Shown: piece after piece, positions 1-64,000 of the stretch | Layout: every line of letters begins with the position of its first letter | Position numbering within the stretch: position 1 is the first letter of the stretch | Source of the DNA: Shigella phage Tf | Length of the DNA stretch: 64,000 nucleotides | Sequence record: OR980947 | Reading direction: 5' to 3' (one strand) | The notes under the pieces: generated by a model | What the model saw: only the letters and a program-made list of their open reading frames with translations | Told to the model about the DNA's origin: nothing | The model's database searches: none | Position numbers and translations under genes: made by a program

Positions 1-1
1 T

Positions 2-244
2 GTTGGTGTTGGTCATGCCTTCCCTAACGTATCTATGCTGGGTGAAGCTAACAACATCTTCGAAGTGGCATATGGCCCATGTCCTAAGATGGGTTATGCA
101 AATACACTTGGTCAGGAACTGTACGTATTCGAATACGAAAAAGACCGTGACGAAGGTATTGACTTCGAAGCTCACTCTTACATGCTGCCATACTGTACTC
201 GTCCTCAGTTGCTGGTAGATGTTCGTGCTGACGCCAAAGACTAA
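2..244 (+). CDS. 3' end of an upstream structural gene (partial; possibly major capsid protein)
   Basis: Open frame runs from the window start with no stop until 244; position just upstream of the head-tail and tail genes. Confidence 0.3.
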   Translation, partial: VGVGHAFPNVSMLGEANNIFEVAYGPCPKMGYANTLGQELYVFEYEKDRDEGIDFEAHSYMLPYCTRPQLLVDVRADAKD

Positions 245-265
245 TATTCTTAAGGAGGGTTATGA

Positions 266-715
266 ATGTGTTATACAGGCGACCCAGCCAATAACCCTCT
301 TGATAGAGTAAGAATCCTCTGCACAGACACCAATAATGATGAAATTCTTATTGAACAGTCTGTGCTAGAGTGGTTCTATCTAGAATCTGGAAAGGATGAA
401 AAGAAAGCAGCCATCAAAGCTCTTAAATATTTACTCTTTCAAGTAGCCAAGATGGGAGATGAGAAGGTTGGTGGTGTTTATTTACGTAACTCTTCCAGAT
501 TCAAATCTCTGAAAGCTGTTTATGACGACCTTGTTAAAAGCTCTGTTTCAGGACTACCTTATGCAGGTGGTATTAATCAGTGTGAAATTGATATGCGTCG
601 TCAGAATCCTTGCTCTGTCAAGAAATACACAGAATATGGTGATGCTGCCAGATACGAAGGCAGAGATTACTGCAACCGTGTTAATGGCGTATTTATTATC
701 GAGCGAGATGAATAA
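266..715 (+). CDS. hypothetical virion protein (head-tail joining region)
   Basis: ORF with RBS aaggaggg upstream; tightly packed with neighbouring structural genes. Confidence 0.3.
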   Translation: MCYTGDPANNPLDRVRILCTDTNNDEILIEQSVLEWFYLESGKDEKKAAIKALKYLLFQVAKMGDEKVGGVYLRNSSRFKSLKAVYDDLVKSSVSGLPYAGGINQCEIDMRRQNPCSVKKYTEYGDAARYEGRDYCNRVNGVFIIERDE

Positions 716-1197
716 TGGTTAAAAGGGTTATTCACCCCGCTAGAGCAAAATTAGTCGGGGCTATGAAGAACTTGCAGACGGCTAATGCTCAAGTTGGGTA
801 TTTTCAAGAACAAGGTCAACATAGCTCTGGTTTTTCTTATCCTGCTTTAATGTATTTACAAGAAGTTATTGGGGTTCCTTCAGCTTCTGGTAAAGTATAT
901 CGTAGGTTGTTTGAAATCACTATGATGCTAAACAAACAGACCTTGTTAGAGCAGACTAAGAAGAATCTATATAAGCAACTTAGTAGTCTCAACACAGACC
1001 CTTCAGATACCTTAGAAGCATTTGCAAAGAATGCTCAAAAGGCAATTAAAAGGGGCTTTGGTAATTCTGCTATCCTCCCTCCTAACGCACCTTCCACAGT
1101 CAAGAAAAAAGGCTTTAATGCACCTCTTGTTGAGACAGGTGACTTAAGGGATAACCTTGCTTATAAAATTTCTACTAAGAAGGGTATTAAGAAATGA
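715..1197 (+). CDS. hypothetical virion protein (head-tail region)
   Basis: Start overlaps previous stop (translational coupling); structural module position. Confidence 0.3.
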   Translation: MVKRVIHPARAKLVGAMKNLQTANAQVGYFQEQGQHSSGFSYPALMYLQEVIGVPSASGKVYRRLFEITMMLNKQTLLEQTKKNLYKQLSSLNTDPSDTLEAFAKNAQKAIKRGFGNSAILPPNAPSTVKKKGFNAPLVETGDLRDNLAYKISTKKGIKK

Positions 1198-1595
1198 GAC
1201 TCTTAAACAGACACAGCTTTGTAGTAAAGCGTAAAGTCTCTGAAGACGGTTATTATAACGATGATGGTGATTGGGTAGCTTCACAAGATGTTGTAGAGGT
1301 TAACTGTAAAGGTAATATCCAGCCATATATCAAAGGTTCTGTAAAGAACGGTACACAGATTGCTTTACCGGAAGGTATTAGACTTACTGATACAAGAATC
1401 CTGTATACCACATATAAACTTAGAACTTCAGATGATGTAGAGTGGAATGAGTCTGACATTGTTATGATTGATGGTCATGAGTATGAAGTATTTATGACTA
1501 TGGATTGGTCACAGCAATTAGCCCATACGTCCCATTATGAATATATCATTATTAGAAGGGATAAAATGAATGCAGTTAGAAACAGCAGAACTTGA
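1194..1595 (+). CDS. hypothetical virion protein (head-tail region)
   Basis: Overlapping start/stop with neighbours; structural module. Confidence 0.3.
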   Translation: MRLLNRHSFVVKRKVSEDGYYNDDGDWVASQDVVEVNCKGNIQPYIKGSVKNGTQIALPEGIRLTDTRILYTTYKLRTSDDVEWNESDIVMIDGHEYEVFMTMDWSQQLAHTSHYEYIIIRRDKMNAVRNSRT

Positions 1596-2169
1596 AAAAG
1601 GTCTAGTTAGAACCTTAGTGGATGTTATTGGTCACAGACTAGCTCGTGATAAGAATAATAGACCAAACGTAATTAGAGCTTACCCTTCTGATAACTCAAA
1701 TGACAAAGGTTTAAAACCTGACCAGCCATTTATTACCGTATATTGTCAAGATGCTGCAACACCTTATGGTTGGGTTCTTGATAAGTTTGTTGAGGATGAT
1801 GTAGTTTGCTACAGAATTGCTTTTCAGATTCCAGTATTAATTACGGTGAATGGTAAAGGTGCTCACAGTATTATGCTTGAGCTTAAACAACGATTAGAGA
1901 TGAGTTCAGTCAGGGATTTAATTCTTGAAGAGACAGGAGCTACAGTTTTAGACACTGGAGCTATTCCAAATGACTATACTTATCTTAATACAGATTTCGA
2001 AAATTCTGCGCCTCTTGTTGTAACTCTTGTAAAAAATTCAGTCCTGAAAGATGAACGTGGAAGTATTATTGAGCGTGTCATTGTTGATGGTGAATTAGTT
2101 TACGAAGAAGGACAAGAGCCACCAGAATATACTATCCATCTAGATGTAGACTCCAAAGGGGTAAAATAA
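1570..2169 (+). CDS. hypothetical tail completion-like protein
   Basis: Position immediately upstream of the putative sheath gene. Confidence 0.3.
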   Translation: MQLETAELEKGLVRTLVDVIGHRLARDKNNRPNVIRAYPSDNSNDKGLKPDQPFITVYCQDAATPYGWVLDKFVEDDVVCYRIAFQIPVLITVNGKGAHSIMLELKQRLEMSSVRDLILEETGATVLDTGAIPNDYTYLNTDFENSAPLVVTLVKNSVLKDERGSIIERVIVDGELVYEEGQEPPEYTIHLDVDSKGVK

Positions 2170-3522
2170 ATGTGGAATCCAATTGTTAATGTAGATATTA
2201 CATTGAACACCGCAGGAACTACAAGAGAAGGTTTTGGGCTACCACTATTTTTAGCTTCAACAGATAACTTTGAAGAAAGAGTCCGTGGTTACACTTCCTT
2301 AACTGAAGTTGCTGAAGATTTCGATGAGAGGTCTGCTGCATATAAGGCTGCTAAACAACTTTGGAGTCAGACTCCTAAAGTAACTCAGCTTTATATTGGT
2401 AGACGTGCTATGCAGTACACTGTATCAATTCCTGATGCCGTTACTGAGAGCACTGATTATTCTTTAACTGTAGCTGTGAGCGGTGGAATCTCTCAGCCAT
2501 TCCAGTACACTTCACAGGCATCAGATACCGCTGAGAAGGTGTTACAGCAGATTAAAACACAGATTGAAGCAGAACCTTCTGTAAAAGACCTTGTTACTGT
2601 CAATGTAACTGGTACTGGTGGTTCAGCGACAATGGTAATCACCAAAGCTGGTGTGAACGACTTCGTGAAGGTTACTACTACAGCACAAACAGTGTCAATT
2701 GCAAGTACAACTGCTGACACAGCATCGACTGCTCTGGCAGCTATTGAAGCTTATTCAACTGACTGGTATTTCATTGCAGCGGAAGACAGAACTCAACAGT
2801 TTGTCTTAGCAATGGCTTCTGAGATTCAAGCTCGTAAGAAGATTTTCTTTACAGCTAACTCTGATGTAACAGCCCTACAAGGTACAGAATTAGCCAGTGC
2901 AAATGATGTTCCAGCACAGCTTGCTAAGAATATGTACACTCGTACAGTTTGCTTGTGGCATCACACAGCAGCAGAGGATTATCCAGAAATGGCATACATT
3001 GCTTATGGTGCTCCATATGATGCAGGTTCGATTGCTTGGGGTAATGCACAGTTAACTGGTGTAGCTGCTTCTCTACAGCCAGCTAATAAGAGACCTCTGA
3101 CAAGTATTCAGAAGTCAGCTTTAGATGCACGTCACTGTAACTTTATTGACCTTGATGGTGGTGTTCCAGTGGTTCGTAGAGGGATTACTTCTGGTGGGGA
3201 ATGGATTGATATCATCCGTGGTGTTGACTGGTTAGAATCAGACCTGAAAACTTCTCTGAGAGACTTGCTAATTAACCAGAAGGGTGGTAAGATTACTTAT
3301 GATGATACTGGTATTACCCGTATTCGTCAAGTCATTGAAACCTCTCTGCAAAGAGCAGTCAACAGAAACTTCCTGTCATCTTACACAGTTAATGTTCCTA
3401 AAGCCTCTCAAGTTGCTTTGGCAGACAAGAAAGCACGTATCCTGAAAGACGTTACCTTCGCAGGTGTCTTAGCAGGGGCTATCTTGGATGTTGACTTGAA
3501 AGGTACAGTGGCTTACGAATAA
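2170..3522 (+). CDS. putative tail sheath protein
   Basis: 450 aa ORF directly upstream of a ~150 aa tube-sized ORF, chaperones and tape measure (P2/Mu-like order). Confidence 0.5.
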   Translation: MWNPIVNVDITLNTAGTTREGFGLPLFLASTDNFEERVRGYTSLTEVAEDFDERSAAYKAAKQLWSQTPKVTQLYIGRRAMQYTVSIPDAVTESTDYSLTVAVSGGISQPFQYTSQASDTAEKVLQQIKTQIEAEPSVKDLVTVNVTGTGGSATMVITKAGVNDFVKVTTTAQTVSIASTTADTASTALAAIEAYSTDWYFIAAEDRTQQFVLAMASEIQARKKIFFTANSDVTALQGTELASANDVPAQLAKNMYTRTVCLWHHTAAEDYPEMAYIAYGAPYDAGSIAWGNAQLTGVAASLQPANKRPLTSIQKSALDARHCNFIDLDGGVPVVRRGITSGGEWIDIIRGVDWLESDLKTSLRDLLINQKGGKITYDDTGITRIRQVIETSLQRAVNRNFLSSYTVNVPKASQVALADKKARILKDVTFAGVLAGAILDVDLKGTVAYE

Positions 3523-3537
3523 TAGAGGTAAATTGGA

Positions 3538-3984
3538 ATGGCTATGTATCAGCAATATTCCCCTAAAGACGTTGTATGTAGCTGGAATGGTATTGCCATT
3601 GAAGGCTTTGCCCCAGACTCATTCTTGCGTCTACAGAGAACATCACCACTTATCACACCAGTTGTAGGTGCAGGTGGTCAAGTTGCTCTGACAAGAAATG
3701 CAGACAAGACAGGTACTATTGAGATTGAGCTAATGCAGACTTCTCTCTCTAACCAGATGCTTTCTGCAATTCAAGCTAAACAAGACAATATGGAACTTGA
3801 AGAAGATATCTCTTCTAACTTCGTAATCTACGACCCATCAGGCTCTGTTCTGGCAACTGGTATTAATGCTTGGTTGCAGGAATTACCACAGATTGAACTT
3901 GGTCGTGACCAGAACTCTAAAACTTGGATTTTTGGTTGTGAGAAGTTAGACTACACTTCTACAATTCCAGCGTCAAGTGTTTAA
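3538..3984 (+). CDS. putative tail tube protein
   Basis: 148 aa ORF between sheath-sized gene and chaperone/tape-measure genes; followed by a terminator. Confidence 0.5.
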   Translation: MAMYQQYSPKDVVCSWNGIAIEGFAPDSFLRLQRTSPLITPVVGAGGQVALTRNADKTGTIEIELMQTSLSNQMLSAIQAKQDNMELEEDISSNFVIYDPSGSVLATGINAWLQELPQIELGRDQNSKTWIFGCEKLDYTSTIPASSV

Positions 3985-3995
3985 TAAATCCTATA

Positions 3996-4029
3996 AGGGG
4001 GAGACTTTAAAAGGTCTTCCCCTTTTTTG
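3996..4029 (+). terminator. rho-independent terminator
   Basis: GC hairpin gggggagac...gtcttcccc followed by tttttt. Confidence 0.6.
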
Positions 4030-4057
4030 TTTCTTTTAAAAGTATTAAGGAATCACA

Positions 4058-4456
4058 ATGAAAACAGAATCTAGAGTAATTAATGGTAAGAAAGTAAATA
4101 TCGTTCTGCTTGGGGCGAGAGATGGTATTAAGATGTCTATGAAGTTGGGTAAAATTGTTGTTCCAACCTTTGCACAGATGCTGTCAAGTCTGACTGATAA
4201 AGATAAGAAAGAAGCTCCAATGGTTCCATTTAAAGAACTTGTTGAAGCTTGTTTTGACAGAATTGAAGAAATTAACCTTGAAGAAATGGCTACACTATTA
4301 TTTCAAGGGGCAACTGTTGATGACTTCCCACTTAATATTGATACATACTTCCAAGCAAACTACGGTGAATTTATTGATTACTTAGCATTTGCGCTGGAGG
4401 CAAACTTCGGAAGTTTTTTCGAAGCAAGCATTTTCAAAAGCCTAACTTCTCAGTAA
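4058..4456 (+). CDS. putative tail assembly chaperone
   Basis: 132 aa ORF immediately upstream of tape measure gene. Confidence 0.4.
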   Translation: MKTESRVINGKKVNIVLLGARDGIKMSMKLGKIVVPTFAQMLSSLTDKDKKEAPMVPFKELVEACFDRIEEINLEEMATLLFQGATVDDFPLNIDTYFQANYGEFIDYLAFALEANFGSFFEASIFKSLTSQ

Positions 4457-4458
4457 AC

Positions 4459-4696
4459 ATGGGTAATACTCTACAGACACCACTGACTGATGCTGCTGTA
4501 GAGGCAACCTATGAAGAAGCAGACGAGATGAAATTTGTGCTTGCTATTTATGGTATGGAAGGGTGTAAAGAAACACTTGACCAACTCTTTGCTATGACAT
4601 TCTCTGATTTATTATCATTGAGACAATTTCTTGAAATTCAGAGGTCGTATAAAGAGGAAATTGCTTACAACGAACTTAGAAGAGCAGGAAAATGTA

Positions 4697-4716
<20 letters not shown>
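4459..4716 (+). CDS. putative second tail assembly chaperone-like protein
   Basis: 85 aa ORF between chaperone and tape measure; overlaps tape measure start by about 20 nt. Confidence 0.3.
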
Positions 4717-10060
<5,344 letters not shown>

Positions 10061-10061
<1 letters not shown>

Positions 10062-11530
10062 TGGCAGGACTAACTACAACAGGATTACAAACTCTAAGAT
10101 ATCAGGAGATTTTTGATAATATCAAATCAAGGCTTCTTAGAGATATTTCACCCAACCTTGACGTGTCTGAAGATAGTCAATTAGGACTCTTCCTAGCTTC
10201 AATTGCAAGGTCTTTAGCAGATACTCATGAGATTCTATCAGAAATCTACGATGGGGGTACAATTGATAAGGCTGAAGGCTTTAACCTTGATGATATTACC
10301 GCTTTAAACGCTGTATATAGGTATGTTGCACAGGCAACAAGAGGTCAGGTGGAGTTTACTGGAACCACTGGTGCTACTATTCCTTCAACAACAAGATTAA
10401 GAAGTACTGCCGGAAACATCTTTTACCCAGTTAACAACATTACCCTTACCCCATCATATTGTGTTGAAGCTGTCCTTGAAGTTAACTCTTTACGAACTGA
10501 TGCAGATTATGTTATTATTATTGATAACGTCATTTTCTCATATAAACCAACCTCATCAGACACAATCACCATACTTCTAACAAAATTAGCAGAAGCTATT
10601 AATGGTGGTATTGTAGCAAAGGCAGAAGTAATTAATGACGGAGCCTCATTAAGAATCTATAAAGATGAGGGTGATATCATTGCAAGAACAAACCCTATGG
10701 TTGTCACTGCGACAACGTTTCTTACCTTTACAAAAATTACAACTATTTCAGATGTAGTAGCTGAAGAGGTGGGTGCTACCCCTGCTTTAGCTGGTACGCT
10801 TATTGAGATTGAGACAACTGTTGATGGTCTTGACAGTATTTATAACAGGTATGATTTAACAACTGGTAGAAACGAAGAAACTGACACAGAACTCAGACAG
10901 AGATATTTAGAGTCTTTAGCAGTTACTGGTGTAGGTACTTTGGATGCAATTGTAGCTGCTGTTAAAAGAGTTCAAGGGGTCTCAGATGCTTCAGGTGTTG
11001 AAAATGATACTGAAGAGACAAACTCAGAAGGTCTTCCACCAAAATCTTTTAAGATTGTTGTAGTTGGTGGTCAAAATGATAATGTTGCTCAAGCAATCTG
11101 GGATACAAAACCTGCTGGTATCAGGGCTTATGGCTCAATTTTTGGTACAGCCTATGATTTAGGTGGTCTGGCACATAATATCTATTTTAGCAGACCAACA
11201 CCAAAATACGCATTTGTTAAGGTGTCTTACTCATTATATGACGAAGAAAGTTTGACAATCCCTGAAGAGGATATCAGAGACAGCATTGTACAAGGTATTA
11301 ATGCTTATGGGAGAACTCTTAAGGTTGGTAATGATGTTATCCCTAACAGAATCTATGGATATATCTATGACGTAATTAAAGGTATTGAGATTAATGAGGT
11401 TAAAGTAGCCTTATCAAACAGCCAATCAGTTCCACCTAGTGACGGGCAGTATACTACAGCAAGAATTACTGTTGACGGTGACCAATATACTGTATGGGAA
11501 AGTAGTCAGTACACCATTGCTAAGGAGTAA
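10061..11530 (+). CDS. putative baseplate J-like protein
   Basis: 489 aa ORF following gpW-like gene; size and position typical of baseplate J. Confidence 0.5.
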
Positions 11531-11532
11531 TA

Positions 11533-12387
11533 ATGTTTCAGAAAATTGATGATGTCTACTATAAGACTCTTGACGAAAGAACTGTAACACAGTTTAAAGA
11601 TAAATTTATCTATACAAGTATCTTGAAAGCAATCACTGATGAATTACAAACTCTAGAAGATGTTTGCTGGCAGATGCACACAGAGAGAAATATCAGGACG
11701 TCAGTAGGCCAACAACTTGATAACATTGGCTCACTGATTAAAGTTCCTAGACCTTTAGGTGCAGATGATGAAACATATAGGGCTATGCTTTATATTCAAA
11801 TCTTCCTAAGACGCTCTGACACTACTCCAACATTCTTGCAAAAAGCAATTATGACACTATATGGTGCAACTTTCTCTCAGATTTTTGAGCATATTACTCC
11901 TAAGACTGGTGGTATCGTTATCCGTATTAACACCAGAAAGAGCGTTCTTGATGCTGCATATACACTGTCAAAGATTTCTGCAACAACTACTGGTTCTGCT
12001 GTTATCTTAAGAGATGTTACTTTAAATGGAACTGCTTGGACACCTGTAGAGGTTGCTGATTCAGCACTTGCCATTGTTGATGATAAAGAGAACTGGTTTG
12101 TAACTGATGCTAACAGAGGTCTGGTAACAAATAACACTGGTGGCTCTCTGGAGTCCAACCTAGTAGGGAGTCTTACAGATGCTGGTGTTATTGATGGTTA
12201 CTTTAAGGTTGACAGAACAGCAAACTCACAGAGTGATGATTATATGACTGTAGATAGGTCCAATAATAGTGGCTATTTCATCGTTGGTAAAGAAGCTATT
12301 GCAGGTGGTGCATATGGAATCATGGCTGAGGTTGCACAAATTGTCAAAGGCAGAAAAGATAAATCACAACAAGAAGGAAATTCTTAA
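11533..12387 (+). CDS. putative baseplate/tail fibre-associated protein (gpI-like)
   Basis: Synteny: follows J-like gene and precedes tail fibres. Confidence 0.4.
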
Positions 12388-12689
12388 TGGCAGTTTTAAA
12401 TTGGTCTACAAATGAAGTAGATACTGATGGTAACCAGTTAAAAGTTTTACCACCACCGGAAGTTCAAGAGACAGGTCTTTTAAAGGGTGAACCTATGGGT
12501 AGACAGTGGTTCAACTATATTATCAACTACCTGCTTAATAAAGTAAACGGCACTGTTGGTGAAGTTCGCTCATATGCAACTCAGCAACCAGATTTAGTAG
12601 CCAATGGCTGGAAACTAATTAAGTCTGAGACAGGGACTGCAACAACAAGTACAAAGAACCTTTACACATATGAATATGTAGGAGCTTAA
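12387..12689 (+). CDS. hypothetical tail fibre-associated protein
   Basis: 100 aa ORF coupled to flanking tail genes. Confidence 0.3.
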
Positions 12690-12691
12690 TA

Positions 12692-13867
12692 ATGGCAGTC
12701 GGTGAAATTCAAATTAGTGCCTTGCCACAAGCGGCATTACCAGTTGATTTAAGTGATATCTTCCATCTTAAGCAAGGTGTTGAAGATAAAAGATGTACAC
12801 TTGAACATTTGTTAGCACCTCACGCATCTTTAAGGAATAACCCCCATGGCGTAACCAAATCGCAAGTGGGTCTTGATAATGTTATTAACTCTCTTCAATT
12901 AGTTGCAGATAATAACTTGTCAGATATTGTAAATGTTGCTGAGGCAAGAGCAAATCTACAAATTATGTCGTCAGAAGAAGTGAATAGTTTAATTCAGCGA
13001 CATATTGACGACAAAAGTAACCCACACAATACAACGAAAGCACAGGTCGGTTTAAGTAATGTTCAGAACTGGACAACATCCAATCTGTACAATGAAGATG
13101 CTGATAAATATGCTACCGCGAAAGCAGTTAATAATTTATACAAAGCTATCCAAGCGTCATATCCAGTAGGGACTATTCATCTATCTGTTAACTCTGCTAA
13201 CCCATCCACTTACTTACTTTGTGGAGGTACTTGGGAGTTAGTCTCTAAAGGTAGAGCACTAGTTGGTTATGATACAGATTCTAGACCTGTTGGTTCAACG
13301 TTTGGTTCTCAGACTGTAGCATTAACAAATAATAATTTACCAGCACATACACACTCTATCTATTTAACAGGTGGTGGTCACACACACTCTGCAAGCGTAT
13401 CTATCTCTAGTTTTGATTATGGTTCAAAAAGTACATCAACTTTTGATTACGGTACAAAAACGACTAATAGTGCTGGTGCTCATACTCACACGTTTAGTGG
13501 CACAACAAGTAATGCTGGTAACCACAACCACAGAGTACCTATGAGGGGTAATGATAGAGGTGGTACAAATGCTATTACTGCATCTGCTGATGCTGGTGTT
13601 GGTAATGCTATGTATACTGATTTAGCTGGTGCTCACACCCATAGCTTCTCAGGCACAACTGCATCATCTGGTGCTCATAGTCATACTGTTGCAATTGGTG
13701 CTCATAGTCACACTGTCAATATTGGTTCACACAGTCATACTGGCACTGTTACTGTTTCTAGCTCTGAGCATACACACTCAGGGACATCTGGTTCTGTTGG
13801 TGGTGGTCAAGCTTTCAGTGTTGAGCAACCATCTTTTGTAGTATATGTATGGCAGAGAACAGCTTAA
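12692..13867 (+). CDS. tail fibre protein with C-terminal His-x-His repeat domain
   Basis: C-terminal repeats HTHS/HSHT/HNH (LPAHTHS, GAHTHTFSGTT, GAHSHTV) and FDYG(S/T)K repeats, resembling metal-binding fibre tips; terminator follows. Confidence 0.55.
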   Translation: MAVGEIQISALPQAALPVDLSDIFHLKQGVEDKRCTLEHLLAPHASLRNNPHGVTKSQVGLDNVINSLQLVADNNLSDIVNVAEARANLQIMSSEEVNSLIQRHIDDKSNPHNTTKAQVGLSNVQNWTTSNLYNEDADKYATAKAVNNLYKAIQASYPVGTIHLSVNSANPSTYLLCGGTWELVSKGRALVGYDTDSRPVGSTFGSQTVALTNNNLPAHTHSIYLTGGGHTHSASVSISSFDYGSKSTSTFDYGTKTTNSAGAHTHTFSGTTSNAGNHNHRVPMRGNDRGGTNAITASADAGVGNAMYTDLAGAHTHSFSGTTASSGAHSHTVAIGAHSHTVNIGSHSHTGTVTVSSSEHTHSGTSGSVGGGQAFSVEQPSFVVYVWQRTA

Positions 13868-13877
13868 TTTCTTTACA

Positions 13878-13897
13878 GGGGCTTTGTAGCCCCTTTT
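13878..13897 (+). terminator. rho-independent terminator
   Basis: Hairpin ggggct ttgt agcccc followed by tttt. Confidence 0.55.
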
Positions 13898-13913
13898 AAG
13901 AGGAAAATTTATA

Positions 13914-16274
13914 ATGGCAGATTACAAATTGAGTCAATTAAACTCAATCGACACAATTCGTTCAGAAGACCTATTGCACATCAGAGTTAAGAAAAGACCT
14001 GAAATGTTGGGTGACGAAGACCGTCGAATGACCTATCAAGACTTCTTAGCATCTTTTAAACTAGAAAGATTTGTTCAGATTGCTGGTAGCACTATGACGG
14101 GTGACTTAGGAATTGTTAAGTTACTTTATGGTGGTAAGGCAGTCTTTGACCCAACAGGCTCTTCTGAGATTAATATTGGTGATGTTTTAAAGACTTTTAA
14201 AATCAACGCAAATGGTCTTAAGTTAACCGTTGCAGATGCTTCAAGGTCTGCAACTGTTTATCATACTCTTAATAAACCAAGCCCTAATGAACTTGGGATG
14301 AGAACCAATGAAGAGAACGATGCAAGGTATGCAAAACTATCTGCAAATAACATCTTTACATCCCAACAAACTATCCAAGCAAATGGTGAAGCTATTAGGT
14401 TAAAAAACTCTTCTGAGAACTCACCGTTGTATATCAGAGGTCAGGATAGTGCTGGTGAGAATAGATGGTATATCGGTAATGGTTCAGGGGGTGATAATGT
14501 TACTATCCGCAACCACAAGACAGACTGTGAAGTTATTCTATCTAGTGTCGTGGCTATCAATAAAACATTAAGCATCACGGGTCAAGTCAAACCTTCTGAC
14601 TTCTCTAACTTAGATGCTAGATATTTCACTCAGACAGTCGCTAATCAGAGATTTGCACAGTTAGCTGGCAATAACACCTTTACAGGTGCTAACACATTTA
14701 GGACTATGAGTGTTATTTCAAATGCTGCTGCCATCACACTGCAATGTGCATCAGCAAACGAATCCCTGTATCTACTTGCAAAAGATTATGAAGGTGGAAA
14801 CTTATGGTATCTTGGTAAAGATAGTTCAGGTGCTGGTGTAACTATCTACAACTATACCACTAACACCTCTTTGTTCTTAGATGCTGCTGGGGTATCAGCA
14901 AATAAAAATGTCAGAATCACTGGACAAGTTCAACCTTCAGATTGGACTAACATTGACTCTAGATACATTCCAGTAGCTACTTTGAGCAATCTTGCTAAAA
15001 TTAATGTGTCTAACACTTTCACAAATGTGCAGACTATTGTATCAAATAATGAAGGTGTAGTATTAAAGAACTTAACACAGGGACAGCCGCAATATATCCG
15101 TGGTGTTGATACTGCGAACGTATCTAGGTGGTGGGTAGGTGTAGGTGATGCAAATTCTACTGATGTAGCCTTAAACAACAGCTTCTCTGGGACTCAAATT
15201 ACTCTTATGACTTCAGCGATTAAGGCTAATAAGAATCTAACCATTACTGGTCAAGTACAACCTTCTGATTGGTCTAACTTAGATGCTAGATATTTCTTGA
15301 AAACAAAACTATTAAACCAATCTTTAATGACAAGGACAGCTAATAGACTGGATGACCCATCATCATTCAACAAAGATTATTCAGGGTTTGTAAGAAATAA
15401 TAACATAGAGCAGGGTCTGAAAGATTTAGCCATCCATGTAGCACATGCTGCTGGTATTGCTCATGCCAGAGGTATTGCTTTTGAATATGGGTCTACAGGT
15501 CTTAATGTCTTCACATATGCCTATGGCAAAAATGGTGACTATGCCGGAGAAGCACAGATTTATACAACTGCTTTTAAACCAACCCCTTCAGAAATTGGTG
15601 CATACACTAAAGCTGAAACTGACCAGAAGATTGCAGAAGCGATTAGTGACTCTACAGACCTTAATAAAATCTATCCAGTAGGTATTGTAACGTGGTTTAA
15701 CAGTAATGTTAACCCTAATACAGCACTTCCTGGTCTAACTTGGACGTACCTGAATAATGGTGTTGGTAGAACTATTAGAATTGCAGCAGCAAACGGTTCA
15801 GATGTTGCTACAACTGGTGGTTCAGACTCTGTAACGTTGTCTGTTGGTAACTTACCTTCACACACGCATAGTTTCTCTGGAACGACTTCTTGGTTTGACT
15901 ATGGAACTAAGTACACAGACGGTCAGGGTGCTCACGACCATGACAGAGGTAACATGGAAATCTCTGGTGACTTTGGTTTCTTCAGAAGTGATGCAAATAA
16001 CTTTTATACAGCAAGTGGGGCATTCGCTATCTCAGGTTCACAAGCCTCTAGGGGTTTTACTGGCTCTAAGTTCACTTATGGTACACCTGTCAACTTCTAC
16101 GCATCAAGAACTTGGACAGGGAGAACAAGCTGGGTAGGTGCTCATGCACATGGTGTAGGTATTGGTGCTCACAACCATACGGTAAGTGGTAACACAGGTG
16201 TCACAGGTTCTGGTTCAGCATTTAGTGTCACTAACCAATTCTATAAGTTAATGGCTTGGGTAAGAACTGCTTAA
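13914..16274 (+). CDS. long tail fibre protein with triplicated internal repeat and HxH C-terminal domain
   Basis: Three copies of ITGQV(K/Q)PSD(F/W)(S/T)N(L/I)D(A/S)RY; C-terminus shares LPSHTHSFSGTT and GAHAHGVGIGAHNHTV motifs with ORF 12692..13867. Confidence 0.55.
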   Translation: MADYKLSQLNSIDTIRSEDLLHIRVKKRPEMLGDEDRRMTYQDFLASFKLERFVQIAGSTMTGDLGIVKLLYGGKAVFDPTGSSEINIGDVLKTFKINANGLKLTVADASRSATVYHTLNKPSPNELGMRTNEENDARYAKLSANNIFTSQQTIQANGEAIRLKNSSENSPLYIRGQDSAGENRWYIGNGSGGDNVTIRNHKTDCEVILSSVVAINKTLSITGQVKPSDFSNLDARYFTQTVANQRFAQLAGNNTFTGANTFRTMSVISNAAAITLQCASANESLYLLAKDYEGGNLWYLGKDSSGAGVTIYNYTTNTSLFLDAAGVSANKNVRITGQVQPSDWTNIDSRYIPVATLSNLAKINVSNTFTNVQTIVSNNEGVVLKNLTQGQPQYIRGVDTANVSRWWVGVGDANSTDVALNNSFSGTQITLMTSAIKANKNLTITGQVQPSDWSNLDARYFLKTKLLNQSLMTRTANRLDDPSSFNKDYSGFVRNNNIEQGLKDLAIHVAHAAGIAHARGIAFEYGSTGLNVFTYAYGKNGDYAGEAQIYTTAFKPTPSEIGAYTKAETDQKIAEAISDSTDLNKIYPVGIVTWFNSNVNPNTALPGLTWTYLNNGVGRTIRIAAANGSDVATTGGSDSVTLSVGNLPSHTHSFSGTTSWFDYGTKYTDGQGAHDHDRGNMEISGDFGFFRSDANNFYTASGAFAISGSQASRGFTGSKFTYGTPVNFYASRTWTGRTSWVGAHAHGVGIGAHNHTVSGNTGVTGSGSAFSVTNQFYKLMAWVRTA

Positions 16275-16353
16275 TCCCTTGTTGACTGATTGTTAAGATG
16301 GTGTTAATATTCTTTATGGGTATTCTCACCATCTTGGCTGATGAGGTGATTAA

Positions 16354-16548
16354 ATGCCTACAATCCTAGCAATTCTTCTAAAAAATCTAGGTAGCTTCTT
16401 CTGGAAACTCATTTTATCCCTTCTAAGTGAATACATGATTGAGAAAGTGTTCTTTAAGCTTGCAAGATATCTTGCGAGTAAAACAGACACACCTATTGAT
16501 GATGAGTTCGTAGATAACTTAGAAAAAGCTTTTAAGGGGGAGAAATAA
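16354..16548 (+). CDS. putative holin-like small membrane protein
   Basis: 64 aa, N-terminal hydrophobic segment and charged C-terminus; follows the tail fibre genes. Confidence 0.3.
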   Translation: MPTILAILLKNLGSFFWKLILSLLSEYMIEKVFFKLARYLASKTDTPIDDEFVDNLEKAFKGEK

Positions 16549-16920
16549 ATGAAGTGGCTAGAGGAAGCTTTTAAAAATAATATTGGTGCAATTGTAGTTG
16601 GTATTTTTAGTGTTATCGGAATGTATACCACGATGCAAGTGTCAAGTGGTAAACAAGAGGTGTCTGTCAAAACAAAGTTACAACAGTTGGATAATTACAC
16701 AAGTAGTAACTATTCAGCTATTCGTGATTTACAGTCTGACATTAGACTTATTCAGTTAGGGATGGAGAACCAGAAAGTTCAGTTAGAGAATGTTAAGGGT
16801 GAGAACGCAAAACTTACTAAAACCCTTGATAAATTTTCTGATAGTGTGAACAATCTGGCTCAATCAGTATCAGCCCTCCAAGCTATTACTGAAAAGAACA
16901 CAAAGAATACTGAAAAATAA
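16549..16920 (+). CDS. membrane-anchored coiled-coil protein (possible lysis accessory)
   Basis: N-terminal TM helix IGAIVVGIFSVIGMY then coiled-coil-like sequence. Confidence 0.3.
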   Translation: MKWLEEAFKNNIGAIVVGIFSVIGMYTTMQVSSGKQEVSVKTKLQQLDNYTSSNYSAIRDLQSDIRLIQLGMENQKVQLENVKGENAKLTKTLDKFSDSVNNLAQSVSALQAITEKNTKNTEK

Positions 16921-16926
16921 AATTTT

Positions 16927-16960
16927 AAGGCTCCCGTAAAAAGGAGCCTTTTTTGTTTTT
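16927..16960. terminator. bidirectional rho-independent terminator between convergent gene blocks
   Basis: Hairpin aaggctcc cgtaaaaa ggagcctt flanked by A/T runs on both sides; lies between + gene ending 16920 and - gene ending 16960. Confidence 0.6.
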
Positions 16961-17859
16961 TACTTACCTACTGATAAAGGTGCTTCAATCTTCCCTGCAT
17001 GTTGGTAGTTGTTAATGCCACCAATAAAATCACTTGCAGTAAGATGTTTAAGGTCACTTAGAGTGTTAAGCTGTACACCAATCTCAAAAGTTGGTGCATG
17101 GAACTCTTCGTTGTTCAGTAGTTCATAAACCTGTTTCATGTGGTTCTGATAAATCTGAGTATCTCCAAAGACACCTATCAAGTACCGTGGAGTGTATCCA
17201 GTCATCTTACAAAGAACTTCCAGAATAAAACCGTAAGATGCAATATTAAACGGAAGTCCTAAAAAGGTATCTACTGAACGTTGATACCATTGTAAGTCAA
17301 CTTCACCTTCGTTGGTGATATAAATCTGAAACAGAACATGACAAGGTGCTAAAGCCATTGAGTTAGTTGCAATATCTGCTGCATTCCAAGCATTAACAAG
17401 CATGTAACGGTCTGTGATATCACCTTTCATCTTCGTTACTAAGGTTTCTAACTGGTCTACAACACAACCATTATGACCTTCAAAGTTTCTCCACTGAACC
17501 CCGTAGATTCTCCCACCTGCATCTTCTAACCAGTCTTGTTCAGAAGAATAGTTAGAGCTTAACCATCGTTTAAAATCATCTGACCAGATAGTCCAGCGTT
17601 CTCCATCATTTTCACCCCAAGTACGGTAACGAAGTTCACCAAGCTTATTCTCACCGTTCAGGAACCATAAAGCTTCACCAATAACTTGCCGTGTAAACAC
17701 CTGTTTAGATGTTAAGAGCGGGAAACCAGTACGCATATCAAAACGAAACTGTGGTGGAGCAAATGCAGAGATAACATCTCCAGTTCGTGTAGTACGCAGT
17801 TCACCAACGGATAAAACATGGTTCAGGATATTTTTGTAACTTGAATCTGCTTGTGACAT
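16960..17859 (-). CDS. thyA: thymidylate synthase
   Basis: ThyA motifs: RTGTG-like RTTRTGDVIS, IYGVQWR, active-site APCH; DHFR gene adjacent. Confidence 0.85.
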   Translation of the reverse strand: MSQADSSYKNILNHVLSVGELRTTRTGDVISAFAPPQFRFDMRTGFPLLTSKQVFTRQVIGEALWFLNGENKLGELRYRTWGENDGERWTIWSDDFKRWLSSNYSSEQDWLEDAGGRIYGVQWRNFEGHNGCVVDQLETLVTKMKGDITDRYMLVNAWNAADIATNSMALAPCHVLFQIYITNEGEVDLQWYQRSVDTFLGLPFNIASYGFILEVLCKMTGYTPRYLIGVFGDTQIYQNHMKQVYELLNNEEFHAPTFEIGVQLNTLSDLKHLTASDFIGGINNYQHAGKIEAPLSVGK

Positions 17860-17860
17860 A

Positions 17861-18406
17861 TCAAAAGTGTCCTTTTACTTGTGGAACATAAATTTCAAAA
17901 GTTGCTTTACCATCCTCTGATGGTTTTGACTGTACCTTTGTAAATACACGGTTATCATACAACTTCTCAAAAAAGTTTTCAAAAGGTAAATGCACAGTGG
18001 CCTCTTCAGTAACTTTATGGAAAACAGTATGGAACACCACACTAGCATACGGTAAAGCATTGACAAGGACACCTACACCACCAATTACAAAGACATCTTC
18101 ATCAATAGAGCTATCAAGATACTTTAAAAATGCTCCAAAGGACTCTTTACTAGCCTTAGCATACATTACATTGTCTTTGCCAAAGTCTATGCCTAAGTAT
18201 GGTACAGAATTTGTTAAGATTAGGTTTGCACGTTCTGGTAGAGGTTTACTACCCAGAGTCTTAAAAGTCTCATTACCCATGACTACTAAGTTATTTTTAG
18301 TGAGTCTCTTAAACTCTTGCATATCCTGTTTATGTCGAGGCCACGGCATACCAGTTGGAGTACCAAACTCCCCATTTTCACCACTTGCAAAGATTAATTT
18401 AATCAT
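17861..18406 (-). CDS. frd: dihydrofolate reductase
   Basis: DHFR signature GMPWP...VVMGNETFKTLGSKPLPER; adjacent to thyA. Confidence 0.8.
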   Translation of the reverse strand: MIKLIFASGENGEFGTPTGMPWPRHKQDMQEFKRLTKNNLVVMGNETFKTLGSKPLPERANLILTNSVPYLGIDFGKDNVMYAKASKESFGAFLKYLDSSIDEDVFVIGGVGVLVNALPYASVVFHTVFHKVTEEATVHLPFENFFEKLYDNRVFTKVQSKPSEDGKATFEIYVPQVKGHF

Positions 18407-18663
18407 TTTGTAAATCCTTTCTTAATGAACCAGTTGATAACATTCTTCACAGCTTTATTGCTATAGTAGATAAAATGTGGAGATGGTTGGTATGAACCAT
18501 AAGCCCAGAAAGCGATAATTTCATTACACCCTGTACACCTTGTACTCTCTTCAGCAATATGACCGTTGACTATTTCACTTACCTCACCTTGCAAGTCTGT
18601 ACACCCACAATGTGGACATCGGATAGGTGTTCCATCAGACTCGTAGCAGTGTTCAATTTTCAT
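18403..18663 (-). CDS. zinc-ribbon protein
   Basis: CPHCGC ... CTGCN cysteine pairs. Confidence 0.35.
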   Translation of the reverse strand: MKIEHCYESDGTPIRCPHCGCTDLQGEVSEIVNGHIAEESTRCTGCNEIIAFWAYGSYQPSPHFIYYSNKAVKNVINWFIKKGFTK

Positions 18664-19185
18664 CTATTTAACCTCAAAAACTGGCTCAAGAACCAATATA
18701 AAGTCTACACAGTCATCTTCTTCATCCAGAATACCATCAAAGTTCTTAGGAACGAAGTCGAAGAGGCTCATAACAAAACAGTCAGAAGTAACCCTGATAG
18801 CTCCTCCCATGTTCTCTACAGTTAACACTGTACGACTTTCTTTTACCTCCCTCAGAAGATTACCCACAAAGTCATCTAAGAAGTACTTCATCAGTGACTT
18901 AAAACCTTTAGGGTAATCTGTACCAGAGTATGTTTCAATCTGAGGCACAAGCTTAACATTTATACTAGTCTTTGTTAAGAATGCACTAGAGAACATACTA
19001 TCAGGTAGCTTACAAACAGTCTTTCCAGTACCTTCATGTTCAATCTCAACAAAACCAGCTTCATCGCCACATGTAACTATTTTAAAAGATGCTTCATTCT
19101 CATACTGTGAAGCCATAAACTTTTTAAGCATCACTTTAAGGAAGTCTGCATGAGCATCTTGTAAGTAGATATCAATCATAATCAA
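18664..19185 (-). CDS. hypothetical protein
   Basis: 173 aa ORF in minus-strand operon. Confidence 0.3.
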   Translation of the reverse strand: MIMIDIYLQDAHADFLKVMLKKFMASQYENEASFKIVTCGDEAGFVEIEHEGTGKTVCKLPDSMFSSAFLTKTSINVKLVPQIETYSGTDYPKGFKSLMKYFLDDFVGNLLREVKESRTVLTVENMGGAIRVTSDCFVMSLFDFVPKNFDGILDEEDDCVDFILVLEPVFEVK

Positions 19186-19192
19186 TCACCTA

Positions 19193-19552
19193 TTATGGGA
19201 ACAAGCACTTAATGTCATCGTTTTTGAAAACGAAACTTGTGTAGTTGTGACCATCAACATCCAACCAGACAGCCTGAACATCTACACCATCAAGGTTGTG
19301 GTAAAGCTCTTTGATGAAGTGGTCTTTTACAATCTGGCTGCTAGTTGTTTCCAGCTTAATGTTTGAGATTGCTGAACCTACAGCCATATAGCCCATGACA
19401 CGTTTCTTCTCAGTATGCTTAATCTTACCATCTTTGTAAGCCATAATGAGATTGGAGAGAATCTTCACACCATAATGCTTTTCAAGGTGAGTAGGTACAC
19501 CATAAAAGCCTAATGCAAAGTTTTCAGAGTGGATAATGTTTTCACGTTTCAT
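19193..19552 (-). CDS. hypothetical protein
   Basis: 119 aa ORF in minus-strand operon. Confidence 0.3.
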   Translation of the reverse strand: MKRENIIHSENFALGFYGVPTHLEKHYGVKILSNLIMAYKDGKIKHTEKKRVMGYMAVGSAISNIKLETTSSQIVKDHFIKELYHNLDGVDVQAVWLDVDGHNYTSFVFKNDDIKCLFP

Positions 19553-19553
19553 A

Positions 19554-19883
19554 TTAATCTGCCAACCTTAAATTAAAATTAACACCAAATTTTTCACATA
19601 CTTCCAACATATACTCAAGGGAGACATTACCAGTGAGATGGATTATGTTGGATACACGAGCTTGAGAGATACCACAAATTTTAGCGACTTGCTCTTGAGA
19701 AAGACCTCTGGATTTAATCTCTCTCTTAAAACGATGTGCAACGAAGTCTCTCATTTCGTCTACATCCATTGGACAAATATAACTCTCCATTTCAGCCTCT
19801 CTGTCAGCCTCCCAATCATCTTGTGGAGCATAAGGGTCAAAGAACTCATTCATCTTTCTTCTTCCGTTTGCGTGGAGTATCAA
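19554..19883 (-). CDS. helix-turn-helix (XRE-like) DNA-binding protein
   Basis: HTH motif LSQEQVAKICGISQARVSNI. Confidence 0.45.
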   Translation of the reverse strand: MILHANGRRKMNEFFDPYAPQDDWEADREAEMESYICPMDVDEMRDFVAHRFKREIKSRGLSQEQVAKICGISQARVSNIIHLTGNVSLEYMLEVCEKFGVNFNLRLAD

Positions 19884-20058
19884 TCAATGAATCTATGTTT
19901 GTAGCCCTAACCTTTTCACGTTCATCATTAAGATAATCATCAAGAGCCTTCTCAATCTGTGAATCATCTTGACAGATAACTGTAAAGACTGTAAAGCCAT
20001 CTGTATCGTCAATTATCTTACCATAACCGCTTCTGGGATGTAACTTTTTAAGAGCCAT
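19846..20058 (-). CDS. hypothetical protein
   Basis: 70 aa ORF with basic C-terminus. Confidence 0.25.
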   Translation of the reverse strand: MALKKLHPRSGYGKIIDDTDGFTVFTVICQDDSQIEKALDDYLNDEREKVRATNIDSLIDTPRKRKKKDE

Positions 20059-20059
20059 A

Positions 20060-20443
20060 TCAAATACCTGTGCAGCTTCTGTTTTCTAAGAAATACTCAA
20101 CACCATACATAGCTTTTTGCATCAAATCTTCTTTAAACTGGATACGATGATTGAGCATAGCTTGTACATCAATATCGTCATGGTGTTTCTCTTTGATATT
20201 TGCAGATTGTAAGAAATACTCTGCAAGGACACGATACTGATAGTCAGTTACCTTATCAGTCATCTCTGTTAAAGACTCTTCAGAGATTGGTTTAAGTAGC
20301 TCGCCATTAGCTAGAGCAACACCTTTAACAATCTGACAAGTGTCTTCTGGAACACCTGATAAGTTCACATTTGGAAGTTCTGTTGCATTGACTGGTAAAT
20401 TCATTGCCATAACCATTGCAGCAGATAATAAAATCTTTTTCAT
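20060..20443 (-). CDS. secreted/periplasmic protein of unknown function
   Basis: N-terminal signal peptide MKKILLSAAMVMAMNLPVNA. Confidence 0.35.
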   Translation of the reverse strand: MKKILLSAAMVMAMNLPVNATELPNVNLSGVPEDTCQIVKGVALANGELLKPISEESLTEMTDKVTDYQYRVLAEYFLQSANIKEKHHDDIDVQAMLNHRIQFKEDLMQKAMYGVEYFLENRSCTGI

Positions 20444-20731
20444 AATGACCTCAAAGTTATATTAAATTTTGTATTACGTTGAGTATAAAAATAAGCTATA
20501 ACACCTGACTTGTCAACAGACTTTATAGCTTATTTGGCAGATTTTTTATAAGGCTACTGCCATCCTTCCATACATTACCATACCTCACCGGACCCTACCC
20601 GACCGGGCCTCACCCTGCCTTGCCAAACATCACTTAAAAATCCTCTTAGAAGACTCTTAAGTGATGCTGGTGAGTACCCGTTGGTTTATGCTGCTCAGTA
20701 TACTCACCAAATTTTCTATGTCAACAACTTT

Positions 20732-21836
20732 TTATTCGTAATCTCGAATAACTAACCCAACAGGGAACTGTAAAGACCCCTTACGAGTCATCTTCTGGAA
20801 CTGTACCGTCAAAGGTTTCCCGATAAACTCTTCAGGATGTTCAGCAAGATACTGTTTTTTCTCGTGTGTAGTTTTCCATGAAACATCTACAAAGACGTTA
20901 GGAAGAGTCTCTACAACGAACTTGCCATGACCACGTTTATCAGTCTTTACACCAGTCACTTTAAACTCTTCAGTGTGCATCTTCTTGTGCTTAATCAAGA
21001 AGTATGAACGGTGACAACACTCATAGAAGGAGTCTTCAGAGATTGAACGGTACATTGCACCTTCAAACTGAGCTTCAACCCACTTATCATGGGCTTCATC
21101 AAACTCTTCCCAAGAATTTACACGACGAGACTTAACAGGAACAACTTTACAGCCGTCTCTGAAGTCATTCAATGGTGAAGTCTCGATAATATCTCTACGC
21201 TCAGGCCACGTCTTAGTGCTGTCACAGATATCGTACCAGTAGAACTTAAGTAAGTGTCTGTCAGGATTGTCTTCATTTTTAATCATGGAGACAATATCTT
21301 CTAAGTCCCACCCATGAGCATAAATCTCTCCATCAAATTCATCAACATCTTTGTGGAGCCTTAACATTGCCATAATGTCGGGTATTAGTTCAGTAGGGAT
21401 TTTATAAACAGTATTCTCACGAGAGTATGCTGTGAATACACTACCAATGCTTAAGTGTCTTGAAATTCTACAACGTACACCATCAAGCTTCGGTTGGGCA
21501 TCAGCAGGAAATTTCAAATACTTTGCATGGCTAACCTTTGCAGCATCATGAGCAAGCTGTACACCTACCTTTTCAGTATTCTGTGCAGACTCTTTTGTGT
21601 AAGCATAACCTTTGCGGTCAACCTGCTTTTTATACTTAGCAGCAACTTCAAAGAGAGCTTGCTGTTCAGCGTTACGCTCATTCTTTTTACCGATGTTTTT
21701 AGGTTCTGCTGTATACTCTTCAAACATCATCTTGCCATTTTCTTTACCGTAGGTTGTAATAACTTTGTCACCTACAGCAACGCATGACCAGACGTTAAAA
21801 GAGCCATCTTTATTTTGTTTGTACAGAATTGTCATT
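20732..21836 (-). CDS. ATP-dependent DNA ligase
   Basis: Nucleotidyltransferase motif I KLDGVRC (active-site lysine); T7-ligase-like size; probable ATG start at 21836 with gaggt RBS. Confidence 0.7.
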
Positions 21837-22028
21837 TTTAACCTCTGAGTGATACCAAGTGTAACAAGCATTACATGCGTAAAGCTCTAAGTCATTTTTA
21901 TCTGGTTTATGGAAACAGTTTGACCCACAACGACACCGGAATAGTTTACCATCAACACGAAGAATGAATGTTTCAAGCTCACCATCTTCTGTAAGAACTG
22001 CGTTCTTAAATTTATCTTCTACAGTCAT
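21810..22028 (-). CDS. small zinc-ribbon protein
   Basis: CRCGSNC ... CNAC cysteine motifs. Confidence 0.3.
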   Translation of the reverse strand: MTVEDKFKNAVLTEDGELETFILRVDGKLFRCRCGSNCFHKPDKNDLELYACNACYTWYHSEVKNDNSVQTK

Positions 22029-22231
22029 TTTCTCTTACCACCAATCTCTACGTCAATCACTTGAACATCACCAGCAACATCAAACTTATGAATGATGCTT
22101 TCCACAGTGTAAGTCCAACCCTCGATTCGAACCAACTCACCTTCTCGTGGGACGATTGGGTTACGTTGAGCTACGGTTGTAGTGGAGTGAACAACATCAT
22201 AACAGTAGATATAGTTTACTAGGACTTCCAT
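22025..22231 (-). CDS. hypothetical protein
   Basis: 68 aa ORF, coupled to neighbours. Confidence 0.3.
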   Translation of the reverse strand: MEVLVNYIYCYDVVHSTTTVAQRNPIVPREGELVRIEGWTYTVESIIHKFDVAGDVQVIDVEIGGKRK

Positions 22232-22240
22232 ATCTTCACC

Positions 22241-22495
22241 TTAAAAGAATAAGTCAGATGCTTTTGGGTTGATTAAACTCATGCAGTTTTGAAGCATGGC
22301 TTCATTGTACCCATCTTGGCAAACTACGTAGAGTTTATCGAAAGTTTCTTTTGATACTGGGTAGACTGATAACTCTTGGCATACACTAAGATACCATTCG
22401 TAATCTAAGCCTCTGCTCCAAGCGTCAGCGATTAGGGCTGTAGCTTTGTCTTTGCTTCTGATAACTTCATCAGACTTTTCAATTTTACTGTTCAC
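22241..22495 (-). CDS. hypothetical protein
   Basis: 84 aa ORF, GTG start. Confidence 0.3.
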   Translation of the reverse strand: MNSKIEKSDEVIRSKDKATALIADAWSRGLDYEWYLSVCQELSVYPVSKETFDKLYVVCQDGYNEAMLQNCMSLINPKASDLFF

Positions 22496-22640
22496 GATGT
22501 TCTACCTCTCTGTACGTTCGTCGATAGTATATGATAAGCTGTGCTAACTCGTTGCTTTTAACATCTGAACGTAGCAGTTGCCAATCAAAACCTTTACCGA
22601 CTCTTCCATATAAGCTAAATAATTTTACTTTGCGTTTCAT
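22485..22640 (-). CDS. small hypothetical protein (51 aa, not in ORF track)
   Basis: ATG at 22640 preceded by gggag RBS; MKRKVKLFSLYGRVGKGFDWQ...; stop overlaps next start. Confidence 0.3.
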   Translation of the reverse strand: MKRKVKLFSLYGRVGKGFDWQLLRSDVKSNELAQLIIYYRRTYREVEHREQ

Positions 22641-22657
22641 TTTGGTACTCCCAATAC

Positions 22658-22885
22658 TCAGAGACCAATACTAATACGTTCACCCTTAAGAACTCCAGTA
22701 CGGTCTTTTGCAATCTTCCCTTCAACAATAAGAATGTGTGCAGACCTTAAAGTGTCACTGTTAAAACCTTTTACGAACTTACTAGGCATCACTACAATAG
22801 ACATCTCCTGAATCAAATCTGGAGTGTAGCAATTGTCGTGAAGTTGCTGAATAACGTCTGCAAGTGTCATTTTTGATGTCTCCAA
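22658..22885 (-). CDS. hypothetical protein
   Basis: 75 aa ORF. Confidence 0.3.
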   Translation of the reverse strand: METSKMTLADVIQQLHDNCYTPDLIQEMSIVVMPSKFVKGFNSDTLRSAHILIVEGKIAKDRTGVLKGERISIGL

Positions 22886-23076
22886 TACTCAATGTCAATA
22901 AGTTCTTGTGCAATGCTTTTCAGATTACCTTTCAAGAAAACCTTCTCAGAACCTGAAAGAGATGAATTGTCAATTAACCTGTTCATTCTCTCAAACAACT
23001 TCTGCTTACGATTCTTGATAGTTTCCTTTGAAGCACCTTTCATCATCGCTGCATGGGTTCTTCCACGGTGGCTCAT
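22867..23076 (-). CDS. hypothetical basic protein
   Basis: 69 aa ORF. Confidence 0.25.
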   Translation of the reverse strand: MSHRGRTHAAMMKGASKETIKNRKQKLFERMNRLIDNSSLSGSEKVFLKGNLKSIAQELIDIEYWRHQK

Positions 23077-23127
23077 AAGCCCTCCTATACAAGATATAGT
23101 ATAAGGTACTCTTCCATGAGCACCTTG

Positions 23128-23640
23128 TCAAATTAGTTTTGCAAACTCTCCGTGGAGTTTAATAGCAGCTTCACAGTAAGCTTTATGGGCTTCTTCAGGC
23201 GTGTCAAACATACCAAGATGATAGTTTTTACCTTGTAAACGTATCATTGCTCGAAACCTTTTATTTATCTTCTGTACACCTTTTGGCAACCCAGATAGGG
23301 ACTTTCTTGACCGATTGCAAGAGTTTTGTGAAGCTGTACAAACCCTTAAATTCAAGTACCTATTGTCCCAACCATCCCCATTCTTATGGTCAACCTGTAA
23401 GGTTTTATCAGGCAGATATCCATCAATATACAAGATAACTAAACGATTTGCTTGGTAACTCCTTCCATCAATCAGCAACTGAACTGACTTGTGTCCATCA
23501 GTATTTGTTCTGTAGTTTCCAGCCCTCTTACCTCCAAATCTAGAGTTAAAATTTGCATTACCTTCTCTAAACTTCCAAGTAAAGACCCCTGTTTCGGGGT
23601 CGTAGTCCAATAGCTCCTTAAGACGAATTTCTGTAATCAT
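23128..23640 (-). CDS. HNH homing endonuclease with AP2-like DNA-binding domain (free-standing)
   Basis: LLDYDPETGVFTW N-terminus, HNH core VDHKNGDGWDNRYLNLRVCTASQN, AP2-like GMFDTPEEAHKAY; probable start at 23640 within tracked ORF ending 23679. Confidence 0.75.
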   Translation of the reverse strand: MITEIRLKELLDYDPETGVFTWKFREGNANFNSRFGGKRAGNYRTNTDGHKSVQLLIDGRSYQANRLVILYIDGYLPDKTLQVDHKNGDGWDNRYLNLRVCTASQNSCNRSRKSLSGLPKGVQKINKRFRAMIRLQGKNYHLGMFDTPEEAHKAYCEAAIKLHGEFAKLI

Positions 23641-23650
23641 TTCAACACCA

Positions 23651-24207
23651 TCAATGTACCTCATACCAGCTCTTACCAACCTTACCTGTGCCAGTTACAA
23701 GCGTCTCACTCTTCAAACCTAAATTCTTAGATGCCTGACCATACATCCAGTCAGTTATGGCTTTAACTTCTTGAGTCATACTTTCTGGGCATTCCCAACT
23801 GTTCTCATCGTGGTATGCCAGCAAAAGTCTAGCACCAATTGCTGGTTTCCGTCCATTTAATTTTGTCAACCCTTCTTCACATGCTCTTCTACAAGCAAGG
23901 TTAATTGCCTCGTTCTGAATCTGACTTTCCGAACCCATGAGCAAATAATTCAACAACTTATGTGGAGATTTACACCACAACCAAGCTCCAGCAACCTTTA
24001 CAAAACCCCCTTTAGAGATTGCAGCAGTCTTACCAAACACCTCTTCAAGAGCCTTTTTAGTTGCTTTGTAGTCAGCTTCCAAGTCATCTAGCAGCTTCTT
24101 AATCTTTGGCAAACGCACAAAGTAAGTCTGTTTAGTTAATGCACCTTCCTGAGTAGTGGCTGCCTTAATAGTTTTAGCAAACTTTTCATCACCTGCACCG
24201 AACAATA
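23651..24207 (-). CDS. DNA polymerase (family A), exon 2
   Basis: Begins with motif B continuation LFGAGDEK (T7 pol FLYGAGDEK) and contains motif C YHDE; in-frame stop immediately upstream. Confidence 0.8.
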
Positions 24208-24518
24208 CATCTGGTCAATACACTCGCAAGGTGTACCAGTTCTCTTATGAACTTCTCCGCATTTCTACGGAGTGTCGGACTATATCACGTAGTAGTAATA
24301 CTACCGTTGCACTTGGGAATGGTCATTAGCTTACCACCCTACTCTACTCAGTTCATACATTAAGTATGCTTTTCGATAGTCTCTGAACGTTTCTCTGTTA
24401 GGAATCTCTATAGTTATGTTATTTGCTTTAGGAGTCCTAACAGAGACTTCGCTGCTGATTACCATATCTTTACAGACTTAGGCTTCCAGCAATTCACAAC
24501 GTTTTACATGCGCCACTG
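24208..24518 (-). ncRNA. group I self-splicing intron (ORF-less) in DNA polymerase gene
   Basis: Conserved group I elements on the minus-strand RNA: P gaattgctggaa, Q aatcagcagc, R gttcagagacta, S gatatagtcc; 5' splice after U, terminal G at 3' end; joining exons gives IYALLFGAGDEK. Confidence 0.75.
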
Positions 24519-26694
24519 ACGCATAGATACCATTCTTAGCCTTCTTGCGGCCTTTACTAATCTCATGAAGAAGATTCTCATCCTGAGTAGCTCGACAAGT
24601 CAAGATGTCCTGCTCATCATTCAAGCTAAAGTAAATACTGTTCAGTGTATGTGCATCAGTCCCTGAATAGACAACGTACAGGTCATTCTCAGAGTCATAG
24701 CGCAGGTACTTATCAATCTCTGGGTTGAGGTACTCATCAAAATGTTTACAGTAATAACGTCCATCTTCTTGACGAATAAACTCAATCTCTTCTTTACCTT
24801 GCGTTACCGCTTTGGTGAACTCTTTATCACCCATAAAGTTACAAAGTAGAACTAACTGGGCTGAGTTCATATCAACAGAGACTACGTTGGTTCCCTCTTC
24901 ACAAATCCACACCTCCCTCATAGGTGCTCCATAGACAGCAGCACCAGACGGTACGTTTACAATACCATATTGTGTCATTCGTCCAGTTGAAGTACCAAAC
25001 ACCATTGCACCAGCACTAAGGCGACCATCAGGACGAATCTGGTTCAACCAACCTTTTTCACCATCCTTTGAGTTCTCAATAGTTCTGCGTCGGTGCATCA
25101 AAGTATAGTACTTAGCAATCTTCTGTCCAAGCTCACCTTCAATCGTATCATAAGAAGACTCAGTAAGTTTTGGTGAAGTACGGATTAAGCAAGGTTCAAG
25201 CAAATCTGTGTACTTCTTCACAGACCAGTTATGCTCAATGTACTGTACACCTTCATGTTCAACATAGCTCAAACCACACCGCTCAACCATTTCCTGCCAC
25301 TTAGGATGTTTTGTAATCATCTTTTTATTGTCTTTGAAACGACAAACTTTGACAGGGCGACCGTCTGAGTCTTTCTTGTAGTTCCAGTCATCTGGAATCC
25401 AACCAACTGATTTCAAGTAGTCTTTAACAACTGCTACCTGAGTCATACGAGAAACTTCAAAATCAATTGGTGTATATGGTGCATCAATCAAACCTGTGTA
25501 GCGACTTGACTCAAGTTCAAAGTGGTTAACAACGTGACTGTTATAGTACTTCACAGTTTTAACTGTTTTTACTGGCTTCCAGTCTTTGCATTTCTTACCA
25601 ATCTTTGCATTCAACTCATTGCAAATTGCACGAGCATCCTTCATTGCTACAAAGCCTTCCTTGTACTCTTCACCAGTTACAGAGTTGGTTGGTGTATAGC
25701 AATTTCTCTTTTCAATGTTAAAAATCTTTGTAGTTGGCTTACCAAATGGCTTGATTTCATATGTCTGCATCTCACCGTTACGTACCTGCTGACGATACTT
25801 TGTCTTAGGGTACTTGGTAATTCTTTTCAGTCCATCTGCATGACCAAATGTTTCAACATACTCATTCCAAGCTTTTGCAAACTCTTCTCCAGTGACTTTA
25901 CCTTTGGTCTTAATAGTTGGAGGAAGATGTGGTTCAACTTCTGAAGCAAGCTCATTAGTCAACTTGTCAAGTTCCTTTACATGGAACTCCATAAGTTCTT
26001 TATCAGCTTTCCAACCATTGATAGCCTGTTGACTCATCCAGAAAGATGTTTCTTTAGCTCGCATGTAGGTTTCATAAGTGTCTATGCCACACTTCTTAAG
26101 CTTGAGATACTCATTATCAAGTGCCCGTTTAGTTTTGGCGTTAATACGGATATCTTCTACAACACGAGTGAAGATTTCTGCATTCCACACACCCCAATGC
26201 TCAATCTCTGGTTTACGAACACCAACACGAGCACCCCATGCAGCCAAACCATGAGCACCTTTATAACCCTTTGGAGTTGGTCTATCCATCCACTGAACAC
26301 GAGACTGGATAAGAGAGTCCTGAAAGAAATTACTCCACGGTTTACACTTTGGGTTATCAAAGTTCCATAAATCAGGTGCAATGTGATTGAAAACCCACCA
26401 GTCATAACCGAGACCGTTATGGATGCAAAGACGTTTTGCCTTTAACGCAAATTCAACGCCTTCACGCAAACCACCTTTAATGTACTTGGTATACTTGTGA
26501 CCGAGGATAGGCTCATCTGTAAAGACCCATACAGGCGGCTCTTCATCGTCAGATTTATAGTCTGCGAAAGCCATTACGTGCACTTTAGTGAACTCAAGGA
26601 GTAAACCATCAGTTTCTGTATCACCAACCAAATGTAAGTTTTTAAAATCTACGTTTTCCATTTCTACTCCCTCTAAATCATTAACCTCATACAT
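24519..26694 (-). CDS. DNA polymerase (family A), exon 1 with 3'-5' exonuclease domain
   Basis: Exo I motif GDTETDG; pol motif A VSVDMNSAQL; motif B start RKKAKNGIYA; tracked ORF runs 13 codons into the intron before a stop; alternative start at 26661 with gaggga RBS. Confidence 0.8.
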
Positions 26695-26917
26695 TACTGC
26701 AAAAAATTATAAAAAGCAAGTTGACAATGCACTTGACAAGGTGTTAATCTTTGCGAAGTGGGTTTTTACTTAAAAGGTTACTTAACAGTTTAACTATACA
26801 GATACTTTAAAACTCTTAAAAGATTATTTAAAAGCTTTTAAAAAGCTTTAAAGTATAACGTATAGAATACGTTAAGATAAAAGATTAAAACTTAATAGTT
26901 ACTTAAAAGAGGCTTAC
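26695..26917. promoter_or_regulatory. AT-rich divergent intergenic control region with palindromes
   Basis: Lies between divergent gene blocks; palindromes aaagcttttaaaaagcttt (26831-26849) and aacgtatagaatacgtt (26857-26873); duplicated cttgacaa. Confidence 0.45.
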
Positions 26918-27340
26918 ATGCAGAAAATGTTTGTTCACCCAGACATAGCTGACTTTGTTAGAGCTTTGCAGAAGTTGGAAGAACTTGACATTGCTGCTCA
27001 ACGGGAATATGCTCACCATCACAGGAGAATGGTTGATATACAACATGAAATAGAGTTGTCTGAAAACTATGAAGATGACTTAAAATGCTCTGTATTTGAG
27101 CATATGAAAGATGTTGCTACAGCTAGACGTAAAGCCAAAGACACAGTTGCTTTACTAGATTCTCTTAAAAAGAGGTTGCAAAGTGGTACAGACCTGTGTA
27201 ATCTAGCGTCACTGATTAACGATGTTGAAACTTCTTGGGATAGACATTACTATCCACGTTCTGAAAAGACACTTGACTTTTCTTCATCCGAAAACTTAAA
27301 ATGTTCTAGAAAGAAACTTAACCAACTGAGAGAGAAATAA
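26918..27340 (+). CDS. hypothetical early protein
   Basis: RBS aaagagg upstream of ATG; 140 aa. Confidence 0.35.
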   Translation: MQKMFVHPDIADFVRALQKLEELDIAAQREYAHHHRRMVDIQHEIELSENYEDDLKCSVFEHMKDVATARRKAKDTVALLDSLKKRLQSGTDLCNLASLINDVETSWDRHYYPRSEKTLDFSSSENLKCSRKKLNQLREK

Positions 27341-27341
27341 T

Positions 27342-28142
27342 ATGAATATCGATGTAGAAAAGATGCTTGAAGAAAAAGGTGTTGATGAAGCATTCTTAAT
27401 CAATGCTGTAGAAAGCATGGCTATGATTCTTCGTGGTAACAACTACACAGAGCAGTTTATGCCTGCAAGCTATAACTTGCCTGAAGACAAGTCTGATAAC
27501 GGTGCTTTTGCAGAACAGGTCAACATGATGCTGTGTGACAAAAAACTTGCTTTAGCATCTATCGTTGTAGGTGTTGATGCTCTTGCAGAGTTCATTTTTT
27601 ATGAGATGCAGAAAAATGACTATATTGCCATGACCTCTGAAGAAAAAGACTCGCTACTACTCGCAGGTAATGATGAGCTAATTGACCTGTTAATTTCATC
27701 AACGAGTGCTGTTATGGCTGTTCTTGAGAAGCGCATGGAAGAGAAACTTTCACGATATGAAAAACTTGATTGGGGTGTAGAAGAACTAAACCCACGAATC
27801 AAGGAGATTATCCAGCAAACTAAAGAGTCTTTGGAAGAAGCTGTTGAAAATGACTCTGTAGCTGACATCGAACCACTTCAGGTGAAAGTTGCACTGATGA
27901 TTCCAGCTATCTCTACGATGATGAATATCGTTGCACTAATCCAACTGTCACAGATGATGGATGTGAGTATTGAGTTCATTGAAGAGATGACTGGTGGTGT
28001 CAGTATGCAAGCAATCAATGATGTTTTGGTGAACATTGGTGCTTCAATCATTGAAGAGAAACTACGCATTAACTTCGGTGATGATTTTGTGAAGCAAATC
28101 TCAGCTATGGCTGAAAAAGAGTATGCTGACCAACTGCACTAA
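27342..28142 (+). CDS. acidic hypothetical protein
   Basis: 266 aa, D/E-rich; start coupled to previous stop. Confidence 0.35.
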   Translation: MNIDVEKMLEEKGVDEAFLINAVESMAMILRGNNYTEQFMPASYNLPEDKSDNGAFAEQVNMMLCDKKLALASIVVGVDALAEFIFYEMQKNDYIAMTSEEKDSLLLAGNDELIDLLISSTSAVMAVLEKRMEEKLSRYEKLDWGVEELNPRIKEIIQQTKESLEEAVENDSVADIEPLQVKVALMIPAISTMMNIVALIQLSQMMDVSIEFIEEMTGGVSMQAINDVLVNIGASIIEEKLRINFGDDFVKQISAMAEKEYADQLH

Positions 28143-28203
28143 GTCTTTATAAATCTTACAAGCCTCCTTAGTTGGGGGCTTTTTAGCAATTAATGGAGAT
28201 AAA

Positions 28204-28947
28204 ATGAGTAGTATTATTGCATTTACTGGAAAGGCACGTTCTGGAAAAGACACCTCGTGTTCTATTGTGAAGAACATCTTAGAGGATGAGTATGGCTACA
28301 ATGTTGCTGTAATGGCCTTTGCAGACAACCTTAAGCTATCTGCATCAAAGATATTTGACCTGACTTGGAATGACCTGTATGGTGAAACTAAAGAGACTCC
28401 ACAGGTTTTTGACTTATCATATCCTGAACTGATGTTCAAAGTTACAGAAGCTATGGAGTTCACCTTCAAAGGTGAGCGTTACCATATGGATTTTAAGCTT
28501 ATGTCAGAACTAACCGGACGATTAATTATGGAATTGAAGAAGGTTGCTAAACCGACTCTATTGACACGTCTGGGATTTAGCAATAAGTATAAATTCTCAT
28601 CAAGACAAATTCAACAGATTTGGGGTACTGAAGTCATCCGTAAAGTTATGGGTGACAAATTCTGGGCTAAAGACCTTGAAAAACGAATGGCTCGCTTCTT
28701 TGAATCTTGTTCACTTATGAATCAAGAAGGTGTTGTTTTAATCAGTGATTTAAGATTTGATTCTGAAGCTGAGTGGCTGAGTAGATTTGCACACCAAACC
28801 ATTGAAGTAAAAAGAGACAATGTGGACAAAGTTTCGTCACATGTTTCAGAAAATGGGATTTCTACAAAATATGAGCGTGACATTATCCATAATAATGGTA
28901 CTCTTGCAGACCTTGAAAGTAAGCTAAGAGCTATCCTGAAGATTTAA
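28204..28947 (+). CDS. deoxynucleoside monophosphate kinase (T4 gp1-like)
   Basis: P-loop AFTGKARSGKDT matching T4 dNMP kinase GVKRSGKDT. Confidence 0.65.
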   Translation: MSSIIAFTGKARSGKDTSCSIVKNILEDEYGYNVAVMAFADNLKLSASKIFDLTWNDLYGETKETPQVFDLSYPELMFKVTEAMEFTFKGERYHMDFKLMSELTGRLIMELKKVAKPTLLTRLGFSNKYKFSSRQIQQIWGTEVIRKVMGDKFWAKDLEKRMARFFESCSLMNQEGVVLISDLRFDSEAEWLSRFAHQTIEVKRDNVDKVSSHVSENGISTKYERDIIHNNGTLADLESKLRAILKI

Positions 28948-28955
28948 AAGAGAGA

Positions 28956-29156
28956 ATGAAGATGAGAGTAAAAGACAATTTTAAAGTTATTGACCACCGT
29001 TTAGTGGAACTCTCATCTCTTTCCAATGAGGTAATGATTGAACGTCTTAAGAGAGTTGAATCACGAAGGAAAGAGATTGCAGATGAAATTCATGAACTGG
29101 ACAAGATTGAAAATGGATTGAAGGCAGAACTACAACGAAGAGGTGCTAATGTCTAA
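28956..29156 (+). CDS. small coiled-coil protein
   Basis: 66 aa ORF upstream of primase-helicase. Confidence 0.3.
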   Translation: MKMRVKDNFKVIDHRLVELSSLSNEVMIERLKRVESRRKEIADEIHELDKIENGLKAELQRRGANV

Positions 29157-31134
29157 AGGTCGTAAATTGAAAGAGGCTGGTCAGTTTATTGGTCATTGTG
29201 CATGTCCACGTTGTGGTTCATCAGATGCTGGTTCAATCTATCATCATGACGATGATTCTTATTCGATGACTTGCTTTAGCTGTAACAAAGGTTTCCCAGA
29301 GTGGGATTTTGATAAAGGACAAATCGTGAGCACTTATTCTACTGGTTCAGATAACAAAAACCGTACTTTCCGTGGAATGGATTTAGACGATGTAAAAGAA
29401 AACCTTGAAGCAATGGACTTAAAAGACAGGAAAATCCCTGCAAAAGTCCTTGAACGCTTAGGTATCAAGGTTGACATTGACAGTGATGGTGAAATTGACG
29501 CACATTTCTATCCAACTTACAAACGTAATGAAGATGGCAAGCTAGAACATGTTGGCTACCGTGTTCGTCACCGTTACCCAGAAGACCATCCAAAAGAGCA
29601 CCTACGTGGTAAGTTAAAGGACTTTTCTGGTGGTGTTGGAGACATTAAAGGTGAACTGGCAATGTTCGGTTCATGGATTGCTCCAGAAGGTGGTAACCGT
29701 CTATTCATCTGGGAAGGTGAGATGGAATGTGCGACAGCAATCTACATGACTTCTCTGGCAATTAAGGACAAATCTCGTCGTAAGAATTACTGTCACGTAT
29801 CTGTTCCATCAGGTGCAAACATCAAGTCTATCAAAGATAACTATCAGTACATTACATCATTTGATGAGATTTACTTGTGCTTTGATAACGATGAAGCAGG
29901 TGCTAAAGCCACTAAAGAGGCTGCTGGCATTCTCCCTATCGAGAAGGTTCGTTTATTCCAGTATCCAGAGGGTGTGAAAGACCTTAACGAGTGGTGGACA
30001 AAGTTCTATAAAGAGAAAGACACAGTTCTGGAAGGATTTAAGCAGCGTATCTACAACGCACCTCGTTACTGTCCTGCTGGTATCAAGAACTTTGCAGATG
30101 GTTTTGAGGCAATGAAGAATCGTGGTCAGATTCCATTGATTCCTTTCCCAGAATCTTTCGGGGATTTGAACAGACTGACTTATGGTGGTTACGGTTTAGG
30201 TGAGATTACAACTCTGGCAGCACCATCTTCAGTGGGTAAATCTGCATACACTCGTGAAATGATTTACACTGCTTGGAAAGATACCGATTACAATATTGGT
30301 GTAATTCCAGTTGAAGATACCTATGAAGAGTTGATGGAGATGCTCTGTGCAATTCACCTGAGCAAGCAGATTTCTGAGATTCCTTATGACGAACGTGATT
30401 GGGATGAATTGAAGGAAGCACATGCAGAACTGTCTAAAGGTCGTCGTATCCATATCGTTGACCATCAAGGGGCAATTGACCAAGATAACCTGCTGGAATT
30501 TGTTGACTATCTTGTTAACAGTTTAGACTGTAAGATTATCATTCTTGACCCTATCACGTTAGCTCTGTCACGTTCTGATACGGATGAAGAAGAAGTTTTG
30601 TCTGAGCTATTGCGTCGTTGCAAACGCTACCAGTATGCGCAGGTAAACGTATGTCACGTTCGTAAGAGTGCAGGTGGCCAGAAAGCTAACTCTGAAGGTG
30701 GGGATATCTCTGAAGAGGATATCAAGGGTTCTGGTGCGTATTTCCAGATTTCCATGAATAATATTTTGTTAATGCGTAACAAGGTTGACCCAGACCCTGT
30801 TAAGAAAAACTTGACAAAAATCAAGTTAACTAAATGTCGTCGTCACGGTAAGTCAACGGGTATTGCTGGTCATACTTGGTACAATCCAGATACAGGACGT
30901 CTTATCAAAGCTTCTGGATGTGGTGTTGATATTGATGGTGCAGCAGAAAATATCCGTCAACAGTTTGGTATTGGTGAAGCTGAAGACCATTACGATGACT
31001 CTTTGCCACATTATGAGGATGAAGTGTTTGACCGTGAGACTGGTGAAGTCTATACTGAAGAGCAGCGTCAAAGCTCAACGATTCCACCTGTATTAAGTGA
31101 GGATGCAGATGACTGCCCGTTCGAAACTGAGTGA
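29149..31134 (+). CDS. DNA primase-helicase (T7 gp4-like)
   Basis: N-terminal zinc ribbon CPRCGSSD...CFSCN, central primase region, C-terminal helicase Walker A AAPSSVGKSAY and Walker B IIILDP; ATG at 29149 (tracked ORF starts 29143). Confidence 0.8.
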   Translation: MSKGRKLKEAGQFIGHCACPRCGSSDAGSIYHHDDDSYSMTCFSCNKGFPEWDFDKGQIVSTYSTGSDNKNRTFRGMDLDDVKENLEAMDLKDRKIPAKVLERLGIKVDIDSDGEIDAHFYPTYKRNEDGKLEHVGYRVRHRYPEDHPKEHLRGKLKDFSGGVGDIKGELAMFGSWIAPEGGNRLFIWEGEMECATAIYMTSLAIKDKSRRKNYCHVSVPSGANIKSIKDNYQYITSFDEIYLCFDNDEAGAKATKEAAGILPIEKVRLFQYPEGVKDLNEWWTKFYKEKDTVLEGFKQRIYNAPRYCPAGIKNFADGFEAMKNRGQIPLIPFPESFGDLNRLTYGGYGLGEITTLAAPSSVGKSAYTREMIYTAWKDTDYNIGVIPVEDTYEELMEMLCAIHLSKQISEIPYDERDWDELKEAHAELSKGRRIHIVDHQGAIDQDNLLEFVDYLVNSLDCKIIILDPITLALSRSDTDEEEVLSELLRRCKRYQYAQVNVCHVRKSAGGQKANSEGGDISEEDIKGSGAYFQISMNNILLMRNKVDPDPVKKNLTKIKLTKCRRHGKSTGIAGHTWYNPDTGRLIKASGCGVDIDGAAENIRQQFGIGEAEDHYDDSLPHYEDEVFDRETGEVYTEEQRQSSTIPPVLSEDADDCPFETE

Positions 31135-31204
31135 TAGCTATAAAAGGGAGGGGTTCACACCCTTCTTTGAAGAAAAAAGTTTAAATAAATTTCAGGAAGA
31201 GTGT

Positions 31205-31233
31205 TTGACAAAGGTTGATAGGTTCTATAGAAT
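31205..31233 (+). promoter_or_regulatory. sigma70-like promoter (ttgaca-N17-tagaat)
   Basis: gtgtttgaca, 17-nt spacer, tagaat; sits inside a probably spurious tracked ORF. Confidence 0.55.
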
Positions 31234-31386
31234 GCTCTACATGAAATGTGATGGATGCGTTGAGGCAGAAGAAAAGTTCCATCACAGCATAATCACAGTC
31301 ACCATTACTATACCTAAACATAATATTGGTTGGCTCTTTATAATTAAAGAAAATGTGTTTGAATATCAAGTATATCGGAGAATATC

Positions 31387-31536
31387 ATGAAACACTCTAA
31401 AGCATTTGAAAAAGTTTTTGGGGATTCCTTAAAAGCCACTGCTGGTAAACCAGCAAAATACTATGAAGAAAAACGTGTAAGAACTGGAAAAACTGCACGT
31501 AAAGCAGCTTCTAAAGATAAGCACAACTTCCAGTAA
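31387..31536 (+). CDS. small basic protein (49 aa, not in ORF track)
   Basis: ATG preceded by ggaga RBS; MKHSKAFEKVFGDSLKATAGKPAKYYEEKRVRTGKTARKAASKDKHNFQ; flanked by two consensus promoters. Confidence 0.4.
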   Translation: MKHSKAFEKVFGDSLKATAGKPAKYYEEKRVRTGKTARKAASKDKHNFQ

Positions 31537-31543
31537 TTAGTGT

Positions 31544-31572
31544 TTGACAATAGAGTATCAACAAACTAGAAT
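31544..31572 (+). promoter_or_regulatory. sigma70-like promoter (ttgaca-N17-tagaat)
   Basis: gtgtttgaca, 17-nt spacer, tagaat upstream of the SSB-like gene. Confidence 0.55.
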
Positions 31573-31608
31573 TGGTACTCTTCATAAATTGAGATAGAGG
31601 TTTAAATA

Positions 31609-32466
31609 ATGTCTAAAGTTGTTAAAATGAAAGCTCCGGTAGAGAAGTACAACGGTACTGAACGTCAAACTCTGCGTTACCTGCTGAAAGATGTCTGGTT
31701 TTATTACCTGAATACTTCACCACGTCCGGGAAAAGGTAAGTCTATTGATAAGAAATTCCCAGGAAAAGATTGTAACTACAGCGTATCAATTCTGGCAGAA
31801 GACGGTAACAAGCTCTTTAAAGAGTTTACTAAGTCTAAGAAAAATCCAGAAGGCTGGGATAAAGTCACTACTGAAGCAGTTGATGCAGACGACTTTGAAG
31901 AGAAGTTTGGTTGTAAACCACCTTTTGAAGCAGACACTTACTACATCTTGAAAGTAAGTCGTGCAGCAGCTTATAAAGATGGTGCTGTGTGGACAGCTAA
32001 ACAGTCATTCCCTGTAATGCTGATTGAAGAAGTAAATGGTAAGCGTGTAGCTGTTAAGCAGCCGATGAAGAAAATCAAAGCTCAAGCATCTGACAAACAT
32101 GAAGATGATAAGAACTATGATGTAATTCATCCAGATATTGCAGTTGGTAACGGTTCTTTTGGTAGTGTGATTCTTTCTACTCACTTCTACACTTTTGAGA
32201 ACAATGTCTTGACAAAGCCTATTCAGGAACAGTTTATCATTGATACTCTTGTACCTTACACTGGTGGTAACGGTGCTAACGGTGAACCTGAACTGGATGA
32301 AGATGAACTGGCTATGCTTGGTCTTGATGGTGTTGAAGATAACGGTGAAATCACTGAAGAAGATGCAAAAGACCACAAACCTTCGAATGATTCTGATGAT
32401 GGTGACGATGAAGACTTGCCAGACCCAGATGACGAAGGAGATGAAGGCTTCGATACAGAAGACTAA
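31609..32466 (+). CDS. putative single-stranded DNA-binding protein with acidic C-terminal tail
   Basis: Very acidic C-terminus DDGDDEDLPDPDDEGDEGFDTED; position between primase-helicase and exonuclease as in T7-like replication modules. Confidence 0.45.
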   Translation: MSKVVKMKAPVEKYNGTERQTLRYLLKDVWFYYLNTSPRPGKGKSIDKKFPGKDCNYSVSILAEDGNKLFKEFTKSKKNPEGWDKVTTEAVDADDFEEKFGCKPPFEADTYYILKVSRAAAYKDGAVWTAKQSFPVMLIEEVNGKRVAVKQPMKKIKAQASDKHEDDKNYDVIHPDIAVGNGSFGSVILSTHFYTFENNVLTKPIQEQFIIDTLVPYTGGNGANGEPELDEDELAMLGLDGVEDNGEITEEDAKDHKPSNDSDDGDDEDLPDPDDEGDEGFDTED

Positions 32467-32483
32467 TCTCTAAAAGTTACTTT

Positions 32484-32513
32484 AAAGCCCTGTACTTAGT
32501 ATGGGGCTTTTTC
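32484..32513 (+). terminator. rho-independent terminator
   Basis: Hairpin agccctgtact...atggggct followed by ttttt. Confidence 0.5.
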
Positions 32514-32528
32514 ATATGGAGAGTCACA

Positions 32529-33569
32529 ATGGAGAAGTATACGTTAACAAAACTTCCCGATTCAGTTACACATGTCTTTATTGACTCTGACAGTATTGCC
32601 TATAAAGGTGCTTGTGTAGTTGAGAAAGCAAAATATAAATACGTCAATAAACTCACAGCAGAAGAATCTGAATCATTTGATAATGCGAAAGATGCTGCAA
32701 GATGGTTAGCAGACCAGAGAATCCTTGTGGAAGAACTTGGCCTGACATTTGATGAAGATGAATGGGAAAGACAGACTTGGAAAGAAGCTAAGAGTGAAAA
32801 AGAAGCTATCATGGCTACTCAACAGGTGCTTCAGGAATGGCTTAAGGTTGTTGGTAAAGAGAGAACTTGGGTAGGTTATTTAACAGAGAAAGGTGTGCAT
32901 AAACATAAAGACATTAAAGGTCTTGAGCACCAATATCAAGGGAACCGTAAAGATGCTGTCACACCAACACACTTAGTCGCTTGTCGTGAATACCTTCTGT
33001 CAAGACCAGAGTTCAAGCTCTTAAGGGGCGGCTTCGAAGCCGATTCAATCGTAATTGCTAAAGCTGAAAAGATGGGTAAGAAAGCTGCTCTGATGAGTAT
33101 TGACAAAGACCTTCGACAAGCTGAAGGAACTTATTGCATTGATATGACTTATGAAAAGTCACCACTAATTTTTATCGCTGATAATAATGTTGGTGATATC
33201 TGGGATTGCCCTATCAAGTCAAAACCAAAAGCTGCAAAAACAGTTGGTGTAGGTTTTAAATTCTTGTGCTATCAGGCTGTTGCTGGAGATAATGCAGACA
33301 ACTACTTCGGCCTTAAAGGTGCTGGAAAAGTAGCTGTGATGAATGCTTTAGATGGTAAAGAGACCTATAAAGAGTGTCTTGACGCTATCTATGAACTCTA
33401 TGCTAAAAAAGACTCTTACACCTATGTATCATGGGATGGACAGACTGTTACAAAGACACCGTTAGAGCTAATGGAACAGCATTTCTTCCTAGCTTATCAA
33501 GAAAGAAATCCAAAAGATAATTTCTCTTTTAAGAAATATAATTGGGAGCCGTGTATGAATGAAGATTAA
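32529..33569 (+). CDS. 5'-3' exonuclease / flap endonuclease (T7 gp6-like)
   Basis: SIDKDLRQ and YQAVAGDNADNYFGLKGAG align to T7 gp6 ISCDKDFK and FQTIKGDITDGYSGIAGWG. Confidence 0.6.
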   Translation: MEKYTLTKLPDSVTHVFIDSDSIAYKGACVVEKAKYKYVNKLTAEESESFDNAKDAARWLADQRILVEELGLTFDEDEWERQTWKEAKSEKEAIMATQQVLQEWLKVVGKERTWVGYLTEKGVHKHKDIKGLEHQYQGNRKDAVTPTHLVACREYLLSRPEFKLLRGGFEADSIVIAKAEKMGKKAALMSIDKDLRQAEGTYCIDMTYEKSPLIFIADNNVGDIWDCPIKSKPKAAKTVGVGFKFLCYQAVAGDNADNYFGLKGAGKVAVMNALDGKETYKECLDAIYELYAKKDSYTYVSWDGQTVTKTPLELMEQHFFLAYQERNPKDNFSFKKYNWEPCMNED

Positions 33570-34056
33570 AGGATTTGGCAATTGTCCCACCTATGGTCAT
33601 TGGGTATCTTTATGTGGGGAAGTTGACCCCACTAAACATTTTGGCTTTGTCTATTTAGTGCACTGTAAGAAAACTGGGCAATACTATATAGGAAGGAAAC
33701 AGTTTAACAGTGTTACCAAAAGAAAAGTTGCTGGGAAGACTCGGAAGAAGGTAGTCACTAAGGAAAGTGATTGGATGACTTACGAGACTTCTTCTGAGTA
33801 TATTAAAAAAGATATTGAGAGCTTTGGAAAAGAATTTTTTGACTTTTACATTATCCAAACCTACTACACAAAAGGTGGCCTAGTTTATGGTGAAGCAAAC
33901 CTTCAACATAAGTTCGATGTAATGACAAAAAGGATTGACTCGAAGCTCAGACTCTTCTACAATGCCAATATTGCAGCAATTAAGTTTATCACTAAAGAAA
34001 CTTATGAAGATGCTGAAAAAAGAATCCATAAGGTAATGAAAGCAAATTGTGCTTGA
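33559..34056 (+). CDS. GIY-YIG homing endonuclease (free-standing)
   Basis: GIY-YIG motif FVYLVHCKKTGQYYIGRK near the N-terminus; overlaps 3' end of exonuclease gene. Confidence 0.6.
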   Translation: MKIKGFGNCPTYGHWVSLCGEVDPTKHFGFVYLVHCKKTGQYYIGRKQFNSVTKRKVAGKTRKKVVTKESDWMTYETSSEYIKKDIESFGKEFFDFYIIQTYYTKGGLVYGEANLQHKFDVMTKRIDSKLRLFYNANIAAIKFITKETYEDAEKRIHKVMKANCA

Positions 34057-34062
34057 TAACTA

Positions 34063-34326
34063 TTGAGAGAGAATAAAATGTTTAACAAAAGCAAAGCTGT
34101 GAGTCATGTAGCAAAAGTTGACAGCAAGATTGAAGAACTTGAGCGCATCCTTGCAAATGCTAGAGAGTCAATAATCAAAGAAGTTGAAGCTGTTGAATCT
34201 CAAATGCAGCACCTAATGCTTAAACGTCAAGAGCTACGTGAGCATCTGGAATATATTGAAACACGAGAGCTAAAAGTTAACAGATATTTTAAGGAGTCCG
34301 AATGTTTAACTCAAGAGAATCAGTAA
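34063..34326 (+). CDS. small coiled-coil protein
   Basis: 87 aa ORF. Confidence 0.3.
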   Translation: MRENKMFNKSKAVSHVAKVDSKIEELERILANARESIIKEVEAVESQMQHLMLKRQELREHLEYIETRELKVNRYFKESECLTQENQ

Positions 34327-35057
34327 AAAACTGGAATCTTCGTTGCGGAAACACCCAAAAGCAACCTTACAGTGATGAGTATTGGGAATCTTTGAAATCC
34401 CAGTCTCTGTGTATGCTTGAAGAAGCAAAAGAGCTTGTAAAAGCAATTGAAGAGAAAGACCCCATTGAGACACTGGATGCTCAGGCAGATTTGCAATATG
34501 TTCTTGACGGTTTGATTTACCTGTCACAACATGACCATAACGGTGCTATGAAAGCTGTTTGCCATAATAATGACCTGAAGTATACAGACGACTATGAAGA
34601 AGCTTTAAAACGTCTTGCAGATATTGAGAAGCGTACTGGTCAAGAGTGTATCATCAGAATGTCAGTAGTTGATGGTAAAGAGTGGTATGCAATTGTTCGT
34701 GCAGCCGATGGGAAGATTATGAAGCAATCAAATCTCCCTAAAGTACAGCTTGGTGAATACATTGTAGAGCTTGAAAGCCAAGAACTTTTTGTGGTAGTAT
34801 CTGAGACATGCGTTATCTGCAAAGGTATTGTATGTAGCTTAAAGGATTTGGGTGTAGATGGTTTTGTAGAAGTTAATCCAATTACCTCTAAAGCAGATAA
34901 AGATTTCTGTAAAGAGAATGGACTATGGATTGCAGATATTGTCTACTATGATGGTGAGCAGTTCCATGTAACCTCATACCCAAAACTGAATTATGATGCT
35001 AATAACCTGAAGTGCTGGTTAAAAGGGGTTGGTTATAATGGATTCACAGAACATTAA
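34302..35057 (+). CDS. MazG-like nucleotide pyrophosphohydrolase domain protein (tentative)
   Basis: EExxE-type helix LEEAKELVKAIEEKDPIETLDAQADLQYVLDGLIY typical of all-alpha NTP pyrophosphatases. Confidence 0.35.
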   Translation: MFNSRESVKNWNLRCGNTQKQPYSDEYWESLKSQSLCMLEEAKELVKAIEEKDPIETLDAQADLQYVLDGLIYLSQHDHNGAMKAVCHNNDLKYTDDYEEALKRLADIEKRTGQECIIRMSVVDGKEWYAIVRAADGKIMKQSNLPKVQLGEYIVELESQELFVVVSETCVICKGIVCSLKDLGVDGFVEVNPITSKADKDFCKENGLWIADIVYYDGEQFHVTSYPKLNYDANNLKCWLKGVGYNGFTEH

Positions 35058-35361
35058 TAAAGAGGGTGTGGCTCAGAAGAGCCACTTCTCAAACTACAAT
35101 ATTTCTATGACGGTGTTTATGAATGACCCGTTACTTGAAAAATATGGTGAGACTCCAGATACACTTCTGGATAATGAACAAGTTTTAAAAGCAGTCCTGT
35201 ACAAATACGGGATTGATATTGAGAAAGAGTATTCCTTTGAAATCTGCCAACACAGGAATACTTTCGGTAAAGTTGTGATGGCTCCACTCTTTATGGGTGT
35301 AGAAAGGACTGACTATGGTTGGTTGTATCTAAAAAGAAACTTGGAGAAATACCGTGCCTAA
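35029..35361 (+). CDS. hypothetical protein
   Basis: 110 aa ORF. Confidence 0.3.
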   Translation: MVIMDSQNINKEGVAQKSHFSNYNISMTVFMNDPLLEKYGETPDTLLDNEQVLKAVLYKYGIDIEKEYSFEICQHRNTFGKVVMAPLFMGVERTDYGWLYLKRNLEKYRA

Positions 35362-35689
35362 AGCAAAAAAGCTATCTTATGATGACATTATCTCAGGTGC
35401 TAAGTTAGGTGTTGACAGTATCGGACAAGATTTCAAGCACGGGGACACAGTGATGTACTGTGATGACCGAAGAGGAAGAAGTGCAATCTTGTTTGGAAGA
35501 ATTGTTTGCAAAATGCGAGGTAATTACGTTGTTGCAGACATGGATGTGAATGCCACACAAAAACTTGAAACAATTATGGATGCTAGTACACCATCATGGT
35601 TCCTGAATTGTATGCACACTTCTTCAGTCACAAAGGTAAGTGATAAGTTTTACGATATGTGGCAGAATGAGCAAATTTTCAAGATTTAA
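35354..35689 (+). CDS. hypothetical protein
   Basis: 111 aa ORF followed by terminator. Confidence 0.3.
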   Translation: MPKAKKLSYDDIISGAKLGVDSIGQDFKHGDTVMYCDDRRGRSAILFGRIVCKMRGNYVVADMDVNATQKLETIMDASTPSWFLNCMHTSSVTKVSDKFYDMWQNEQIFKI

Positions 35690-35693
35690 ACTA

Positions 35694-35718
35694 GGGAGCC
35701 TCTTCGGAGGCTCTTTTC
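35694..35718 (+). terminator. rho-independent terminator (UUCG tetraloop)
   Basis: gagcctc ttcg gaggctc followed by ttttc. Confidence 0.6.
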
Positions 35719-35735
35719 ATCTGTAGGATTTAAAA

Positions 35736-37970
35736 ATGATTAAGACAATTAAAAAATCAAACGGTACAGTAGTAAACTTTGACCCAGAAAGACTGAATAA
35801 GTGGGCATCATGGGCAGATAAGCGTGGTATTATCTGGTCAGAAGTCACTATGGAAGCCATGAAACGTGTCTATGAAGGTTGCACTACAAAAGAGATGCAC
35901 CAAGCCATGATTGATGTTTGTGTTGATAAACAAACTCAAGAGTACTCAGATATGGCTGGACGGCTACTTCTGGGGATTATCTACAAAGAAGCCTTTGGAG
36001 GCTTTACTAAGGTTCCTACACTGGTTACCTTCGTTAAAAATATGGAGAGAGCAGGACTTTGGGAGAAGATGGACTATTCACAAGAAGAGCTTGAATATCT
36101 GCAAGGTTACATCGTACACTCAAAAGATATCTCTTACGGTTATGCAGTCTTGAAACAGTTCAGAGACAAGTACGGTATCCGTGATATTAAAACTGGAAGA
36201 CTTTTTGAGTCACCACAGTTTATGTTTATGGGTATGGCTATGAAAGCCTTTGAGAAGCAACCAAAGCACCGTAGACTGCAAGATGTTATCAAGCTGTACA
36301 CTTACCTATCTGACCTAAAGATTAACGCCCCTACACCTTATTTAAACGGTTTAAGAGCTACTAAATCAGGTTATGCGTCATGTTGTTTGATTAAGGCAAA
36401 TGATACTGCTGAATCACTCGGTATTGCTGCAAAGGTTGCTTATGATATGACTACAAAGCAAGCTGGTATCGGTATGCTGATGGAGACTCGTACTATTGGT
36501 GATGGTATCCGTCAAAACACCATTGAGCACATGGGTAAACTACCTTATTATAAGCTTGTACGTTCATCTGTAGAGGCAAATAAACAGAAGAGTCGTGGTG
36601 GCTCAGCTAATAACTTCTACACTGCTCTAGACCCGCAGATTGAAGATTTACTGCGTTTGAAGCACCCTACAACGGTCCCTTCTAAACGTATTAATGAGAT
36701 GGACTACTCATTCGGTACAAACGATTATTTCTGGCAGTGTGTTCAATATGATACAGACTGGTTGCTATTCTCTTACAAGGATGCACCAAAACTCTATGAC
36801 ATGTTCTACACAGCATCTGCTGATGAGTTTGCTATGGCAGTTGGTCACGCAGTACATTCAGGTGTTAAGCACAGAAGAGTAAAGGCTCGTGAAATTGCTA
36901 AACTATTTATTCAACAGCGTTATGCAACAGGTCGTGTGTATCCATTCTTCACGAATAATGCGAACACACATACACCATTTAAAGAACCATTGAAGATGTC
37001 AAATCTTTGTATGGAGATTGTGTTGCCAGTATATGGCTTTGAGAAGGAGACAGACCTTTACAGAGATGATGCTGTGAAAGAGGATGGTGAGGTAGCTCTT
37101 TGCTTCCTAGCTAGTTTGGTTGCAGGGAGAATTTCAGAAGATGAATACGCTGACGTTGCTTATTATGCTCTTGCAATGGTTGACTCCGTTATTGACCTTA
37201 TGGATTATCCGTATCCGTCGATGCGTAACCATGTTCAGAAGCGTCGTTCTGTTGGGATTGGCCTTACAAATGTGGCTCATTACCTTGCGAAGAACTACGT
37301 GAACTACTCTTCAAGAGCAGGTAAGACGAAGCTTCATGAGCTTGCTGAAATGCACTCTTACTACTTACACGAAGCTTCTTTAAGACTTGCTAAAGAACGT
37401 GGTGTGCCTGAGTATATGCAGTTCACTAAGTATCCTGAAGGTTGGGTTCCTCCAAAGACAGCTAACAAGAAGATTGATGAAAAGCATGATGCAAAACTAC
37501 GATATGATTGGGATGACTTAGCACAACGTATCAAAGAAAATGGTGGAATCCGAAACTCTGTATTAGAAGCTTACATGCCTAATGAGAGTTCTTCACTAGC
37601 AACTAATACGACAAATGGCTTGTACCCAATTCGTGACTTTATTTTAACTAAAAAGTCTGCAACTGGTAACGTACTGTTTATTGTTCCAGATTATGAAGAG
37701 TTGAAGTATGTCTATGAAATTGCTTGGGATATCGACACCTTTGACCTAATTGATTGTTATGCAATTGTTCAAAAGTTCACTGGTCAAGCTATCTCTTCAG
37801 ATTTCTATGTTGACTATGCAAAGTCTAAGAAGGTATCATTGGCTCAAGCTCTGAAGTACATGATTTATGCCAACTCGGTAGGTATGAAAACCATGTACTA
37901 CCTTAACAGTCGCATTGGTGTAGGTAAATCTGCACTGCAAGATGCTTATTGCGAGGGTTGTGGTGTTTAG
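35736..37970 (+). CDS. nrdA: ribonucleotide reductase class Ia large subunit
   Basis: 744 aa; active-site region SNLCMEIV; followed by nrdB and a glutaredoxin. Confidence 0.85.
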   Translation: MIKTIKKSNGTVVNFDPERLNKWASWADKRGIIWSEVTMEAMKRVYEGCTTKEMHQAMIDVCVDKQTQEYSDMAGRLLLGIIYKEAFGGFTKVPTLVTFVKNMERAGLWEKMDYSQEELEYLQGYIVHSKDISYGYAVLKQFRDKYGIRDIKTGRLFESPQFMFMGMAMKAFEKQPKHRRLQDVIKLYTYLSDLKINAPTPYLNGLRATKSGYASCCLIKANDTAESLGIAAKVAYDMTTKQAGIGMLMETRTIGDGIRQNTIEHMGKLPYYKLVRSSVEANKQKSRGGSANNFYTALDPQIEDLLRLKHPTTVPSKRINEMDYSFGTNDYFWQCVQYDTDWLLFSYKDAPKLYDMFYTASADEFAMAVGHAVHSGVKHRRVKAREIAKLFIQQRYATGRVYPFFTNNANTHTPFKEPLKMSNLCMEIVLPVYGFEKETDLYRDDAVKEDGEVALCFLASLVAGRISEDEYADVAYYALAMVDSVIDLMDYPYPSMRNHVQKRRSVGIGLTNVAHYLAKNYVNYSSRAGKTKLHELAEMHSYYLHEASLRLAKERGVPEYMQFTKYPEGWVPPKTANKKIDEKHDAKLRYDWDDLAQRIKENGGIRNSVLEAYMPNESSSLATNTTNGLYPIRDFILTKKSATGNVLFIVPDYEELKYVYEIAWDIDTFDLIDCYAIVQKFTGQAISSDFYVDYAKSKKVSLAQALKYMIYANSVGMKTMYYLNSRIGVGKSALQDAYCEGCGV

Positions 37971-38283
37971 TTTTAACAACTATGAGGGTCGTAAAAGACC
38001 CTCTAAAAATAACTTTGGAGAGACCATGAAAGATTTAATAGAAAAACATGAGCGGCCTATATACTTGCTCCACAAGCCTCGGAAAACGATGTACTATGTG
38101 GGTAGCACAGATATGATGATAAAACAAAATGATGACTCATGGGTTGCTGGTATCTCTTACATCTCTACAGCAGATGGTAAAATCTACGCAAGACCTTATG
38201 AGATGTTTAACAAAGAAAATTGGGAAGTTCTAGACCGAAAACAAGCCTTAGAAATGATAAAGAAAGGAGAAATCACACTATGA
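37942..38283 (+). CDS. hypothetical protein
   Basis: 113 aa ORF between nrdA and nrdB. Confidence 0.3.
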   Translation: MLIARVVVFSFNNYEGRKRPSKNNFGETMKDLIEKHERPIYLLHKPRKTMYYVGSTDMMIKQNDDSWVAGISYISTADGKIYARPYEMFNKENWEVLDRKQALEMIKKGEITL

Positions 38284-39353
38284 TTAACCAGCACCCAATC
38301 TTTTTAGGTGGTGAGAGAAAAACTTTTGACTCACTTAATAAACACTACCCAAAAATCTTTGAACTTTATAAACAACAAAAAGCACAAGACTGGTCAGAAG
38401 ATGAGTTCCCTTTTGAACAATCACGTCTTGATTTTGAGAGTGTCCCAGCATCAATGTCAGGTGTAATGCTTGAGATTCTTAAGTGGCAATGGGAAGCAGA
38501 CACCCAAGTTGCTAAGAGCTTGGCATTTGCCTTTGCACCATTTATCTCTGATGACATCTATGCAACTGCAATTATGAAGCAGTCTGAGATTGAAAACCTA
38601 CATGCTCTTACTTACTCAGAGATTGTAAGGCAATGTATTAAAAACCCTGAAACAATCTTAGATGAGATTAACCAGAATGTTGCTGTACAAGACCGATTAA
38701 AAACTGTGAATCGTGTTCTTGAAGAATTACTGGATGAAGGTATAAACTATCGTCTGAGTTATGTGCGTGATTCACTTCTGGACAAAGACCCTTTACACTT
38801 CCATAAAGTGATTCTGAAAGGGCTGTTTGCAGTGACTGCACTTGAAGGTATATCTTTTATGGCATCCTTTGCATGTACTTTTGCACTTGATGCTCAAGAT
38901 AAATTTCAGGGTATTGCTCAAGCTGTTCAGAAAATTATGCTTGATGAAATCCTTCACACTAAAATTGATATTGAAGTTTTAAAAGAAACTTTAAGAGACG
39001 ATGAGTGGCAAAAAGCTTTCCAACAAATTCTTCCAGAGATTAAAGTAATCTTAGATGAAGAAGTTGAAAGCGAAGAAAAATGGTCGTATTATATCTTCTC
39101 CGAAGGACGTGCTGTAGTTGGTTTAAATACAAAGCTTCTTCATGAGTGGGTTTACTATAATGCTGCCCCACTGTATGATATGTTTGGCATTCCCAGAGAT
39201 TTTGTAGCTCCTAAAGAACCACCTTTGAAGTACATGATTAAGAAGATGGAAATTGATAAAGAGCAGAATGCTAATCAGGAGCAACAGAACGGTGCGTATT
39301 TATTGAATACTGTTGTAGATGATTTGAATAGTGGATTTTTAGAGGTTCCTTAA
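38280..39353 (+). CDS. nrdB: ribonucleotide reductase class Ia small subunit
   Basis: 357 aa from ATG at 38280 with aaaggaga RBS; ferritin-like helices; synteny with nrdA. Confidence 0.8.
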   Translation: MINQHPIFLGGERKTFDSLNKHYPKIFELYKQQKAQDWSEDEFPFEQSRLDFESVPASMSGVMLEILKWQWEADTQVAKSLAFAFAPFISDDIYATAIMKQSEIENLHALTYSEIVRQCIKNPETILDEINQNVAVQDRLKTVNRVLEELLDEGINYRLSYVRDSLLDKDPLHFHKVILKGLFAVTALEGISFMASFACTFALDAQDKFQGIAQAVQKIMLDEILHTKIDIEVLKETLRDDEWQKAFQQILPEIKVILDEEVESEEKWSYYIFSEGRAVVGLNTKLLHEWVYYNAAPLYDMFGIPRDFVAPKEPPLKYMIKKMEIDKEQNANQEQQNGAYLLNTVVDDLNSGFLEVP

Positions 39354-39595
39354 TGACTTATGTAATTTACTCCAAAACTGGATGCCCTCAGTGTGAGACT
39401 GCAAAGAATTTTGCGAAAGCTCGTGGTATTGACCATGTTGTGAGAATGTTAGGGCAGGATTATGAACTGTCAGACCTGATGGACATTGCACAGATGCCAG
39501 TTCGTCAGATGCCATTCATCATGAAAACTGACGGTCAAAACTTAAAACCTGTTGGTACGCTACAGAATTTTATGGCAGAGGTGAATAATGCTTAA
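39353..39595 (+). CDS. glutaredoxin-like protein (NrdH-like)
   Basis: Thioredoxin-fold CPQC active site at N-terminus; start overlaps nrdB stop. Confidence 0.6.
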   Translation: MTYVIYSKTGCPQCETAKNFAKARGIDHVVRMLGQDYELSDLMDIAQMPVRQMPFIMKTDGQNLKPVGTLQNFMAEVNNA

Positions 39596-39794
39596 ACGCA
39601 TTTGGGAAGGTTTGGTTGTTGATGCACCAGCTATTGTGATTGGTATGCTTATTGTTAACCTGTTTACTGACTTTGAACAAGGTTCATTGTTTGGAGCTAT
39701 GTTACTATGGGTTATCTTTGAAATATTAGAGATACAGTTAGGCATCACTGAAAAACTAAGAGAACTCTTTTCGAAGTTTTCTAAAAAGATTTAA
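39588..39794 (+). CDS. small membrane protein
   Basis: 68 aa, two hydrophobic segments; terminator follows. Confidence 0.3.
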   Translation: MLKRIWEGLVVDAPAIVIGMLIVNLFTDFEQGSLFGAMLLWVIFEILEIQLGITEKLRELFSKFSKKI

Positions 39795-39799
39795 AATGA

Positions 39800-39824
39800 A
39801 AGGGTCTCTTCAGAGACCTTTTTA
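39800..39824 (+). terminator. rho-independent terminator
   Basis: aagggtctct tc agagacctt followed by ttt. Confidence 0.55.
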
Positions 39825-39842
39825 GCATGTAAAGGGGCAATA

Positions 39843-41039
39843 ATGAACAAAGTACAGATTATTAAAAAGAATGGCTCACTTGAAGAACCTGATATCAAAA
39901 AAGTTTTAGCGGCAGTAACAAAGTCAGCTAACAGGGTTGGATATAAAGAACTGCCACCAGATGTTACCCAAGCTCTTGAGTCAGCATTTATGAGGATTCT
40001 GGTAAAATCCACTAAGCAGAATAACTTACTCGTTTCAGTAAATGATATTCACAGTATTGTTGAGGGTGCTTTGGCAGAAGTCAATCACGAGATTTATGAG
40101 TCTTACTCAACATATAGAAATTATCGTAAAGAGGTTGCTCAAAATTGGGATGAGCTTTACCAAAAGACTAGAGACACACTCTTCTTAGGTGACCGTGAAA
40201 ATGCTAACTTTGACAGCAGTTTAATTTCTACAAAAGGTTCAATTATTCGTGGTTACCTGACTAAAGAAATCTTTAAACAGTACCATTTAACACCAGAGGA
40301 ACTTGAAGCCATTGAAAAAGGGTTTATCTACATCCATGACTTAAGAGACCTGATTTTTGGTGGTATCAACTGTTGCCTGTTTGACATTGGTAAAGTGCTG
40401 AAGGGTGGCTTTGAAATGTCTGGCATCGAATACTGTGAACCAAAGTCTGTGCTGTCGGCCTTGCAGGTTATTGGTGACGTAGTTCTTTCAGCAACTGCAC
40501 AGCAATTTGGTGGCTTTACTTTAGCAGAGATTGATAAGGTACTTGTACCGTATGCTAAGAAGTCTCTACGCTATCATGCTGAGAAAGCAGCATCTTATGG
40601 TATTCCTAAAGAACATTACCACAATTATGTCATGGAGCAGTTACAGATTGAACTAACTCAAGGTTTCCAGTCACTTGAAATGAAACTAAATACTGTACCT
40701 TGTAGCCGTGGGGATTTTGCATTTACAACTTTGACATTCGGGTTACTTGATTCAGATATGTCTAATGAAGATAACCGACTGCAATACATGATTGCAAGTA
40801 CTCTCCTAGATGTTCGTATGAATGGACAAGGCAAGAGTAAAAAACCTGTTGTATTCCCTAAACTGGTTTATATTTATGACCAGAAGAGACATGATGAGAA
40901 TATCTGTCAAGGTCACCTGTACAGTAAAGCTATTGAGTGTTGCTCTAAAGCAATGTACCCAGATTTCTTAAGTGTGTCTGGTCATGGTGCTGTAGCAGAG
41001 GCTTTTGAGCGTTCTGGTAAGGTAATTTCACCGATGGGT
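39843..41039 (+). CDS. nrdD: anaerobic ribonucleoside-triphosphate reductase, exon 1
   Basis: NrdD-like sequence YIHDLRDLIFGGINCCLFD; exon ends ...ISPMG, stop follows within intron. Confidence 0.8.
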
Positions 41040-41781
41040 TAACAAGCTCTATAGCTCATCTAAAACGTGCCTAAACAGGGAAACTCTACAGATGTAGACA
41101 ATCCTGTGCTAAATGATGTACGATGTAAGAAACTATACAACATAGGAGTATTACATGCCAAATTATCATGTTACTGAGGACGGAAGGGTCTTTAGGAAAA
41201 ATGGTGTAGAACTTACGCAGTGGAAATCCAACACTGGTTATATGAAAGTAAGGTTTTATGGAAGGAAGAATCGTGACATGTATGTCCATAGGTTAGTTGC
41301 TGAAAAGTATGTACCTAACCCTAACAATCTTCCAATTGTAAAACACAAAGATGATAACAAACTGAACAACCATGCTTCTAACTTAGAATGGGGAACTCAT
41401 TCTGAGAATGTTAAAGAAGGCTATGAGAATGGTTGCTACAAGTTTTGTAAGCGTTCATATGCTGTGAAGGCTACACATAAAGTGACAAAAGAAGTTATTG
41501 TTGCTAAGTCAATACGAGAGTTATCCAATATACTCGGATATAATCGCAAGACTATCTCTTCAATATTGAAGGGTGTAAAAGAACATAATAACTTTGAACA
41601 TGAATTTGAATACATCTAAATGCCGAACGACTAACCGTGATGAATGTAGCGGTGTAGGGTCAAGCGACTCGAAATGGTACGCTACTTAGAAATAAGTAGA
41701 AGATATAGTCTGGACTTACTGGCGACAGTAAGCAGCTTGAATAAAGCGGGGTAAGCTTAGCGAACTTACCTGAACAACAAG
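41040..41781 (+). mobile_element. group I intron in nrdD carrying an HNH homing endonuclease ORF
   Basis: P4 pairing cagggaaa / caatcctgtg upstream of the ORF; R-like cgaacgactaac and S-like agatatagtct downstream; 5' splice after U, 3' terminal G; joined exons read ISPMG-CRAFLSPYHNEYGEEFYVGRANIGAASLNLP. Confidence 0.7.
41155..41619 (+). CDS. HNH homing endonuclease (intron-encoded)
   Basis: HNH motif HKDDNKLNNHASNLEWGTHSENV; taggag RBS; located in intron loop. Confidence 0.75.
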   Translation: MPNYHVTEDGRVFRKNGVELTQWKSNTGYMKVRFYGRKNRDMYVHRLVAEKYVPNPNNLPIVKHKDDNKLNNHASNLEWGTHSENVKEGYENGCYKFCKRSYAVKATHKVTKEVIVAKSIRELSNILGYNRKTISSILKGVKEHNNFEHEFEYI

Positions 41782-42729
41782 TGTAGAGCATTTTTATCAC
41801 CATACCATAACGAATATGGAGAAGAGTTTTACGTTGGTCGTGCTAATATTGGTGCTGCATCTTTGAACTTACCAATGATTTACCAGTATTCTAAAGAGAA
41901 TGGTTTAGATTTCTGGAAAGAGCTTGATAAGTACCTAGAAATGATTCGCAGCTTCCATAAGAAACGTTACGAAATGATTGCCAATATGCCAGCAAGTTCT
42001 AACCCTCTTGCATTCACACAAGGTGGTCTGTATAAAGGGACTAAGAAGCCTACTGACAAGGTTGGTTGGGATATTGTGAAATCCTTCACAGCTTCTTTTG
42101 GGGTTACTGCTCTTGATGAGTTATCTGTTCTTGCTGAAGGTAAACGACTTCATGAAGTTGGAAGTTCTAGTTTTGCATACGATGTTCTGGCATACATTAA
42201 CATGAAAACTGAAGAGTTTAAGAATGAAGATGGCTTCCTGTATGCAGTATATGGCACTCCAGCAGAGTCATTGTGTGGAACTCAGCTAAAACAGTTCAGA
42301 GATATGTTTGGTGTTATTAAAGGCGTTTCTGACAAGGAATACTTTACAAACAGCTTCCATATGAATGTTGCAGCAAACATCTCACCATTTGAGAAGCAGG
42401 ACTTAGAAGAGCCATTCTTCCATATCTGTAGAGGTGGCAGAATCCAGTATGTAAGGGTAGCTAACCCAGAAAACTTACCAGCACTTAAGAGTTGTATTAC
42501 CAGAGGGATGTTGAAGGGTTTTTATCAGGGACTTAACTTTGACTTAGCAATCTGTGAGCATTGTGGTAACAGACCAAAGGCTGATGTTGAAGAGTGTGAG
42601 GTTTGCCATTCACATGATATCTCTGTGATTAACAGGGTGTGTGGGTACTTGTCATTCACAAAAATTAAAGGTCAGTCTCGAATGAATGACGCTAAGATGG
42701 CAGAAATTAAGGATAGAGTCTCTATGTAA
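41782..42729 (+). CDS. nrdD: anaerobic ribonucleoside-triphosphate reductase, exon 2
   Basis: Zinc site CEHCGN...CEVCHSHD and glycyl-radical motif RVCGYLSF at C-terminus. Confidence 0.8.
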   Translation, partial: CRAFLSPYHNEYGEEFYVGRANIGAASLNLPMIYQYSKENGLDFWKELDKYLEMIRSFHKKRYEMIANMPASSNPLAFTQGGLYKGTKKPTDKVGWDIVKSFTASFGVTALDELSVLAEGKRLHEVGSSSFAYDVLAYINMKTEEFKNEDGFLYAVYGTPAESLCGTQLKQFRDMFGVIKGVSDKEYFTNSFHMNVAANISPFEKQDLEEPFFHICRGGRIQYVRVANPENLPALKSCITRGMLKGFYQGLNFDLAICEHCGNRPKADVEECEVCHSHDISVINRVCGYLSFTKIKGQSRMNDAKMAEIKDRVSM

Positions 42730-42738
42730 AACTTGACA

Positions 42739-42778
42739 AGGTGATGTGGGTCTTGATAGGCTTACATCACCTTTTTTA
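42739..42778 (+). terminator. rho-independent terminator
   Basis: aggtgatgt ... acatcacct followed by tttttt. Confidence 0.55.
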
Positions 42779-42883
42779 TTGGATGTTAGACATGGCAGAG
42801 AGTATTATTGGGTTGTTCATAGGTTCTGTCTTACTAGGGTTCTTTTTAGGACTCTCTTATTGTGAGTTGAGAGATAAGTTAAA

Positions 42884-43084
42884 ATGTTTAAAATACCAAA
42901 AACGTTGATATACATACTCCATATTCTAATCTTCTTCTTTGGGGTTAGTGTTATGGTATGGGGTTTTTCAGACCCACAATGGGGTTTCTCATATCATGGT
43001 CAGATGGATTTATGGTCATGCTTCAAACCATTTTTAGGGTTAGCCATAGCATTCAGTACATTACCAACTAAGGTGAAATTATGA
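42884..43084 (+). CDS. small membrane protein
   Basis: 66 aa hydrophobic ORF. Confidence 0.3.
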   Translation: MFKIPKTLIYILHILIFFFGVSVMVWGFSDPQWGFSYHGQMDLWSCFKPFLGLAIAFSTLPTKVKL

Positions 43085-43296
43085 TTAAGTTGAACCAAAA
43101 ACAGTTAGAGTGGATTAAAGATAACGCTTCAGAGTACGGCTCTTGTGAAAAGAATCATGTAAGATACTCAACATTCCGCACGACATTTACATTGTACATC
43201 AGTGACAACGTTCTAAGTAAATCCATAGAAGATGGTGCAGCGTTGCCTAATGAGTTGCTTGACAAATTAGTTGTAGTCACTGGAACTTGGTCTTAA
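43081..43296 (+). CDS. hypothetical protein
   Basis: 71 aa ORF. Confidence 0.3.
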   Translation: MIKLNQKQLEWIKDNASEYGSCEKNHVRYSTFRTTFTLYISDNVLSKSIEDGAALPNELLDKLVVVTGTWS

Positions 43297-43535
43297 GAAG
43301 ACGGTCACGAACTATCTAACGATGTTGTCTTCTACAGTATTGATAACATTATGAATCCAGAGTACATTATGCTAATGACTTGTGCACAAGACTGTGTTCC
43401 ATTACAAAACTTCATTAAAGAGCACTGTGAAGAGTTTATTACTAAACAGGTTCCTTGTCAGGTAGTGTTTGAATGAGTAAAACAATTCGAAGAAAAGGTT
43501 TAAAGAACATTTATATTTATTGGTGAGGTAACTAG

Positions 43536-44021
43536 ATGAATTACATGGAGATTAGACCATTTGACACGGCTAATGGTGAAGGGGTTCGTGTAAGCCTCTT
43601 CGTAGCTGGCTGTAAACATCACTGTGAAGGCTGCTTTAACAGGGAGTCTTGGAAGTTTAATGCTGGTAAAGAGTTTACTTATGCAAACCTCTACGGCATC
43701 ATTAAATTAATGGATGATGAAGCCATCAGTGGGTTGTCAATACTTGGTGGAGAGCCTCTTGATGACAGAAACATTCAAGAAGTTACCAATATATGCAAAC
43801 GTATTAAAACCGTTTACCCAGAAAAATCTATCTGGCTCTGGACAGGTTTTCAGTTACACGAAAAAATTCACCTAGATGTTATGAAATATGTTGACGTGGT
43901 GATTGATGGTAAGTATGATTCTTCTAAACCAACAGTTAAACCATATCGTGGTTCTGATAACCAAAACCTCTGGAGAAAAGAGTATGGATGGCAAGGCGAT
44001 TGTCAATGGCGAGCAGAGTAA
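43536..44021 (+). CDS. nrdG: anaerobic ribonucleotide reductase activating protein (radical SAM)
   Basis: Cysteine cluster CKHHCEGCFN near N-terminus; size ~160 aa; follows nrdD. Confidence 0.75.
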   Translation: MNYMEIRPFDTANGEGVRVSLFVAGCKHHCEGCFNRESWKFNAGKEFTYANLYGIIKLMDDEAISGLSILGGEPLDDRNIQEVTNICKRIKTVYPEKSIWLWTGFQLHEKIHLDVMKYVDVVIDGKYDSSKPTVKPYRGSDNQNLWRKEYGWQGDCQWRAE

Positions 44022-44361
44022 ATCTCGTCGTAAAATTGGCTACGGTAAAGGTGAGATAATGATTATCTCTTTTAATAGTGCTTTATTAGGTACTTACAAA
44101 GTTAAGGCCGAGCTACTTGATGAATGGAGAAAGTATACAAACTCCCTTTTCGGTAATGTTGGAATGGAAGCCTTAGCAGAGCTTGAGAAGGCTGGAACAT
44201 TTGAAGTTGTCGGTAAAGGTAACTACACAATGTTCTACAAAACAAATTTAAACGTTGGTGACAGTATTGTTGGTGTCACTGAAGAAGAACTTAAAACATT
44301 TTGTGAAAAGATTGAGAGAGATGCGAAATGGGACTCTGGAGCAGTTTTAAATCAAAAGTAA
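43984..44361 (+). CDS. hypothetical protein
   Basis: ATG at 43984 within tracked ORF 43903..44361; overlaps nrdG 3' end. Confidence 0.3.
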   Translation: MDGKAIVNGEQSKSRRKIGYGKGEIMIISFNSALLGTYKVKAELLDEWRKYTNSLFGNVGMEALAELEKAGTFEVVGKGNYTMFYKTNLNVGDSIVGVTEEELKTFCEKIERDAKWDSGAVLNQK

Positions 44362-44585
44362 AAGCAGCACTAGCTTCATTAGGTATGCTCACTGGTGTTG
44401 ATGTGACTCATCTTATGCAGAACTTCAAAATGGATGAGAAGCTGGCTAATGAGATTATGAAAAGTATCTATGTAGGCCGTGGCAAAGGTGGTAAGAAACA
44501 AGCCCACCGTCCGTCTGGTGCAGCAGCTATTAAACGAGCAGCTAAGAAAGCTCGTAACCGTAAACGTAATAAGAAGGCTAAATAA
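44328..44585 (+). CDS. small highly basic protein
   Basis: C-terminus AAIKRAAKKARNRKRNKKAK. Confidence 0.3.
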   Translation: MGLWSSFKSKVKAALASLGMLTGVDVTHLMQNFKMDEKLANEIMKSIYVGRGKGGKKQAHRPSGAAAIKRAAKKARNRKRNKKAK

Positions 44586-44587
44586 TC

Positions 44588-44908
44588 ATGAGCAAAGTTT
44601 ATAACACTCGTAAATTACAGATTTTCGTACTGTGCCAGTTTATGGCTAAAGAGTATAACTACTACTATTGTGGCACAGGGTTCATTAGTGATAATGACGG
44701 CTCATACCTCCCATTCAAAGAAGCTGTAAAACTCTTTAATGAAGAGAAAAGCCCTAAGAAAGATATTGAAAAGGTTAAGCTAACCTACAGCAAGAAAGAT
44801 AAGAAGATTATCTGCCTAGATAACTTTGTAAAAGTTACTGGAGAAGCAAAAGAGTTTATGGATGAGAGTGAAATCTCATTCACAAGCATCTTGAAAGTAG
44901 CTCAGTAA
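44588..44908 (+). CDS. hypothetical protein
   Basis: 106 aa ORF followed by hairpin and T-run. Confidence 0.3.
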   Translation: MSKVYNTRKLQIFVLCQFMAKEYNYYYCGTGFISDNDGSYLPFKEAVKLFNEEKSPKKDIEKVKLTYSKKDKKIICLDNFVKVTGEAKEFMDESEISFTSILKVAQ

Positions 44909-44959
44909 ACAGATACTATAAGGGGACTGTAAAGGTTCCCTTTTTATTTTGGAGATAAT

Positions 44960-45475
44960 ATGTATCTGTCAAATCTAAAACGTTCGGCTGCAATGTCAGT
45001 GTTAAGGCTCAGCTTTGAGGAACGTCAAGAGTTCATTGACTCCCACCAATATGACCCTTCCAACTCCAATCACATGATTCTCTGGAATCGTGAGAGTACT
45101 CGTGAAAGAGCATTATTCCGATATTACCCATACTACACCATAGACAACCTGTATGAGTGTTTTGTTGTGAAGAACACCATTACAGTACTCAATAAACTTT
45201 GCAGATATACAGGTAGTCAATCCTTCACATTAGGCCACCACAAACCTGTTACAAAGGGTGGTGAGCACCACTGTGCAAACTGGTTTATCCAGACTAAACT
45301 TGATAACCAGAAGCAAGGGGATAATCTTCTAAGCACTCCTAAGATGACCTACGAAGAGCAAGAGAAATATATCAAAAATAATATGCCAGATGTGCTTGAC
45401 AACAACTATACAGATTTGGCAATATCTCTCCTGTTGAAGTTCGAGACAGTTTATAGGGCAACTTACAATGGCTAA
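44960..45475 (+). CDS. HNH-motif nuclease family protein
   Basis: HNH-like core GHHKPVTKGGEHHCANWFIQTKLDNQ. Confidence 0.4.
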   Translation: MYLSNLKRSAAMSVLRLSFEERQEFIDSHQYDPSNSNHMILWNRESTRERALFRYYPYYTIDNLYECFVVKNTITVLNKLCRYTGSQSFTLGHHKPVTKGGEHHCANWFIQTKLDNQKQGDNLLSTPKMTYEEQEKYIKNNMPDVLDNNYTDLAISLLLKFETVYRATYNG

Positions 45476-45746
45476 AGAGAAGTGGGAGATTTTACCATTA
45501 GTCAGTGAAGGCGGTAATGGTTGTGAAATGTACATGATACGTGGTCATGTTCCAGAACCAATTGCACTTGAGATGGTAAACAACTTTACAGATGGCTCTT
45601 ACAAAGATTTAGGAGAACCAACTGTCAAGCAACAATGGGTTAAACCTGTACCAGACAGCACAGGTAACTGTAGTGTACTTTATCACGTTGTAGACCCTGC
45701 AAAATGCAAATCTGCAATGGCAGTAACAAACGTAACTTTTGATTGA
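45468..45746 (+). CDS. hypothetical protein
   Basis: 92 aa ORF. Confidence 0.3.
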   Translation: MAKEKWEILPLVSEGGNGCEMYMIRGHVPEPIALEMVNNFTDGSYKDLGEPTVKQQWVKPVPDSTGNCSVLYHVVDPAKCKSAMAVTNVTFD

Positions 45747-45758
45747 GAGAAAAAAACT

Positions 45759-46640
45759 ATGAAGACATCTATTCGTGTTATAATTCATTCACCGACAAAA
45801 GGGTCTCATGAAGAAGAGTTTAACATCATCCAGTTCCCTTCTGGTGAGATTGGTGGACACTTTTCACAAGAGCTTGTTGATTTTACTGCTTATGCAGCAT
45901 CATCTATCAACAATGTGATTATGATTGTAAAAGGTTATGATAAGGACACATTGTTTGCTGTGGCACTCGCTAAAGAAGCAATTGATGATTTAATTCCTCA
46001 TGATTATGCCTTAAAGACTGTCATCTTTTACTACTTACCAAATGCACGATATGACCGTCACATGTTTAAAGGTGATGCAGCAGCTTTGAAGGTTTTTGCT
46101 AAACAGGTTAACGCAATGGGGTTTGGTGCAGTATGTGCAGTTGACCCTCACAGCTATGTACCAGATAACCTGTTTGACTGCTTCCAAAGTATTCCTCAAA
46201 ATGAAATTGCAGTCCACTATGCAAATGACCCACTGGTTGATTACTTAGTAGCCCCAGATGCAGGTGCTGCTAAGAAGATTGCAGAGACTGCTAAAGAGGT
46301 GGATAAACCATATATCACAATGTCTAAGGTGCGCAACCTTAAAACTGGTGAAATTACTGGTATGCGAATCCTTGATGATGTTGATTTGACAGATAAAACT
46401 GTTATGATTCTTGATGATATCTGTGATGGTGGTCGAACCTTCATAGAAGCAGCTAAACATCTTCGTGAAGCAGGTGCAAAACGTGTTGAGCTTTATGTAA
46501 CACATGGTATCTTCTCTAAAGGTGTTGAAAACCTTCTTGACAATGGTATCGACCATATTTACACTACAAACTCTTTAGGAGAAGCTAAAGACCGTAGCTT
46601 AACACATTATAGTCAAGTTACTGTAGCAAACCTTGATTGA
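45759..46640 (+). CDS. prs: ribose-phosphate pyrophosphokinase-like protein (Prs-like; possible ADP-ribose pyrophosphokinase)
   Basis: PRPP-binding motif VMILDDICDGGRTF; ~290 aa; adjacent to NAMPT-like gene. Confidence 0.55.
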   Translation: MKTSIRVIIHSPTKGSHEEEFNIIQFPSGEIGGHFSQELVDFTAYAASSINNVIMIVKGYDKDTLFAVALAKEAIDDLIPHDYALKTVIFYYLPNARYDRHMFKGDAAALKVFAKQVNAMGFGAVCAVDPHSYVPDNLFDCFQSIPQNEIAVHYANDPLVDYLVAPDAGAAKKIAETAKEVDKPYITMSKVRNLKTGEITGMRILDDVDLTDKTVMILDDICDGGRTFIEAAKHLREAGAKRVELYVTHGIFSKGVENLLDNGIDHIYTTNSLGEAKDRSLTHYSQVTVANLD

Positions 46641-46648
46641 AAGTTTAT

Positions 46649-46670
46649 AGGGGCTTGAAAGCCCCATTTT
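46649..46670 (+). terminator. putative terminator/attenuator hairpin
   Basis: ggggctt gaaa gcccc followed by atttt. Confidence 0.4.
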
Positions 46671-46685
46671 GAGAGAGATTAAAAG

Positions 46686-48467
46686 ATGACTAAATCACTT
46701 TATGCAGTACCAGCAGGTTTAAACGCGGACGCTTACAAGGCATCACATATATATCAGTATCCAGATGCTACGCAATACCTTATGTTGAACCTGACACCAC
46801 GTAGTGACAAATGGTTTAACAGCCCTTTGGCAATTGACGGTGTAGTGGCTTTTGGTATTCAACGTTTCGTTAAAGATTACTTGATAGACCACTGGAACGC
46901 CACTTTCTTTGAACGTGATAAAAAAGAAGCAATTGACGAAATCTTAGAAGTCATGAATGGTGTTCTGGGTAAAGATGCTATCGGTCGAGAGCATTGGGAA
47001 GCACTTCACGACTTAGGTTATCTACCAGTTGAAGTATACGCTGTAGAAGAAGGTACAGTTGTTCCTATGCGTGTACCAATGATTGTCTTCCAGAACACTG
47101 TTTCAGGTTTCCATTGGGTAGCGGGATATCTGGAAGATGCTTTCTCTGCTGAGATTTGGAAGGCTTGTACCATTGCAACTATTGCATTGCATTATAAACG
47201 CATCTGTAAGAAGTGGGCTGACCTTACTTGCGACAATGACTTACATTTACCTTATCAGTGTCATGACTTTGCTATGCGTGGTATGTCCGGCTTTACTGAT
47301 GACGCATTTAATGCTGTAGGCCACTTGACCAGCTTTAAAGGAACTGATAGCTTCCCTGCTGTATACACGGCTAAACGCATCTACGGACAGTCTTACCCAG
47401 TCTCTGATATTGGTGGTTCTGTACCAGCCACTGAACACTCTGTAATGTGTGCAAACATTGCTTGGGAAGGTGGTAATGAATTGATTGAAGAGGAAAGACG
47501 CTTTAAAGGTGAGTTACAAACCTTCCGTCGTTTCTTAACAGAAACTTACCCAACTGGTATTGCAAGTGTTGTTTCAGATACTTATAACTTCTGGAGAACT
47601 GTATCAGTCATATTGCCAGAACTCCGTAAAGAGATTATGGAACGTGATGGCAAACTGGTAATTCGTCCTGATTCTGGAGACCCTGTACATATTGTCACAG
47701 GATACAAAGCAATCCATTTAGAGTGTGCTAAAAAGGCTTATTACGAACACCTAAGTAAGCTGGAAGCCAGCGACACAATGCTGAATGCTGTTCTGAACAT
47801 GAAGCTTGAAAACATCAATTATGGCATTGCTGGATGGCTACTGTCAGAAGGCTACGAAATGGTTGTTGACAGAGAAGACTTTGAAGTTGCTGATACAGTG
47901 CTGTTGAAAAATGCTTATATGGTTGGTTCTGCAAACGTTGTAACACGTCCTGTAGCGGAGATTGATGGAGCTATCAAGACACTGTATAACATCTTTGGAG
48001 GAACTATCAACTCTAAAGGTTTTAAAGTACTGGATGAGCATATCGGGCTTATTTATGGTGACTCTATCACGTTGGAACGTGCAAACGAAATACTGAAGCG
48101 TTTGTATGAAATGGGTTTTGCAAGCTCTAACGTAGTATTTGGTGTAGGTTCTTACACTTACCAGTACATGACTCGTGACACTTTTGCATTTGCTGTCAAA
48201 GCAACTCTTGCAAGCATTGGTGGTAAAGAGATTATGCTTGCAAAAGACCCTAAAACAGACAGTGGCGTTAAGAAATCTGCCTTTGGTGGTGTAGCACCTA
48301 TGTGGGATGGTGATAAGCTGAAAGCTGTAGATGGCTATGGATTCCAGAGTTTTGCAGATGTACTTGACCACCCAGCTTGTGCTTTACGTTTAGTCTTTAG
48401 TGACTCTGAGCAGTTCGGTTACACAACTCTTGGTGATATTCGAAATAATATTGACAAGCAGCTTTAA
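46686..48467 (+). CDS. nadV: nicotinamide phosphoribosyltransferase-like protein (NadV/NAMPT family)
   Basis: 593 aa; general NAMPT-like architecture; adjacent to prs-like gene as in other large lytic phages; family assignment by inspection only. Confidence 0.5.
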   Translation: MTKSLYAVPAGLNADAYKASHIYQYPDATQYLMLNLTPRSDKWFNSPLAIDGVVAFGIQRFVKDYLIDHWNATFFERDKKEAIDEILEVMNGVLGKDAIGREHWEALHDLGYLPVEVYAVEEGTVVPMRVPMIVFQNTVSGFHWVAGYLEDAFSAEIWKACTIATIALHYKRICKKWADLTCDNDLHLPYQCHDFAMRGMSGFTDDAFNAVGHLTSFKGTDSFPAVYTAKRIYGQSYPVSDIGGSVPATEHSVMCANIAWEGGNELIEEERRFKGELQTFRRFLTETYPTGIASVVSDTYNFWRTVSVILPELRKEIMERDGKLVIRPDSGDPVHIVTGYKAIHLECAKKAYYEHLSKLEASDTMLNAVLNMKLENINYGIAGWLLSEGYEMVVDREDFEVADTVLLKNAYMVGSANVVTRPVAEIDGAIKTLYNIFGGTINSKGFKVLDEHIGLIYGDSITLERANEILKRLYEMGFASSNVVFGVGSYTYQYMTRDTFAFAVKATLASIGGKEIMLAKDPKTDSGVKKSAFGGVAPMWDGDKLKAVDGYGFQSFADVLDHPACALRLVFSDSEQFGYTTLGDIRNNIDKQL

Positions 48468-48480
48468 AAGTATATGATAA

Positions 48481-48505
48481 GAGGCTCCTACGGGAGCCTT
48501 TTTAA
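48481..48505 (+). terminator. rho-independent terminator
   Basis: gaggctcc tacg ggagcctt followed by ttt. Confidence 0.6.
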
Positions 48506-48520
48506 TTTCTGGAGAAAACT

Positions 48521-48856
48521 ATGAAAATCAAAGAGATGAATATCAACATTGTCTTAGAAGAACGTTGGGAGAACATTAAGAAACCTAAAGATGGTAAAAA
48601 ATTCCTTAACAAAATTTTAGTAGCAGCTAAAGAAGAACTGACTGGCAAGATTGCAGCAGCAATCACAATAAAAGTCTGTGTAAAAGGTCTTCCACAACAT
48701 CACCAATTTGCACTTGACGAGTTTAAAGAAAGCTTCTACAATCCAAACAAACAGATGCTTGAAAGTAACTTTGCAGTGTCTACAAGTATCGTCCATGACA
48801 GAAGCTTTATCCTTTACAAAAATATGAGAGGTGAGTCATGCAAGCATATTGGATAG
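48521..48856 (+). CDS. hypothetical protein
   Basis: 111 aa ORF. Confidence 0.3.
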   Translation: MKIKEMNINIVLEERWENIKKPKDGKKFLNKILVAAKEELTGKIAAAITIKVCVKGLPQHHQFALDEFKESFYNPNKQMLESNFAVSTSIVHDRSFILYKNMRGESCKHIG

Positions 48857-49014
48857 AAATTTTACTGTCACTTGGTAGTGTAGCAGTATTTGTTTACCTT
48901 CTTTGCAAGTACTATGCAGAACACAAAAAATGTGACTTCTGTAATGGGGAAGGATATACAAGAGCAGGCTGTTGCCCTATCTGTGGCGGTTCTGGTAAAA
49001 TGTTTAATAAGTAA
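48838..49014 (+). CDS. small membrane-anchored zinc-finger protein (58 aa, not in ORF track)
   Basis: Strong RBS gaggtgag; N-terminal TM helix then two CxxCxGxG motifs (CDFCNGEG, CPICGGSG) as in DnaJ zinc fingers. Confidence 0.4.
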   Translation: MQAYWIEILLSLGSVAVFVYLLCKYYAEHKKCDFCNGEGYTRAGCCPICGGSGKMFNK

Positions 49015-49042
49015 TTTAACAGTAAACTAAGAGGAAAGTATT

Positions 49043-51409
49043 ATGCGCATGGTAAACGACCACGCAGAAGTGATTAAGAGTTCAACTTCTTTAGAGACGT
49101 CTCAAGCACAGATTACAATGACACCTGAAATGTTCAGCCTTTTGAGTTCTGGTGTATATACCTTTAAAGAAAGGGCAGTGATTCGTGAACTGTCATGTAA
49201 CGCAGTAGATGCTCAGAAAGAAGCTGGAAAAGAGAACATCCCGTTCCATGTGCATTTACCTACTCGTTTTGAGCCTTACTTTGAAGTTCGTGATTTTGGA
49301 ACTGGATTGACTCATGATAAAGTTATGAGTTTGTACCTAAACTACGGGGCTTCTACGAAGAATGACTCTAATGACTACATTGGTGCAATGGGTATCGGCT
49401 CAAAATCACCATTTGCAATCGCTCAGTCATTCACAGTATCTAGCTATGTTGACGGTGTTGTTAATAAGTACTCTGTTTATCTTGAGAATGGTATTCCTCA
49501 AGTAACTAAGCTGACTACCAACCCAACAAAGGAACCTAATGGCTTAGCTGTACGTGTAGCAGTTGCTGACCATCGTATCTCAAAATTCTTTGAAGAGGCT
49601 GGTCAGGTATACTCATACTTTACTGTAAAACCAGAAAGTAATATCGTGTATGATGATGTATTAGCAGACATGAACGTCATTGCCCGTGAAGAAGGTGTTT
49701 ATGATGCCATGATTCATAAGCAAAGCTGGCGTTCTAGTAGTAACAGGACAGGGTTTAATGTGGTGATGGGTAACATTGCCTACCCAGTTAACATGGAAGC
49801 ATTGCTTGGTGATGATTTCTTCGAAGTCTTGCCAGAATTTTTCCGTAGGAGTGTAGACCTTGTAAACATTTACATGCCTATTGGCTCAGTTGCCATTGCA
49901 GCTTCTCGTGAAGCATTACAGATGAATGATACGACAAAAAATGTTATCATCGAGGCTACTAAAAAGATAACTGAAGCAATTACAAAGGATGTTATCAAGA
50001 AAGTTAACAGTCAACCTACACTCATGGATGCTGCACAGGCTTATGCGGAGTTACGTTTGAACTCACGAGAAATGTTTAATGCTGTGTGTCCAAAGCTAGA
50101 GTGGGGAGGTGTTAAGCTTGATTCTCTGGAAGAAGAATTGCTAAACATTCGTCGTGGGATTATCTACGCAGAAGACGGCTCAGTCATTTATGAACGTGAC
50201 GGTAAAGGTAATATTAAGGTTGATAGGAACGGGAACAATATCCCTAAAGTAGATTATCTTTATGACCCAGTTGCTTATGTCAAGTTCAACTCTTTAGAGA
50301 GTAAGATTCGTGCAACAGCACTTTCCTACACTCAAGAGGCAAGTATGTTCAATATCTTTGGTGCAATGCGTAAAAGCCAAATTGAACAGTTTTTGTTTGT
50401 TATAAATGACCGTCGCAATAAAAACGGTACTGAGAAGACTGTAGGCCGCAATCAGATTCTGCGTGGTGCATGTCGAGACTATGCCAGTGAGTCGAGTATG
50501 TTTCACAGATACAATGGTATTGTCTTCGTATTCTCTACTGAGAAAGAGTTAGACGACCTAATCAATCTGCACAAACTTGATAAAAGCTTGTTAAAGATTG
50601 TGAAGATGTCTGATAAGGAACACCACTATCAGCGTAAAGAAGCTGTAAGGGGTGTTGTAAAACTCTGGAAAGCTGTTCCAGCAGAAACCAACGCTTCATA
50701 CAAAGAGGTGTCAGAAGACTTAGACACAATTGAAGAGCCTCAGCTTTATATTAAGGCAGTAGGTGACACAGTTGATGGTAGATGTTTTTGCTCATCTCCA
50801 GAGGATGTAGCTAAGTCAGTTGCTAATGTTACAGGTAAGACAGTCTATGTTTTCCGAAAAGCAAATTGGAAAAAGATACCAGAAGACTGGATTGAAGTAG
50901 ATGAGAAGCTCTTGAACGACAGCTTAACTGATGTTCATTGGATTAACCATAACAGGTATATGACACGCATCTACATGAATGGTATTCTTGACCTTACAAG
51001 TAGCTGGATTATTGCCAGAAACTTCACATTCAATAACAGGAAGATTTCTCGTGGTTATTGCTATTCACGGGATACAAACAAAACTATCTTCCTAGAAGGT
51101 AATGAAGAGGCTGTAGAGGCAATGTTTGGTAAGATTCAGTATGTGGCTGCACCGTTTGCATACACTTACACTGTCAGCGTTCTTCAGGATTTGAAGTCAT
51201 GCCTCGACAATGACACAAAACTGTACAAGAAGATTAAGAAAGCAGGTGACCGCATGGTTATCAAGTTGACAAACTATCTTTCAAAAAGAAAACAAGAAAA
51301 CTTCTTGCTTTCACACTTAGATTGGAATAAAGTTTCACCTATCGAGGTGAGTAAGTTTTTAGGCTTTAATGTGAAATGTGTTCCAGAAGGTACAACAATT
51401 TACGATTAA
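49043..51409 (+). CDS. rIIA: rIIA-like protein with N-terminal GHKL ATPase-like domain
   Basis: HATPase-like motifs ELSCNAVDA, VRDFGTGL, GAMGIGSKS; ~790 aa; followed by rIIB-sized gene. Confidence 0.55.
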   Translation: MRMVNDHAEVIKSSTSLETSQAQITMTPEMFSLLSSGVYTFKERAVIRELSCNAVDAQKEAGKENIPFHVHLPTRFEPYFEVRDFGTGLTHDKVMSLYLNYGASTKNDSNDYIGAMGIGSKSPFAIAQSFTVSSYVDGVVNKYSVYLENGIPQVTKLTTNPTKEPNGLAVRVAVADHRISKFFEEAGQVYSYFTVKPESNIVYDDVLADMNVIAREEGVYDAMIHKQSWRSSSNRTGFNVVMGNIAYPVNMEALLGDDFFEVLPEFFRRSVDLVNIYMPIGSVAIAASREALQMNDTTKNVIIEATKKITEAITKDVIKKVNSQPTLMDAAQAYAELRLNSREMFNAVCPKLEWGGVKLDSLEEELLNIRRGIIYAEDGSVIYERDGKGNIKVDRNGNNIPKVDYLYDPVAYVKFNSLESKIRATALSYTQEASMFNIFGAMRKSQIEQFLFVINDRRNKNGTEKTVGRNQILRGACRDYASESSMFHRYNGIVFVFSTEKELDDLINLHKLDKSLLKIVKMSDKEHHYQRKEAVRGVVKLWKAVPAETNASYKEVSEDLDTIEEPQLYIKAVGDTVDGRCFCSSPEDVAKSVANVTGKTVYVFRKANWKKIPEDWIEVDEKLLNDSLTDVHWINHNRYMTRIYMNGILDLTSSWIIARNFTFNNRKISRGYCYSRDTNKTIFLEGNEEAVEAMFGKIQYVAAPFAYTYTVSVLQDLKSCLDNDTKLYKKIKKAGDRMVIKLTNYLSKRKQENFLLSHLDWNKVSPIEVSKFLGFNVKCVPEGTTIYD

Positions 51410-51414
51410 AGTGT

Positions 51415-51444
51415 TTGACAAGGGGATTTGAAGCCCCTTAGAAT
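51415..51444 (+). promoter_or_regulatory. sigma70-like promoter (gtgtttgaca-N18-tagaat)
   Basis: Third copy of gtgtttgaca -35 context with tagaat -10; spacer contains hairpin gggg...cccc. Confidence 0.45.
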
Positions 51445-51488
51445 AACCTCACAAAATGATTTATTAACTAACAAGAGAGAGTAACAAG

Positions 51489-52595
51489 ATGACTACTAAA
51501 ACTAAAGCACAGATTGACGCAGAAATTTACGAACTGGTTAAAGAAGGTAAGCTGACTAAAACAGCTATCGCACAGAAGTTCAATACTTCAACCCGTTCAG
51601 TTGGTCGTGCTGTAGAGCGTCATGAAGCAACCTTAAAAGGTAAGAAAAAGGTAGTTTCTAAACCAGCTACGAAGACTTTGAAGCAAGTTGCTAAGACTCT
51701 TAAAAAGAAAGCTGACAAGCCAGTTAAAAAGGCTGTTAAAGAGTCTGTACAGAAAGCTCCGGTAAATAAACTGCATGAAGCTATGCAGAATGGCGACCAG
51801 ATTGAGTACATGATTACTGGTGACTCTGTTATCATGACTTTCGGTGCAGATTCTGAAATTGTTGAATCTACCCATCCGAACTACAAAGAAATCGTGATGG
51901 CTGTTGTATCCGGTGAGTATAAGAAAGCTTTCGAACTGATGAACATTCGTAAGTCTATCGAAAACTTCACTCAGGGTACTATCACCATCAAAGGTGACAA
52001 GTTATTCTACGGTGCTGTTGAGATGCGTTCTACTCTGGTTGACCGTATTCTTCATATGATGAAGACTGGTGATAAAGGTTTCAAACGCCTTGTAATGTTC
52101 TTCGAAAAACTGATGGAAAACCCATCTAAAGGTTCTGTAGAACAACTGTGGGGATTCATATCTCACCTTGATGTTGAAATTGATGAAGAAGGTTACATTA
52201 TCGGTTGGAAAAAGGTACAAAGTAAAGCTGACGGTTCTCTGGTAGACAGTCACACTCATAAAGTACCTAATGACTTGGGTAACCTAGTTGAGATGCCTCG
52301 TTGGATGGTTGATAGTGACCCTAACCGCACTTGCTCTCAGGGTTTACATGTTGGTGCATGGGAATACGTATCATGTTTTGGAGGTGATACCATCCTGAAA
52401 GTTCGTGTCCATCCACGAGATGTTGTATCTGTCCCGATTGATTACAACGATATGAAGATGCGTGTATCAGCTTATGAGTCTTTTGCGATTGTTGACAGCA
52501 ACCGTAGAGTTATCAAGACTCACTCTGGCTCTGGTGGGTATCGTGTGGTGATTGGTTCTCGCGGTGAGTTAATCTCCAAGACAGCACGCGTTTAA
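51489..52595 (+). CDS. rIIB: rIIB-like protein (tentative)
   Basis: Synteny directly downstream of rIIA-like gene; 368 aa. Confidence 0.4.
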   Translation: MTTKTKAQIDAEIYELVKEGKLTKTAIAQKFNTSTRSVGRAVERHEATLKGKKKVVSKPATKTLKQVAKTLKKKADKPVKKAVKESVQKAPVNKLHEAMQNGDQIEYMITGDSVIMTFGADSEIVESTHPNYKEIVMAVVSGEYKKAFELMNIRKSIENFTQGTITIKGDKLFYGAVEMRSTLVDRILHMMKTGDKGFKRLVMFFEKLMENPSKGSVEQLWGFISHLDVEIDEEGYIIGWKKVQSKADGSLVDSHTHKVPNDLGNLVEMPRWMVDSDPNRTCSQGLHVGAWEYVSCFGGDTILKVRVHPRDVVSVPIDYNDMKMRVSAYESFAIVDSNRRVIKTHSGSGGYRVVIGSRGELISKTARV

Positions 52596-52606
52596 TAGTT
52601 TACAAT

Positions 52607-52630
52607 AGGCTACTTCGGTAGCCTTTTTTG
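52607..52630 (+). terminator. rho-independent terminator (UUCG tetraloop)
   Basis: aggctac ttcg gtagcct followed by tttttt. Confidence 0.6.
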
Positions 52631-52644
52631 ATATGGGAGGATGA

Positions 52645-53544
52645 ATGGCTAAAGCAGAACTTGATAAATACTACACACCAGACGAAGTAATAAGTGTGTG
52701 TGAAGAGAAGCTACAAAAGGTCTTTAAAGGCTCTATTTCGTGCATTATAGACCCCTGTGCAGGTGACGGAAGATGGAAAGACTCTTTTAAGAGGGTTTGT
52801 CAAGATGTTGTGCTATACGACATCGAACCAGACTCTGAAGATGTTAGCACAAGAGACTTCCTGAAAGATGACTTAGAAATTCCAGATAAGCCTTTTGCGA
52901 TTGTTACCAACCCTCCATTTGGTAAGGCAAACAGTCTGTCTACAAAGTTCTTTAACAAGGCTGCTACAATGAATCCAGACTACATTTGCTTCCTAGTTCC
53001 TATTAACTTTGGGAAGAAGAATCTTAGCAGACTTAGCAGAGAGTACACCTGCATTGATGAAGTAGAGCTACCTAACCTTCATTTTGAAAGGATTGATGGA
53101 GTTGCCTACTCAGCAAAAGAGTCATCACTACGCTGTAACTTCCAAATCTGGAAGAGACAAAAACGGATAGATAAAATTTGTAAGATTGTACCTGTGATAG
53201 TTGATGGTGTAAGAGTCTATAAGCGTGAGAAATTCACACTATACAGACCACCATGTCACAAGATTGATGGTAAAGAGCAGCCAGTTGGTGTTTTAGGTAA
53301 ACTAGATGGCAAAGACTTGTTCACGATTATCACGCATGGTCGCAAGGCTGGTACTGTGAAGGTTTTTGAACCAGATAAAGACAAGGTGTCAGTGAAACAG
53401 TTTATCGAACCACACATAGAAGGACTTTACTCAGCAATCAAACAAGAATGGTTTAATGATTTGAGAGATGGTTTTGCACTGAGTTATGCAGGCTCTATCA
53501 ACTCACAAGAAATCATAAATACTTTAGAAAAACACTTGCATTAA
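52645..53544 (+). CDS. DNA N6-adenine methyltransferase (gamma-class, TaqI-like motif order)
   Basis: N-terminal YYTP, SAM motif IDPCAGDG, catalytic NPPF (TNPPFG). Confidence 0.7.
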   Translation: MAKAELDKYYTPDEVISVCEEKLQKVFKGSISCIIDPCAGDGRWKDSFKRVCQDVVLYDIEPDSEDVSTRDFLKDDLEIPDKPFAIVTNPPFGKANSLSTKFFNKAATMNPDYICFLVPINFGKKNLSRLSREYTCIDEVELPNLHFERIDGVAYSAKESSLRCNFQIWKRQKRIDKICKIVPVIVDGVRVYKREKFTLYRPPCHKIDGKEQPVGVLGKLDGKDLFTIITHGRKAGTVKVFEPDKDKVSVKQFIEPHIEGLYSAIKQEWFNDLRDGFALSYAGSINSQEIINTLEKHLH

Positions 53545-53601
53545 TAAAAGAATTTATATAGTATACCTGTAAACAAACCTAGTAGACGAGAGAGAGCAAC
53601 T

Positions 53602-54441
53602 ATGAAATTCAAAGAGTTCCAGAGCAAAACACCTTGCAAGATTGATTTCGTTTGTGGTGTAGCTTCCTTCTTCATGGGGTACATGGATTGGGCTAACTGT
53701 GCAAAGCCTTACTCAGCAAACCGTAGCATTGAACGACGAATTGCTAAACCTTACCTTAATGAAGAACTTCGTGAGGTGGATTTACGTTCCCGTGTTACGG
53801 GTGTACTGTTCAATGGAGAAGTTATCAACATTGATTCTCATGCGCGTGTAGAGAACTGGAAGAATGGGAAGTTAGGTGCTCCCAAGAACGGCCTTGTCTA
53901 TGTGACCCTGTTTGCTGTTAATTCACAGGAAGAAGTAGATTTCCTCTACGACCAAGAAAACTCACTGGACTCACGAGCCACAAATGGTGACCAAGTTACA
54001 ACTGCAATACTACGCTCTGGTTATAAGCCACAGACAGCGTTCACCAAGAAATTTACTGGTGCTGGCGTGTGGGCCTTATTAGGTCTCCGTGGATGCCTTG
54101 ATGAAGCATTTGTACTCTATCAAGAAGAGCTTAAACTTATTGATGCACTCGGCATTGATAAGGATGAGATGGATAAGTACAAAGAGAAGACTGTAAACGG
54201 TGTTAAGCAGAAGTGTGAACTGCGTAAAAAGTACTCTGCTCCAATTATGGCAGCAATGCTTAAGAGCTTCAAAGAAAACCCTGAAAAAGCTACAAAGTTC
54301 TGGTTGGACTACCGTGATGATGATAAGTCTGTAAGCAGCTTCTTAGATGCTATGAAGACCCAGTATGACCAGAATGGTGGTGTGTTTCAAGGTTATGTAA
54401 TGTCACAAGCTGACGTTGCATTTAGAGCTTATAAGGACTGA
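53602..54441 (+). CDS. ParB/Srx-like domain protein, paralog A (function unknown)
   Basis: ParB-like motif INIDSHARVENW; homologous over most of its length to ORF 57492..58223 (KYSAPIMAAML vs KYSSGIRAAML, FWLDY vs FWEDY); directly downstream of a methyltransferase. Confidence 0.35.
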   Translation: MKFKEFQSKTPCKIDFVCGVASFFMGYMDWANCAKPYSANRSIERRIAKPYLNEELREVDLRSRVTGVLFNGEVINIDSHARVENWKNGKLGAPKNGLVYVTLFAVNSQEEVDFLYDQENSLDSRATNGDQVTTAILRSGYKPQTAFTKKFTGAGVWALLGLRGCLDEAFVLYQEELKLIDALGIDKDEMDKYKEKTVNGVKQKCELRKKYSAPIMAAMLKSFKENPEKATKFWLDYRDDDKSVSSFLDAMKTQYDQNGGVFQGYVMSQADVAFRAYKD

Positions 54442-54442
54442 T

Positions 54443-54676
54443 ATGCAAGTTAAAAAGATGATGGTCAGAGTTGCTCTCAAGTATCTGGGGGCAGCTACAC
54501 AATACGAAGTAGCAGAGTACCTCTCTGCAAAGTTTGGTAAGAAATATCTCCCATCGGATTTTACACAGACCTTTATAGACTTAGAGAAGACGAAAACTAT
54601 CACTAAGTTACCTGTTAAGCGTCGTAACTTTCGTAATGGGAAACCTACAGGTTTTGGGAACCTCTATGTAATGTAA
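54443..54676 (+). CDS. small putative winged-helix DNA-binding protein
   Basis: ATG overlaps upstream stop (tgatATG); LKYLGAATQYEVAEYLSAKFG resembles an HTH. Confidence 0.3.
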   Translation: MQVKKMMVRVALKYLGAATQYEVAEYLSAKFGKKYLPSDFTQTFIDLEKTKTITKLPVKRRNFRNGKPTGFGNLYVM

Positions 54677-54680
54677 CTAA

Positions 54681-54706
54681 AAGGCTGCTTCGGCGGCCTT
54701 TTTTAT
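54681..54706 (+). terminator. rho-independent terminator (UUCG tetraloop)
   Basis: ggctgc ttcg gcggcc followed by ttttttatttg. Confidence 0.6.
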
Positions 54707-54765
54707 TTGTATTTTGTGCAGAGTGCTGTATAATTGTTGTCACGATAAACTAAACAGGAGAACCA

Positions 54766-55314
54766 ATGAAGAAATTGATTCTAGGTTTGTGCTTAATGTT
54801 TACAGCACACTTATCTTATGCAGTTGACTGCCCAGAGCTATCAATTAGCCAAAAAGTAAACATGTTAAAAGCTTACCAGTATGGTGAGAATAATATGGGG
54901 AAAGGCTGGGGTATTACTCTAGCAGCTATAGCCTTACAAGAGTCAGAGTTAGGTCTGAAGGTAGAGAATAAAAAGACCCACGACTATGGTATTTTCCAGA
55001 ATCACTTGAAGACTGTTGTAAAGCGTAACAAAATTAGTCCTAATGTGGCTAAAAAGAAACTCTTAAAAGATTTTGATTATGCCGCTAAAGAAACACATAA
55101 AGAGCTTGAGTTTTGGACAAAGGTGCATGGTCAGCCAAAGTCAAAGAAGACTTTACAAAAAGTTTTAGCATCATATAATGCTGGGTATTCGTACAAAATT
55201 CCTAAAGCTAAGAAATACTCTCAAGATGTCTATAACAATATGAAAGTCATCGCTCAATGTGAATTTGCAACAAACATTTCTAAGGTAAACCATGAAAAAA
55301 TTAAGAAAGTCTGA
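54766..55314 (+). CDS. secreted lysozyme-like / lytic transglycosylase-like protein (candidate endolysin)
   Basis: Signal peptide MKKLILGLCLMFTAHLSYA; ALQESELG...DYGIFQ resembles SLT/lysozyme catalytic region. Confidence 0.35.
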   Translation: MKKLILGLCLMFTAHLSYAVDCPELSISQKVNMLKAYQYGENNMGKGWGITLAAIALQESELGLKVENKKTHDYGIFQNHLKTVVKRNKISPNVAKKKLLKDFDYAAKETHKELEFWTKVHGQPKSKKTLQKVLASYNAGYSYKIPKAKKYSQDVYNNMKVIAQCEFATNISKVNHEKIKKV

Positions 55315-55987
55315 TGAAGTATTGTGTCATGCTTATGACTTGCATCCTCATGAGTTAGGTCTTGATTCCTGTGTATGGACTCCAGAACAGTGCAGGGATT
55401 TTGAAGACACTGCAAGAGAAGTTGTATGTTCACTTGAAGAGTTCCACACTTCAGAACCAGTTGTGAACGTTGTGGATAAAGAGACGGGGCAATCTATAGG
55501 TGTAAGACGTGACAGTTTAGTCATAGTCAATAAAGACCTTGTAGAAAAAGGTAACCTCATCTTAGCAGATATTGATGGTGTTCTTACAAATTTTAATCAC
55601 GAAGATTGCTCAACGGAACTGATTGATGGTTCATTTTCACAGTACACTAATTTGCTTGACTCTGTAAGTGCAAAACCAACGTATGTTTTCAATATTATTG
55701 ACGCAATCTCTAATCATGCTACTATTGGACTCTTGACAGCGAGGGGTGAATCTCAGAGAATACCTACTGAGATGTTTTTAAGGCATTACATAGAGCATGA
55801 TTACATGCTTTTTATGCGTGGTTTTGGAACTAACTCTATAAGTGCAGAAAGTTTAAAGGTTAGGATGATTCAGTCTTGCATTCTTCCTTATTTTAATATA
55901 GTATGCTTTATAGAAGATACAGAGAAGAATGTTCAGAAGGTAAACAGAATCCTTCCACACATCAAAACCATGTTAGTTAAACATTGA
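55292..55987 (+). CDS. HAD-superfamily phosphatase-like protein (possible nucleotidase)
   Basis: HAD motif I DIDGVLT, motif II GLLTARG, downstream acidic motif; Cys-rich N-terminal extension. Confidence 0.45.
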   Translation: MKKLRKSDEVLCHAYDLHPHELGLDSCVWTPEQCRDFEDTAREVVCSLEEFHTSEPVVNVVDKETGQSIGVRRDSLVIVNKDLVEKGNLILADIDGVLTNFNHEDCSTELIDGSFSQYTNLLDSVSAKPTYVFNIIDAISNHATIGLLTARGESQRIPTEMFLRHYIEHDYMLFMRGFGTNSISAESLKVRMIQSCILPYFNIVCFIEDTEKNVQKVNRILPHIKTMLVKH

Positions 55988-55997
55988 GAGAAAACTT

Positions 55998-56462
55998 ATG
56001 AACAATATCATTACGGTAGCACTGGACGTTACGGCAAACAAATCTGAAGTGGTTCGTAACATTATCAAGAACAACTTCGAGGGTAAAATCTTTCGTGCTG
56101 TCAATGTAAAAGCAGATGGTAACATTCGGGAGTATCGTGCTCTTTTGAATGTTAAGAAACACGTAAAAGGTTCTGGCTCAACGACAGCACACAAAGAAAA
56201 CCTGATGACTATCTATGATATGGGGATGGCTTCAGAGTTAGGTGCTGAAGGTATCGTTAAAGAAGGTGCTCCGTATCGCTCTTTCAATCTGGAAACTGCT
56301 CTTATGCTTTCCTTTACAAGTGGTTCTAAAACAACTACTTATCTCTTTACTGATGCTGCAACGGTATCTGCTATTAAGGATAGCACTGTCAAAGCTGGGG
56401 TAGCTGCTGCTGCAAAAGCTTCTTCGATGGCTGCGAATATCCTTGCTAAAGTCCTCGGTTAA
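55998..56462 (+). CDS. hypothetical protein
   Basis: 154 aa ORF followed by strong terminator. Confidence 0.3.
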   Translation: MNNIITVALDVTANKSEVVRNIIKNNFEGKIFRAVNVKADGNIREYRALLNVKKHVKGSGSTTAHKENLMTIYDMGMASELGAEGIVKEGAPYRSFNLETALMLSFTSGSKTTTYLFTDAATVSAIKDSTVKAGVAAAAKASSMAANILAKVLG

Positions 56463-56473
56463 GGTTAAGATAC

Positions 56474-56496
56474 AGGCTCCTTCGGGAGCCTTTTTA
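56474..56496 (+). terminator. rho-independent terminator (UUCG tetraloop)
   Basis: ggctcc ttcg ggagcc followed by ttttt; identical to the hairpin at 58229. Confidence 0.65.
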
Positions 56497-56513
56497 AATT
56501 TCAAGGAGTATTA

Positions 56514-57398
56514 ATGAAGCCGATGTTCAAATATCTTGGTGGTAAAACAAGAATATTAAAAGAGTATGAGCGTTTAGGTGTCTTTCCAGACAACTGTACA
56601 AACTTCTATGACCTGTTTTCAGGTGGTGGTTCAGTGGCTATCTGGGCTTATAACAGATACCCAGAGGCAAAAGTGTTTATTAATGAGATAAATAAACATA
56701 TTATAGGTCTTTACACAACTTTCAGAGATGACTATGAAAACTTCATGGAAGAATTTGAGTACTTGTCAAAAAGGTACTTAGCCTTACCTATGCAGGAAGA
56801 GTATGCCGTGAAAGGTCAGCGTCATAACCGTCTACGCTATAAAATGTATTACAGTGTAAGAGAGGAACTTCTTTTGCTTGGTGAAGAGGGAGCATATGAC
56901 TACAGATACTATGCCAGACAGTTTTTCCTTCAAAAACTAAGTTTTGGTGGTGTATGGCAGACAACTAAAGAGATGAAAGGTCACTATGCAACACCTTGCG
57001 GGTATTTGCTGGAAGAAGAGATTTTCTTCACAAAAACTAAAGAATCACTATCCGAGTTTTACAGTTTTATCACCGATGAAAGGGTAATACTTAGCAGTGA
57101 ACCTTATGACAGGGTTGACATAGAACATGGAGGAGGTACAGTTATTTACTGTGACCCCCCGTATATCAACACCAACCAGAAATATGGTGCAAAGTTTGAC
57201 ATTGAGATGTCTGTAAAATTATGCGAAGATATGATTTCTTGGGGGGAGTTAGGCTCTAAAGTTTTGATGTCAAACTCTCAGTGGGATGGATGGGCAAAGC
57301 TAATTCCTGAAAATTTTAACTTGACAGAGGTTAGTCATTCATACACAATACATGCACAGAGAAGCAAAGATATTAACGAAGTAATTATTCACAACTAA
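56514..57398 (+). CDS. dam: Dam-family DNA N6-adenine methyltransferase (alpha-class)
   Basis: N-terminal YLGGKTRIL, SAM motif DLFSGGGSV, C-terminal catalytic DPPY. Confidence 0.75.
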   Translation: MKPMFKYLGGKTRILKEYERLGVFPDNCTNFYDLFSGGGSVAIWAYNRYPEAKVFINEINKHIIGLYTTFRDDYENFMEEFEYLSKRYLALPMQEEYAVKGQRHNRLRYKMYYSVREELLLLGEEGAYDYRYYARQFFLQKLSFGGVWQTTKEMKGHYATPCGYLLEEEIFFTKTKESLSEFYSFITDERVILSSEPYDRVDIEHGGGTVIYCDPPYINTNQKYGAKFDIEMSVKLCEDMISWGELGSKVLMSNSQWDGWAKLIPENFNLTEVSHSYTIHAQRSKDINEVIIHN

Positions 57399-57491
57399 GG
57401 TATCAAGTTATGGCAAACAGCATCAATGTAGCACTGAATGGCAAGGTTGTTAAAATTCACACTAAGATTATCAGTGTCGAGGATTTCCTTA

Positions 57492-58223
57492 ATGAAAAAC
57501 GTTACAAAGAAAAACCCTCGTCAACGAAATACACTTAAGCGTCTGAAAAGCAAACACCTTAATGGTGACGTATCACCAGACCAAACAGTAGTCCATGTGG
57601 CTAAGTTCGGTAGTTCACTGTTCATCATTGATGGTCACTCACGTCGAGAGGCGTGGAAAGTTGGTAACCTGACACGACCAGAAAACTTGATTGCAGTTAT
57701 ATACCATGTGAACTCCATATTGGATGTCACAGATTTGTACACTCATTTTGACTCTGAGTTAGCAAGAGAAAAACCCTCAGAAGTTTATTACGGAAATATG
57801 AAGATGATTTCTTTCAACCCAGAGTCAGAACTGATGAAAGCATCTTGGGCAACTGCTATTAAATATGTTGCTGCATACTACGGTGTACAACAAGTATCTA
57901 ACACTGAAACAGTTAAATATCTTAATGACTTTAAAAATGAGCTGGAACAAATTGATTCTCTTGAAGTACAGCTTAAAGGTGTAGTAAACGCAAAACGGAA
58001 ATATTCTTCTGGGATTCGTGCAGCAATGTTAATTACACTACGCCTATATGGTGATGCTGCATTTTCCTTTTGGGAAGACTATAATGACTACTGTGAAGGT
58101 ATGTCTAACAAATATGTTACAGAGGTATACCAACTGGCATTACAAGCTGGTCGCGGAGCACAGGCTGATAAGTTGTTGATGAATCAAGCGATTTCACTTG
58201 TCAACTATTACAGTCAAGAATAA
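57492..58223 (+). CDS. ParB/Srx-like domain protein, paralog B (function unknown)
   Basis: Motif FIIDGHSRREAWKVGNL; paralog of ORF 53602..54441; probable ATG at 57492 (gagga RBS) within tracked ORF 57438..58223; directly downstream of Dam methyltransferase. Confidence 0.35.
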   Translation: MKNVTKKNPRQRNTLKRLKSKHLNGDVSPDQTVVHVAKFGSSLFIIDGHSRREAWKVGNLTRPENLIAVIYHVNSILDVTDLYTHFDSELAREKPSEVYYGNMKMISFNPESELMKASWATAIKYVAAYYGVQQVSNTETVKYLNDFKNELEQIDSLEVQLKGVVNAKRKYSSGIRAAMLITLRLYGDAAFSFWEDYNDYCEGMSNKYVTEVYQLALQAGRGAQADKLLMNQAISLVNYYSQE

Positions 58224-58228
58224 TACAC

Positions 58229-58251
58229 AGGCTCCTTCGGGAGCCTTTTTC
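58229..58251 (+). terminator. rho-independent terminator (UUCG tetraloop)
   Basis: ggctcc ttcg ggagcc followed by ttttt. Confidence 0.65.
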
Positions 58252-58269
58252 ATTTCAGGAGATTGTTAA

Positions 58270-58617
58270 ATGACATTTAAAGAGTTCTGTCAAGCTACTT
58301 TCATAATTGTTTTCTTAGTTGGGACAGGTGTCTGGGGAGGATACTCTTACAGAGACTACCAAGTTGCTGAAACTGAGCTAAATAATGAGAAACTAATAAG
58401 TGTTGCTAAAGATGCTTATCAGGAAGGTTTAGTTACACTGAGCACCAATTACAAAAATGATTTGAAAGATGTGCTTGCTAAGAATAAGCACACAAAAGAG
58501 GTAATAACATATGAAAAGACTAAGCCAGAGTTTTATAATGTTTGTGTTACTGATAATTATGTCAGGGTGTTCAACGAACAAAGTGAGCAGTACATTCAAA
58601 AACTCCCAAGTAAGTGA
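58270..58617 (+). CDS. putative i-spanin (Rz-like)
   Basis: N-terminal TM helix FIIVFLVGTGVWGG then periplasmic charged/coiled region; o-spanin ORF overlaps its 3' end. Confidence 0.45.
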   Translation: MTFKEFCQATFIIVFLVGTGVWGGYSYRDYQVAETELNNEKLISVAKDAYQEGLVTLSTNYKNDLKDVLAKNKHTKEVITYEKTKPEFYNVCVTDNYVRVFNEQSEQYIQKLPSK

Positions 58618-58780
58618 GAGTGATAAGTACACTCAAGAGGAATCAAGATTCACTGTCAAAGGTAATACTGGCAGCGATGTGGCAGCAGCCCTTGAGTTTT
58701 ATCGTGACGGCTTTTACCAGTGCACAATCAAAGCTAATAACCTTATTGACATGATTTTATTAGGAAATAAACAGCAATGA
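58511..58780 (+). CDS. putative o-spanin lipoprotein (Rz1-like), overlapping i-spanin in another frame
   Basis: Lipoprotein signal with lipobox LLIIMSGC; starts inside the i-spanin gene and extends beyond it. Confidence 0.5.
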   Translation: MKRLSQSFIMFVLLIIMSGCSTNKVSSTFKNSQVSESDKYTQEESRFTVKGNTGSDVAAALEFYRDGFYQCTIKANNLIDMILLGNKQQ

Positions 58781-59046
58781 CAGAGAATGAAGACACTTTC
58801 TATGTAGAGGGTTACTTACTGTTGCCACGACCAAAAGAAACTTATATGCGGGTTGATTTCTCACCAACCATTATGGATAATGTGATGTGCCATATCTTTA
58901 TGCAAGGTGTCACAGCACAGCTTAAGCATGTTGGTAAAGAGTGCAAAATAAAGGTTGACACTCATCCAGAAATCAAAGAGAATCACTACACATGGTTCTT
59001 ACCAGACTCTAAAGAAATCTTAGCAGTTCTAAAAACGAGGAAGTAA
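58777..59046 (+). CDS. hypothetical protein
   Basis: 89 aa ORF, start overlaps previous stop. Confidence 0.3.
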   Translation: MTENEDTFYVEGYLLLPRPKETYMRVDFSPTIMDNVMCHIFMQGVTAQLKHVGKECKIKVDTHPEIKENHYTWFLPDSKEILAVLKTRK

Positions 59047-59048
59047 CT

Positions 59049-59375
59049 ATGCAGATTAATGGAAGAGAATTTGTAGCCGTTTACTATGAGAACGAGAAAG
59101 AAGTTGGTGTAGCACAGGTAACCTATGGTAATGGTAAGTGGCTATATGGGACAATTGCAGTAGTCGGAACAAGAAGTGATACAAAAACTTTTAAAGATTG
59201 TGTTGACCTTCTTGAAGAATCCATCCAGAATCATTGGTGTCTGATATGGATGACTGACAACGAAGTGATGGAGCGTTTCAAAAAGATTGGTGTCAACATT
59301 GACAGTATTGAGCATGTTGATTTATATGAGCTAACTGAGATGGTAAACTATGAAAGTAATACTAGCCAGAGATAA
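59049..59375 (+). CDS. hypothetical protein
   Basis: 108 aa ORF. Confidence 0.3.
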   Translation: MQINGREFVAVYYENEKEVGVAQVTYGNGKWLYGTIAVVGTRSDTKTFKDCVDLLEESIQNHWCLIWMTDNEVMERFKKIGVNIDSIEHVDLYELTEMVNYESNTSQR

Positions 59376-59577
59376 AAAGACACGAAAAATTATCCGGTCA
59401 GCAGTACTCATTGGAAGAAATGAAGTGATTCCTTTTACAGCAAATGATGTGATAATCTACAGGAAAAAATTAGCATTCAGTTATTGCTTACGTGGCTTTA
59501 TCTCCCAGCCATTGGAAGACTTTAAAAGTCGTTGTGGTAAAGGTATCATCATTCAAGAGGCAATTATTCATGGCTGA
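59350..59577 (+). CDS. hypothetical protein
   Basis: 75 aa ORF. Confidence 0.25.
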   Translation: MKVILARDKKTRKIIRSAVLIGRNEVIPFTANDVIIYRKKLAFSYCLRGFISQPLEDFKSRCGKGIIIQEAIIHG

Positions 59578-59770
59578 TTTCTGCAAGAAGTGTGCAATAG
59601 AACATTTTGGTGTTGATACAGGGGACTTGAAAGGTCTCTTCACCAAAGAAGAGTTTGAAGCTGGTTCAGCTATGCCAGTAATCTGTGAAGGTTGTGGATG
59701 TATCTGGGTAGACCATGAAGGGCAACGTGTAAAACCTTCAGAAGATAAAGAATCTTGGGAGAGATGTTAA
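59570..59770 (+). CDS. small cysteine-rich (zinc-binding) protein
   Basis: ATG at 59570; CKKC ... CEGCGC cysteine motifs; 66 aa. Confidence 0.3.
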   Translation: MADFCKKCAIEHFGVDTGDLKGLFTKEEFEAGSAMPVICEGCGCIWVDHEGQRVKPSEDKESWERC

Positions 59771-60556
59771 ATGGGTATTGTAAAAATCATCAATGGTGAT
59801 ATCTTTAATGCTTTTGATAAAGGTAAGTTTGACATCATTGGTCACGGTTGTAATTGTATGAATTTAATGGGTGCAGGTATCGCTGACAAGATTTCTAAAC
59901 TTTACCCAAAAGCATATGAGACCGATACAGAAGTTTACCTATATGCAGGTGGCATAGGTCACAAACCCTGTGAAAATTTACTGGGTAATTTCTCTGTAGC
60001 ACGTTTAAAACAAGGTCGTATAGCTAACCTTTACACTCAGCTTAAAACTGGTAAAGATGCCAGATACAGTGCTTTAGAGTCATCTTTGAAGCAGCTTAAC
60101 AGATACTGTGAAGTTAATCAGTTGAAGAAAGTCGGTTTACCTATGATTGGTGCAGGTATCGGTGGGTTGGACCCTCAAGCCGTCACAGTTATCATCAATC
60201 AGGTGATGAAGAGTGTAGATGTTTATCTATATGTCTATGAAGGAGAGATGTACCACAAGTTACGCTCAGGTTGGAAGAACTACTGTGAACCAGAATACTT
60301 TGCAGGTGTAGTTGTGTTCACGGATAATGCAGTTACCCTCTTCAGACGAAGAAAAGGTAAGATACATCAAAGTAACCCTCCGGTTGAAAAGATGTCTCTG
60401 AGTAACGCTCTAGTTACCCACCTGTCGAAGAGCAATCACAGGATTGCAGTAACATTTGGCAGCGATGCAGATACTTACATCTATGCAAGAACTGATGAGG
60501 ATATCGAAGCAATTTTCTCTTCACCAGAAGTTACCTTCTTAGACGCAAAGAACTAA
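59771..60556 (+). CDS. macrodomain protein (ADP-ribose binding/hydrolase family) with C-terminal extension
   Basis: Macro motifs GDIFNAFDKGKFDIIGHGCNCMNLMGAGIADKI and GLPMIGAGIGGLDP. Confidence 0.6.
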   Translation: MGIVKIINGDIFNAFDKGKFDIIGHGCNCMNLMGAGIADKISKLYPKAYETDTEVYLYAGGIGHKPCENLLGNFSVARLKQGRIANLYTQLKTGKDARYSALESSLKQLNRYCEVNQLKKVGLPMIGAGIGGLDPQAVTVIINQVMKSVDVYLYVYEGEMYHKLRSGWKNYCEPEYFAGVVVFTDNAVTLFRRRKGKIHQSNPPVEKMSLSNALVTHLSKSNHRIAVTFGSDADTYIYARTDEDIEAIFSSPEVTFLDAKN

Positions 60557-60586
60557 GAAACTCTGTAGAATATTCACAATAGATTA

Positions 60587-60635
60587 AGCCTTCCTTATCT
60601 GGTAAATTTTTCAGGTAAGGAAGGCTTTTTTATTT
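60587..60635 (+). terminator. rho-independent terminator
   Basis: agccttcctta ... taaggaaggct hairpin followed by ttttttattt. Confidence 0.65.
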
Positions 60636-60639
60636 CAAG

Positions 60640-60825
60640 ATTGTGCAGGTAGAGTTCTGTAGAGAAATCTGTAGAGAAAATTTTGAACTCCAAAGAGAAA
60701 ATTCATTTTCAAACTGTGCAGGTAATCTCCAAAGAGATTTTTCATTTTCAAAACGTGCAGAGAAAAATCAGGTCGGGCAAGAAAAATCATTTTAGAATTG
60801 TGCAGGTAGGTGGGTGCAGGTGGGG
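60640..60825. repeat. iteron-like direct repeat cluster in a ~500-bp noncoding region
   Basis: gtgcag(g) recurs at about 60643, 60715, 60746, 60800, 60814; tandem ctgtagagaaa x2; cattttcaaaac x2. Confidence 0.6.
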
Positions 60826-60984
60826 ATGTCGCCATTTCTCACAAGGCTACCACATCTGAAAAGAAAAGTCAACAGAAAAATTTGTAGCGGATTGAAAAAT
60901 AATTCTTGATTTGTGTTCTGTTTTGTGGTATTCGCGCGCACCCGTTTCATTACATTTTTGCCAAAAATATTTTTAAAATTTTTC

Positions 60985-61013
60985 TTGACTATTCGAACGG
61001 GGTTATCTAGTAT
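60985..61013 (+). promoter_or_regulatory. early promoter (ttgact-N17-tagtat) with conserved leader
   Basis: -35 ttgact, 17-nt spacer, -10 tagtat; leader hairpin ggagagggaatgaccttcccc and shared RBS leader ccttaaactaggagattcaaaaATG. Confidence 0.55.
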
Positions 61014-61077
61014 TTGCATCAACGGAGAGGGAATGACCTTCCCCACTAAATTAACCCTTAAACTAGGAGATTCAAAA

Positions 61078-61266
61078 ATGGTATCAAGAAAAATTAAAGT
61101 TGGCGATGAGGTTAACATTAAGCACGAATACTCTTACAAAATGCTAACTATACGCTCTTATAAGGTTTATCAGGTGGAAGCTATCCACAAAGATAATACT
61201 TTTTCCTTAAAAGGGTATAGCGAACGTTTCCCCGCTGAACTCTTTGAGAAATGGAGCGCGAAATAA
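61078..61266 (+). CDS. small early protein (62 aa)
   Basis: ATG preceded by taggag RBS within conserved leader. Confidence 0.4.
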   Translation: MVSRKIKVGDEVNIKHEYSYKMLTIRSYKVYQVEAIHKDNTFSLKGYSERFPAELFEKWSAK

Positions 61267-61472
61267 TGCTTTACAGTCGTGAATTGATGGTTACAAATAA
61301 CGTTAACACAAATGTAAAACGTTTTTACATGAAAATCTGTGGTGTATGGTCCAGAATATCAGAAGCCGACTATTGCAACTATGTAGAAACGGCAATCAAC
61401 TCTGATTGTTATCTTACAAAGAATACTAAAAAATTTACGAGACAGACAGCAGTTTACTACTACGATATCTAA
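61266..61472 (+). CDS. small early protein (68 aa)
   Basis: ATG overlapping upstream stop (taATG). Confidence 0.3.
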   Translation: MLYSRELMVTNNVNTNVKRFYMKICGVWSRISEADYCNYVETAINSDCYLTKNTKKFTRQTAVYYYDI

Positions 61473-61560
61473 TAAAGTACTTTACAAGGGGCTTATAGTT
61501 CGATAAAGTAAGCCCCAGATAAAGAGCTTTACCACTAAATCCTAAATTGGAGAACTTAAA
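61472..61560 (+). repeat. intergenic repeat cassette type A (hairpin + promoter/RBS leader), copy 1
   Basis: aaagtactttacaaggggcttatagttcgataaagtaagccccagataaagagctttaccactaaatcctaaattggagaac; near-identical at 63129 and 63926, variant at 61816. Confidence 0.6.
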
Positions 61561-61561
61561 A

Positions 61562-61819
61562 ATGGCTATTATCAAAAACGTTGTAATTACTGTAAAGACT
61601 CGTGATGACGCTCGTATCATGGCTAAAAAGTTATGCGGGAAAGTGGTTGACAACGGAAAACAATCTGCTGTAAGGTGGGGCGTGAAGGTTGATAAACAAC
61701 TAACCTTAAAACGCAGTTCAAACAACCTTTTTAAAGGTGTAAAATCACTCGGTAAAGTGAACGTTTTTACCAAAAAAGGCTATAAAATGCACTTATCATT
61801 AACTGGCAATTTAATCTGA
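61562..61819 (+). CDS. small early protein (85 aa)
   Basis: ATG after conserved cassette with ggagaa RBS. Confidence 0.4.
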   Translation: MAIIKNVVITVKTRDDARIMAKKLCGKVVDNGKQSAVRWGVKVDKQLTLKRSSNNLFKGVKSLGKVNVFTKKGYKMHLSLTGNLI

Positions 61820-61908
61820 TAAAGTACTTTACAGGGGGCTTAAAAGCTGATATCTTAAGCCCCAGATAAAGAGCTTTACTAACTAACCTTAAACTAGGAG
61901 ATTCAAAA
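61816..61908 (+). repeat. intergenic repeat cassette type A (variant), copy 2
   Basis: ctgataaagtactttacagggggcttaaaagctgatatcttaagccccagataaagagctttac followed by shared leader ccttaaactaggagattcaaaaATG. Confidence 0.55.
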
Positions 61909-62421
61909 ATGAAAACTGTAGACGCTACCTTTGAAGTTGTAAAAGAAAAATTTTCCATCATTTACGAAGCTGTCAACTGCTACGAACCAAGTCATGCCCT
62001 TGAAGATTGGGAATTTACAGATGACCATCAAGGCGGGGTAACTATAAAAAATCCTAACTATCAACACAATGCATTTAAATATGCAATCCCTTTACATTAC
62101 AGCCTGAAACAGCTTTCGAGTGACTATGCAAAACAAGGCCGGGCAAATCCATCCCGTGAGGCTTATATCAGCTTACAGGAAGAACTGCAAAGGGATTTAG
62201 AAGCTTCAGAATATTACCTATCTGCAAAAGTTGTCGATGCAAACGGGAAAACGGTTTTAGATAGTTTTTCTATTGGTTACGCTTTCGATTGGTGCTATAG
62301 TGACGGCGTCGATTTAGCGGATAGACTAAAAGAGGAAGTGAGCAATTCAGGCGCAGAATCTGAAGTTATGGAACAATTAGAAGCCTTAAAAGATTCAGTG
62401 ATGAATATCTTTAAAAATTAA
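61909..62421 (+). CDS. early protein (170 aa)
   Basis: ATG after shared leader. Confidence 0.4.
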   Translation: MKTVDATFEVVKEKFSIIYEAVNCYEPSHALEDWEFTDDHQGGVTIKNPNYQHNAFKYAIPLHYSLKQLSSDYAKQGRANPSREAYISLQEELQRDLEASEYYLSAKVVDANGKTVLDSFSIGYAFDWCYSDGVDLADRLKEEVSNSGAESEVMEQLEALKDSVMNIFKN

Positions 62422-62437
62422 ATTAAGAGGAAACAGC

Positions 62438-62770
62438 ATGTTAATGATGGGTATCACTGCAATCATTGCCATTGTAGCACTTTATAAGGCATATAAAGCC
62501 TATAATCTGGCAAGTAAGGCAATCACACAACAGGTTAGCAATAGCCTTGTAGAGAGCTTTCTGGAGCGTTTAAGCAATGAGCAATTAAAACGGTTAGAAA
62601 TGAGCTTCAGATTCCAATCAAAAACTTATCAAATCAGCGACATTTTTAAAGAGGATTTTCAGCTTGTCGATGATTATAATTCACTGATAAATGCTTTAAA
62701 TGTCAGTGACTTAAAAGACTACTACGCTGTAATTGTTCAAGAACTGAGCAAACGAAAACAAAATGCTTGA
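62438..62770 (+). CDS. small early protein with N-terminal TM helix (110 aa)
   Basis: Hydrophobic N-terminus MLMMGITAIIAIVALY; stop overlaps next promoter. Confidence 0.35.
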   Translation: MLMMGITAIIAIVALYKAYKAYNLASKAITQQVSNSLVESFLERLSNEQLKRLEMSFRFQSKTYQISDIFKEDFQLVDDYNSLINALNVSDLKDYYAVIVQELSKRKQNA

Positions 62771-62859
62771 CACTGGTTTTTAGATAGATTAAATTACACA
62801 TCAACGGGGAGGGAATGGCCTTCCCACTAAATAAAGTCCTTAAACTAGGAGGTTCTAAA
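62758..62859 (+). repeat. promoter cassette type B, copy 2 (ttgaca-N17-taaatt + leader hairpin)
   Basis: cttgacactggtttttagatagattaaattacacatcaacggggagggaatggccttccc; near-identical to 63624..63727; related to 60981..61077. Confidence 0.6.
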
Positions 62860-63132
62860 ATGTATACTACTAACAACGGTCGCACTTTAAATGCCACACT
62901 ACGTCACTATGTAGATGGTGTCATGCACTTTGAGGATTTACAAGCTGAGCAACACATCTTAGATTGGCAAGTCGCAGGACTCCAAAAAACTGCTACCGGA
63001 TACGGTAAAAAGATTCCAACTAGTTGGAAAGTACACTACGAAGGCCGTTTGCGCAGAATTTATCAGGATGTGCAAAGCAATAGTGCATCGAGTTACATCA
63101 TGGTAAAAGGTAAAAAGCTGCATCTAGTGTAA
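62860..63132 (+). CDS. small early protein (90 aa)
   Basis: ATG after taggag RBS in conserved leader. Confidence 0.4.
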   Translation: MYTTNNGRTLNATLRHYVDGVMHFEDLQAEQHILDWQVAGLQKTATGYGKKIPTSWKVHYEGRLRRIYQDVQSNSASSYIMVKGKKLHLV

Positions 63133-63218
63133 AGTACTTTACAAGGGGCTTATAGTTCGATAAAGTAAGCCCCAGATAAAGAGCTTTACCACTAAATCCT
63201 AAATTGGAGAACTTGAAA
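63129..63218 (+). repeat. intergenic repeat cassette type A, copy 3
   Basis: Near-identical to 61472..61560 including hairpin ggggcttatagttcgataaagtaagcccc. Confidence 0.6.
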
Positions 63219-63623
63219 ATGGCTATTAATAACCGTGAATTATCAATTTTAAAAGCACGTTTGACCGTTAACCGGATTAATGTTATTACGTCATCAGCAC
63301 CAGATGAAACATTGCACAACATTATTGGGAAGATTCAAAGTGTTATCTTAGACGTTGAAAACGTGAAAAACTCATTAACTGACGTTGCAGTAGGTATCAC
63401 GCTAGACGGTGCACAATACGAAATGGCTGACATGTTGGGCAAATCTAAGGTAATGAATAAAGAGCTGGATTTGAAAATGTTTCGTTTTGCCGTGAAAGTA
63501 TGGCTATCCGTCGAATATGATGCTAATTATGCAATCGCTGACTTTTTCGCCACTTGGTTGCAGCGTAATTTGACAAATCACGATTTTCGTAATATCTGCG
63601 ATGCAATCTATTCAGAACTTTAA
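63219..63623 (+). CDS. early protein (134 aa)
   Basis: ATG after conserved cassette. Confidence 0.4.
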   Translation: MAINNRELSILKARLTVNRINVITSSAPDETLHNIIGKIQSVILDVENVKNSLTDVAVGITLDGAQYEMADMLGKSKVMNKELDLKMFRFAVKVWLSVEYDANYAIADFFATWLQRNLTNHDFRNICDAIYSEL

Positions 63624-63727
63624 AAAATTTTCTTGACACTGGTTTTTAGATAGATTAAATTACACATCAACGGGGAGGAAATGACTTCCCCACTAAATAA
63701 AAACCCTTAAACTAGGAGATTCAAAAA
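63624..63727 (+). repeat. promoter cassette type B, copy 3
   Basis: tcttgacactggtttttagatagattaaattacacatcaacggggaggaaatgacttcccc then shared RBS leader. Confidence 0.6.
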
Positions 63728-63925
63728 ATGGCTATTGTTAACGGTTTAAACATTGAAACTACTCACATCAAAGATATCAAAGTCGGTGATATAGTCCTTT
63801 TTCACGGCGTAGAAAGAACTGTTACTGAAAAGGATATCAAGGAGGATTCATTCATGGGCCGGACTCTCTTTGGTGATTCATATTGCTTAGGTTACCTTGC
63901 AGTTTTAAAAGTTGTCAAAAATTAA
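63728..63925 (+). CDS. small early protein (65 aa)
   Basis: ATG after shared leader. Confidence 0.4.
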   Translation: MAIVNGLNIETTHIKDIKVGDIVLFHGVERTVTEKDIKEDSFMGRTLFGDSYCLGYLAVLKVVKN

Positions 63926-64000
63926 CTGATAAAGTACTTTACAAGGGGCTTATAGTTCGATAAAGTAAGCCCCAGATAAAGAGCTTTACCACTAAATCCT
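63926..64000 (+). repeat. intergenic repeat cassette type A, copy 4 (truncated by window end)
   Basis: ctgataaagtactttacaaggggcttatagttcgataaagtaagccccagataaagagctttaccactaaatcct. Confidence 0.55.

Follow-up and report, generated by a model that had tools for sequence, protein, structure and literature searches.

The tip of T4 gp37 (2XGF) is composed of a collar, a needle holding seven Fe2+ ions on HxH motifs, and a head. T4 gp37 itself (1026 aa) makes up the distal half of a fibre built from four proteins, whereas the fibres considered here are single, shorter proteins. In T7 gp17 (PDB 4A0T, 4A0U, 7BOZ), a single pyramid domain precedes a globular tip. For close relatives of the phage analyzed here, a reading of the baseplate as carrying two fibres of gp37 type, including an HxH needle in both, is already published. 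The study of VpaE1 was the first to report, by BLASTP, C-terminal homology of both fibres to the T4 gp37 adhesin, and described the N-termini of gp74 and gp75 as conserved and their middle and C-terminal parts as variable (Viruses 2015, PMC4690856). Cryo-EM of Bas63 (Escherichia phage JohannRWettstein) revealed collar, HxH needle and head in both fibres, with the short tail fibre (STF) bound to a wedge protein and the long tail fibre (LTF) to a 100-aa platform protein (Sci Adv 2025, PMC12609058). In Sf14, the LTF was described with T7 gp17 pyramid-like domains, a T4 gp37-like distal tip and no chaperone (Commun Biol 2025, PMC11821841). The fibre lengths of about 430 Å (STF) and 630 Å (LTF) were measured on the Bas63 and Sf14 orthologues (PMC12609058, PMC11821841).

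The window, that is, the whole stretch of 64,000 nucleotides analyzed from Shigella phage Tf (OR980947), comes, as judged from its sequence, from a Felix O1-like myophage of the genus Felixounavirus. It matched 238 Felixounavirus-type records by megablast, and the closest matches were 94-95% identical at the nucleotide level over 25 kb (about 94-95% for SP22, EC6 and ECOH1). The order of the locus is wedge, wedge, platform, STF, LTF, small ORF, holin and thyA (the last on the opposite strand), which is identical in EC6, GEP101, Bas63 and Felix O1; the synteny of the genus (100-aa platform, fibre of ~390 aa, fibre of ~780-850 aa, small ORF, holin, thyA) was found here. All features described below are on the + strand. 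The 100-aa baseplate protein (12387..12689; phrog_4141, E 3.1e-60) is the orthologue of Bas63 gp25 and has the same length and position as bas63_0025; in Bas63, gp25 is the 'LTF platform', the seat of the long fibre in the cryo-EM structure (PMC12609058). Two ORFs follow, located exactly where the first-pass annotation had placed them: the STF gene (12692..13867, 391 aa; orthologue of Bas63 gp26, Sf14 gp52 and VpaE1 gp74) and the LTF gene (13914..16274, 786 aa; orthologue of Bas63 gp27, Sf14 gp53 and VpaE1 gp75). Between them lies a GC hairpin, GGGGC-N6-GCCCC followed by TTTT (13878..13897), recognized by conservation and folding energy (dG -16.5 kcal/mol, z -2.5); its stem is near-invariant in 10 relatives, with the outermost pair altered in three, and its loop varies. 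Downstream of the LTF gene are a 64-aa protein and then a 123-aa ORF whose counterparts in relatives are annotated as holin.

That both ORFs encode tail fibres, as the first-pass annotation had stated, was borne out by the PHROG families (STF against phrog_2097, tail fibre, E 2.5e-137; LTF against phrog_4277, tail fibre, 1257.7 bits, full length, E 0) and by their STF and LTF orthologues in the virions of Bas63 and Sf14. The STF is 75% identical in amino acids to the Bas63 and Sf14 STFs over its full length, and its tip is 100% identical in phages ECOH1 and E9. The LTF is 61% identical to the Bas63 LTF (full length) and 53% identical to that of Sf14. The Bas63 orthologues stand in the same locus order, but their head cassettes differ from ours in both fibres; Sf14 gp52 and gp53 (391 and 792 aa) have the same two-fibre architecture. 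We consider it highly probable that the two genes encode baseplate fibres of Felixounavirus with gp37-type tips and swapped head cassettes. Each fibre protein would form a homotrimer, and the conserved N-terminal domain would attach each fibre to the baseplate.

Repeated HxH units and FDYG(S/T)K motifs had been noted at both fibre ends and likened to metal-coordinating fibre tips. All the quoted strings are present, and the HxH counts are above those in shuffled sequences. In the STF, which contains 25 His, there are nine HxH (aa 219, 230, 264, 278, 315, 329, 338, 347 and 360), a number reached in none of the shuffles (n = 5000, mean 1.6, maximum 6), together with HTHS, two copies of AHSHTV, and FDYGSK/FDYGTK at aa 241 and 251. 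The LTF has four HxH, all within aa 650-755 (650, 674, 744 and 753), again reached in no shuffle (mean 0.24, maximum 3), with AHNHTV and with FDYG(S/T)K at aa 661; LP(A/S)HTHS is common to both fibres. The likeness to metal-coordinating tips amounts to homology: STF aa 145-362 matched the T4 gp37 tip 2XGF with E 1.8e-26, and LTF aa 645-765 matched it more weakly (E 7.9e-5). Formal alignment also supported the relation proposed between the two C-termini (BLASTP, STF 157-391 vs LTF 587-786, 32% identity over 243 columns, E 6e-19). The LTF is also tied to the gp37 tip by its homology to the STF and by its orthologue in VpaE1, where the LTF tip and T4 gp37 share 57% identity (E 1.5e-59). T4 gp37 shares the motifs FDYGTK and GAHxHxVGIGAHxHTV with the fibres here, and its C-terminus ends in the collar. 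These alignments indicate that both fibres end in a histidine needle tip of T4 gp37 type.

The T4 needle has HxH at seven positions (883, 915, 929, 966, 980, 989 and 998). The STF carries an aligned HxH at all seven and two more than T4, namely position 360 and one of the pair 219/230; the first T4 site aligns to STF 219 by MAFFT and to 230 by HMMER. The outgoing part of the STF collar (aa ~145-218, 13124..13345) ends with LPAHTHS and aligns both with the C-terminal domain of T4 gp10 and with 2XGF, starting at residue 17 of the latter; its match to Pfam Gp10_C (PF21939; E 2.9e-18, 67.6 bits) is above the gathering threshold of 27 bits. The outgoing needle strand, placed by motif positions (aa 219-280, 13346..13531), contains HxH 219, 230, 264 and 278, both FDYG(S/T)K and a 25-nt direct repeat (D4), and was aligned to T4 H883/H915/H929. 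The variable head cassette with the distal head RVPMRGNDRGGTNAITASADAGVGNAMYTDLAG (aa ~258-326, 13462..13668) was delimited by nucleotide breakpoints, as homology to the STF genes of Bas63 and Andreotti ends at 13461 and restarts at 13669; over aa 271-330, identity falls to 17-47%. The returning strand (aa 315-362, 13634..13777) bears HxH 315, 329, 338, 347 and 360, aligned to T4 H966/H980/H989/H998, in a GAHSHTVxI array with a period of 9 aa (27 nt) and 3.2 tandem copies. The last strand, which would run back to the collar (…GQAFSVEQPSFVVYVWQRTA with the stop codon, 13778..13867), aligned with T4 gp37 …NIAFNYIVRLA and gp10 …ITVYRWIRIA.

In the LTF, the N-terminal region (aa 1-127, 13914..14294) is 87-100% identical across Felixounavirus relatives and is presumed to bind the baseplate, a role taken from the Bas63 cryo-EM structure (PMC12609058). 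The three tandem repeats of about 110 aa that had been described for this fibre proved to be exactly three units. Unit 1 (aa 128-237, 110 aa, 14295..14624; hmmsearch domain 130-237), unit 2 (aa 238-351, 114 aa, 14625..14966) and unit 3 (aa 352-460, 109 aa, 14967..15293) were each delimited by hhalign, hmmsearch and PF20744, and align end to end (hhalign profile-profile E 8.9e-36, 4.4e-44 and 1.3e-35). Pfam PF20744 (gp37_trimer) matched the LTF in three stretches (E 4.8e-67, 222.5 bits vs a cutoff of 21.7). The motif ITGQV(K/Q)PSD(F/W)(S/T)N(L/I)D(A/S)RY occurs three times (aa 221, 335 and 444), and at the DNA level a core of 69 nt is detectable with 70-83% identity. No relation of the flanks (aa 30-127 and 461-575) to the units was detected by hhalign or with the repeat HMM. 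The segment at aa 461-570 (15294..15623) is a hypervariable part of the shaft, with 1-16% identity to most relatives over aa 481-540. A fourth repeat was not detectable in this segment, to which the repeat HMM gave no match.

Positions 27-96 of the unit profile match the T7 gp17 pyramid (residues 369-435 in 7BOZ/4A0T; E 5.4e-9 and 1.1e-8). Compared with the single pyramid domain of T7 gp17, the LTF shaft comprises three tandem domains of pyramid or gp37_trimer type, each about 110 aa, with conserved ITGQVxPSDxxNxDxRY linkers between them, followed by a gp37-type tip. The Bas63 LTF has been described with repeated beta-helix domains, and three sequence repeats were found there too; its authors count five such domains, whereas sequence methods recover only three related units.

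The LTF tip opens with the collar, followed by the outgoing needle strand (together aa 571-666, 15624..15911; YPVG…LPSHTHSFSGTTSWFDYGTK, HxH 650); both are 90-100% identical in Felixounavirus relatives. As in the STF, the collar resembles the T4 gp10 C-terminal domain (the LTF-tip profile matches 2FKK with E 3.1e-7; Gp10_C scores 25.7 bits, E 2.5e-5, just under the 27-bit cutoff). It continues with a head cassette that we call 'type I' (aa 667-741, 15912..16136; GAHDHDRGNMEISG…SGAF…FYASRTWTGRTSW, HxH 674), bounded by nucleotide breakpoints: homology with the head types found in Bas63, Felix O1 and VpaE1 ends at 15910-15916 and restarts at 16137-16155. The returning needle (GAHAHGVGIGAHNHTV, HxH 744 and 753), the C-terminal strand …AFSVTNQFYKLMAWVRTA, expected in the collar, and the stop codon (16137..16274) are again 93-100% identical. 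Only four of the seven T4 layers (883, 915, 980 and 989) have an HxH in the LTF, three fewer than in T4, so that the register is partly kept; HSH is replaced by FGF at T4 929-931 and by ASR at 966-968, and one layer is deleted. From the modest match to 2XGF, the four HxH and these replacements, the distal part of the LTF may be something other than a gp37-like needle. It could be a collar of gp10/gp12 type whose globular head is of another kind and poor in metal, the few HxH being relics. Such a tip would agree with the two iron layers that are now FGF and ASR, and with the best structural and profile matches of the tip, which favour the C-terminal domain of T4 gp10 over 2XGF. The signature HxHxRGxMxIxG … FxAS(R/K)xWxGxTS also occurs in distant fibres, including prophage fibres, with only 2-3 HxH, and a sequence search for a solved homologue of the head gave none. 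Against it, the four HxH fall in the alignment columns of T4 883, 915, 980 and 989, the tip residues H76/H78, H100/H102 and H179/H181 are near-invariant in 65 homologues, and the LTFs of VpaE1 and Bas63 with other heads are clearly gp37-like on the same scaffold. We therefore regard a metal-poor tip without a needle as unlikely and keep the gp37-type needle for both fibres. The AlphaFold monomer of the LTF tip is confident for the collar and needle base only: pLDDT lies at 85-93 over most of the collar and at 87-93 in the final 20 residues, but below 50 in the head (tip residues 110-160) and the turn. A Foldseek search with this model obtained no match at E <= 0.001, and the fold matches of the tip are weak.

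On the gp37-type reading, the chain would run from the collar along an outward needle strand to a small distal head and back along the returning needle to the collar. In the trimer, the needle would be a six-stranded tube whose inward-facing HxH pairs give six His per layer. By analogy with T4, these needle tips probably bind metal: the His layers would hold metal ions, Fe2+ in the case of T4, in octahedral coordination and rivet the fibre together, with up to nine predicted sites in the STF and only four in the LTF, compared with HxH counts of seven and six in the Bas63 STF and LTF. Alternatively, a His-rich C-terminus could serve as an intramolecular chaperone or be cleaved off by autoproteolysis, in the manner of T5 pb1 or endosialidase fibres, and be missing from the mature tip. 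This would suit the lack of a separate fibre chaperone gene adjoining the fibre genes and the report that Sf14 has no chaperone homologue (PMC11821841), but Pfam detected neither Peptidase_S74 nor another chaperone domain, the C-terminal strand aligns with the collar-completing strand of T4 gp37 and gp10 (…AFSV…W(Q/V)RTA in the fibres here), and the Bas63 cryo-EM density fits the full tip in the virion (PMC12609058); we find a removable C-terminus extremely improbable. T4 gp37 requires the chaperones gp38 and gp57A, the gene of the former lying directly downstream of its own, and its dependence on gp38 is a T4 trait separate from the fold. A tblastn search of the window for T4 gp38 found nothing meaningful (best E 0.24), so folding of the fibres here may differ from that in T4.

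The first-pass annotation had suggested domain exchange relevant to host range from the C-terminal module shared by the two fibres. This is supported for exchange between phages, and needs correcting for the STF and LTF genes here. If the module had been copied recently between the two genes, or were kept alike by gene conversion, both fibres would read the same receptor. Such exchange does occur in relatives: Felix O1-type Salmonella phages have one head common to both fibres, and the STF and LTF genes of Felix O1a, Mushroom and BPS15Q2 share 195-271 nt at 78-85% nucleotide identity, head included, with tips 47-50% identical (E 1e-52 to 1e-56). In the phage here, in contrast, the tips are 32% identical, blastn between the two genes gave no similarity at E <= 1e-3, only HxH-coding stretches of 44-47 nt align (61-72% identity), and the heads are unrelated (RVPMRGNDRGG… vs DRGNMEISGDFGFF…). 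There is thus no sign of recent STF-LTF exchange, which we judge very improbable, and the shared module is best read as an old paralogous scaffold carrying different heads. Since the two heads differ, the phage probably recognises two distinct features of the host surface. The distal head would contact the receptor, which for the genus Felixounavirus would be LPS core or O-antigen. This scaffold and a mosaic of head cassettes of about 225 nt are what the present analysis adds to the published work.

The cassette between FDYGTK and GAHxHxVGIGAHxHTV is swapped among phages, as sliding identity, tip alignment and nucleotide breakpoints agree. The Sf14 LTF has the same type I head as here and the same four HxH, and the heads are 77-93% identical compared with 67-73% in the flanks. 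Because Sf14 belongs to a different genus (Mooglevirus) and its LTF outside the head is just 21-73% identical, this match points to horizontal transfer of the head. Compared with that of Bas63, the LTF head here is ~30 aa longer, aromatic-rich and without two His layers. The heads here are unrelated to the OmpC/LPS-binding head of T4, whereas VpaE1, which infects only E. coli B with truncated LPS core, has a T4-type LTF head. Host range would evolve by swapping a head cassette of about 225 nt, presumably by recombination at its bounds. To the left of the cassette lies FDYGTK and to the right GAHxHxVGIGAHxHTV; these conserved coding motifs are shared unchanged by the two genes and by other families of phages. 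Only tentatively do we suggest that the type I head is a structurally uncharacterised family of receptor-binding heads and that its flanking motifs serve as universal recombination joints.

The proposed type I family is described by HxHxRGxMxIxG … SGAF … FxAS(R/K)xWxGxTS, has non-His residues at two gp37 iron layers, and is widespread in enterobacterial prophage fibres. If FDYGTK and GAHxHxVGIGAHxHTV are read as joints, heads may pass from one fibre of a phage to the other, as in Felix O1, across genera, as in Sf14, and across families, as with the T4-like head of VpaE1.

Megablast with the fibre region returned 238 matching records of Felix O1-like myophages in the genus Felixounavirus, and SP22, EC6, NBEco004 and ECOH1, the best of these records, show 94-95% identity across the first 25 kb of the window. 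By these matches, the window belongs to a member of a well-sampled genus, with no identical record among those compared. The two tail fibre genes described in the first-pass annotation were recovered as exactly two adjacent plus-strand ORFs, which encode a short fibre of 391 aa (12692-13867) and a long fibre of 786 aa (13914-16274) and have full-length hits to PHROG tail-fibre families (E = 2.5e-137 and 1257.7 bits, respectively). They are preceded by two wedge genes (10061-11530 and 11533-12387) and a gene for a 100-aa protein (12387-12689), and are followed on the plus strand (16354-16920) by a 64-aa ORF of phrog_402 (unknown function) and a 123-aa ORF of phrog_4038, the latter carrying a holin annotation in relatives, and then by thyA on the opposite strand. 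The same gene order is found in EC6, GEP101, Andreotti, VpaE1, Sf14, BPS15Q2, Mushroom, Bas63, Felix O1a and ECOH1. The two ORFs after the fibre genes do not include a fibre chaperone, and tblastn detected no homologue of the T4 chaperone gp38 in the whole window. A bidirectional terminator-like hairpin is located at 16927-16950, where the late (tail/lysis) genes converge with the minus-strand thyA-dfr block. Across the 64-kb window (1-64000) ARAGORN found no tRNA gene, and the sign of the GC skew is flipped from about 18 kb to 26 kb.

All strings quoted in the first-pass annotation are present in the two proteins, and the repeated His-x-His (HxH) units that it reported exceed those of shuffled sequences. 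The short fibre carries nine HxH motifs (aa 219, 230, 264, 278, 315, 329, 338, 347 and 360), a number found in 0 of 5000 shuffles (mean 1.6), while the long fibre carries four (aa 650, 674, 744 and 753), all within its last 140 residues (0 of 5000 shuffles, mean 0.24). The short fibre has the motif FDYG(S/T)K twice, at aa 241 and aa 251, and the long fibre has it at aa 661. The homology suggested for the two C-termini was confirmed by formal alignment (32% identity over 243 columns, E = 6e-19). The proposed resemblance to metal-coordinating tips also held, as the T4 gp37 tip, for which a crystal structure exists (PDB 2XGF), is matched by the C-terminal half of the short fibre (aa 145-362, E = 1.8e-26) and, more weakly, by the long-fibre tip (E = 7.9e-5). 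Additionally, the collar of the short fibre matches the C-terminal domain of T4 gp10 (Pfam Gp10_C, 67.6 bits). In the T4 gp37 needle there are seven HxH motifs (883, 915, 929, 966, 980, 989 and 998), which coordinate Fe ions along the needle (Bas63 paper, PMC12609058). All seven have an aligned HxH in the short fibre, whose two extra motifs lie at the collar-proximal end (one of 219/230, plus 360) and whose returning strand keeps the 9-residue period of T4 as a 27-nt tandem array encoding GAHSHTVxI. The four motifs of the long fibre align with T4 columns 883, 915, 980 and 989; the T4 HSH at 929-931 and at 966-968 is replaced by FGF and ASR, respectively, and a deletion removes the 998 layer from every long fibre. 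The central baseplate spike (207 aa, 9019-9642, plus strand) is a third HxH protein of the same tail module, with NEHTHHYYW near its C-terminus, and its His 188 and His 190 match the iron-binding HxH site that has been reported in the spike of Bas63 and Sf14.

The long-fibre tip was modelled as a single chain by AlphaFold2 from a 65-sequence alignment. The mean pLDDT was 71.8, with values of 85-93 for the collar and needle base and below 50 for the head (tip residues 110-160). A Foldseek search of this model against the PDB obtained nothing at E <= 0.001, the best hit being T4 gp10 (E = 0.039). We infer metal coordination from homology, because a monomer model cannot show a His cluster to which three chains contribute.

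The three ~110-aa units claimed for the long fibre were verified by end-to-end alignment and by hhalign (E = 8.9e-36, 4.4e-44 and 1.3e-35, with alignments from ten phages), and the motif ITGQV…RY was found in three copies (aa 221, 335 and 444). An HMM of the unit counted exactly three copies per protein in ten long fibres, with none elsewhere, and Pfam PF20744 (gp37_trimer) has three matches in the protein. BLASTP of the long fibre against itself gave no off-diagonal match at 1e-3; profile methods are needed to show the repeats. In DNA, an identity of 70-83% persists over a 69-nt core of the unit. Furthermore, the unit profile has a match in the T7 fibre protein gp17, namely its pyramid domain (7BOZ/4A0T, residues 369-435, E = 5e-9). 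Five beta-helix domains have been reported for the long fibre of Bas63 (PMC12609058); neither hhalign nor hmmsearch found a fourth or fifth repeat in aa 30-127 or 461-575 of the ten long fibres. In the EC6 record (NC_027369) the long fibre is annotated as two overlapping CDS, 7223-8848 ("tail fiber protein") and 8814-9593 ("tail protein"), which is probably a frameshift or sequencing error in the record. The N-terminal shaft of the short fibre (12827-13072, aa ~46-127) contains NPH(G/N)(V/T)TK(S/A)QVGL(D/S)NV twice (aa 50-64 and 110-124), a motif often met in the shafts of phage fibres.

Earlier papers on VpaE1, Sf14 and Bas63 have already described how both fibres are built, their homology to T4 gp37 and their HxH needle. 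The VpaE1 study of 2015 revealed that the C-termini of both Felix O1-like fibre proteins are homologous to the T4 gp37 adhesin, and that sequence varies in the middle and C-terminal parts of these proteins but is conserved at the N-terminus (PMC4690856). In the 2025 structure of Sf14, proteins of 391 and 792 aa were docked as fibres of ~430 Å and ~630 Å, with T7 gp17-like and T4 gp37-like domains, and no chaperone homologue was found (PMC11821841). Cryo-EM of Bas63, also from 2025, described on both fibres a T4 gp37-like tip with collar, HxH needle and head (seven HxH in the short and six in the long fibre); in addition, the long fibre was described as containing repeated beta-helix domains, and the tip as highly variable across the genus (PMC12609058). 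The short and long fibres of the window are 75% and 61% identical to those of Bas63. At the level of sequence, our comparisons establish that the two fibre genes are paralogous, that their tips are homologous to gp37 with HxH motifs in register, that there are three pyramid-type repeats, and that the head cassette is mosaic with defined junctions.

Both fibre proteins were aligned across ten relatives. Within the genus, conservation of the long fibre is 87-100% at the N-terminus (aa 1-150), in the ITGQV…RY linkers, in the collar (aa 571-660) and over the final 36 residues. High variability is seen in the repeat-unit cores, at aa 461-540 and at aa 661-750. The heads sort into discrete types: a long aromatic-rich head with four HxH in the window, GEP101, ECOH1 and Sf14 (hereafter type I), a head near-identical to that of T4 gp37 in VpaE1, another in Bas63 and Andreotti, and a fourth in the Salmonella phages Felix O1a, Mushroom and BPS15Q2. 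Nucleotide homology between the long-fibre gene of the window and those with other head types stops at 15910-15916, in the last codons of FDYGTK, and returns at 16137-16155, in the codons of GAHAHGVGIGAH, which delimits a cassette at 15912-16136. Similarly, homology of the short-fibre gene with those of Bas63 and Andreotti stops at 13461, at the end of FDYGTK, and returns at 13669 (GAHSHTV), giving a cassette at 13462-13668. As the breakpoints fall at the same motifs, one conserved motif pair bounds the cassette in both genes. Recombination at a "His-box", that is, at conserved His-containing motifs, was reportedly described for T-even gp37 by Tetart et al. (1996, 1998), and the boundaries of these two cassettes seem to resemble it. 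Fibres of the T4, lambda and P2/Mu types carry the junction motifs as well.

The tip of the VpaE1 long fibre (2815-5169 of the VpaE1 locus) is 57% identical to that of T4 over 192 aa (E = 1.5e-59), a homology already noted in the VpaE1 paper (PMC4690856), and its T4-like head reflects an exchange between phage families. Sf14 belongs to another genus, Mooglevirus, and yet its long-fibre head is closer to that of the window (77-93% identical) than its collar (67-73%), which indicates that the head moved horizontally between genera. In a tblastn search the short-fibre tip matched T-even gp37, lambda Stf and other fibres. The long-fibre tip has full-length matches (40-50% identical) to prophage fibres in Erwinia, Photorhabdus, Serratia and Providencia; the tip module is widely shared. 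The phages with the closest tip matches were isolated on E. coli, including O157:H7 strains, and because of this E. coli is the likely host of the phage.

The reading of the first-pass annotation is thus correct save for one point. Domain exchange, which it suggested from the shared C-terminal module, is supported across phages by head mosaicism, but not between the two genes of the window, whose tips are only 32% identical with unrelated heads and which share no nucleotide similarity by blastn. These tips have a scaffold in common and no more, with no evidence of recent exchange, and most likely each fibre recognises a different receptor feature. Within the Felix O1 clade, by contrast, the short- and long-fibre genes share 195-271 nt over the head at 78-85% nucleotide identity, and the tips are 47-50% identical. 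The Felix O1a genes (4069-5235 and 5286-7625 of its locus) share the head VGGRYGGDSIGGK.RVQVSG…, and likewise those of the other Felix O1-type Salmonella phages, Mushroom and BPS15Q2. In such phages, unlike in the window, both fibres probably bind one receptor. Judged from these alignments, inter-fibre exchange happens in the genus, but not in the genome of the window.

The type I head (15912-16136) has a conserved signature, HxHxRGxMxIxG … SGAF … FxAS(R/K)xWxGxTS, which is common to distant metagenomic and prophage fibres, some with just 2-3 HxH. A profile search against the PDB found no solved match for this head, and the collar part alone matched (gp10, 7Z47 and 8KEC). It is the sole piece outside published structures, because Bas63 has a different head type and the Sf14 fibres were docked only as AlphaFold models.

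By analogy with the published orthologue structures, the fibres would be trimers of ~430 Å and ~630 Å, the short one mounted on the wedge and the long one on the 100-aa platform, and both would fold up along the sheath. Fe or another metal may occupy up to nine layers in the short fibre and four in the long fibre. The head would be the receptor-binding site for LPS core or O-antigen, the phage would have two different receptor specificities, and heads would be exchanged via recombination at the conserved motifs. Felixounavirus members are generally LPS-dependent (among other sources, the Sf14 paper, PMC11821841).

The two fibre genes determine the host range of Felix O1-type phages. These phages are used in diagnostics, biocontrol and therapy directed at Salmonella and E. 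coli. The exact cassette boundaries and the recurring junction motifs amount to a practical head-swap recipe for host-range engineering; as discovery the analysis adds little, the system being already described and the genus well studied.

In addition to the fibre genes themselves, we detected a GC hairpin (GGGGC-N6-GCCCC followed by TTTT, 13878-13897) between the stop codon of the short fibre and the start codon of the long fibre. A consensus terminator scan did not call it, because its T run is four T and no longer. Across ten relatives, one other genus included, the stem hardly changes and variation is limited to the loop. The folding energy is -16.5 kcal/mol (z = -2.5). Conservation and folding suggest that the hairpin is real, and it may be a putative attenuator or mRNA-stabilising element.

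Follow-up and report, generated by a model that had tools for sequence, protein, structure and literature searches.

A solo vrRNA gene, probably still transcribed, downstream of the DNA ligase gene in the Felix O1-like Shigella phage Tf

Results

The gap between the ligase gene and the 127-aa reading frame

The 64-kb window analyzed here (64,000 nucleotides of Shigella phage Tf, sequence record OR980947) belongs to a Felix O1-like phage from the Ounavirinae (Felixounavirus). With 2.5 kb around the locus of interest as the query, 259 phage records are retrieved, with identities of 80-96%; for a query of 18 kb the number is 264. On the minus strand, the gene of an ATP-dependent DNA ligase is followed by a gap and then by a reading frame of 127 codons, for whose product a Pfam search gave no significant family. 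The complete layout of the region is ligase, promoter P1, leader hairpins 1 and 2, a single array of pentamers, tail C, promoter P2, and the 127-aa gene (Table 1).

Table 1. Features of the ligase-127-aa region in the order of transcription (positions are those of the window)
Feature	Position	Strand	Description
ATP-dependent DNA ligase gene	20732..21871	minus	Gene before the VIPR locus in SUSP1 and Felixounavirus relatives
Gap between the ligase and 127-aa reading frames	20444-20731 (288 bp)	minus (transcribed strand)	
Promoter P1	20697..20724	minus	TTGACA (20724-20719), 16-nt spacer, TATACT (20702-20697); 11/12 of the sigma-70 consensus
Leader hairpin 1 (ggtgagta/tactcacc)	20669..20708	minus	Arms GGTGAGTA...TACTCACC; -12.4 kcal/mol; conserved in relatives
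Leader hairpin 2 (atcacttaa/ttaagtgat)	20628..20666	minus	CAUCACUUAAGAGUCUUC-UAA-GAGGAUUUUUAAGUGAUG; uninterrupted stem of 18 pairs, including several G-U
vrRNA guide array, 12 pentamers	20570..20629	minus	10 of 12 units with GGY
vrRNA 3' tail	20536..20569 (34 nt)	minus	GGAAGGAUGGCAGUAGCCUUAUAAAAAAUCUGCC (GGAAGGATGGCAGTAGCCTTATAAAAAATCTGCC); H-type pseudoknot
AU-rich hairpin (ataagctata/tatagcttat)	20489..20535	minus	Arms AAAUAAGCUAUAA...UUAUAGCUUAUUU; -15.8 kcal/mol; followed by a U run (UUUUUAU)
Promoter P2 for the downstream gene	20516-20511 (TTGACA), 20493-20488 (TATTTT)	minus	17-nt spacer; in the loop and 3' side of the AU-rich hairpin
Ribosome-binding site of the 127-aa gene	20452-20449	minus	GAGG; ATG at 20443
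127-aa reading frame	20060..20443	minus	N-terminal signal-peptide-like segment; ortholog of SUSP1 agp037, the gene after the VIPR locus

The original prediction had described this gap as a structured noncoding region of atypical composition, rich in C and containing several hairpins, and in these respects it agrees with our data. No tRNA or tmRNA was found by ARAGORN in or near the gap, and no Rfam family reaches the gathering threshold, the only match in the region being a chance one with E = 3.3. A small protein as the product was considered and rejected: the open reading frames inside the gap are of 21-26 aa only, and the region is not conserved as a coding sequence. Between positions 20550 and 20649 the GC content is 0.52 with a GC skew of -0.54, compared to a GC content of about 0.35-0.42 in the neighboring DNA, and the repeat that makes up the C-rich tract occurs nowhere else in the window. 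The minus-strand RNA of positions 20480-20695 folds with z = -4.8 relative to shuffled sequences, and all three hairpins that had been marked in the gap are present. Very probably, the transcribed strand of the gap encodes a small RNA as a discrete product.

Promoter P1 starts 8 nt past the stop codon of the ligase gene and is near-identical in 11 aligned relatives and in the Escherichia phage SUSP1. The leader that follows it consists of two hairpins of different kinds. Since the 5' arm of hairpin 1 overlaps the -10 box of P1, this hairpin is complete only in transcripts reading through from the ligase gene. Hairpin 2 is strand-specific, because it is far more stable as the minus-strand (sense) RNA (-21.1 kcal/mol) than as the plus-strand RNA (-9.9 kcal/mol). 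It is called a terminator by TransTermHP and is so annotated in phage ASO1B. The same hairpin is found in relatives as a repeated module upstream of pentamer arrays, with copies on both sides of a two-gene cassette considered below, and it is likely to be a recombination or deletion junction.

At the other end of the region, the AU-rich hairpin and its U run are probably the terminator of the transcript, although a scan of positions 19800-21400 with a terminator consensus that requires at least three G-C pairs found none, and this hairpin fails it. The site homologous to P2 is annotated as a promoter in ASO1B.

A phased pentamer array followed by a covarying pseudoknot

Repeated cctcacc and accctacc motifs had been noticed in the tract by the original prediction, and they are indeed there; what had been overlooked is their strict 5-nt period, which on the minus strand resolves into 12 units of GGY plus two further bases (NN). 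The units are TGTTT GGCAA GGCAG GGTGA GGCCC GGTCG GGTAG GGTCC GGTGA GGTAT GGTAA TGTAT, which gives the NN code TT AA AG GA CC CG AG CC GA AT AA AT. The GG dinucleotide keeps its phase in ten of ten consecutive units, whereas shuffles of the whole window that preserve base composition (mononucleotide shuffles) reach at most 4-6, and no second site in the 64-kb window reaches 7.

An alignment of 11 relatives shows that the leader, the tail, and P2 are nearly invariant, and that the tract between them is hypervariable in the number of units and in the final two bases of each unit, with the GGT/GGC phase kept throughout. The same contrast is seen on a larger scale. In 856 units from 70 distinct related arrays, the G, G, and Y positions carry 1.04, 1.86, and 1.51 bits of information, respectively, compared to 0.08 and 0.12 bits at the two NN positions. 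Absence of sequence conservation in relatives, which had been offered as part of a refuting test, would be misleading at this locus: the NN bases are hypervariable by design, and conservation is confined to the leader, the tail, and the phase of GGY.

Among 27 related loci, the interval from the ligase gene to the 127-aa gene contains from zero to four arrays, and the transcribed strand is always the G-rich one. Moreover, a scan of IMG/VR for the pattern (GGTNN)6GGT identified at least 120 contigs, many of them from unrelated viruses, where tandem noncoding arrays with degenerate spacers are separated by conserved punctuation of their own. Thus this class of elements is widespread.

The tail behind the array forms all nine pairs of the pseudoknot, with stem S1 AAGG/CCUU and stem S2 GGCAG/CUGCC. 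In an ungapped alignment of 16 distinct tails from phages and satellites, where S1 occupies columns 3-6/17-20 and S2 columns 9-13/30-34, 98.6% of the cells are paired and changes on both sides occur in eight of the nine pairs. Slid controls pair at 30-46%, and no shuffle reaches the observed covariation score. The covariance analysis across related phages, suggested together with the original prediction, was what revealed the nature of the element.

Comparison with the VIPR locus of phage SUSP1

VIPR systems, recently described in a preprint dated 25 June 2026 (bioRxiv 10.64898/2026.04.26.720920), perform RNA-guided DNA recognition with a non-contiguous code and were proposed to be older than CRISPR. 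They consist of a small (~20 kDa) RAMP-type protein Vipr, its accessory protein Vap, and a guide RNA (vrRNA) of about 100 nt, which contains 9-16 YNNGG repeats with conserved GGY and hypervariable NN, followed by an invariant 3' tail of about 40 nt that is pseudoknotted in the SUSP1 clade (bioRxiv 10.64898/2026.04.26.720920). According to the same preprint, Vipr subunits assemble along the repeat tract, and the protein holds the GGY triplets; the NN dinucleotides pair with double-stranded DNA read as NNxNNx..., one base being skipped, usually the wobble position of a codon. Binding represses transcription of competing elements, and the guides of the SUSP1 clade mostly target a phage satellite, with targets published for only 20 of 41 guides (bioRxiv 10.64898/2026.04.26.720920). 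Expression of the ~100-nt RNA, its co-purification with Vipr, and repression have all been shown for SUSP1, whose locus was published as one vrRNA upstream and three downstream of the protein genes; vrRNAs carried by satellites were also reported (bioRxiv 10.64898/2026.04.26.720920).

Phage SUSP1 belongs to the same subfamily, Ounavirinae, as the window phage, and its VIPR locus is syntenic with the locus described here. It comprises the ligase gene, P1-hairpin 1-hairpin 2-vrRNA1 with its tail, agp039 (195 aa), agp038 (146 aa), a terminator, three array-tail units, and agp037; the same P1 stands upstream of vrRNA1-vipr-vap1 in SUSP1 and in vipr-containing relatives. The closest match of the window element is the last of the three downstream vrRNAs of SUSP1, which also has 12 GGY/NN units and an identical tail (GGAAGGATGGCAGTAGCCTTATAAAAAATCTGCC). 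The two are preceded by the same hairpin module and followed by P2 and the downstream gene, and the leader formed by P1 and the two hairpins is shared with SUSP1 vrRNA1. In contrast to SUSP1, the window has a single vrRNA instead of one plus three, its NN code is different, and neither vipr nor vap1 adjoins the array or is found elsewhere in the 64 kb.

The window array, with its 12 units, conserved GGY, and NN hypervariable among relatives, falls within the definition of the vrRNA repeat tract, and the window tail has the conserved pseudoknotted structure characteristic of the SUSP1 clade. The flanking vipr and vap genes, another mark of a vrRNA, are missing from the window, which thus does not contain a complete VIPR system, and assignment to the family rests on homology. 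On this ground we assign the element, as a vrRNA gene, to the SUSP1 clade of type II VIPR systems. Its solo state, which is common in Felix O1-like phages, is new with respect to the preprint, where neither "orphan" nor "Felix" occurs and vrRNAs of vipr-less phages are not discussed (bioRxiv 10.64898/2026.04.26.720920).

This assignment also accounts for the G-richness of the transcribed strand, in which the original prediction had seen a possible G-quadruplex. The idea of a structured small RNA was right in spirit, but the quadruplex was not borne out, and the G-richness reflects the GGY/NN pentamer code. A related explanation would be that an RNA G-quadruplex, or an RNA:DNA hybrid formed by the P1 transcript, controls termination, mRNA stability, or priming of replication, as at the ColE1 and T4 origins. 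Such a role would suit the succession of a strong promoter, a non-template strand rich in G, and an AT-rich stretch, and two-tetrad G2 patterns are present; however, there are only three GGG runs, and a regular-expression search for the canonical motif (four runs of at least three G with loops of 1-7 nt, or 1-12 nt in the relaxed form) found none in the region or in the whole window on either strand. Neither structure needs a pyrimidine after GG or a strict 5-nt phase, tandem copies of these arrays, as many as four at one locus, surround a RAMP-like gene, and the published VIPR mechanism explains every feature. We consider this explanation hardly credible. Altogether five early hypotheses, namely an array for a TRAP-like ring protein, an R-loop or replication origin, an RNA G-quadruplex, a C-rich rut site on antisense transcripts, and a recombination hot spot, were dropped because VIPR explains the GGY/NN code of the array as well as its tail and the RAMP-like gene next to it.

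Targets of the guides

A search for its baseplate gene in 5,426 complete E. coli genomes located the satellite targeted by the SUSP1 clade in 474 of them, where it forms a ~12-kb island. We scored 70 unique guides from relatives (Felixounavirus and SUSP1) against 13 E. coli satellite loci, which had been retrieved independently of the data set of the preprint, with the threshold of the preprint, 0.80, for the NN match. When one nucleotide is skipped on the target, 54 of the 70 guides reach the threshold, compared to 3 with no skip, 2 with a skip of two nucleotides, and 5 with a skip of three. The published one-nucleotide rule is thus confirmed on independent data, and the scoring method is thereby validated.

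Searches under the same rule in the window, IMG/VR, the GTDB representative genomes, metagenomes, and E. coli satellites yielded no target above background for the window guide. Within the window itself the maximum is 16 of 24 positions, and a search of IMG/VR with one 10-unit and two 8-unit patterns produced nothing above 19/24. Two matches in the representative genomes of GTDB (Thauera and Pseudarthrobacter) are consistent with chance. A scan of metagenomes produced one 22/24 site, which is antisense and lies on a contig with 67% GC from an unrelated organism; 19 of its positions are forced by the search pattern, and we treat it as a chance match. Among 19 E. coli satellite loci the best score is 18/24 (0.75), which is below the threshold of 0.80; these satellites come from E. 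coli, and most phages with a single array infect Salmonella. The 18/24 site is recurrent and follows the reading frame of the satellite's Dam methylase gene, where it falls at codon 143, in a locally hypervariable peptide FK[S/K/T]E[P/S/T]R[K/R]HEITQ. With 120 alleles of the Dam protein considered, up to 20/24 could be reached in principle, but the real codons give 18. Since this score equals the maximum of shuffled guides, the Dam site is no evidence of a target.

The behavior of the related guides bears on one more reading of the tract, as a neutral pentanucleotide microsatellite prone to slippage, or a recombination hot spot, within an ordinary intergenic regulatory region. Variation of the unit number among relatives, the position of the modules on both sides of a variable cassette, and the promoter-like and terminator-like elements annotated as such in ASO1B are all compatible with this reading. 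A microsatellite, however, would not hold GGY at 1-1.9 bits with NN left free, and would not always sit on the transcribed strand. Nor does it give any reason for a covarying pseudoknot behind the tract, or for matches in satellite genes that depend on a single skip rule. It seems very improbable to us.

Absence of vipr and vap1 from the window

In many relatives of the window phage, the ligase gene is separated from the 127-aa gene by a cassette of two genes (195-200 aa and 146 aa), which is flanked on both sides by units composed of the hairpin, a (GGYNN)n array, and the tail, with up to three such units in tandem. The cassette proteins of the Felixounavirus relatives are 97.9% identical to agp039 and 99.3% identical to agp038, and they gave no significant family in Pfam. 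In a tblastn search with the 195-aa and 146-aa proteins, the best match in the 64-kb window, which leaves out about 22 kb of the genome, had E = 3.3. The nearest relative, EC6, has the same single-array layout, and neither cassette protein occurs anywhere in its complete genome. In all vipr-containing loci that were inspected (~17 loci and SUSP1), vipr is located at this same place.

Overall, Vipr is encoded in 130 phage records at 131 places, that is, essentially in one copy each. It is present in about 118 of about 264 Ounavirinae records (about 45%), and is found in 77 of 120 records of Escherichia phages versus 17 of 80 records of Salmonella phages. The 19 E. coli satellite loci encode neither Vipr nor Vap, although in some of them a vrRNA-like array is present, its tail being compensated. 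No match to vipr DNA was found in the 5,426 complete E. coli genomes, which makes a host-borne supply of Vipr of the SUSP1 clade unlikely.

The layout of the window is that of the vipr-containing relative L020 minus everything between its two copies of hairpin 2, an arrangement that suggests loss of the intervening DNA when the repeats recombined. The solo state would thus have arisen by loss of the cassette between the hairpin copies flanking it.

Discussion

A solo vrRNA gene and its possible fate

Taken as a whole, the region is most likely a solo vrRNA gene left from a VIPR locus, probably still transcribed, and inert unless Vipr is supplied in trans. Two sources of evidence meet in this conclusion: the anatomy of the element, its synteny, the covariation of the pseudoknot, the absence of vipr, and the skip rule in relatives come from the present analysis, and expression, binding, and repression from the SUSP1 preprint; transcription at this locus, its origin by deletion, and its present inactivity are what we infer from the two. 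In the proposed scheme, P1, or read-through from the ligase gene, would drive a transcript composed of the two-hairpin leader, twelve GGY/NN pentamers, and the 34-nt pseudoknotted tail, and the AU-rich hairpin with its U run would probably end it. By analogy with SUSP1, the mature RNA may be about 96 nt long and correspond roughly to positions 20629-20534 of the minus strand. Loss of the vipr-vap cassette between the copies of hairpin 2 would have kept a single array, and the vrRNA would still be made, remaining without effect until Vipr is supplied in trans.

The integrity of the GG dinucleotides averages 0.78 in arrays of vipr-containing phages and is not significantly lower, 0.72, in those of vipr-less phages (p = 0.13). 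The window array, at 0.83, exceeds the vipr-linked mean, and its tail and promoter are intact. Such preservation of the array, the tail, and the promoter is unexpected for an old relic and leaves room for a function in trans. On the side of a relic are the lack of Vipr, the lack of an identified target, the degeneration of several solo arrays, and the scarcity of vipr in Salmonella phages.

A function in trans could be of two kinds: the solo vrRNA might borrow the Vipr of a co-infecting relative, or it might serve as a decoy that soaks up the Vipr of a competitor, that is, as an RNA anti-VIPR. Parallels for both are known, virus-borne mini-CRISPR arrays being an example of borrowing without the cost of the protein, and RNA anti-CRISPRs an example of decoys. 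Besides the intact state of the window element, several observations are in agreement with such use. There are at least seven different guides among 11 vipr-less genomes with a single array, so that they do not descend from one decaying relic; repeated recent deletions would, however, also account for the diversity of guides. Guides of six vipr-less phages with one or two arrays (JLBYU28, L018, L004, L007, L013, and L027) match satellites at 0.86-0.95, but only one of the 11 single-array genomes, JLBYU28, has a guide above background (0.88), and the other ten, that of the window included, have no satellite match above shuffled controls. The vrRNA-like arrays of the E. coli satellites lacking vipr provide a precedent for use in trans, and satellite-borne vrRNAs are reported in the preprint as well (bioRxiv 10.64898/2026.04.26.720920). 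On the other hand, the solo arrays of EC6, Si3, and BPS17L1 are visibly degenerate (GG integrity of 0.55), and the complete E. coli genomes offer no vipr DNA to borrow from. On balance, use of the window vrRNA in trans appears unlikely.

The same doubt applies to the broader proposal that solo vrRNAs are not debris but a deliberate strategy, by borrowing or by decoy, of those Felix O1-like phages that lack Vipr, more than half of the sequenced ones; we think it improbable. If it were true, a layer of parasitism or counter-defense would be added to VIPR, and the satellites in which vrRNAs occur in the absence of vipr would be doing likewise.

With the solo vrRNA gene as the preferred interpretation, the locus is of interest in two respects. 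Phages of the Felix O1 group are the classical phages of Salmonella typing and biocontrol, and the vrRNA locus is widespread among them. Vipr-less members keep one or two promoter-driven vrRNA genes, which raises the question whether these are relics, borrowers in trans, or decoys. In addition, structured C-rich gaps of this kind, now left blank or mis-called as small open reading frames, should be annotated as vrRNA genes.

Comparison with other known systems

The closest general analogy is with CRISPR, where the crRNA likewise combines a variable guide with a conserved structured handle and is used by a RAMP-type protein. In contrast to CRISPR, the guide of a vrRNA is non-contiguous, comprising two of every five nucleotides with a one-nucleotide skip on the target, and repeat-spacer units, Cas1/2 adaptation, and a PAM are all lacking; no CRISPR repeats were found in the window locus. 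Orphan CRISPR arrays and virus-borne mini-arrays that lack cas genes, which are either relics or exploiters of effectors made elsewhere, are the counterpart of the solo state.

In its periodicity, the tract resembles the (G/U)AG arrays bound by TRAP in the trp leaders of Bacillus, where about 11 triplets are separated by two or three free nucleotides and each repeat is bound by one subunit. However, the triplet of the vrRNA is GGY, the protein is of the RAMP type, the target is DNA, and the spacers are informative, as they pair with the target, whereas the TRAP spacers are neutral. Finally, the PeSL ("promoter-early stem-loop") cassettes of T4-type phages also consist of repeated hairpin and promoter modules flanking genes that are variably present in relatives. 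The likeness extends only to the way in which a cassette may be lost or gained by recombination between repeats; here the modules themselves are functional RNA genes.

Targets of the guides and the satellite island

The main target of the guides of the relatives is a satellite-like island of E. coli, an element of approximately 12 kb found in 474 of 5,426 complete genomes of this species and integrated either in the yciI-tonB interval or within a DUF72 gene beside yecD. The island loci analyzed here (L150-L156 and L165-L176) were retrieved from E. coli chromosomes. Its genes encode a tape-measure protein, a Dit-like baseplate protein, serine recombinases, and a Dam methylase; an HNH gene or IS elements are frequently present as well.

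Allelic diversity of the satellite Dam methylase within E. coli is very high, with 521 clusters at E <= 1e-20 and pairwise identity of only 85-94% among the best 120 of them, and a local peptide at residues 143-154, FK[S/K/T]E[P/S/T]R[K/R]HEITQ, is hypervariable. The guides of JLBYU28 and of the Felix O1-like relative L018 match this gene at codons 94-95, with an NN match (guide dinucleotides against the target with a 1-nt skip) of 0.88-0.91. This pattern is consistent with an arms race in which the opposing guides disregard wobble positions.

Some satellites (L153, L167, and L169) themselves carry a vrRNA-like array, in the tail of which the second pseudoknot stem S2 is formed by GUCG/CGAC in place of GGUAG/CUACC, a compensatory change. 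Homologs of vipr and vap are absent from all 19 satellite loci.

Genomic neighborhood of the vrRNA

The protein encoded directly downstream of the vrRNA has a signal-peptide-like N-terminus (beginning with MKKILLSAAMVMAMNLPVNA) and matched no Pfam family; it is 94-98% identical in all relatives, where its gene adjoins the VIPR locus. On the other side, several relatives have the DNA ligase annotated as two or three pieces, and the BLAST match is interrupted by 0.3-2 kb of additional DNA. Taken together, the split annotation and the split match suggest that the ligase gene of these phages, or the DNA close to it, has received insertions (an intron or a homing-endonuclease gene) that are absent from the window.

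Smaller insertions of two kinds occur in relatives directly 3' of the ligase stop codon, ahead of the predicted sigma-70 promoter P1; neither is present at this place in the window. One of the two encodes a 48-aa hydrophobic peptide, which corresponds to a 147-nt CDS in the UAB_Phi87 annotation. The replication-gene block of the window contains a group I catalytic intron, which precedes the ligase gene by a few kb.

Features of the window, its relatives, satellites, and viral contigs
Feature	Record	Position	Strand	Remarks
127-aa protein gene	window	20060-20443	minus	
DNA ligase gene	window	20732-21871	minus	
Group I intron	window	24255-24530	minus	Rfam RF00028, 62.9 bits, E = 1.4e-13, model matched full-length
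Insertion, ~150 nt	L003, L004, L024	ligase stop to P1		
Insertion, ~180 nt	L007, L027, L017, SUSP1 (L148)	ligase stop to P1		
Dam methylase, 220 aa	e.g., L156	4714-5376		proteins P0001-P0120
vrRNA-like array	L153	about 20345-20409	minus	
GGT/NN arrays	L037	3400-3840	minus	IMG/VR
GGT/NN arrays	L047	2200-3400		IMG/VR
GGT/NN arrays	L125, L132, L044, L036, others			IMG/VR

Distribution of VIPR-like systems

Among the Felix O1-like phages of the phage database, 77 of 120 Escherichia phage records contain the Vipr gene, but only 17 of 80 Salmonella phage records do. More remote homologs (32-43% identity) were found in phages of Pseudomonas, Mycobacterium, Gordonia, and Listonella. In addition, unrelated IMG/VR viral contigs with GC content of 0.29-0.63 contain tandem GGT/NN arrays, from 3 to more than 10 per contig, separated by conserved punctuation that is specific to each contig (for example, GGCTAATGGGT in L037 and GGAATGGTTTAATGAATTTAATTT in L047). 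These tandem arrays probably represent other types of VIPR; those of L132 consist of 28-40 units, far above the published 9-16.

Follow-up and report, generated by a model that had tools for sequence, protein, structure and literature searches.

The region analysed here spans positions 23128 to 45475 of a 64,000-nucleotide stretch of Shigella phage Tf (sequence record OR980947; the whole stretch is referred to as the window). The phage is a Felixounavirus, a Felix O1-like myovirus whose DNA is about 94-95% identical to that of Alf5, Mushroom and others. The region is matched by 342 phage records, for the most part Felixounavirus, and the presence or absence of its elements was compared in about 300 relatives; the sampled genomes are close kin and strongly mosaic. 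Richness in homing endonuclease genes (HEGs) and a split nrdD have been published before for this genus, the latter for UAB_Phi87, HB-2014 and JH2 (PMC4837284). Selfish and nuclease elements in three distinct evolutionary states are found among the following features.

23128..23679, minus strand: free-standing HNH_3-AP2 homing endonuclease gene, "type A" (Pfam, PHROG 99)
23651..23890, minus strand: last ~80 polymerase codons (codon comparison among relatives by state of the HNH slot)
23651..24207, minus strand: exon 2 of the family A DNA polymerase gene (Pfam DNA_pol_A, alignment to the uninterrupted Alf5 gene)
24208..24518, minus strand: ORF-less group I intron of 311 nt in polymerase motif B (Rfam RF00028, Alf5 alignment)
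24519..26694, minus strand: exon 1 of the DNA polymerase gene (ORF list, alignment to Alf5)
33559..34056, plus strand: single-domain GIY-YIG (SegE-type) nuclease gene (Pfam PF19835, conserved position)
39843..41039, plus strand: nrdD exon 1 (Pfam ATP-cone and NRDD, alignment to uninterrupted Felix O1 nrdD)
41040..41781, plus strand: nrdD group I intron of 742 nt (intronless Felix O1 allele, Rfam, likeness to phiS and T4 td)
41155..41619, plus strand: intron-encoded HNH homing endonuclease gene (Pfam HNH_3 at 2.6e-10, weak NUMOD1, PHROG 59 at 1.3e-43)
41782..42729, plus strand: nrdD exon 2 (Pfam NRDD at 2.6e-59, Gly_radical)
44960..45475, plus strand: 171-aa protein with an HNH-like (H-N-N) motif (PHROG 3500, motif conservation, AF2)

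Two nuclease-like genes at constant positions

A first-pass annotation of the window had named four nuclease ORFs, all of which are intact and lie where it placed them. The GIY-YIG ORF overlaps the end of the exonuclease gene, as had been noted, by 11 nt; this upstream ORF (32529..33569, 346 aa) is annotated as an exodeoxyribonuclease in relatives and had no match in a Pfam search. The GIY-YIG protein matches Pfam PF19835 (SegE_GIY-YIG; 1.7e-28, 99.8 bits), its residues Y32, Y43, G45, E112 and N135 are invariant, and domain searches detected no second, DNA-binding domain in its 165 aa. The position of the gene does not vary among the 297 matching records, which take in further Ounavirinae genera as well as Erwinia phages, and out to the latter, at 68% DNA identity, the gene has diverged at the pace of its flanks; homologues are found in about 400 cyanomyovirus records and are near-universal in cyanomyoviruses. 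The protein shares with the Seg-type GIY-YIG homing endonucleases of T4 (PF19835) a catalytic domain in which two Tyr, one Glu and one Asn are conserved, but it consists of this domain only, and because the gene is fixed in position across the subfamily and widespread in cyanomyoviruses, it is not Seg-like in behaviour. In size and in having no DNA-binding domain it is presumably nearer to small non-homing nucleases such as T4 endonuclease II. Further HEG insertions exist in relatives, such as one that separates the exonuclease gene from the GIY-YIG gene.

The product of ORF 44960..45475 reached the threshold of no Pfam family; it matches PHROG 3500 (unknown function) at 2.6e-91 and PHROG 2214 (HNH) at 3e-4. 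It carries the motif tLGH[HW]xPxxxGGxHxxxNWfIQxxxxN, in which H93, G100, G101 and N107 are invariant and N116 is nearly so in family members down to 23% identity. The AF2 model (pLDDT 91) contains a strand-strand-helix at residues 89-119; the best Foldseek matches were mostly HNH domains, none of them significant. The conserved H-N-N motif of the "HNH-motif protein" of the first-pass annotation is thus real, but an HNH nuclease fold is weakly supported, with no significant profile or structure match, whereas domain searches upheld the nuclease domains of the other three genes. The ORF is present in 269 records, 225 of which cover at least 80% of the query, keeps the same position across Ounavirinae and has diverged along with the DNA on either side, Mooglevirus and Suspvirus being at 75% identity. 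It is missing in a few genomes, such as BPS17L1, where it has been deleted, and SP4 SHa-2019, which has methylase genes in its place, so that "fixed" is not absolute.

The first-pass annotation had regarded all four nuclease genes as actively homing and their density as a sign of ongoing invasion around the replication genes. Each of the four does have a nuclease domain or motif, the GIY-YIG protein has conserved catalytic residues, the few absences of ORF 44960 have the look of a nearly fixed HEG, and the extra insertions in relatives, as at the exonuclease/GIY-YIG junction, also fit. However, the GIY-YIG gene is fixed and ORF 44960 nearly fixed at constant positions in the subfamily, and "active traffic" is therefore unsupported for both; in neither case do presence and absence among relatives follow the pattern of an active homing element. 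Their co-divergence with the flanking DNA, the single-domain build of the GIY-YIG protein and the near-universal occurrence of its homologues in cyanomyoviruses likewise make homing of all four genes very unlikely. Both behave as conserved core genes of the relatives (297 and 269 records), a state that the annotation itself had held to be incompatible with its view. The most plausible reading is that both are resident nucleases of the phage, either domesticated or housekeeping, and they do not look as if they were homing at present. Turnover is seen at the other two loci, nrdD and the polymerase gene, where both introns and the slot holding the HNH-AP2 gene vary among relatives.

A mobile intron in nrdD

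The intron-encoded HNH gene mentioned in the first-pass annotation is the ORF at 41155..41619, within the intervening sequence of nrdD, whose boundaries are exactly defined by the intronless Felix O1 allele. The intron scores below threshold against Rfam RF00028 on either side of the ORF (36.9 and 17 bits), and its 3' half is about 71% identical to the T4 td intron. Like the nrdD introns of the T4-like phages phiS and JSE (Krischvirus) and the split nrdD of UAB_Phi87, HB-2014 and JH2, it is inserted before the Cys-Arg-x-Phe-Leu codons, has a homologous 3' half (78% identical to that of phiS) with covarying stems, and holds an HNH ORF in an intron loop. Most relatives have an intronless nrdD, 59 records contain the intron with the HNH gene, and a few retain the intron with the ORF deleted, in frame in the case of ECOH1. 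The nrdD intron is a classical mobile group I intron with an intact endonuclease gene and another copy of an element already described, with no substantive difference. In a co-infected cell, nrdD alleles lacking the intron would be cleaved by the HNH enzyme and would acquire a copy of the intron in the course of repair.

An ORF-less polymerase intron and the adjoining HNH-AP2 gene

The sequence at 24208..24518 matches Rfam RF00028 with 62.9 bits (E=1.4e-13), and exon 2 matches Pfam DNA_pol_A (1.4e-6, profile positions 218-381). With its boundaries set exactly from the intronless Alf5 allele, the intron splits motif B between RKKAKNGIYA and LLFGAGDEK, an extremely conserved site that, by alignment to motif B of T7 and E. 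coli, falls at about residue 764 of E. coli Pol I. A U precedes the 5' splice site and a G forms the 3' end, the pairings P1 (AUGCGU/GCGCAU) and P10 (CAGUG/UAUUG) can be read in the sequence, and two compensatory base-pair changes occur. In every intron-bearing allele the exon flanks are TATGCGT and TATTGTTC, as needed for P1 and P10 pairing; intronless alleles mostly read TATGCA CTG CTGTTC. The intron is 96-100% identical across exon backgrounds with a mutual identity of 74-89%, which indicates horizontal spread. This intron, the most informative element of the region, is not in the list of the first-pass annotation.

Among genomes the polymerase intron is absent, ORF-less or equipped with an EndoVII gene. 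Relatives have a form of 268 nt, reduced to a minimal hairpin, one of approximately 802 nt that contains an EndoVII ORF (Pfam Endonuclease_7, 1.1e-19) and, in VpaE1, one in which this ORF has a 22-nt deletion. In the 311-nt form of the window a deletion bounded by two imperfect repeats, GACTCCTAAAaCAAA and GACTAcCTAAGCAAA, has removed the ORF except for its last codons (..AGCAAATAA). The 311-nt intron is a deletion derivative of the approximately 802-nt intron bearing an EndoVII-type endonuclease, and the four forms are stages in the life cycle of the polymerase intron among relatives.

The HNH-AP2 ORF overlaps the polymerase stop codon (23651..23653) and hence lies immediately 3' of the polymerase gene, as the first-pass annotation had said. 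The extent given there, 23128..23640, is correct at its end, but 23640 is an internal ATG; the longest reading starts from TTG 23679, and the likely start is ATG 23664, which is annotated in Mushroom and overlaps the polymerase gene by 14 nt. The protein matches Pfam HNH_3 above the cutoff (E=2.6e-11, 43.4 bits versus 24.8), AP2 below it (E=9.6e-6, 26.3 bits versus 33.3) and PHROG 99, "HNH endonuclease", at 6e-61. About half of the genomes have an empty slot, as do 18 of the 38 intronless loci checked; elsewhere it is occupied by one of at least five HNH-AP2 types, 40-57% identical to the protein of the window. The occupants are HNH_3+AP2 proteins throughout, and the examined alleles are full-length with both domains intact.

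Among locally checked loci, the HNH gene was present at all 10 with an ORF-less intron, at 20 of 38 intronless loci and at one of six with an EndoVII intron (one-sided Fisher p=0.0019 for association with the ORF-less intron, not corrected for relatedness). The 10 loci span two intron forms, with HNH alleles 40% to 100% identical to the protein of the window. Of 184 records, 60 were sampled at even spacing; nearly all of those with an ORF-less intron also matched HNH, the sole exception being GEC_vB_BS, in which exon 2 is missing along with the greater part of the HNH gene. A query built for an ORF-less intron next to an empty slot found no such record; the targeted query did find about 25 with an EndoVII intron and an empty slot and about 15 with both elements. 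The linkage is loose, since the 311-nt intron is paired with type A and with ~43%- and ~53%-identical HNH types, and is thus not part of a single inherited block.

The confinement of ORF-less introns to genomes bearing HNH-AP2 suggests trans-homing similar to that mediated by MobE, which has been demonstrated in T4 for the intron with a defunct I-TevIII (PMC2790892); collaborative or trans homing has been reviewed (PMC3984707). The polymerase pair comprises the 311-nt motif B intron, whose own EndoVII-type gene was lost, and the HNH-AP2 gene 557 nt downstream. HNH-AP2 would most likely nick or cut genomes with an empty slot at a place within or close to the 3' end of the polymerase gene, and recombinational repair would then copy the HNH gene plus flanking polymerase sequence, including the ORF-less intron if the conversion tract extended far enough upstream. 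Such trans-homing would explain why ORF-less polymerase introns are confined to genomes with an occupied slot. The last ~80 polymerase codons, which mostly travel with slot occupancy, are where the HNH target or immunity region may lie: about half of them differ from the window in HNH-less genomes, mostly synonymously, and the type-A genomes Alf5, Mushroom, L005 and L040 as well as the type-B genome L004 are nearly identical to the window over 23651..23890, unlike the type-A genome L008.

Alternatively, HNH-AP2 might cut the motif B insertion site itself, so that the intron would be mobilised by the enzyme and shield its own genome. An ORF-less intron beside a free-standing HEG is the architecture described for strict collaborative homing (PMC3984707), the strict association fits, and the highly conserved site would be a good HEG target. 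Yet in HNH-bearing intronless genomes (Alf5, L004, L005) the site is exactly that of genomes with neither element; the intron is therefore not needed to protect a genome bearing HNH, and at about 20 such loci the phage would cut itself. Moreover, it is not the insertion site but the 3' end of the polymerase gene, from about position 23890 downstream, whose sequence goes with the slot, and we consider this alternative improbable. It is also unlikely that intron and HNH-AP2 are functionally independent, their link being a side effect of common descent and local recombination and HNH-AP2 perhaps a decaying or non-homing passenger. The genomes are closely related and heavily mosaic, and about six independent combinations of intron form and HNH type underlie an association whose statistics ignore phylogenetic non-independence; but it spans two intron forms and several HNH types, the search that found the EndoVII introns beside empty slots gave no counter-example, and the examined HNH alleles are not degraded. 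We thus favour, with a probability of about 0.65, a mobile nrdD intron, a linked pair of polymerase intron and HNH-AP2 gene, and two resident nuclease-like genes.

Details of T3 gene 5.3 and I-TslI of phage PhiI, a case of collaborative homing, were reportedly given by Bonocora and Shub in 2009. With these and with F-CphI/psbA of S-PM2 (PMC3984707) the polymerase locus shares a free-standing HEG, here directly downstream of a DNA polymerase gene, and relatives in which a group I intron, whether or not it contains an HEG, interrupts that gene; in those systems the enzyme cuts the intron-insertion site, against which the unchanged site of HNH-bearing intronless genomes argues here. As in the T4 mobE/nrdB system with its defunct I-TevIII (PMC2790892), a free-standing HNH gene adjoins an essential nucleotide or replication gene whose group I intron has no working endonuclease of its own, and the intron would, judging from the sequence, likewise persist by co-conversion with the neighbouring HEG. 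In contrast to T4, the host gene is a family A DNA polymerase, the HEG encodes an HNH_3-AP2 protein and lies 3' of the gene, and the intron endonuclease was of the EndoVII type and is fully deleted, whereas I-TevIII is truncated. The insertion site also differs from 674, 676 and 881, the sites listed in PMC3428280.

The polymerase intron and its forms

The 24-kb region under study matches 342 phage records, nearly all of them Felixounavirus or other Ounavirinae, and is most similar to Alf5, Mushroom, NJ12 and warpig (94-95% identical). Its gene order is that of Alf5, with thymidylate synthase, DHFR, ligase and DNA polymerase on the minus strand and primase/helicase, exonuclease, nrdA, nrdB, glutaredoxin, nrdD, nrdG and PRPP kinase on the plus strand. 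A negative GC skew at ~18-26 kb coincides with the minus-strand gene block from thymidylate synthase to DNA polymerase (window ~17000..27000), and at ~26.7-26.9 kb the polymerase gene and the next gene, which is on the plus strand, are divergent. The introns and the nuclease genes recognized by Pfam are the following:

23128..23679, minus strand: HNH_3-AP2 ORF after the polymerase gene (HNH_3 2.6e-11, 43.4 bits, cutoff 24.8)
24208..24518, minus strand: group I intron within the gene for DNA polymerase, 311 nt, delimited by alignment to the uninterrupted Alf5 gene
33559..34056: GIY-YIG gene (PF19835 SegE_GIY-YIG, 1.7e-28, 99.8 bits)
41040..41781, plus strand: group I intron in nrdD, 742 nt, delimited by alignment with the uninterrupted Felix O1 gene
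41155..41619, plus strand: HNH ORF within the nrdD intron (HNH_3 2.6e-10; weak NUMOD1)

The polymerase intron matches Rfam RF00028 at 24255..24530 (minus strand) over the full model length with a score of 62.9 bits (E=1.4e-13; gathering score 50), and no other intron above threshold was detected by Rfam over the whole window. Excision of 24208..24518 restores the reading frame and yields ..GIYALLFGAG.., the same as in the uninterrupted Alf5 protein; exon 1 ends with ..TATGCGT, exon 2 starts with TATTGTTCGG, and the spliced exons give ..KNGIYALLFGAGDEK.., as in Alf5. The junctions (marked by a slash) are ..GCGU/CAGUGG and ..CAGAUG/UAUUG, with a U before the 5' splice site and a terminal G. Read from the sequence, the 5' exon AUGCGU and GCGCAU at intron positions 6-11 can form P1, in which the splice site has a U.G wobble; a further pairing is possible between CAGUG, at intron positions 1-5, and UAUUG of the 3' exon. 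The viable isolates Mushroom and warpig contain the same intron in this essential gene, and we infer that it is self-splicing. The exon flanks TATGCGT / TATTGTTCGG are common to all intron-containing alleles, while intronless alleles mostly read TATGCA CTG CTGTTC. The insertion site lies in polymerase motif B and, as judged from our alignment with the T7 gp5 and E. coli Pol I sequences, at about residue 764. It differs from all three intron sites listed for family-A polymerases (674, 676 and 881; PMC3428280).

Among relatives the intron occurs in three forms, of 268 nt, of ~802 nt and, as in the window, of 311 nt. The 268-nt form has a minimal hairpin CCUCUUAAGAGG; in the ~802-nt form a longer stem UCUCUGUUAG/CUAACAGAGA encloses a 160-aa ORF with a match to Endonuclease_7 (EndoVII; 1.1e-19). 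The 311-nt form equals the 802-nt form minus this ORF, deleted between two imperfect direct repeats, of which GACTCCTAAAaCAAA lies ahead of the ribosome-binding site and GACTAcCTAAGCAAA constitutes the last codons of the EndoVII ORF. The remnant ..AGCAAATAA is still present in the 311-nt form after the deletion, and the intron of the window has therefore lost its endonuclease gene and is not a form that never had one. In phage VpaE1 the intron-encoded EndoVII ORF is frameshifted by the loss of 22 nt; this is a degenerating homing endonuclease gene (HEG), an intermediate linking the intact 802-nt intron to the 311-nt form. Compensatory changes between the intron forms were found at two base pairs. 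Across different backgrounds the intron is 96-100% identical, compared with 74-89% for the flanking polymerase exons, and such high identity in diverged backgrounds is the signature of horizontal spread.

The downstream HNH-AP2 gene and its association with ORF-less introns

The HNH-AP2 ORF of the window (type A) occupies the position directly after the polymerase stop codon, hereafter the slot; it overlaps this stop codon, and its likely start is the ATG at 23664. Its putative AP2 domain scores 26.3 bits (E=9.6e-6), which is under the Pfam cutoff of 33.3; five out of seven homologues located in the slot reach 38-54 bits. The ORF matches PHROG 99 at 6e-61. The 5' part of the ORF contains a terminator-like hairpin GACCCCGAAACAGGGGTC with a subsequent T-rich tail (23584..23601, minus strand), which coincides with a conserved DPETG coding motif; the promoter/terminator scan gave a signal at chance level. 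The mobE gene of T4 is regulated by an internal terminator (PMC2790892).

A survey of 54 non-redundant loci from IMG/VR, metagenomes and GenBank demonstrated that the site between conserved genes is fixed and that the presence of an HNH-AP2 gene is polymorphic, with 18 of the 38 intronless loci having an empty slot and 20 an occupied one. Several types of HNH_3+AP2 protein fill the slot, sharing 40-57% identity with type A. Where the slot is empty, genomes match the window at 92% identity or more as far as ~23900, and then only at 70-80% over the last ~80 polymerase codons, about half of which differ, mostly synonymously. These codons are nearly identical to those of the window in type-A genomes (Alf5, Mushroom and the loci L005 and L040) and at one locus with a different occupant (type B, L004), and not in the type-A genome L008. 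The HNH gene thus mostly travels together with the polymerase 3' end, a pattern that would be expected of a free-standing HEG targeting a conserved neighbour gene. Another mosaic hot spot lies between the ligase and HNH genes (~22200..22700, minus strand), where small hypothetical ORFs are 48-75% identical or missing among genomes that are otherwise 95% identical.

The slot was occupied at all ten inspected loci with an ORF-less intron, i.e. a polymerase intron without an endonuclease gene of its own, by HNH genes of different types.

Loci with an ORF-less polymerase intron and the HNH type found in the slot (identities are those of the respective HNH type)
Window, Mushroom: 311-nt intron; type A
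NJ12: 311-nt intron; ~43% identical
S19cd: 310-nt copy of the same intron; ~53% identical
BPS17W1, REP9: 268-nt intron; ~49% identical
phiWec177, 35FD: 268-nt intron; ~43-44% identical
tootiki, fKMPT1: 268/267-nt intron; ~40% identical

These 10 out of 10 loci compare with 20/38 among intronless loci and 1/6 among loci with the EndoVII intron (one-sided Fisher p=0.0019 for the association of ORF-less intron and HNH gene, with loci treated as unrelated). An evenly spaced sample of 60 of the 184 GenBank records pointed in the same direction, with GEC_vB_BS (MW006475.1; L063) as the one exception. In this record exon 1 is followed by the 311-nt intron; exon 2 is missing, as is most of the HNH gene, and only ~100 nt precede the next conserved gene. 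An older record for this phage (MG969407.1) looks complete, and MW006475.1 probably represents a defective genome or an artefact of assembly. A query built to detect ORF-less introns next to an empty slot retrieved not a single record with that combination; the same query recovered ~25 records with an EndoVII intron and an empty slot, ~15 with both nucleases and ~15 with an ORF-less intron and an HNH gene.

The simplest reading of this association would be trans-homing of the MobE type, in which a neighbouring HEG drives an intron by co-conversion (PMC2790892; reviewed in PMC3984707). The architecture at the polymerase locus is that of a trans- or collaborative homing system, with an ORF-less intron located within co-conversion distance of an HEG (557 nt between intron and HNH gene). 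After loss of their own EndoVII gene, only introns within this distance of a driving free-standing HEG would persist. Alternatively, the HNH enzyme might cut the intron-insertion site itself (strict collaborative homing), which seems less likely because HNH-positive intronless genomes keep the insertion-site sequence of naive genomes; for the same reason, we have downgraded the idea that the intron shields against the HNH enzyme by disrupting its target. Returning to trans-homing, we assign a probability of roughly 0.45 to the view that the ORF-less motif-B intron persists only with an HNH-AP2 gene in the slot acting as a surrogate drive, with the stages of the life cycle preserved together and motif B as a fourth site. 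If this is true, a free-standing enzyme, in any of several allelic forms, would drive an intron that has lost EndoVII, and all stages of the intron/HEG life cycle (empty site, empty intron, intron with HEG, frameshifted HEG, deleted HEG and free-standing helper) would coexist among more than 300 phages that have been sequenced and can be cultured. Motif B would then add a fourth intron site of family-A polymerase genes to the three in PMC3428280.

The nrdD intron and two conserved genes

The nrdD gene of Felix O1 lacks exactly the 742 nt of the second intron, the junctions being ..ATGGGT/ and ..AACAAG/TGTAGAGC. RF00028 gives 36.9 and 17 bits on the two sides of the ORF, neither of which reaches the gathering score of 50; the model copes poorly with ORF-bearing introns, and the nrdD intron was found by an E-value scan and by comparison to intronless alleles. 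It has homologues among proven group I introns: for its 3' half, identity is ~71% with the T4 td intron and 78% with the nrdD intron of phiS, a T4-like phage. The phiS intron is located at the same codon, and its stems covary. Intron and HNH gene are present in 59 records, while most, including Felix O1, are intronless; in ECOH1 and S19cd the intron is kept and the ORF is deleted in frame. Split nrdD genes have been published already, an HEG splitting nrdD in several members (PMC4837284).

The first-pass annotation had named four nuclease genes and regarded them as a mark of active selfish-element traffic. All four ORFs are real and intact, and domain searches recovered HNH_3 in 23128..23679 and 41155..41619 and SegE_GIY-YIG in 33559..34056, but no Pfam family above threshold in the fourth, ORF 44960..45475. 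We agree with the notion of active traffic where the polymerase and nrdD loci are concerned; neither the GIY-YIG gene nor ORF 44960 provides evidence for it because both are conserved in relatives, which the annotation itself had named as speaking against its claim.

The GIY-YIG gene is found at the same position in 297 records, including Mooglevirus and Suspvirus (~78% DNA identity) and, most distantly, Erwinia phages (~68%), and no presence/absence polymorphism was found among close relatives. The catalytic Tyr, Tyr, Glu and Asn are among the invariant residues (Y32, Y43, G45, E112, N135); the domain covers residues 21-138 of 165, with no other Pfam family and no separate DNA-binding domain, and homologues measure 132-180 aa. 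Single-domain homologues with ~35% identity were detected by tblastn in ~400 cyanomyovirus records, often labelled 'NAD synthetase'. This label is widespread for the family (also PHROG 447) in Ounavirinae, cyanophage and rhizobiophage records, and Pfam supports a GIY-YIG nuclease domain only; a PDB sequence search with the protein gave no meaningful match. The junction of the exonuclease and GIY-YIG genes (33559..33569) is empty in the window; ULIM8, HY02, O157 typing phage 11, SWJM-02 and LF82P2 have an extra HNH/AP2 gene of ~490 nt between the two genes, and in FSL SP-010, NS7 and EC6 the exonuclease gene end is replaced.

ORF 44960, present in 269 records and missing from only a few genomes, has diverged in parallel with its flanks. 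Its matches are to PHROG 3500, of unknown function, and, as a weak one, to an HNH PHROG (3e-4). The family is small: a set of 5.8 billion sequences gave 18 matches, and a set of 1.84 billion, clustered at 50% identity, gave 16 representatives. In an alignment reaching down to 23% identity, H93, G100, G101 and N107 are invariant and H103, W108, Q111 and N116 nearly so, a motif that corresponds to the H-N-N version of HNH without zinc-binding cysteines. An AF2 model based on a deeper alignment (pLDDT 91) puts the motif on a strand-strand-helix element, the two strands spanning residues 89-93 and 108-112 and the helix residues 113-119; an AlphaFold model from a shallow alignment (13 sequences, at least 74% identical; pLDDT 52.7) was discarded. 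PDB matches to engineered protein A repeats (E=1e-5 summed, single stretches insignificant) were considered spurious. In BPS17L1, ORF 44960 and the following 92-aa ORF are jointly deleted (window 44960..45746), and in SP4 SHa-2019 the same pair is replaced by two ORFs annotated as adenine-specific DNA methyltransferase. The exchange of a nuclease-like gene for a methylase at one position may hint at a role related to DNA modification or defence.

Relation to published work and minor observations

For Felix O1, six HNH copies and no introns were reported (PMC3185647); insertions and deletions of HEGs, with insertions also into conserved genes, have been described as the main difference among Felix O1-like phages (PMC3728262), and in a genome paper an ncRNA scan pointed to two introns, with three HNH regions noted as variable (PMC9951933). 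Most of the present finding is thus already published for the genus, with elements of known kinds that are mostly annotated. Our literature search found no paper on where the polymerase intron is inserted, on its forms with EndoVII or without an ORF, or on a connection with the HNH gene downstream, and the pairing of polymerase intron and HNH-AP2 gene is likely a new natural case of trans-homing, of modest novelty. The added value lies in the polymerase locus, which looks like a natural example of an ORF-less intron maintained by the free-standing endonuclease next to it. It is easily testable, and coliphages and Salmonella phages that are simple to grow provide numerous combinations of alleles. 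In practice, the polymerase gene is annotated as two genes in many records, the GIY-YIG protein is widely misnamed 'NAD synthetase', and HEG-driven mosaicism near the polymerase gene and nrdD will distort marker-gene phylogenies built on them.

No further paralogues of the five nuclease proteins were found by tblastn against the window, and Pfam scans of 20 other ORFs across the window revealed no additional HEG. A weak GIY-like stretch in ORF 37942..38283, located between nrdA and nrdB where T4 has mobE, was dropped as a candidate HEG, being without Pfam support. A 261-aa ORF at 59771..60556 contains a Macro (ADP-ribose-binding) domain (Pfam 1e-7), unrelated to the nucleases and introns described here.

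Follow-up and report, generated by a model that had tools for sequence, protein, structure and literature searches.

The family A DNA polymerase gene of Shigella phage Tf (sequence record OR980947; the window, that is, the whole stretch of DNA analysed, has a length of 64,000 nt) is interrupted inside motif B by 311 nt on the minus strand (24518..24208). As judged from sequence comparison and structure modelling, this segment is very probably a splicing-competent group I intron, which carries no endonuclease gene and is likely a deletion derivative of a longer intron. The original prediction had read the split gene in this way from the letters of the DNA; its observation was confirmed and its interpretation was supported. 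The features of the locus are collected in Table 1.

Table 1. Features of the interrupted polymerase locus in the window, with the evidence or description for each
Feature	Position	Strand	Evidence or description
DNA polymerase (family A) exon 1	24519..26694	-	ORF list; gap-free spliced product compared with LMP34
Group I intron, 311 nt, putative IA type, without endonuclease ORF	24208..24518	-	RF00028; colinearity with intron-less alleles
DNA polymerase exon 2	23651..24207	-	ORF list; C-terminal part of Pfam DNA_pol_A; T7 alignment
Free-standing HNH_3 + AP2 homing-type endonuclease gene	23128..23679	-	Pfam; overlaps the polymerase stop codon
P1 (7 bp)	24507..24525	-	Exon UAUGCGU (24525-24519) pairs with guide GCGCAUG (24513-24507)
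P10 (5 bp)		-	P1 loop CAGUG (24518-24514) can pair with 3′ exon UAUUG (24207-24203)
P3, 5′ strand	24501-24495	-	Covariance model, fold, structure table
P4	24491-24486 / 24458-24453	-	Covariance model, fold, structure table
P5	24483-24481 / 24463-24461	-
P5a	24477-24474 / 24469-24466	-	GNRA loop GUAA
P6/P6a	24392..24446	-	12-bp stem, 31-nt loop; alignment with phage JH2 and others
P7	24277..24383	-	24383, 24381-24377 / 24282-24277, with bulged A; covariance model, fold, structure table
P7.1 (within P7)	24368-24354	-
P7.2 (within P7)	24339-24315	-
P3, 3′ strand (within P7)	24311-24305	-
P8 (within P7)	24304-24289	-
Peripheral 3′ domain: P9 (GAAA loop), P9.1, P9.2	24217..24272	-	Covariance model, fold, structure table

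Splice sites and ligated product

The frame of exon 1 reads ...AAG AAT GGT ATC TAT GCG T, runs on for 13 codons into the intron and ends at TAA 24480-24478 (minus strand), so that the halt of the polymerase frame at 24478 was found where it had been proposed; the ORF in question is 24478..26694 (minus strand), and the next polymerase ORF, 23651..24205 (minus strand), represents the C-terminal part of Pfam DNA_pol_A. Exon 1 ends as ...GGTATCTATGCGT, the last U of which (24519) is the 5′ splice-site U; the intron starts with C24518 and finishes with its terminal G at 24208, and exon 2 opens with UA UUG UUC GGU..., by which motif B is completed as Leu-Leu-Phe-Gly-Ala-Gly-Asp-Glu-Lys. The 311-nt extent of the gap, as originally given, proved to be exact on both sides (24518..24208) by colinearity with intron-less alleles.

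The predicted ligated exon DNA, ...TATGCGT/TATTGTTC... (with a slash at the splice site), was colinear across the junction with the intron-less gene of Escherichia phage vB_EcoM_LMP34. The length of the ligated coding sequence, 2733 nt, is divisible by three; its product is a polymerase of 910 aa, which was 98.9% identical to the uninterrupted LMP34 polymerase over 904 aa with no gap. The junction peptide RKKAKNGIYA/LLFGAGDEK (KNGIYALLFGAGDEK) was aligned without a gap to R518-K536 of T7 gp5 (RDNAKTFIYGFLYGAGDEK), in agreement with the earlier claim that splicing after the U of GCGU and at the terminal G restores a continuous sequence around motif B. When the splice site was shifted by one base, Ala-Val-Leu or Ala-Ser-Leu was obtained at the junction and the U·G pair or the terminal G was lost. 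The splice-site sequences GCGU/CAGUGGCGCAUG and ...CCAGAUG/UAUUG were the same in all 11 of the 11 intron-containing alleles.

Because the alignment with T7 gp5 was ungapped, the intron could be placed inside motif B, between the first and second bases of the codon that corresponds to T7 F528. T7 Y526 and Y530 correspond to F762 and Y766 of Pol I, respectively, which puts the insertion at about Pol I 763/764. For phage family A polymerases, the intron sites given in the literature are 674, 676 and 881 (PMC3428280), and the present site is therefore a different one; it was not described in the searchable literature and represents a further site for phage family A polymerases.

According to the proposed mechanism, the intron would be transcribed within the polymerase pre-mRNA, and the 5′ exon end UAUGCGU would pair with the guide GCGCAUG to form P1, with a U·G wobble at the cleavage site. 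Free guanosine in P7 would attack after U24519, P10 would hold the 3′ exon UAUUG, and the freed 3′-OH would attack after the terminal G24208. Exon ligation would then give GCG-UUA-UUG (Ala-Leu-Leu), an intact motif B and a family A polymerase of 910 aa. Translation of exon 1 for 13 codons into the intron, across the 3′ strand of P1, the 5′ strand of P3 and P4, could interfere with folding in vivo.

Ribozyme sequence and structure

The whole 64-kb window was scanned with all 4227 Rfam families, and the group I intron proposed for the gap 24208..24518 was borne out by this covariance-model search: RF00028 was matched at 24255..24530 (minus strand) with 62.9 bits (gathering score 50; E 1.4e-13) over model positions 1-253, its full length. 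This was the single above-threshold Rfam match in the window and lies far beyond chance. The core strings quoted earlier were each present once and at the P4 and P7 places assigned to them, namely, for P4, gaattgctggaa (intron position about 24) and aatcagcagc (59), and, for P7, gttcagagacta (intron position 131) and gatatagtcc (233).

The 7-bp P1, which contains the U·G wobble at the 5′ splice site, was unchanged in 10 of 10 distinct intron alleles. The P3-P5a stretch (24453..24501) includes the stop codon at which the frame of exon 1 ends (24480-24478), and the P5a loop remains GNRA among the variants (GUAA, GAGA and GGAA). P2 was absent from the structure model. In the covariance-model alignment, P7.1 and P7.2 appeared as a 63-nt insertion of two hairpins, both of which were invariant. 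Hairpins P7.1 and P7.2 mark subgroup IA, the home of the classical phage introns, and the structure model accordingly points to a subgroup IA intron that would be phage IA2-like.

The P3-P8 core including the P3/P7 pseudoknot was present, and all pairs in the explicit model were canonical. The minimum free energy (MFE) was -93.3 kcal/mol versus -75.6 ± 5.1 kcal/mol for shuffled sequences (z -3.5), and P3, P4-P5, P6, P7.1, P7.2, P8, P9 and P9.1/9.2 were all contained in the MFE structure. The 82 pairs of the manual model were 99.9% paired over 10 distinct alleles, versus 29-48% for the slid-partner controls. Compensatory U-A/C-G changes were recorded at two pairs (the closing pair of P6 and one in P8), together with three G·U/G-C switches. 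The mean column identity of the intron alleles was 94%, with almost all variation in the P6a loop; with alleles so similar to one another, covariation is thin (two double changes), and the structural support therefore comes mainly from the Rfam model.

No intron-encoded homing endonuclease ORF was found within the 311-nt intron by the ORF list and Pfam, and the description of the intron as ORF-less stands. The sole internal ORF (24331..24465, minus strand; 44 aa) lies over P4-P7 of the ribozyme core, has no Pfam match and is not kept in the other intron forms; it is labelled 'hypothetical protein' in several GenBank relatives and, on this sequence evidence, is almost certainly spurious.

Alternatives to splicing

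Two polymerase coding sequences are given in database records, Mushroom carries the GenBank label 'DNA polymerase subunit', and a TTG codon lies 2 nt past the 3′ splice site, all of which would suit a split polymerase, with the gap retained and exons 1 and 2 translated apart and assembled as two subunits. Such an arrangement is highly improbable, since the break falls inside the O-helix/motif B, between the residues that correspond to T7 G527 and F528, exon 2 has neither a Shine-Dalgarno sequence before the TTG nor a credible start codon, sister phages make one chain with 98.9% identity, and the gap is occupied by a complete and highly conserved ribozyme. The original reading as an intron instead of two subunits is upheld by the gap-free match of the ligated exons to intron-less polymerases in both DNA and protein, together with the U·G pair, the terminal G and P10.

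That the ribozyme is a dead relic which no longer splices, the phage using another polymerase or read-through, is scarcely credible: the core is invariant across alleles whereas neighbouring synonymous positions in the exons show up to 30% variation, the stem changes are compensated, and the intron carriers are viable, isolated lytic phages. An intein was rejected because the frame of exon 1 ends within the gap, after 13 codons, and because the length of 311 nt is not divisible by 3. Frame, length and carrier viability spoke against translational bypass and a pseudogene, and both were rejected.

A second intron in nrdD

The nrdD gene (anaerobic ribonucleotide reductase) is also split in the window, by a group I intron of 742 nt (41040..41781, plus strand) with an ORF (41155..41619) for an HNH_3 + NUMOD1 endonuclease. 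Its Rfam score was 36.9 bits (41552..41732), which is low because the ORF splits the core. With the splice sites set by hand at …ATGGGT/TAAC… and …AACAAG/TGTAGAGC, the product reads SPMG/CRAFL and is contiguous with solved NrdD structures. In an earlier paper, nrdD was described only as 'interrupted by a homing endonuclease' (PMC4837284).

Intron forms among Felixounaviruses

The window belongs to Felixounavirus, and its polymerase region was 97% identical to those of Salmonella phages GEC_vB_NS7 and Mushroom. An intron was present at the same site in about 96 of the 260 GenBank phage records matching the polymerase region, and it occurred in three forms with a common insertion site and a common ribozyme. 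The minimal form (about 45 records) has about 268 nt and a short P6 hairpin; the longest (about 41 records) has 780-806 nt and holds, in the loop of P6a, an ORF of 160 aa for an endonuclease VII-type protein; the 311-nt form of the window is the rarest (about 10 of the 96). The 160-aa ORF of the ~800-nt form was matched by Pfam Endonuclease_7 with 70.5 bits and is preceded by AAGGAG. The ORF-bearing introns of JH2, EC6, FSL SP-010, VpaE1 and further Felixounaviruses share the site and the splice-site sequences with the intron of the window, and their ribozymes were 97-99% identical to it outside the P6a loop; whereas these relatives hold the 160-aa Endonuclease_7 ORF in P6a, the window's intron is without about 490 nt and has kept the 3′ end of the ORF.

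The proteins of JH2, EC6 and FSL SP-010 were labelled 'intron-encoded' in a phylogeny by Fang et al. in 2018, within the DHHRN family (PMC6083498). This label was the sole mention found of the Felixounavirus polymerase intron, for which no dedicated paper was found; the ORF-bearing relatives were already known as 'intron-encoded' at that time, and the intron of the window belongs to this known kind. According to the Felix O1 genome paper there are no introns, and the Felix O1 type strain indeed has none. Matches to the intron DNA in Staphylococcus, Erwinia and Bacillus phages covered 45-70 nt of the conserved core and were rejected as homologous insertions.

Loss or gain of the endonuclease ORF

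The P6a loop of the 311-nt form reads ...CUCCUAA/AGCAAAUAACAUAACUAUAGAGAU.... (with the slash between its left and right parts). The left part is the stretch that lies just 5′ of the ribosome-binding site in JH2 and VpaE1, and the right part is the ORF end (…CTA AGC AAA TAA/TGA, here with alternative stop codons) followed by the downstream loop of the same two phages. The last three codons of the ORF, through AGC AAA TAA, are kept in the 311-nt loop, and the segment of 490 nt that is missing has CTAA at each end. In VpaE1 the intron ORF has a 22-nt deletion with a frameshift after residue ~71, and the predicted product has 101 aa and no catalytic domain.

The 311-nt form would be a deletion derivative of the ~800-nt form, with its end-points in the CTAA microhomology. 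Loss of the ORF, rather than gain, is considered probable on the basis of the short remnant and parsimony, and the ORF-less state of the 311-nt intron is probably secondary. The opposite order, in which the 311-nt form is the older and the endonuclease ORF entered its P6a loop later, would accord with the documented invasion of existing introns by endonuclease genes (PMC3984707) and with the existence of the smaller, ORF-less form of 268 nt. It is nevertheless rather unlikely, given that the last three codons of the ORF and the sequence 5′ of its ribosome-binding site are found in the 311-nt loop, that a junction in a CTAA repeat is a deletion signature, that a frameshifted intermediate exists in VpaE1, and that, of the three forms, the one with 311 nt is the least common. 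Deletion from the ~800-nt form is thus the preferred reading; the 268-nt form could be ancestral to both other forms.

Exon haplotypes and spread of the intron

The exon junction TATGCGT/TATTG was found in 11 of 11 intron-containing alleles; at position -1, C was found in 22 of 24 intron-less alleles (GCAC, GCCC or TGTC), and all differences were synonymous. Two loci (L019 and L020, position 3998/3999) are intron-less and yet have the 5′ exon end GCGT, which may mean that an intron was lost precisely or that these sites were pre-adapted.

At distances above 400 nt upstream of the insertion site, the polymerase was 95-100% identical across the genus. From -400 to +540 (about 23670..24920, minus strand) lies a divergence hot spot with several haplotypes that differ by 15-30%, which fits repeated endonuclease-driven exchange. 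The hot-spot exons of the window were 94-97% identical to those of intron-less phages, 76-83% to those of ORF-bearing phages and 70-80% to those of the 268-nt carriers; unlike these exons, the intron of the window was 97-99% identical to the introns of ORF-bearing phages. Between Mushroom and the window, the intron was 100% identical, and two nearby exon bins were 86-87% identical. As the ribozyme is near-invariant and the exons are up to 30% apart, intron and exons therefore have separate histories, and the sequences suggest that either the intron moved or its flanks were exchanged. A co-conversion tract from ORF-bearing donors was sought around the intron site, and no clean tract was found there; the first 90 exon-2 bases of the window were 97% identical to the intron-less L016 and 81-87% identical to donor-type alleles.

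Alone, the intron would be inherited vertically; its spread would still be possible by recombination, or in trans via the endonuclease of a co-infecting phage. That the 311-nt intron is still mobile in trans, through the endonuclease VII-type enzyme of its relatives or through the adjacent HNH-AP2 enzyme, is conceivable but doubtful; spread in trans is a possibility because the intron is 100% identical amid a 13-14% exon difference and stands in an intron-less exon haplotype.

The neighbouring HNH-AP2 gene

In 35 related loci, the HNH slot was either empty or filled by one of four or more divergent alleles, with 40-100% identity, in every combination with the intron state. The window-type HNH-AP2 allele (>90% identity) adjoins intron-less polymerase genes in three of these loci (L002, L007 and L010), so that the endonuclease gene was not found to travel with the intron.

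The intron and the HNH gene share an operon and are no more than about 530 nt apart, the 311-nt intron occurs in different exon backgrounds, and collaborative homing is an established concept (reviewed in PMC3984707); by it, the HNH-AP2 enzyme would mobilise the ORF-less intron by cleaving, at the insertion site, polymerase alleles that lack it. This role is very unlikely because the enzyme would attack the genomes of L002, L007 and L010, which carry the same HNH allele and would be self-targets; in addition, the contents of the HNH slot are independent of the intron state, and the relatives' intron has its own cognate endonuclease. From these sequence comparisons, the HNH-AP2 gene is probably a neighbour and not part of the mobility system of the intron.

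Implications for annotation and homing

In dozens of Felix O1-like genomes, the locus is annotated as two polymerase genes, as a 'polymerase subunit' or as a hypothetical protein, and several of the mis-annotated phages are candidates for therapy or biocontrol. The correct gene model would be one spliced polymerase of 910 aa. All stages in the life cycle of a homing endonuclease are represented at one site in one genus: by empty sites, by an endonuclease gene in intact, frameshifted and deleted states, and by a minimal intron. With this allele series at a single site, trans-mobilisation of the ORF-less intron is therefore testable with existing isolates; if mobility in trans is true, the genus, with these alleles in culturable coliphages, would be a natural system well suited to tests of the full homing cycle and of trans or collaborative homing. 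The current understanding of group I introns is left unchanged. The intron is a classical, ordinary phage element.

Comparison with known introns

At least 120 unrelated group I introns were collected by a core-motif scan of IMG/VR. Among a sample of 120 other phage group I introns, only four (L104, L055, L071 and L137) contained the P9.1 sequence AGUUCAUAAGAGAAC of the window's intron. L104 and L008 are one and the same contig, from a Felixounavirus; L055, L071 and L137 share core similarity with the intron of the window, and the host gene of L137 is nrdB. Among the at least 120 introns, L149 alone was in a polymerase gene, at a position that differs from that of the window. The family A polymerase gene of L149, an unrelated phage contig, contains two group I introns, 3943..4192 (56.2 bits) and 4551..4825 (70.8 bits), both above the Rfam threshold, of which the first likewise interrupts motif B, at a distance of a few codons on the upstream side of the window's site.

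The T7-like phages YpP-G and Jarilo resemble the window in having an intron inside motif B of a family A polymerase, and outside the genus the closest relatives of the JH2 ORF were the endonucleases in T7-like polymerase introns (51-54% identity). The introns of YpP-G and Jarilo, for which the splice sites were set by hand, share the 3′ strand of P7 and the identical P9.1 with the intron of the window, whereas their insertion lies 11 nt upstream (RDNAKTF/IYGFLYG) and the 5′ halves of the ribozymes could not be aligned. Nothing was detected in Rfam scans of these ORF-containing introns, because the ORF splits the core.

The classical IA2 polymerase introns were reportedly treated by Bonocora and Shub in 2004. 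In them the ORF, where present, likewise lies in P6a; they encode HNH nicking enzymes, whereas the relatives of the window's intron encode an endonuclease VII-type enzyme. The classical introns are inserted at site 674 in SPO1, SP82, Bastille and Pf-WMP3, at 676 in phiL7 and at 881 in PhiI and W31 (E. coli Pol I numbering; PMC3428280). An ORF-less intron beside a free-standing endonuclease gene is likewise found in the psbA intron of cyanophage S-PM2 with F-CphI, a case of collaborative homing, and a defunct intron near such a gene in T4, where mobE acts in trans-homing of the defunct I-TevIII (PMC3984707, PMC2790892). Unlike in the S-PM2 and T4 pairs, the HNH gene of the window also occurs with intron-less alleles, and a cognate intron-encoded enzyme is present in the relatives.
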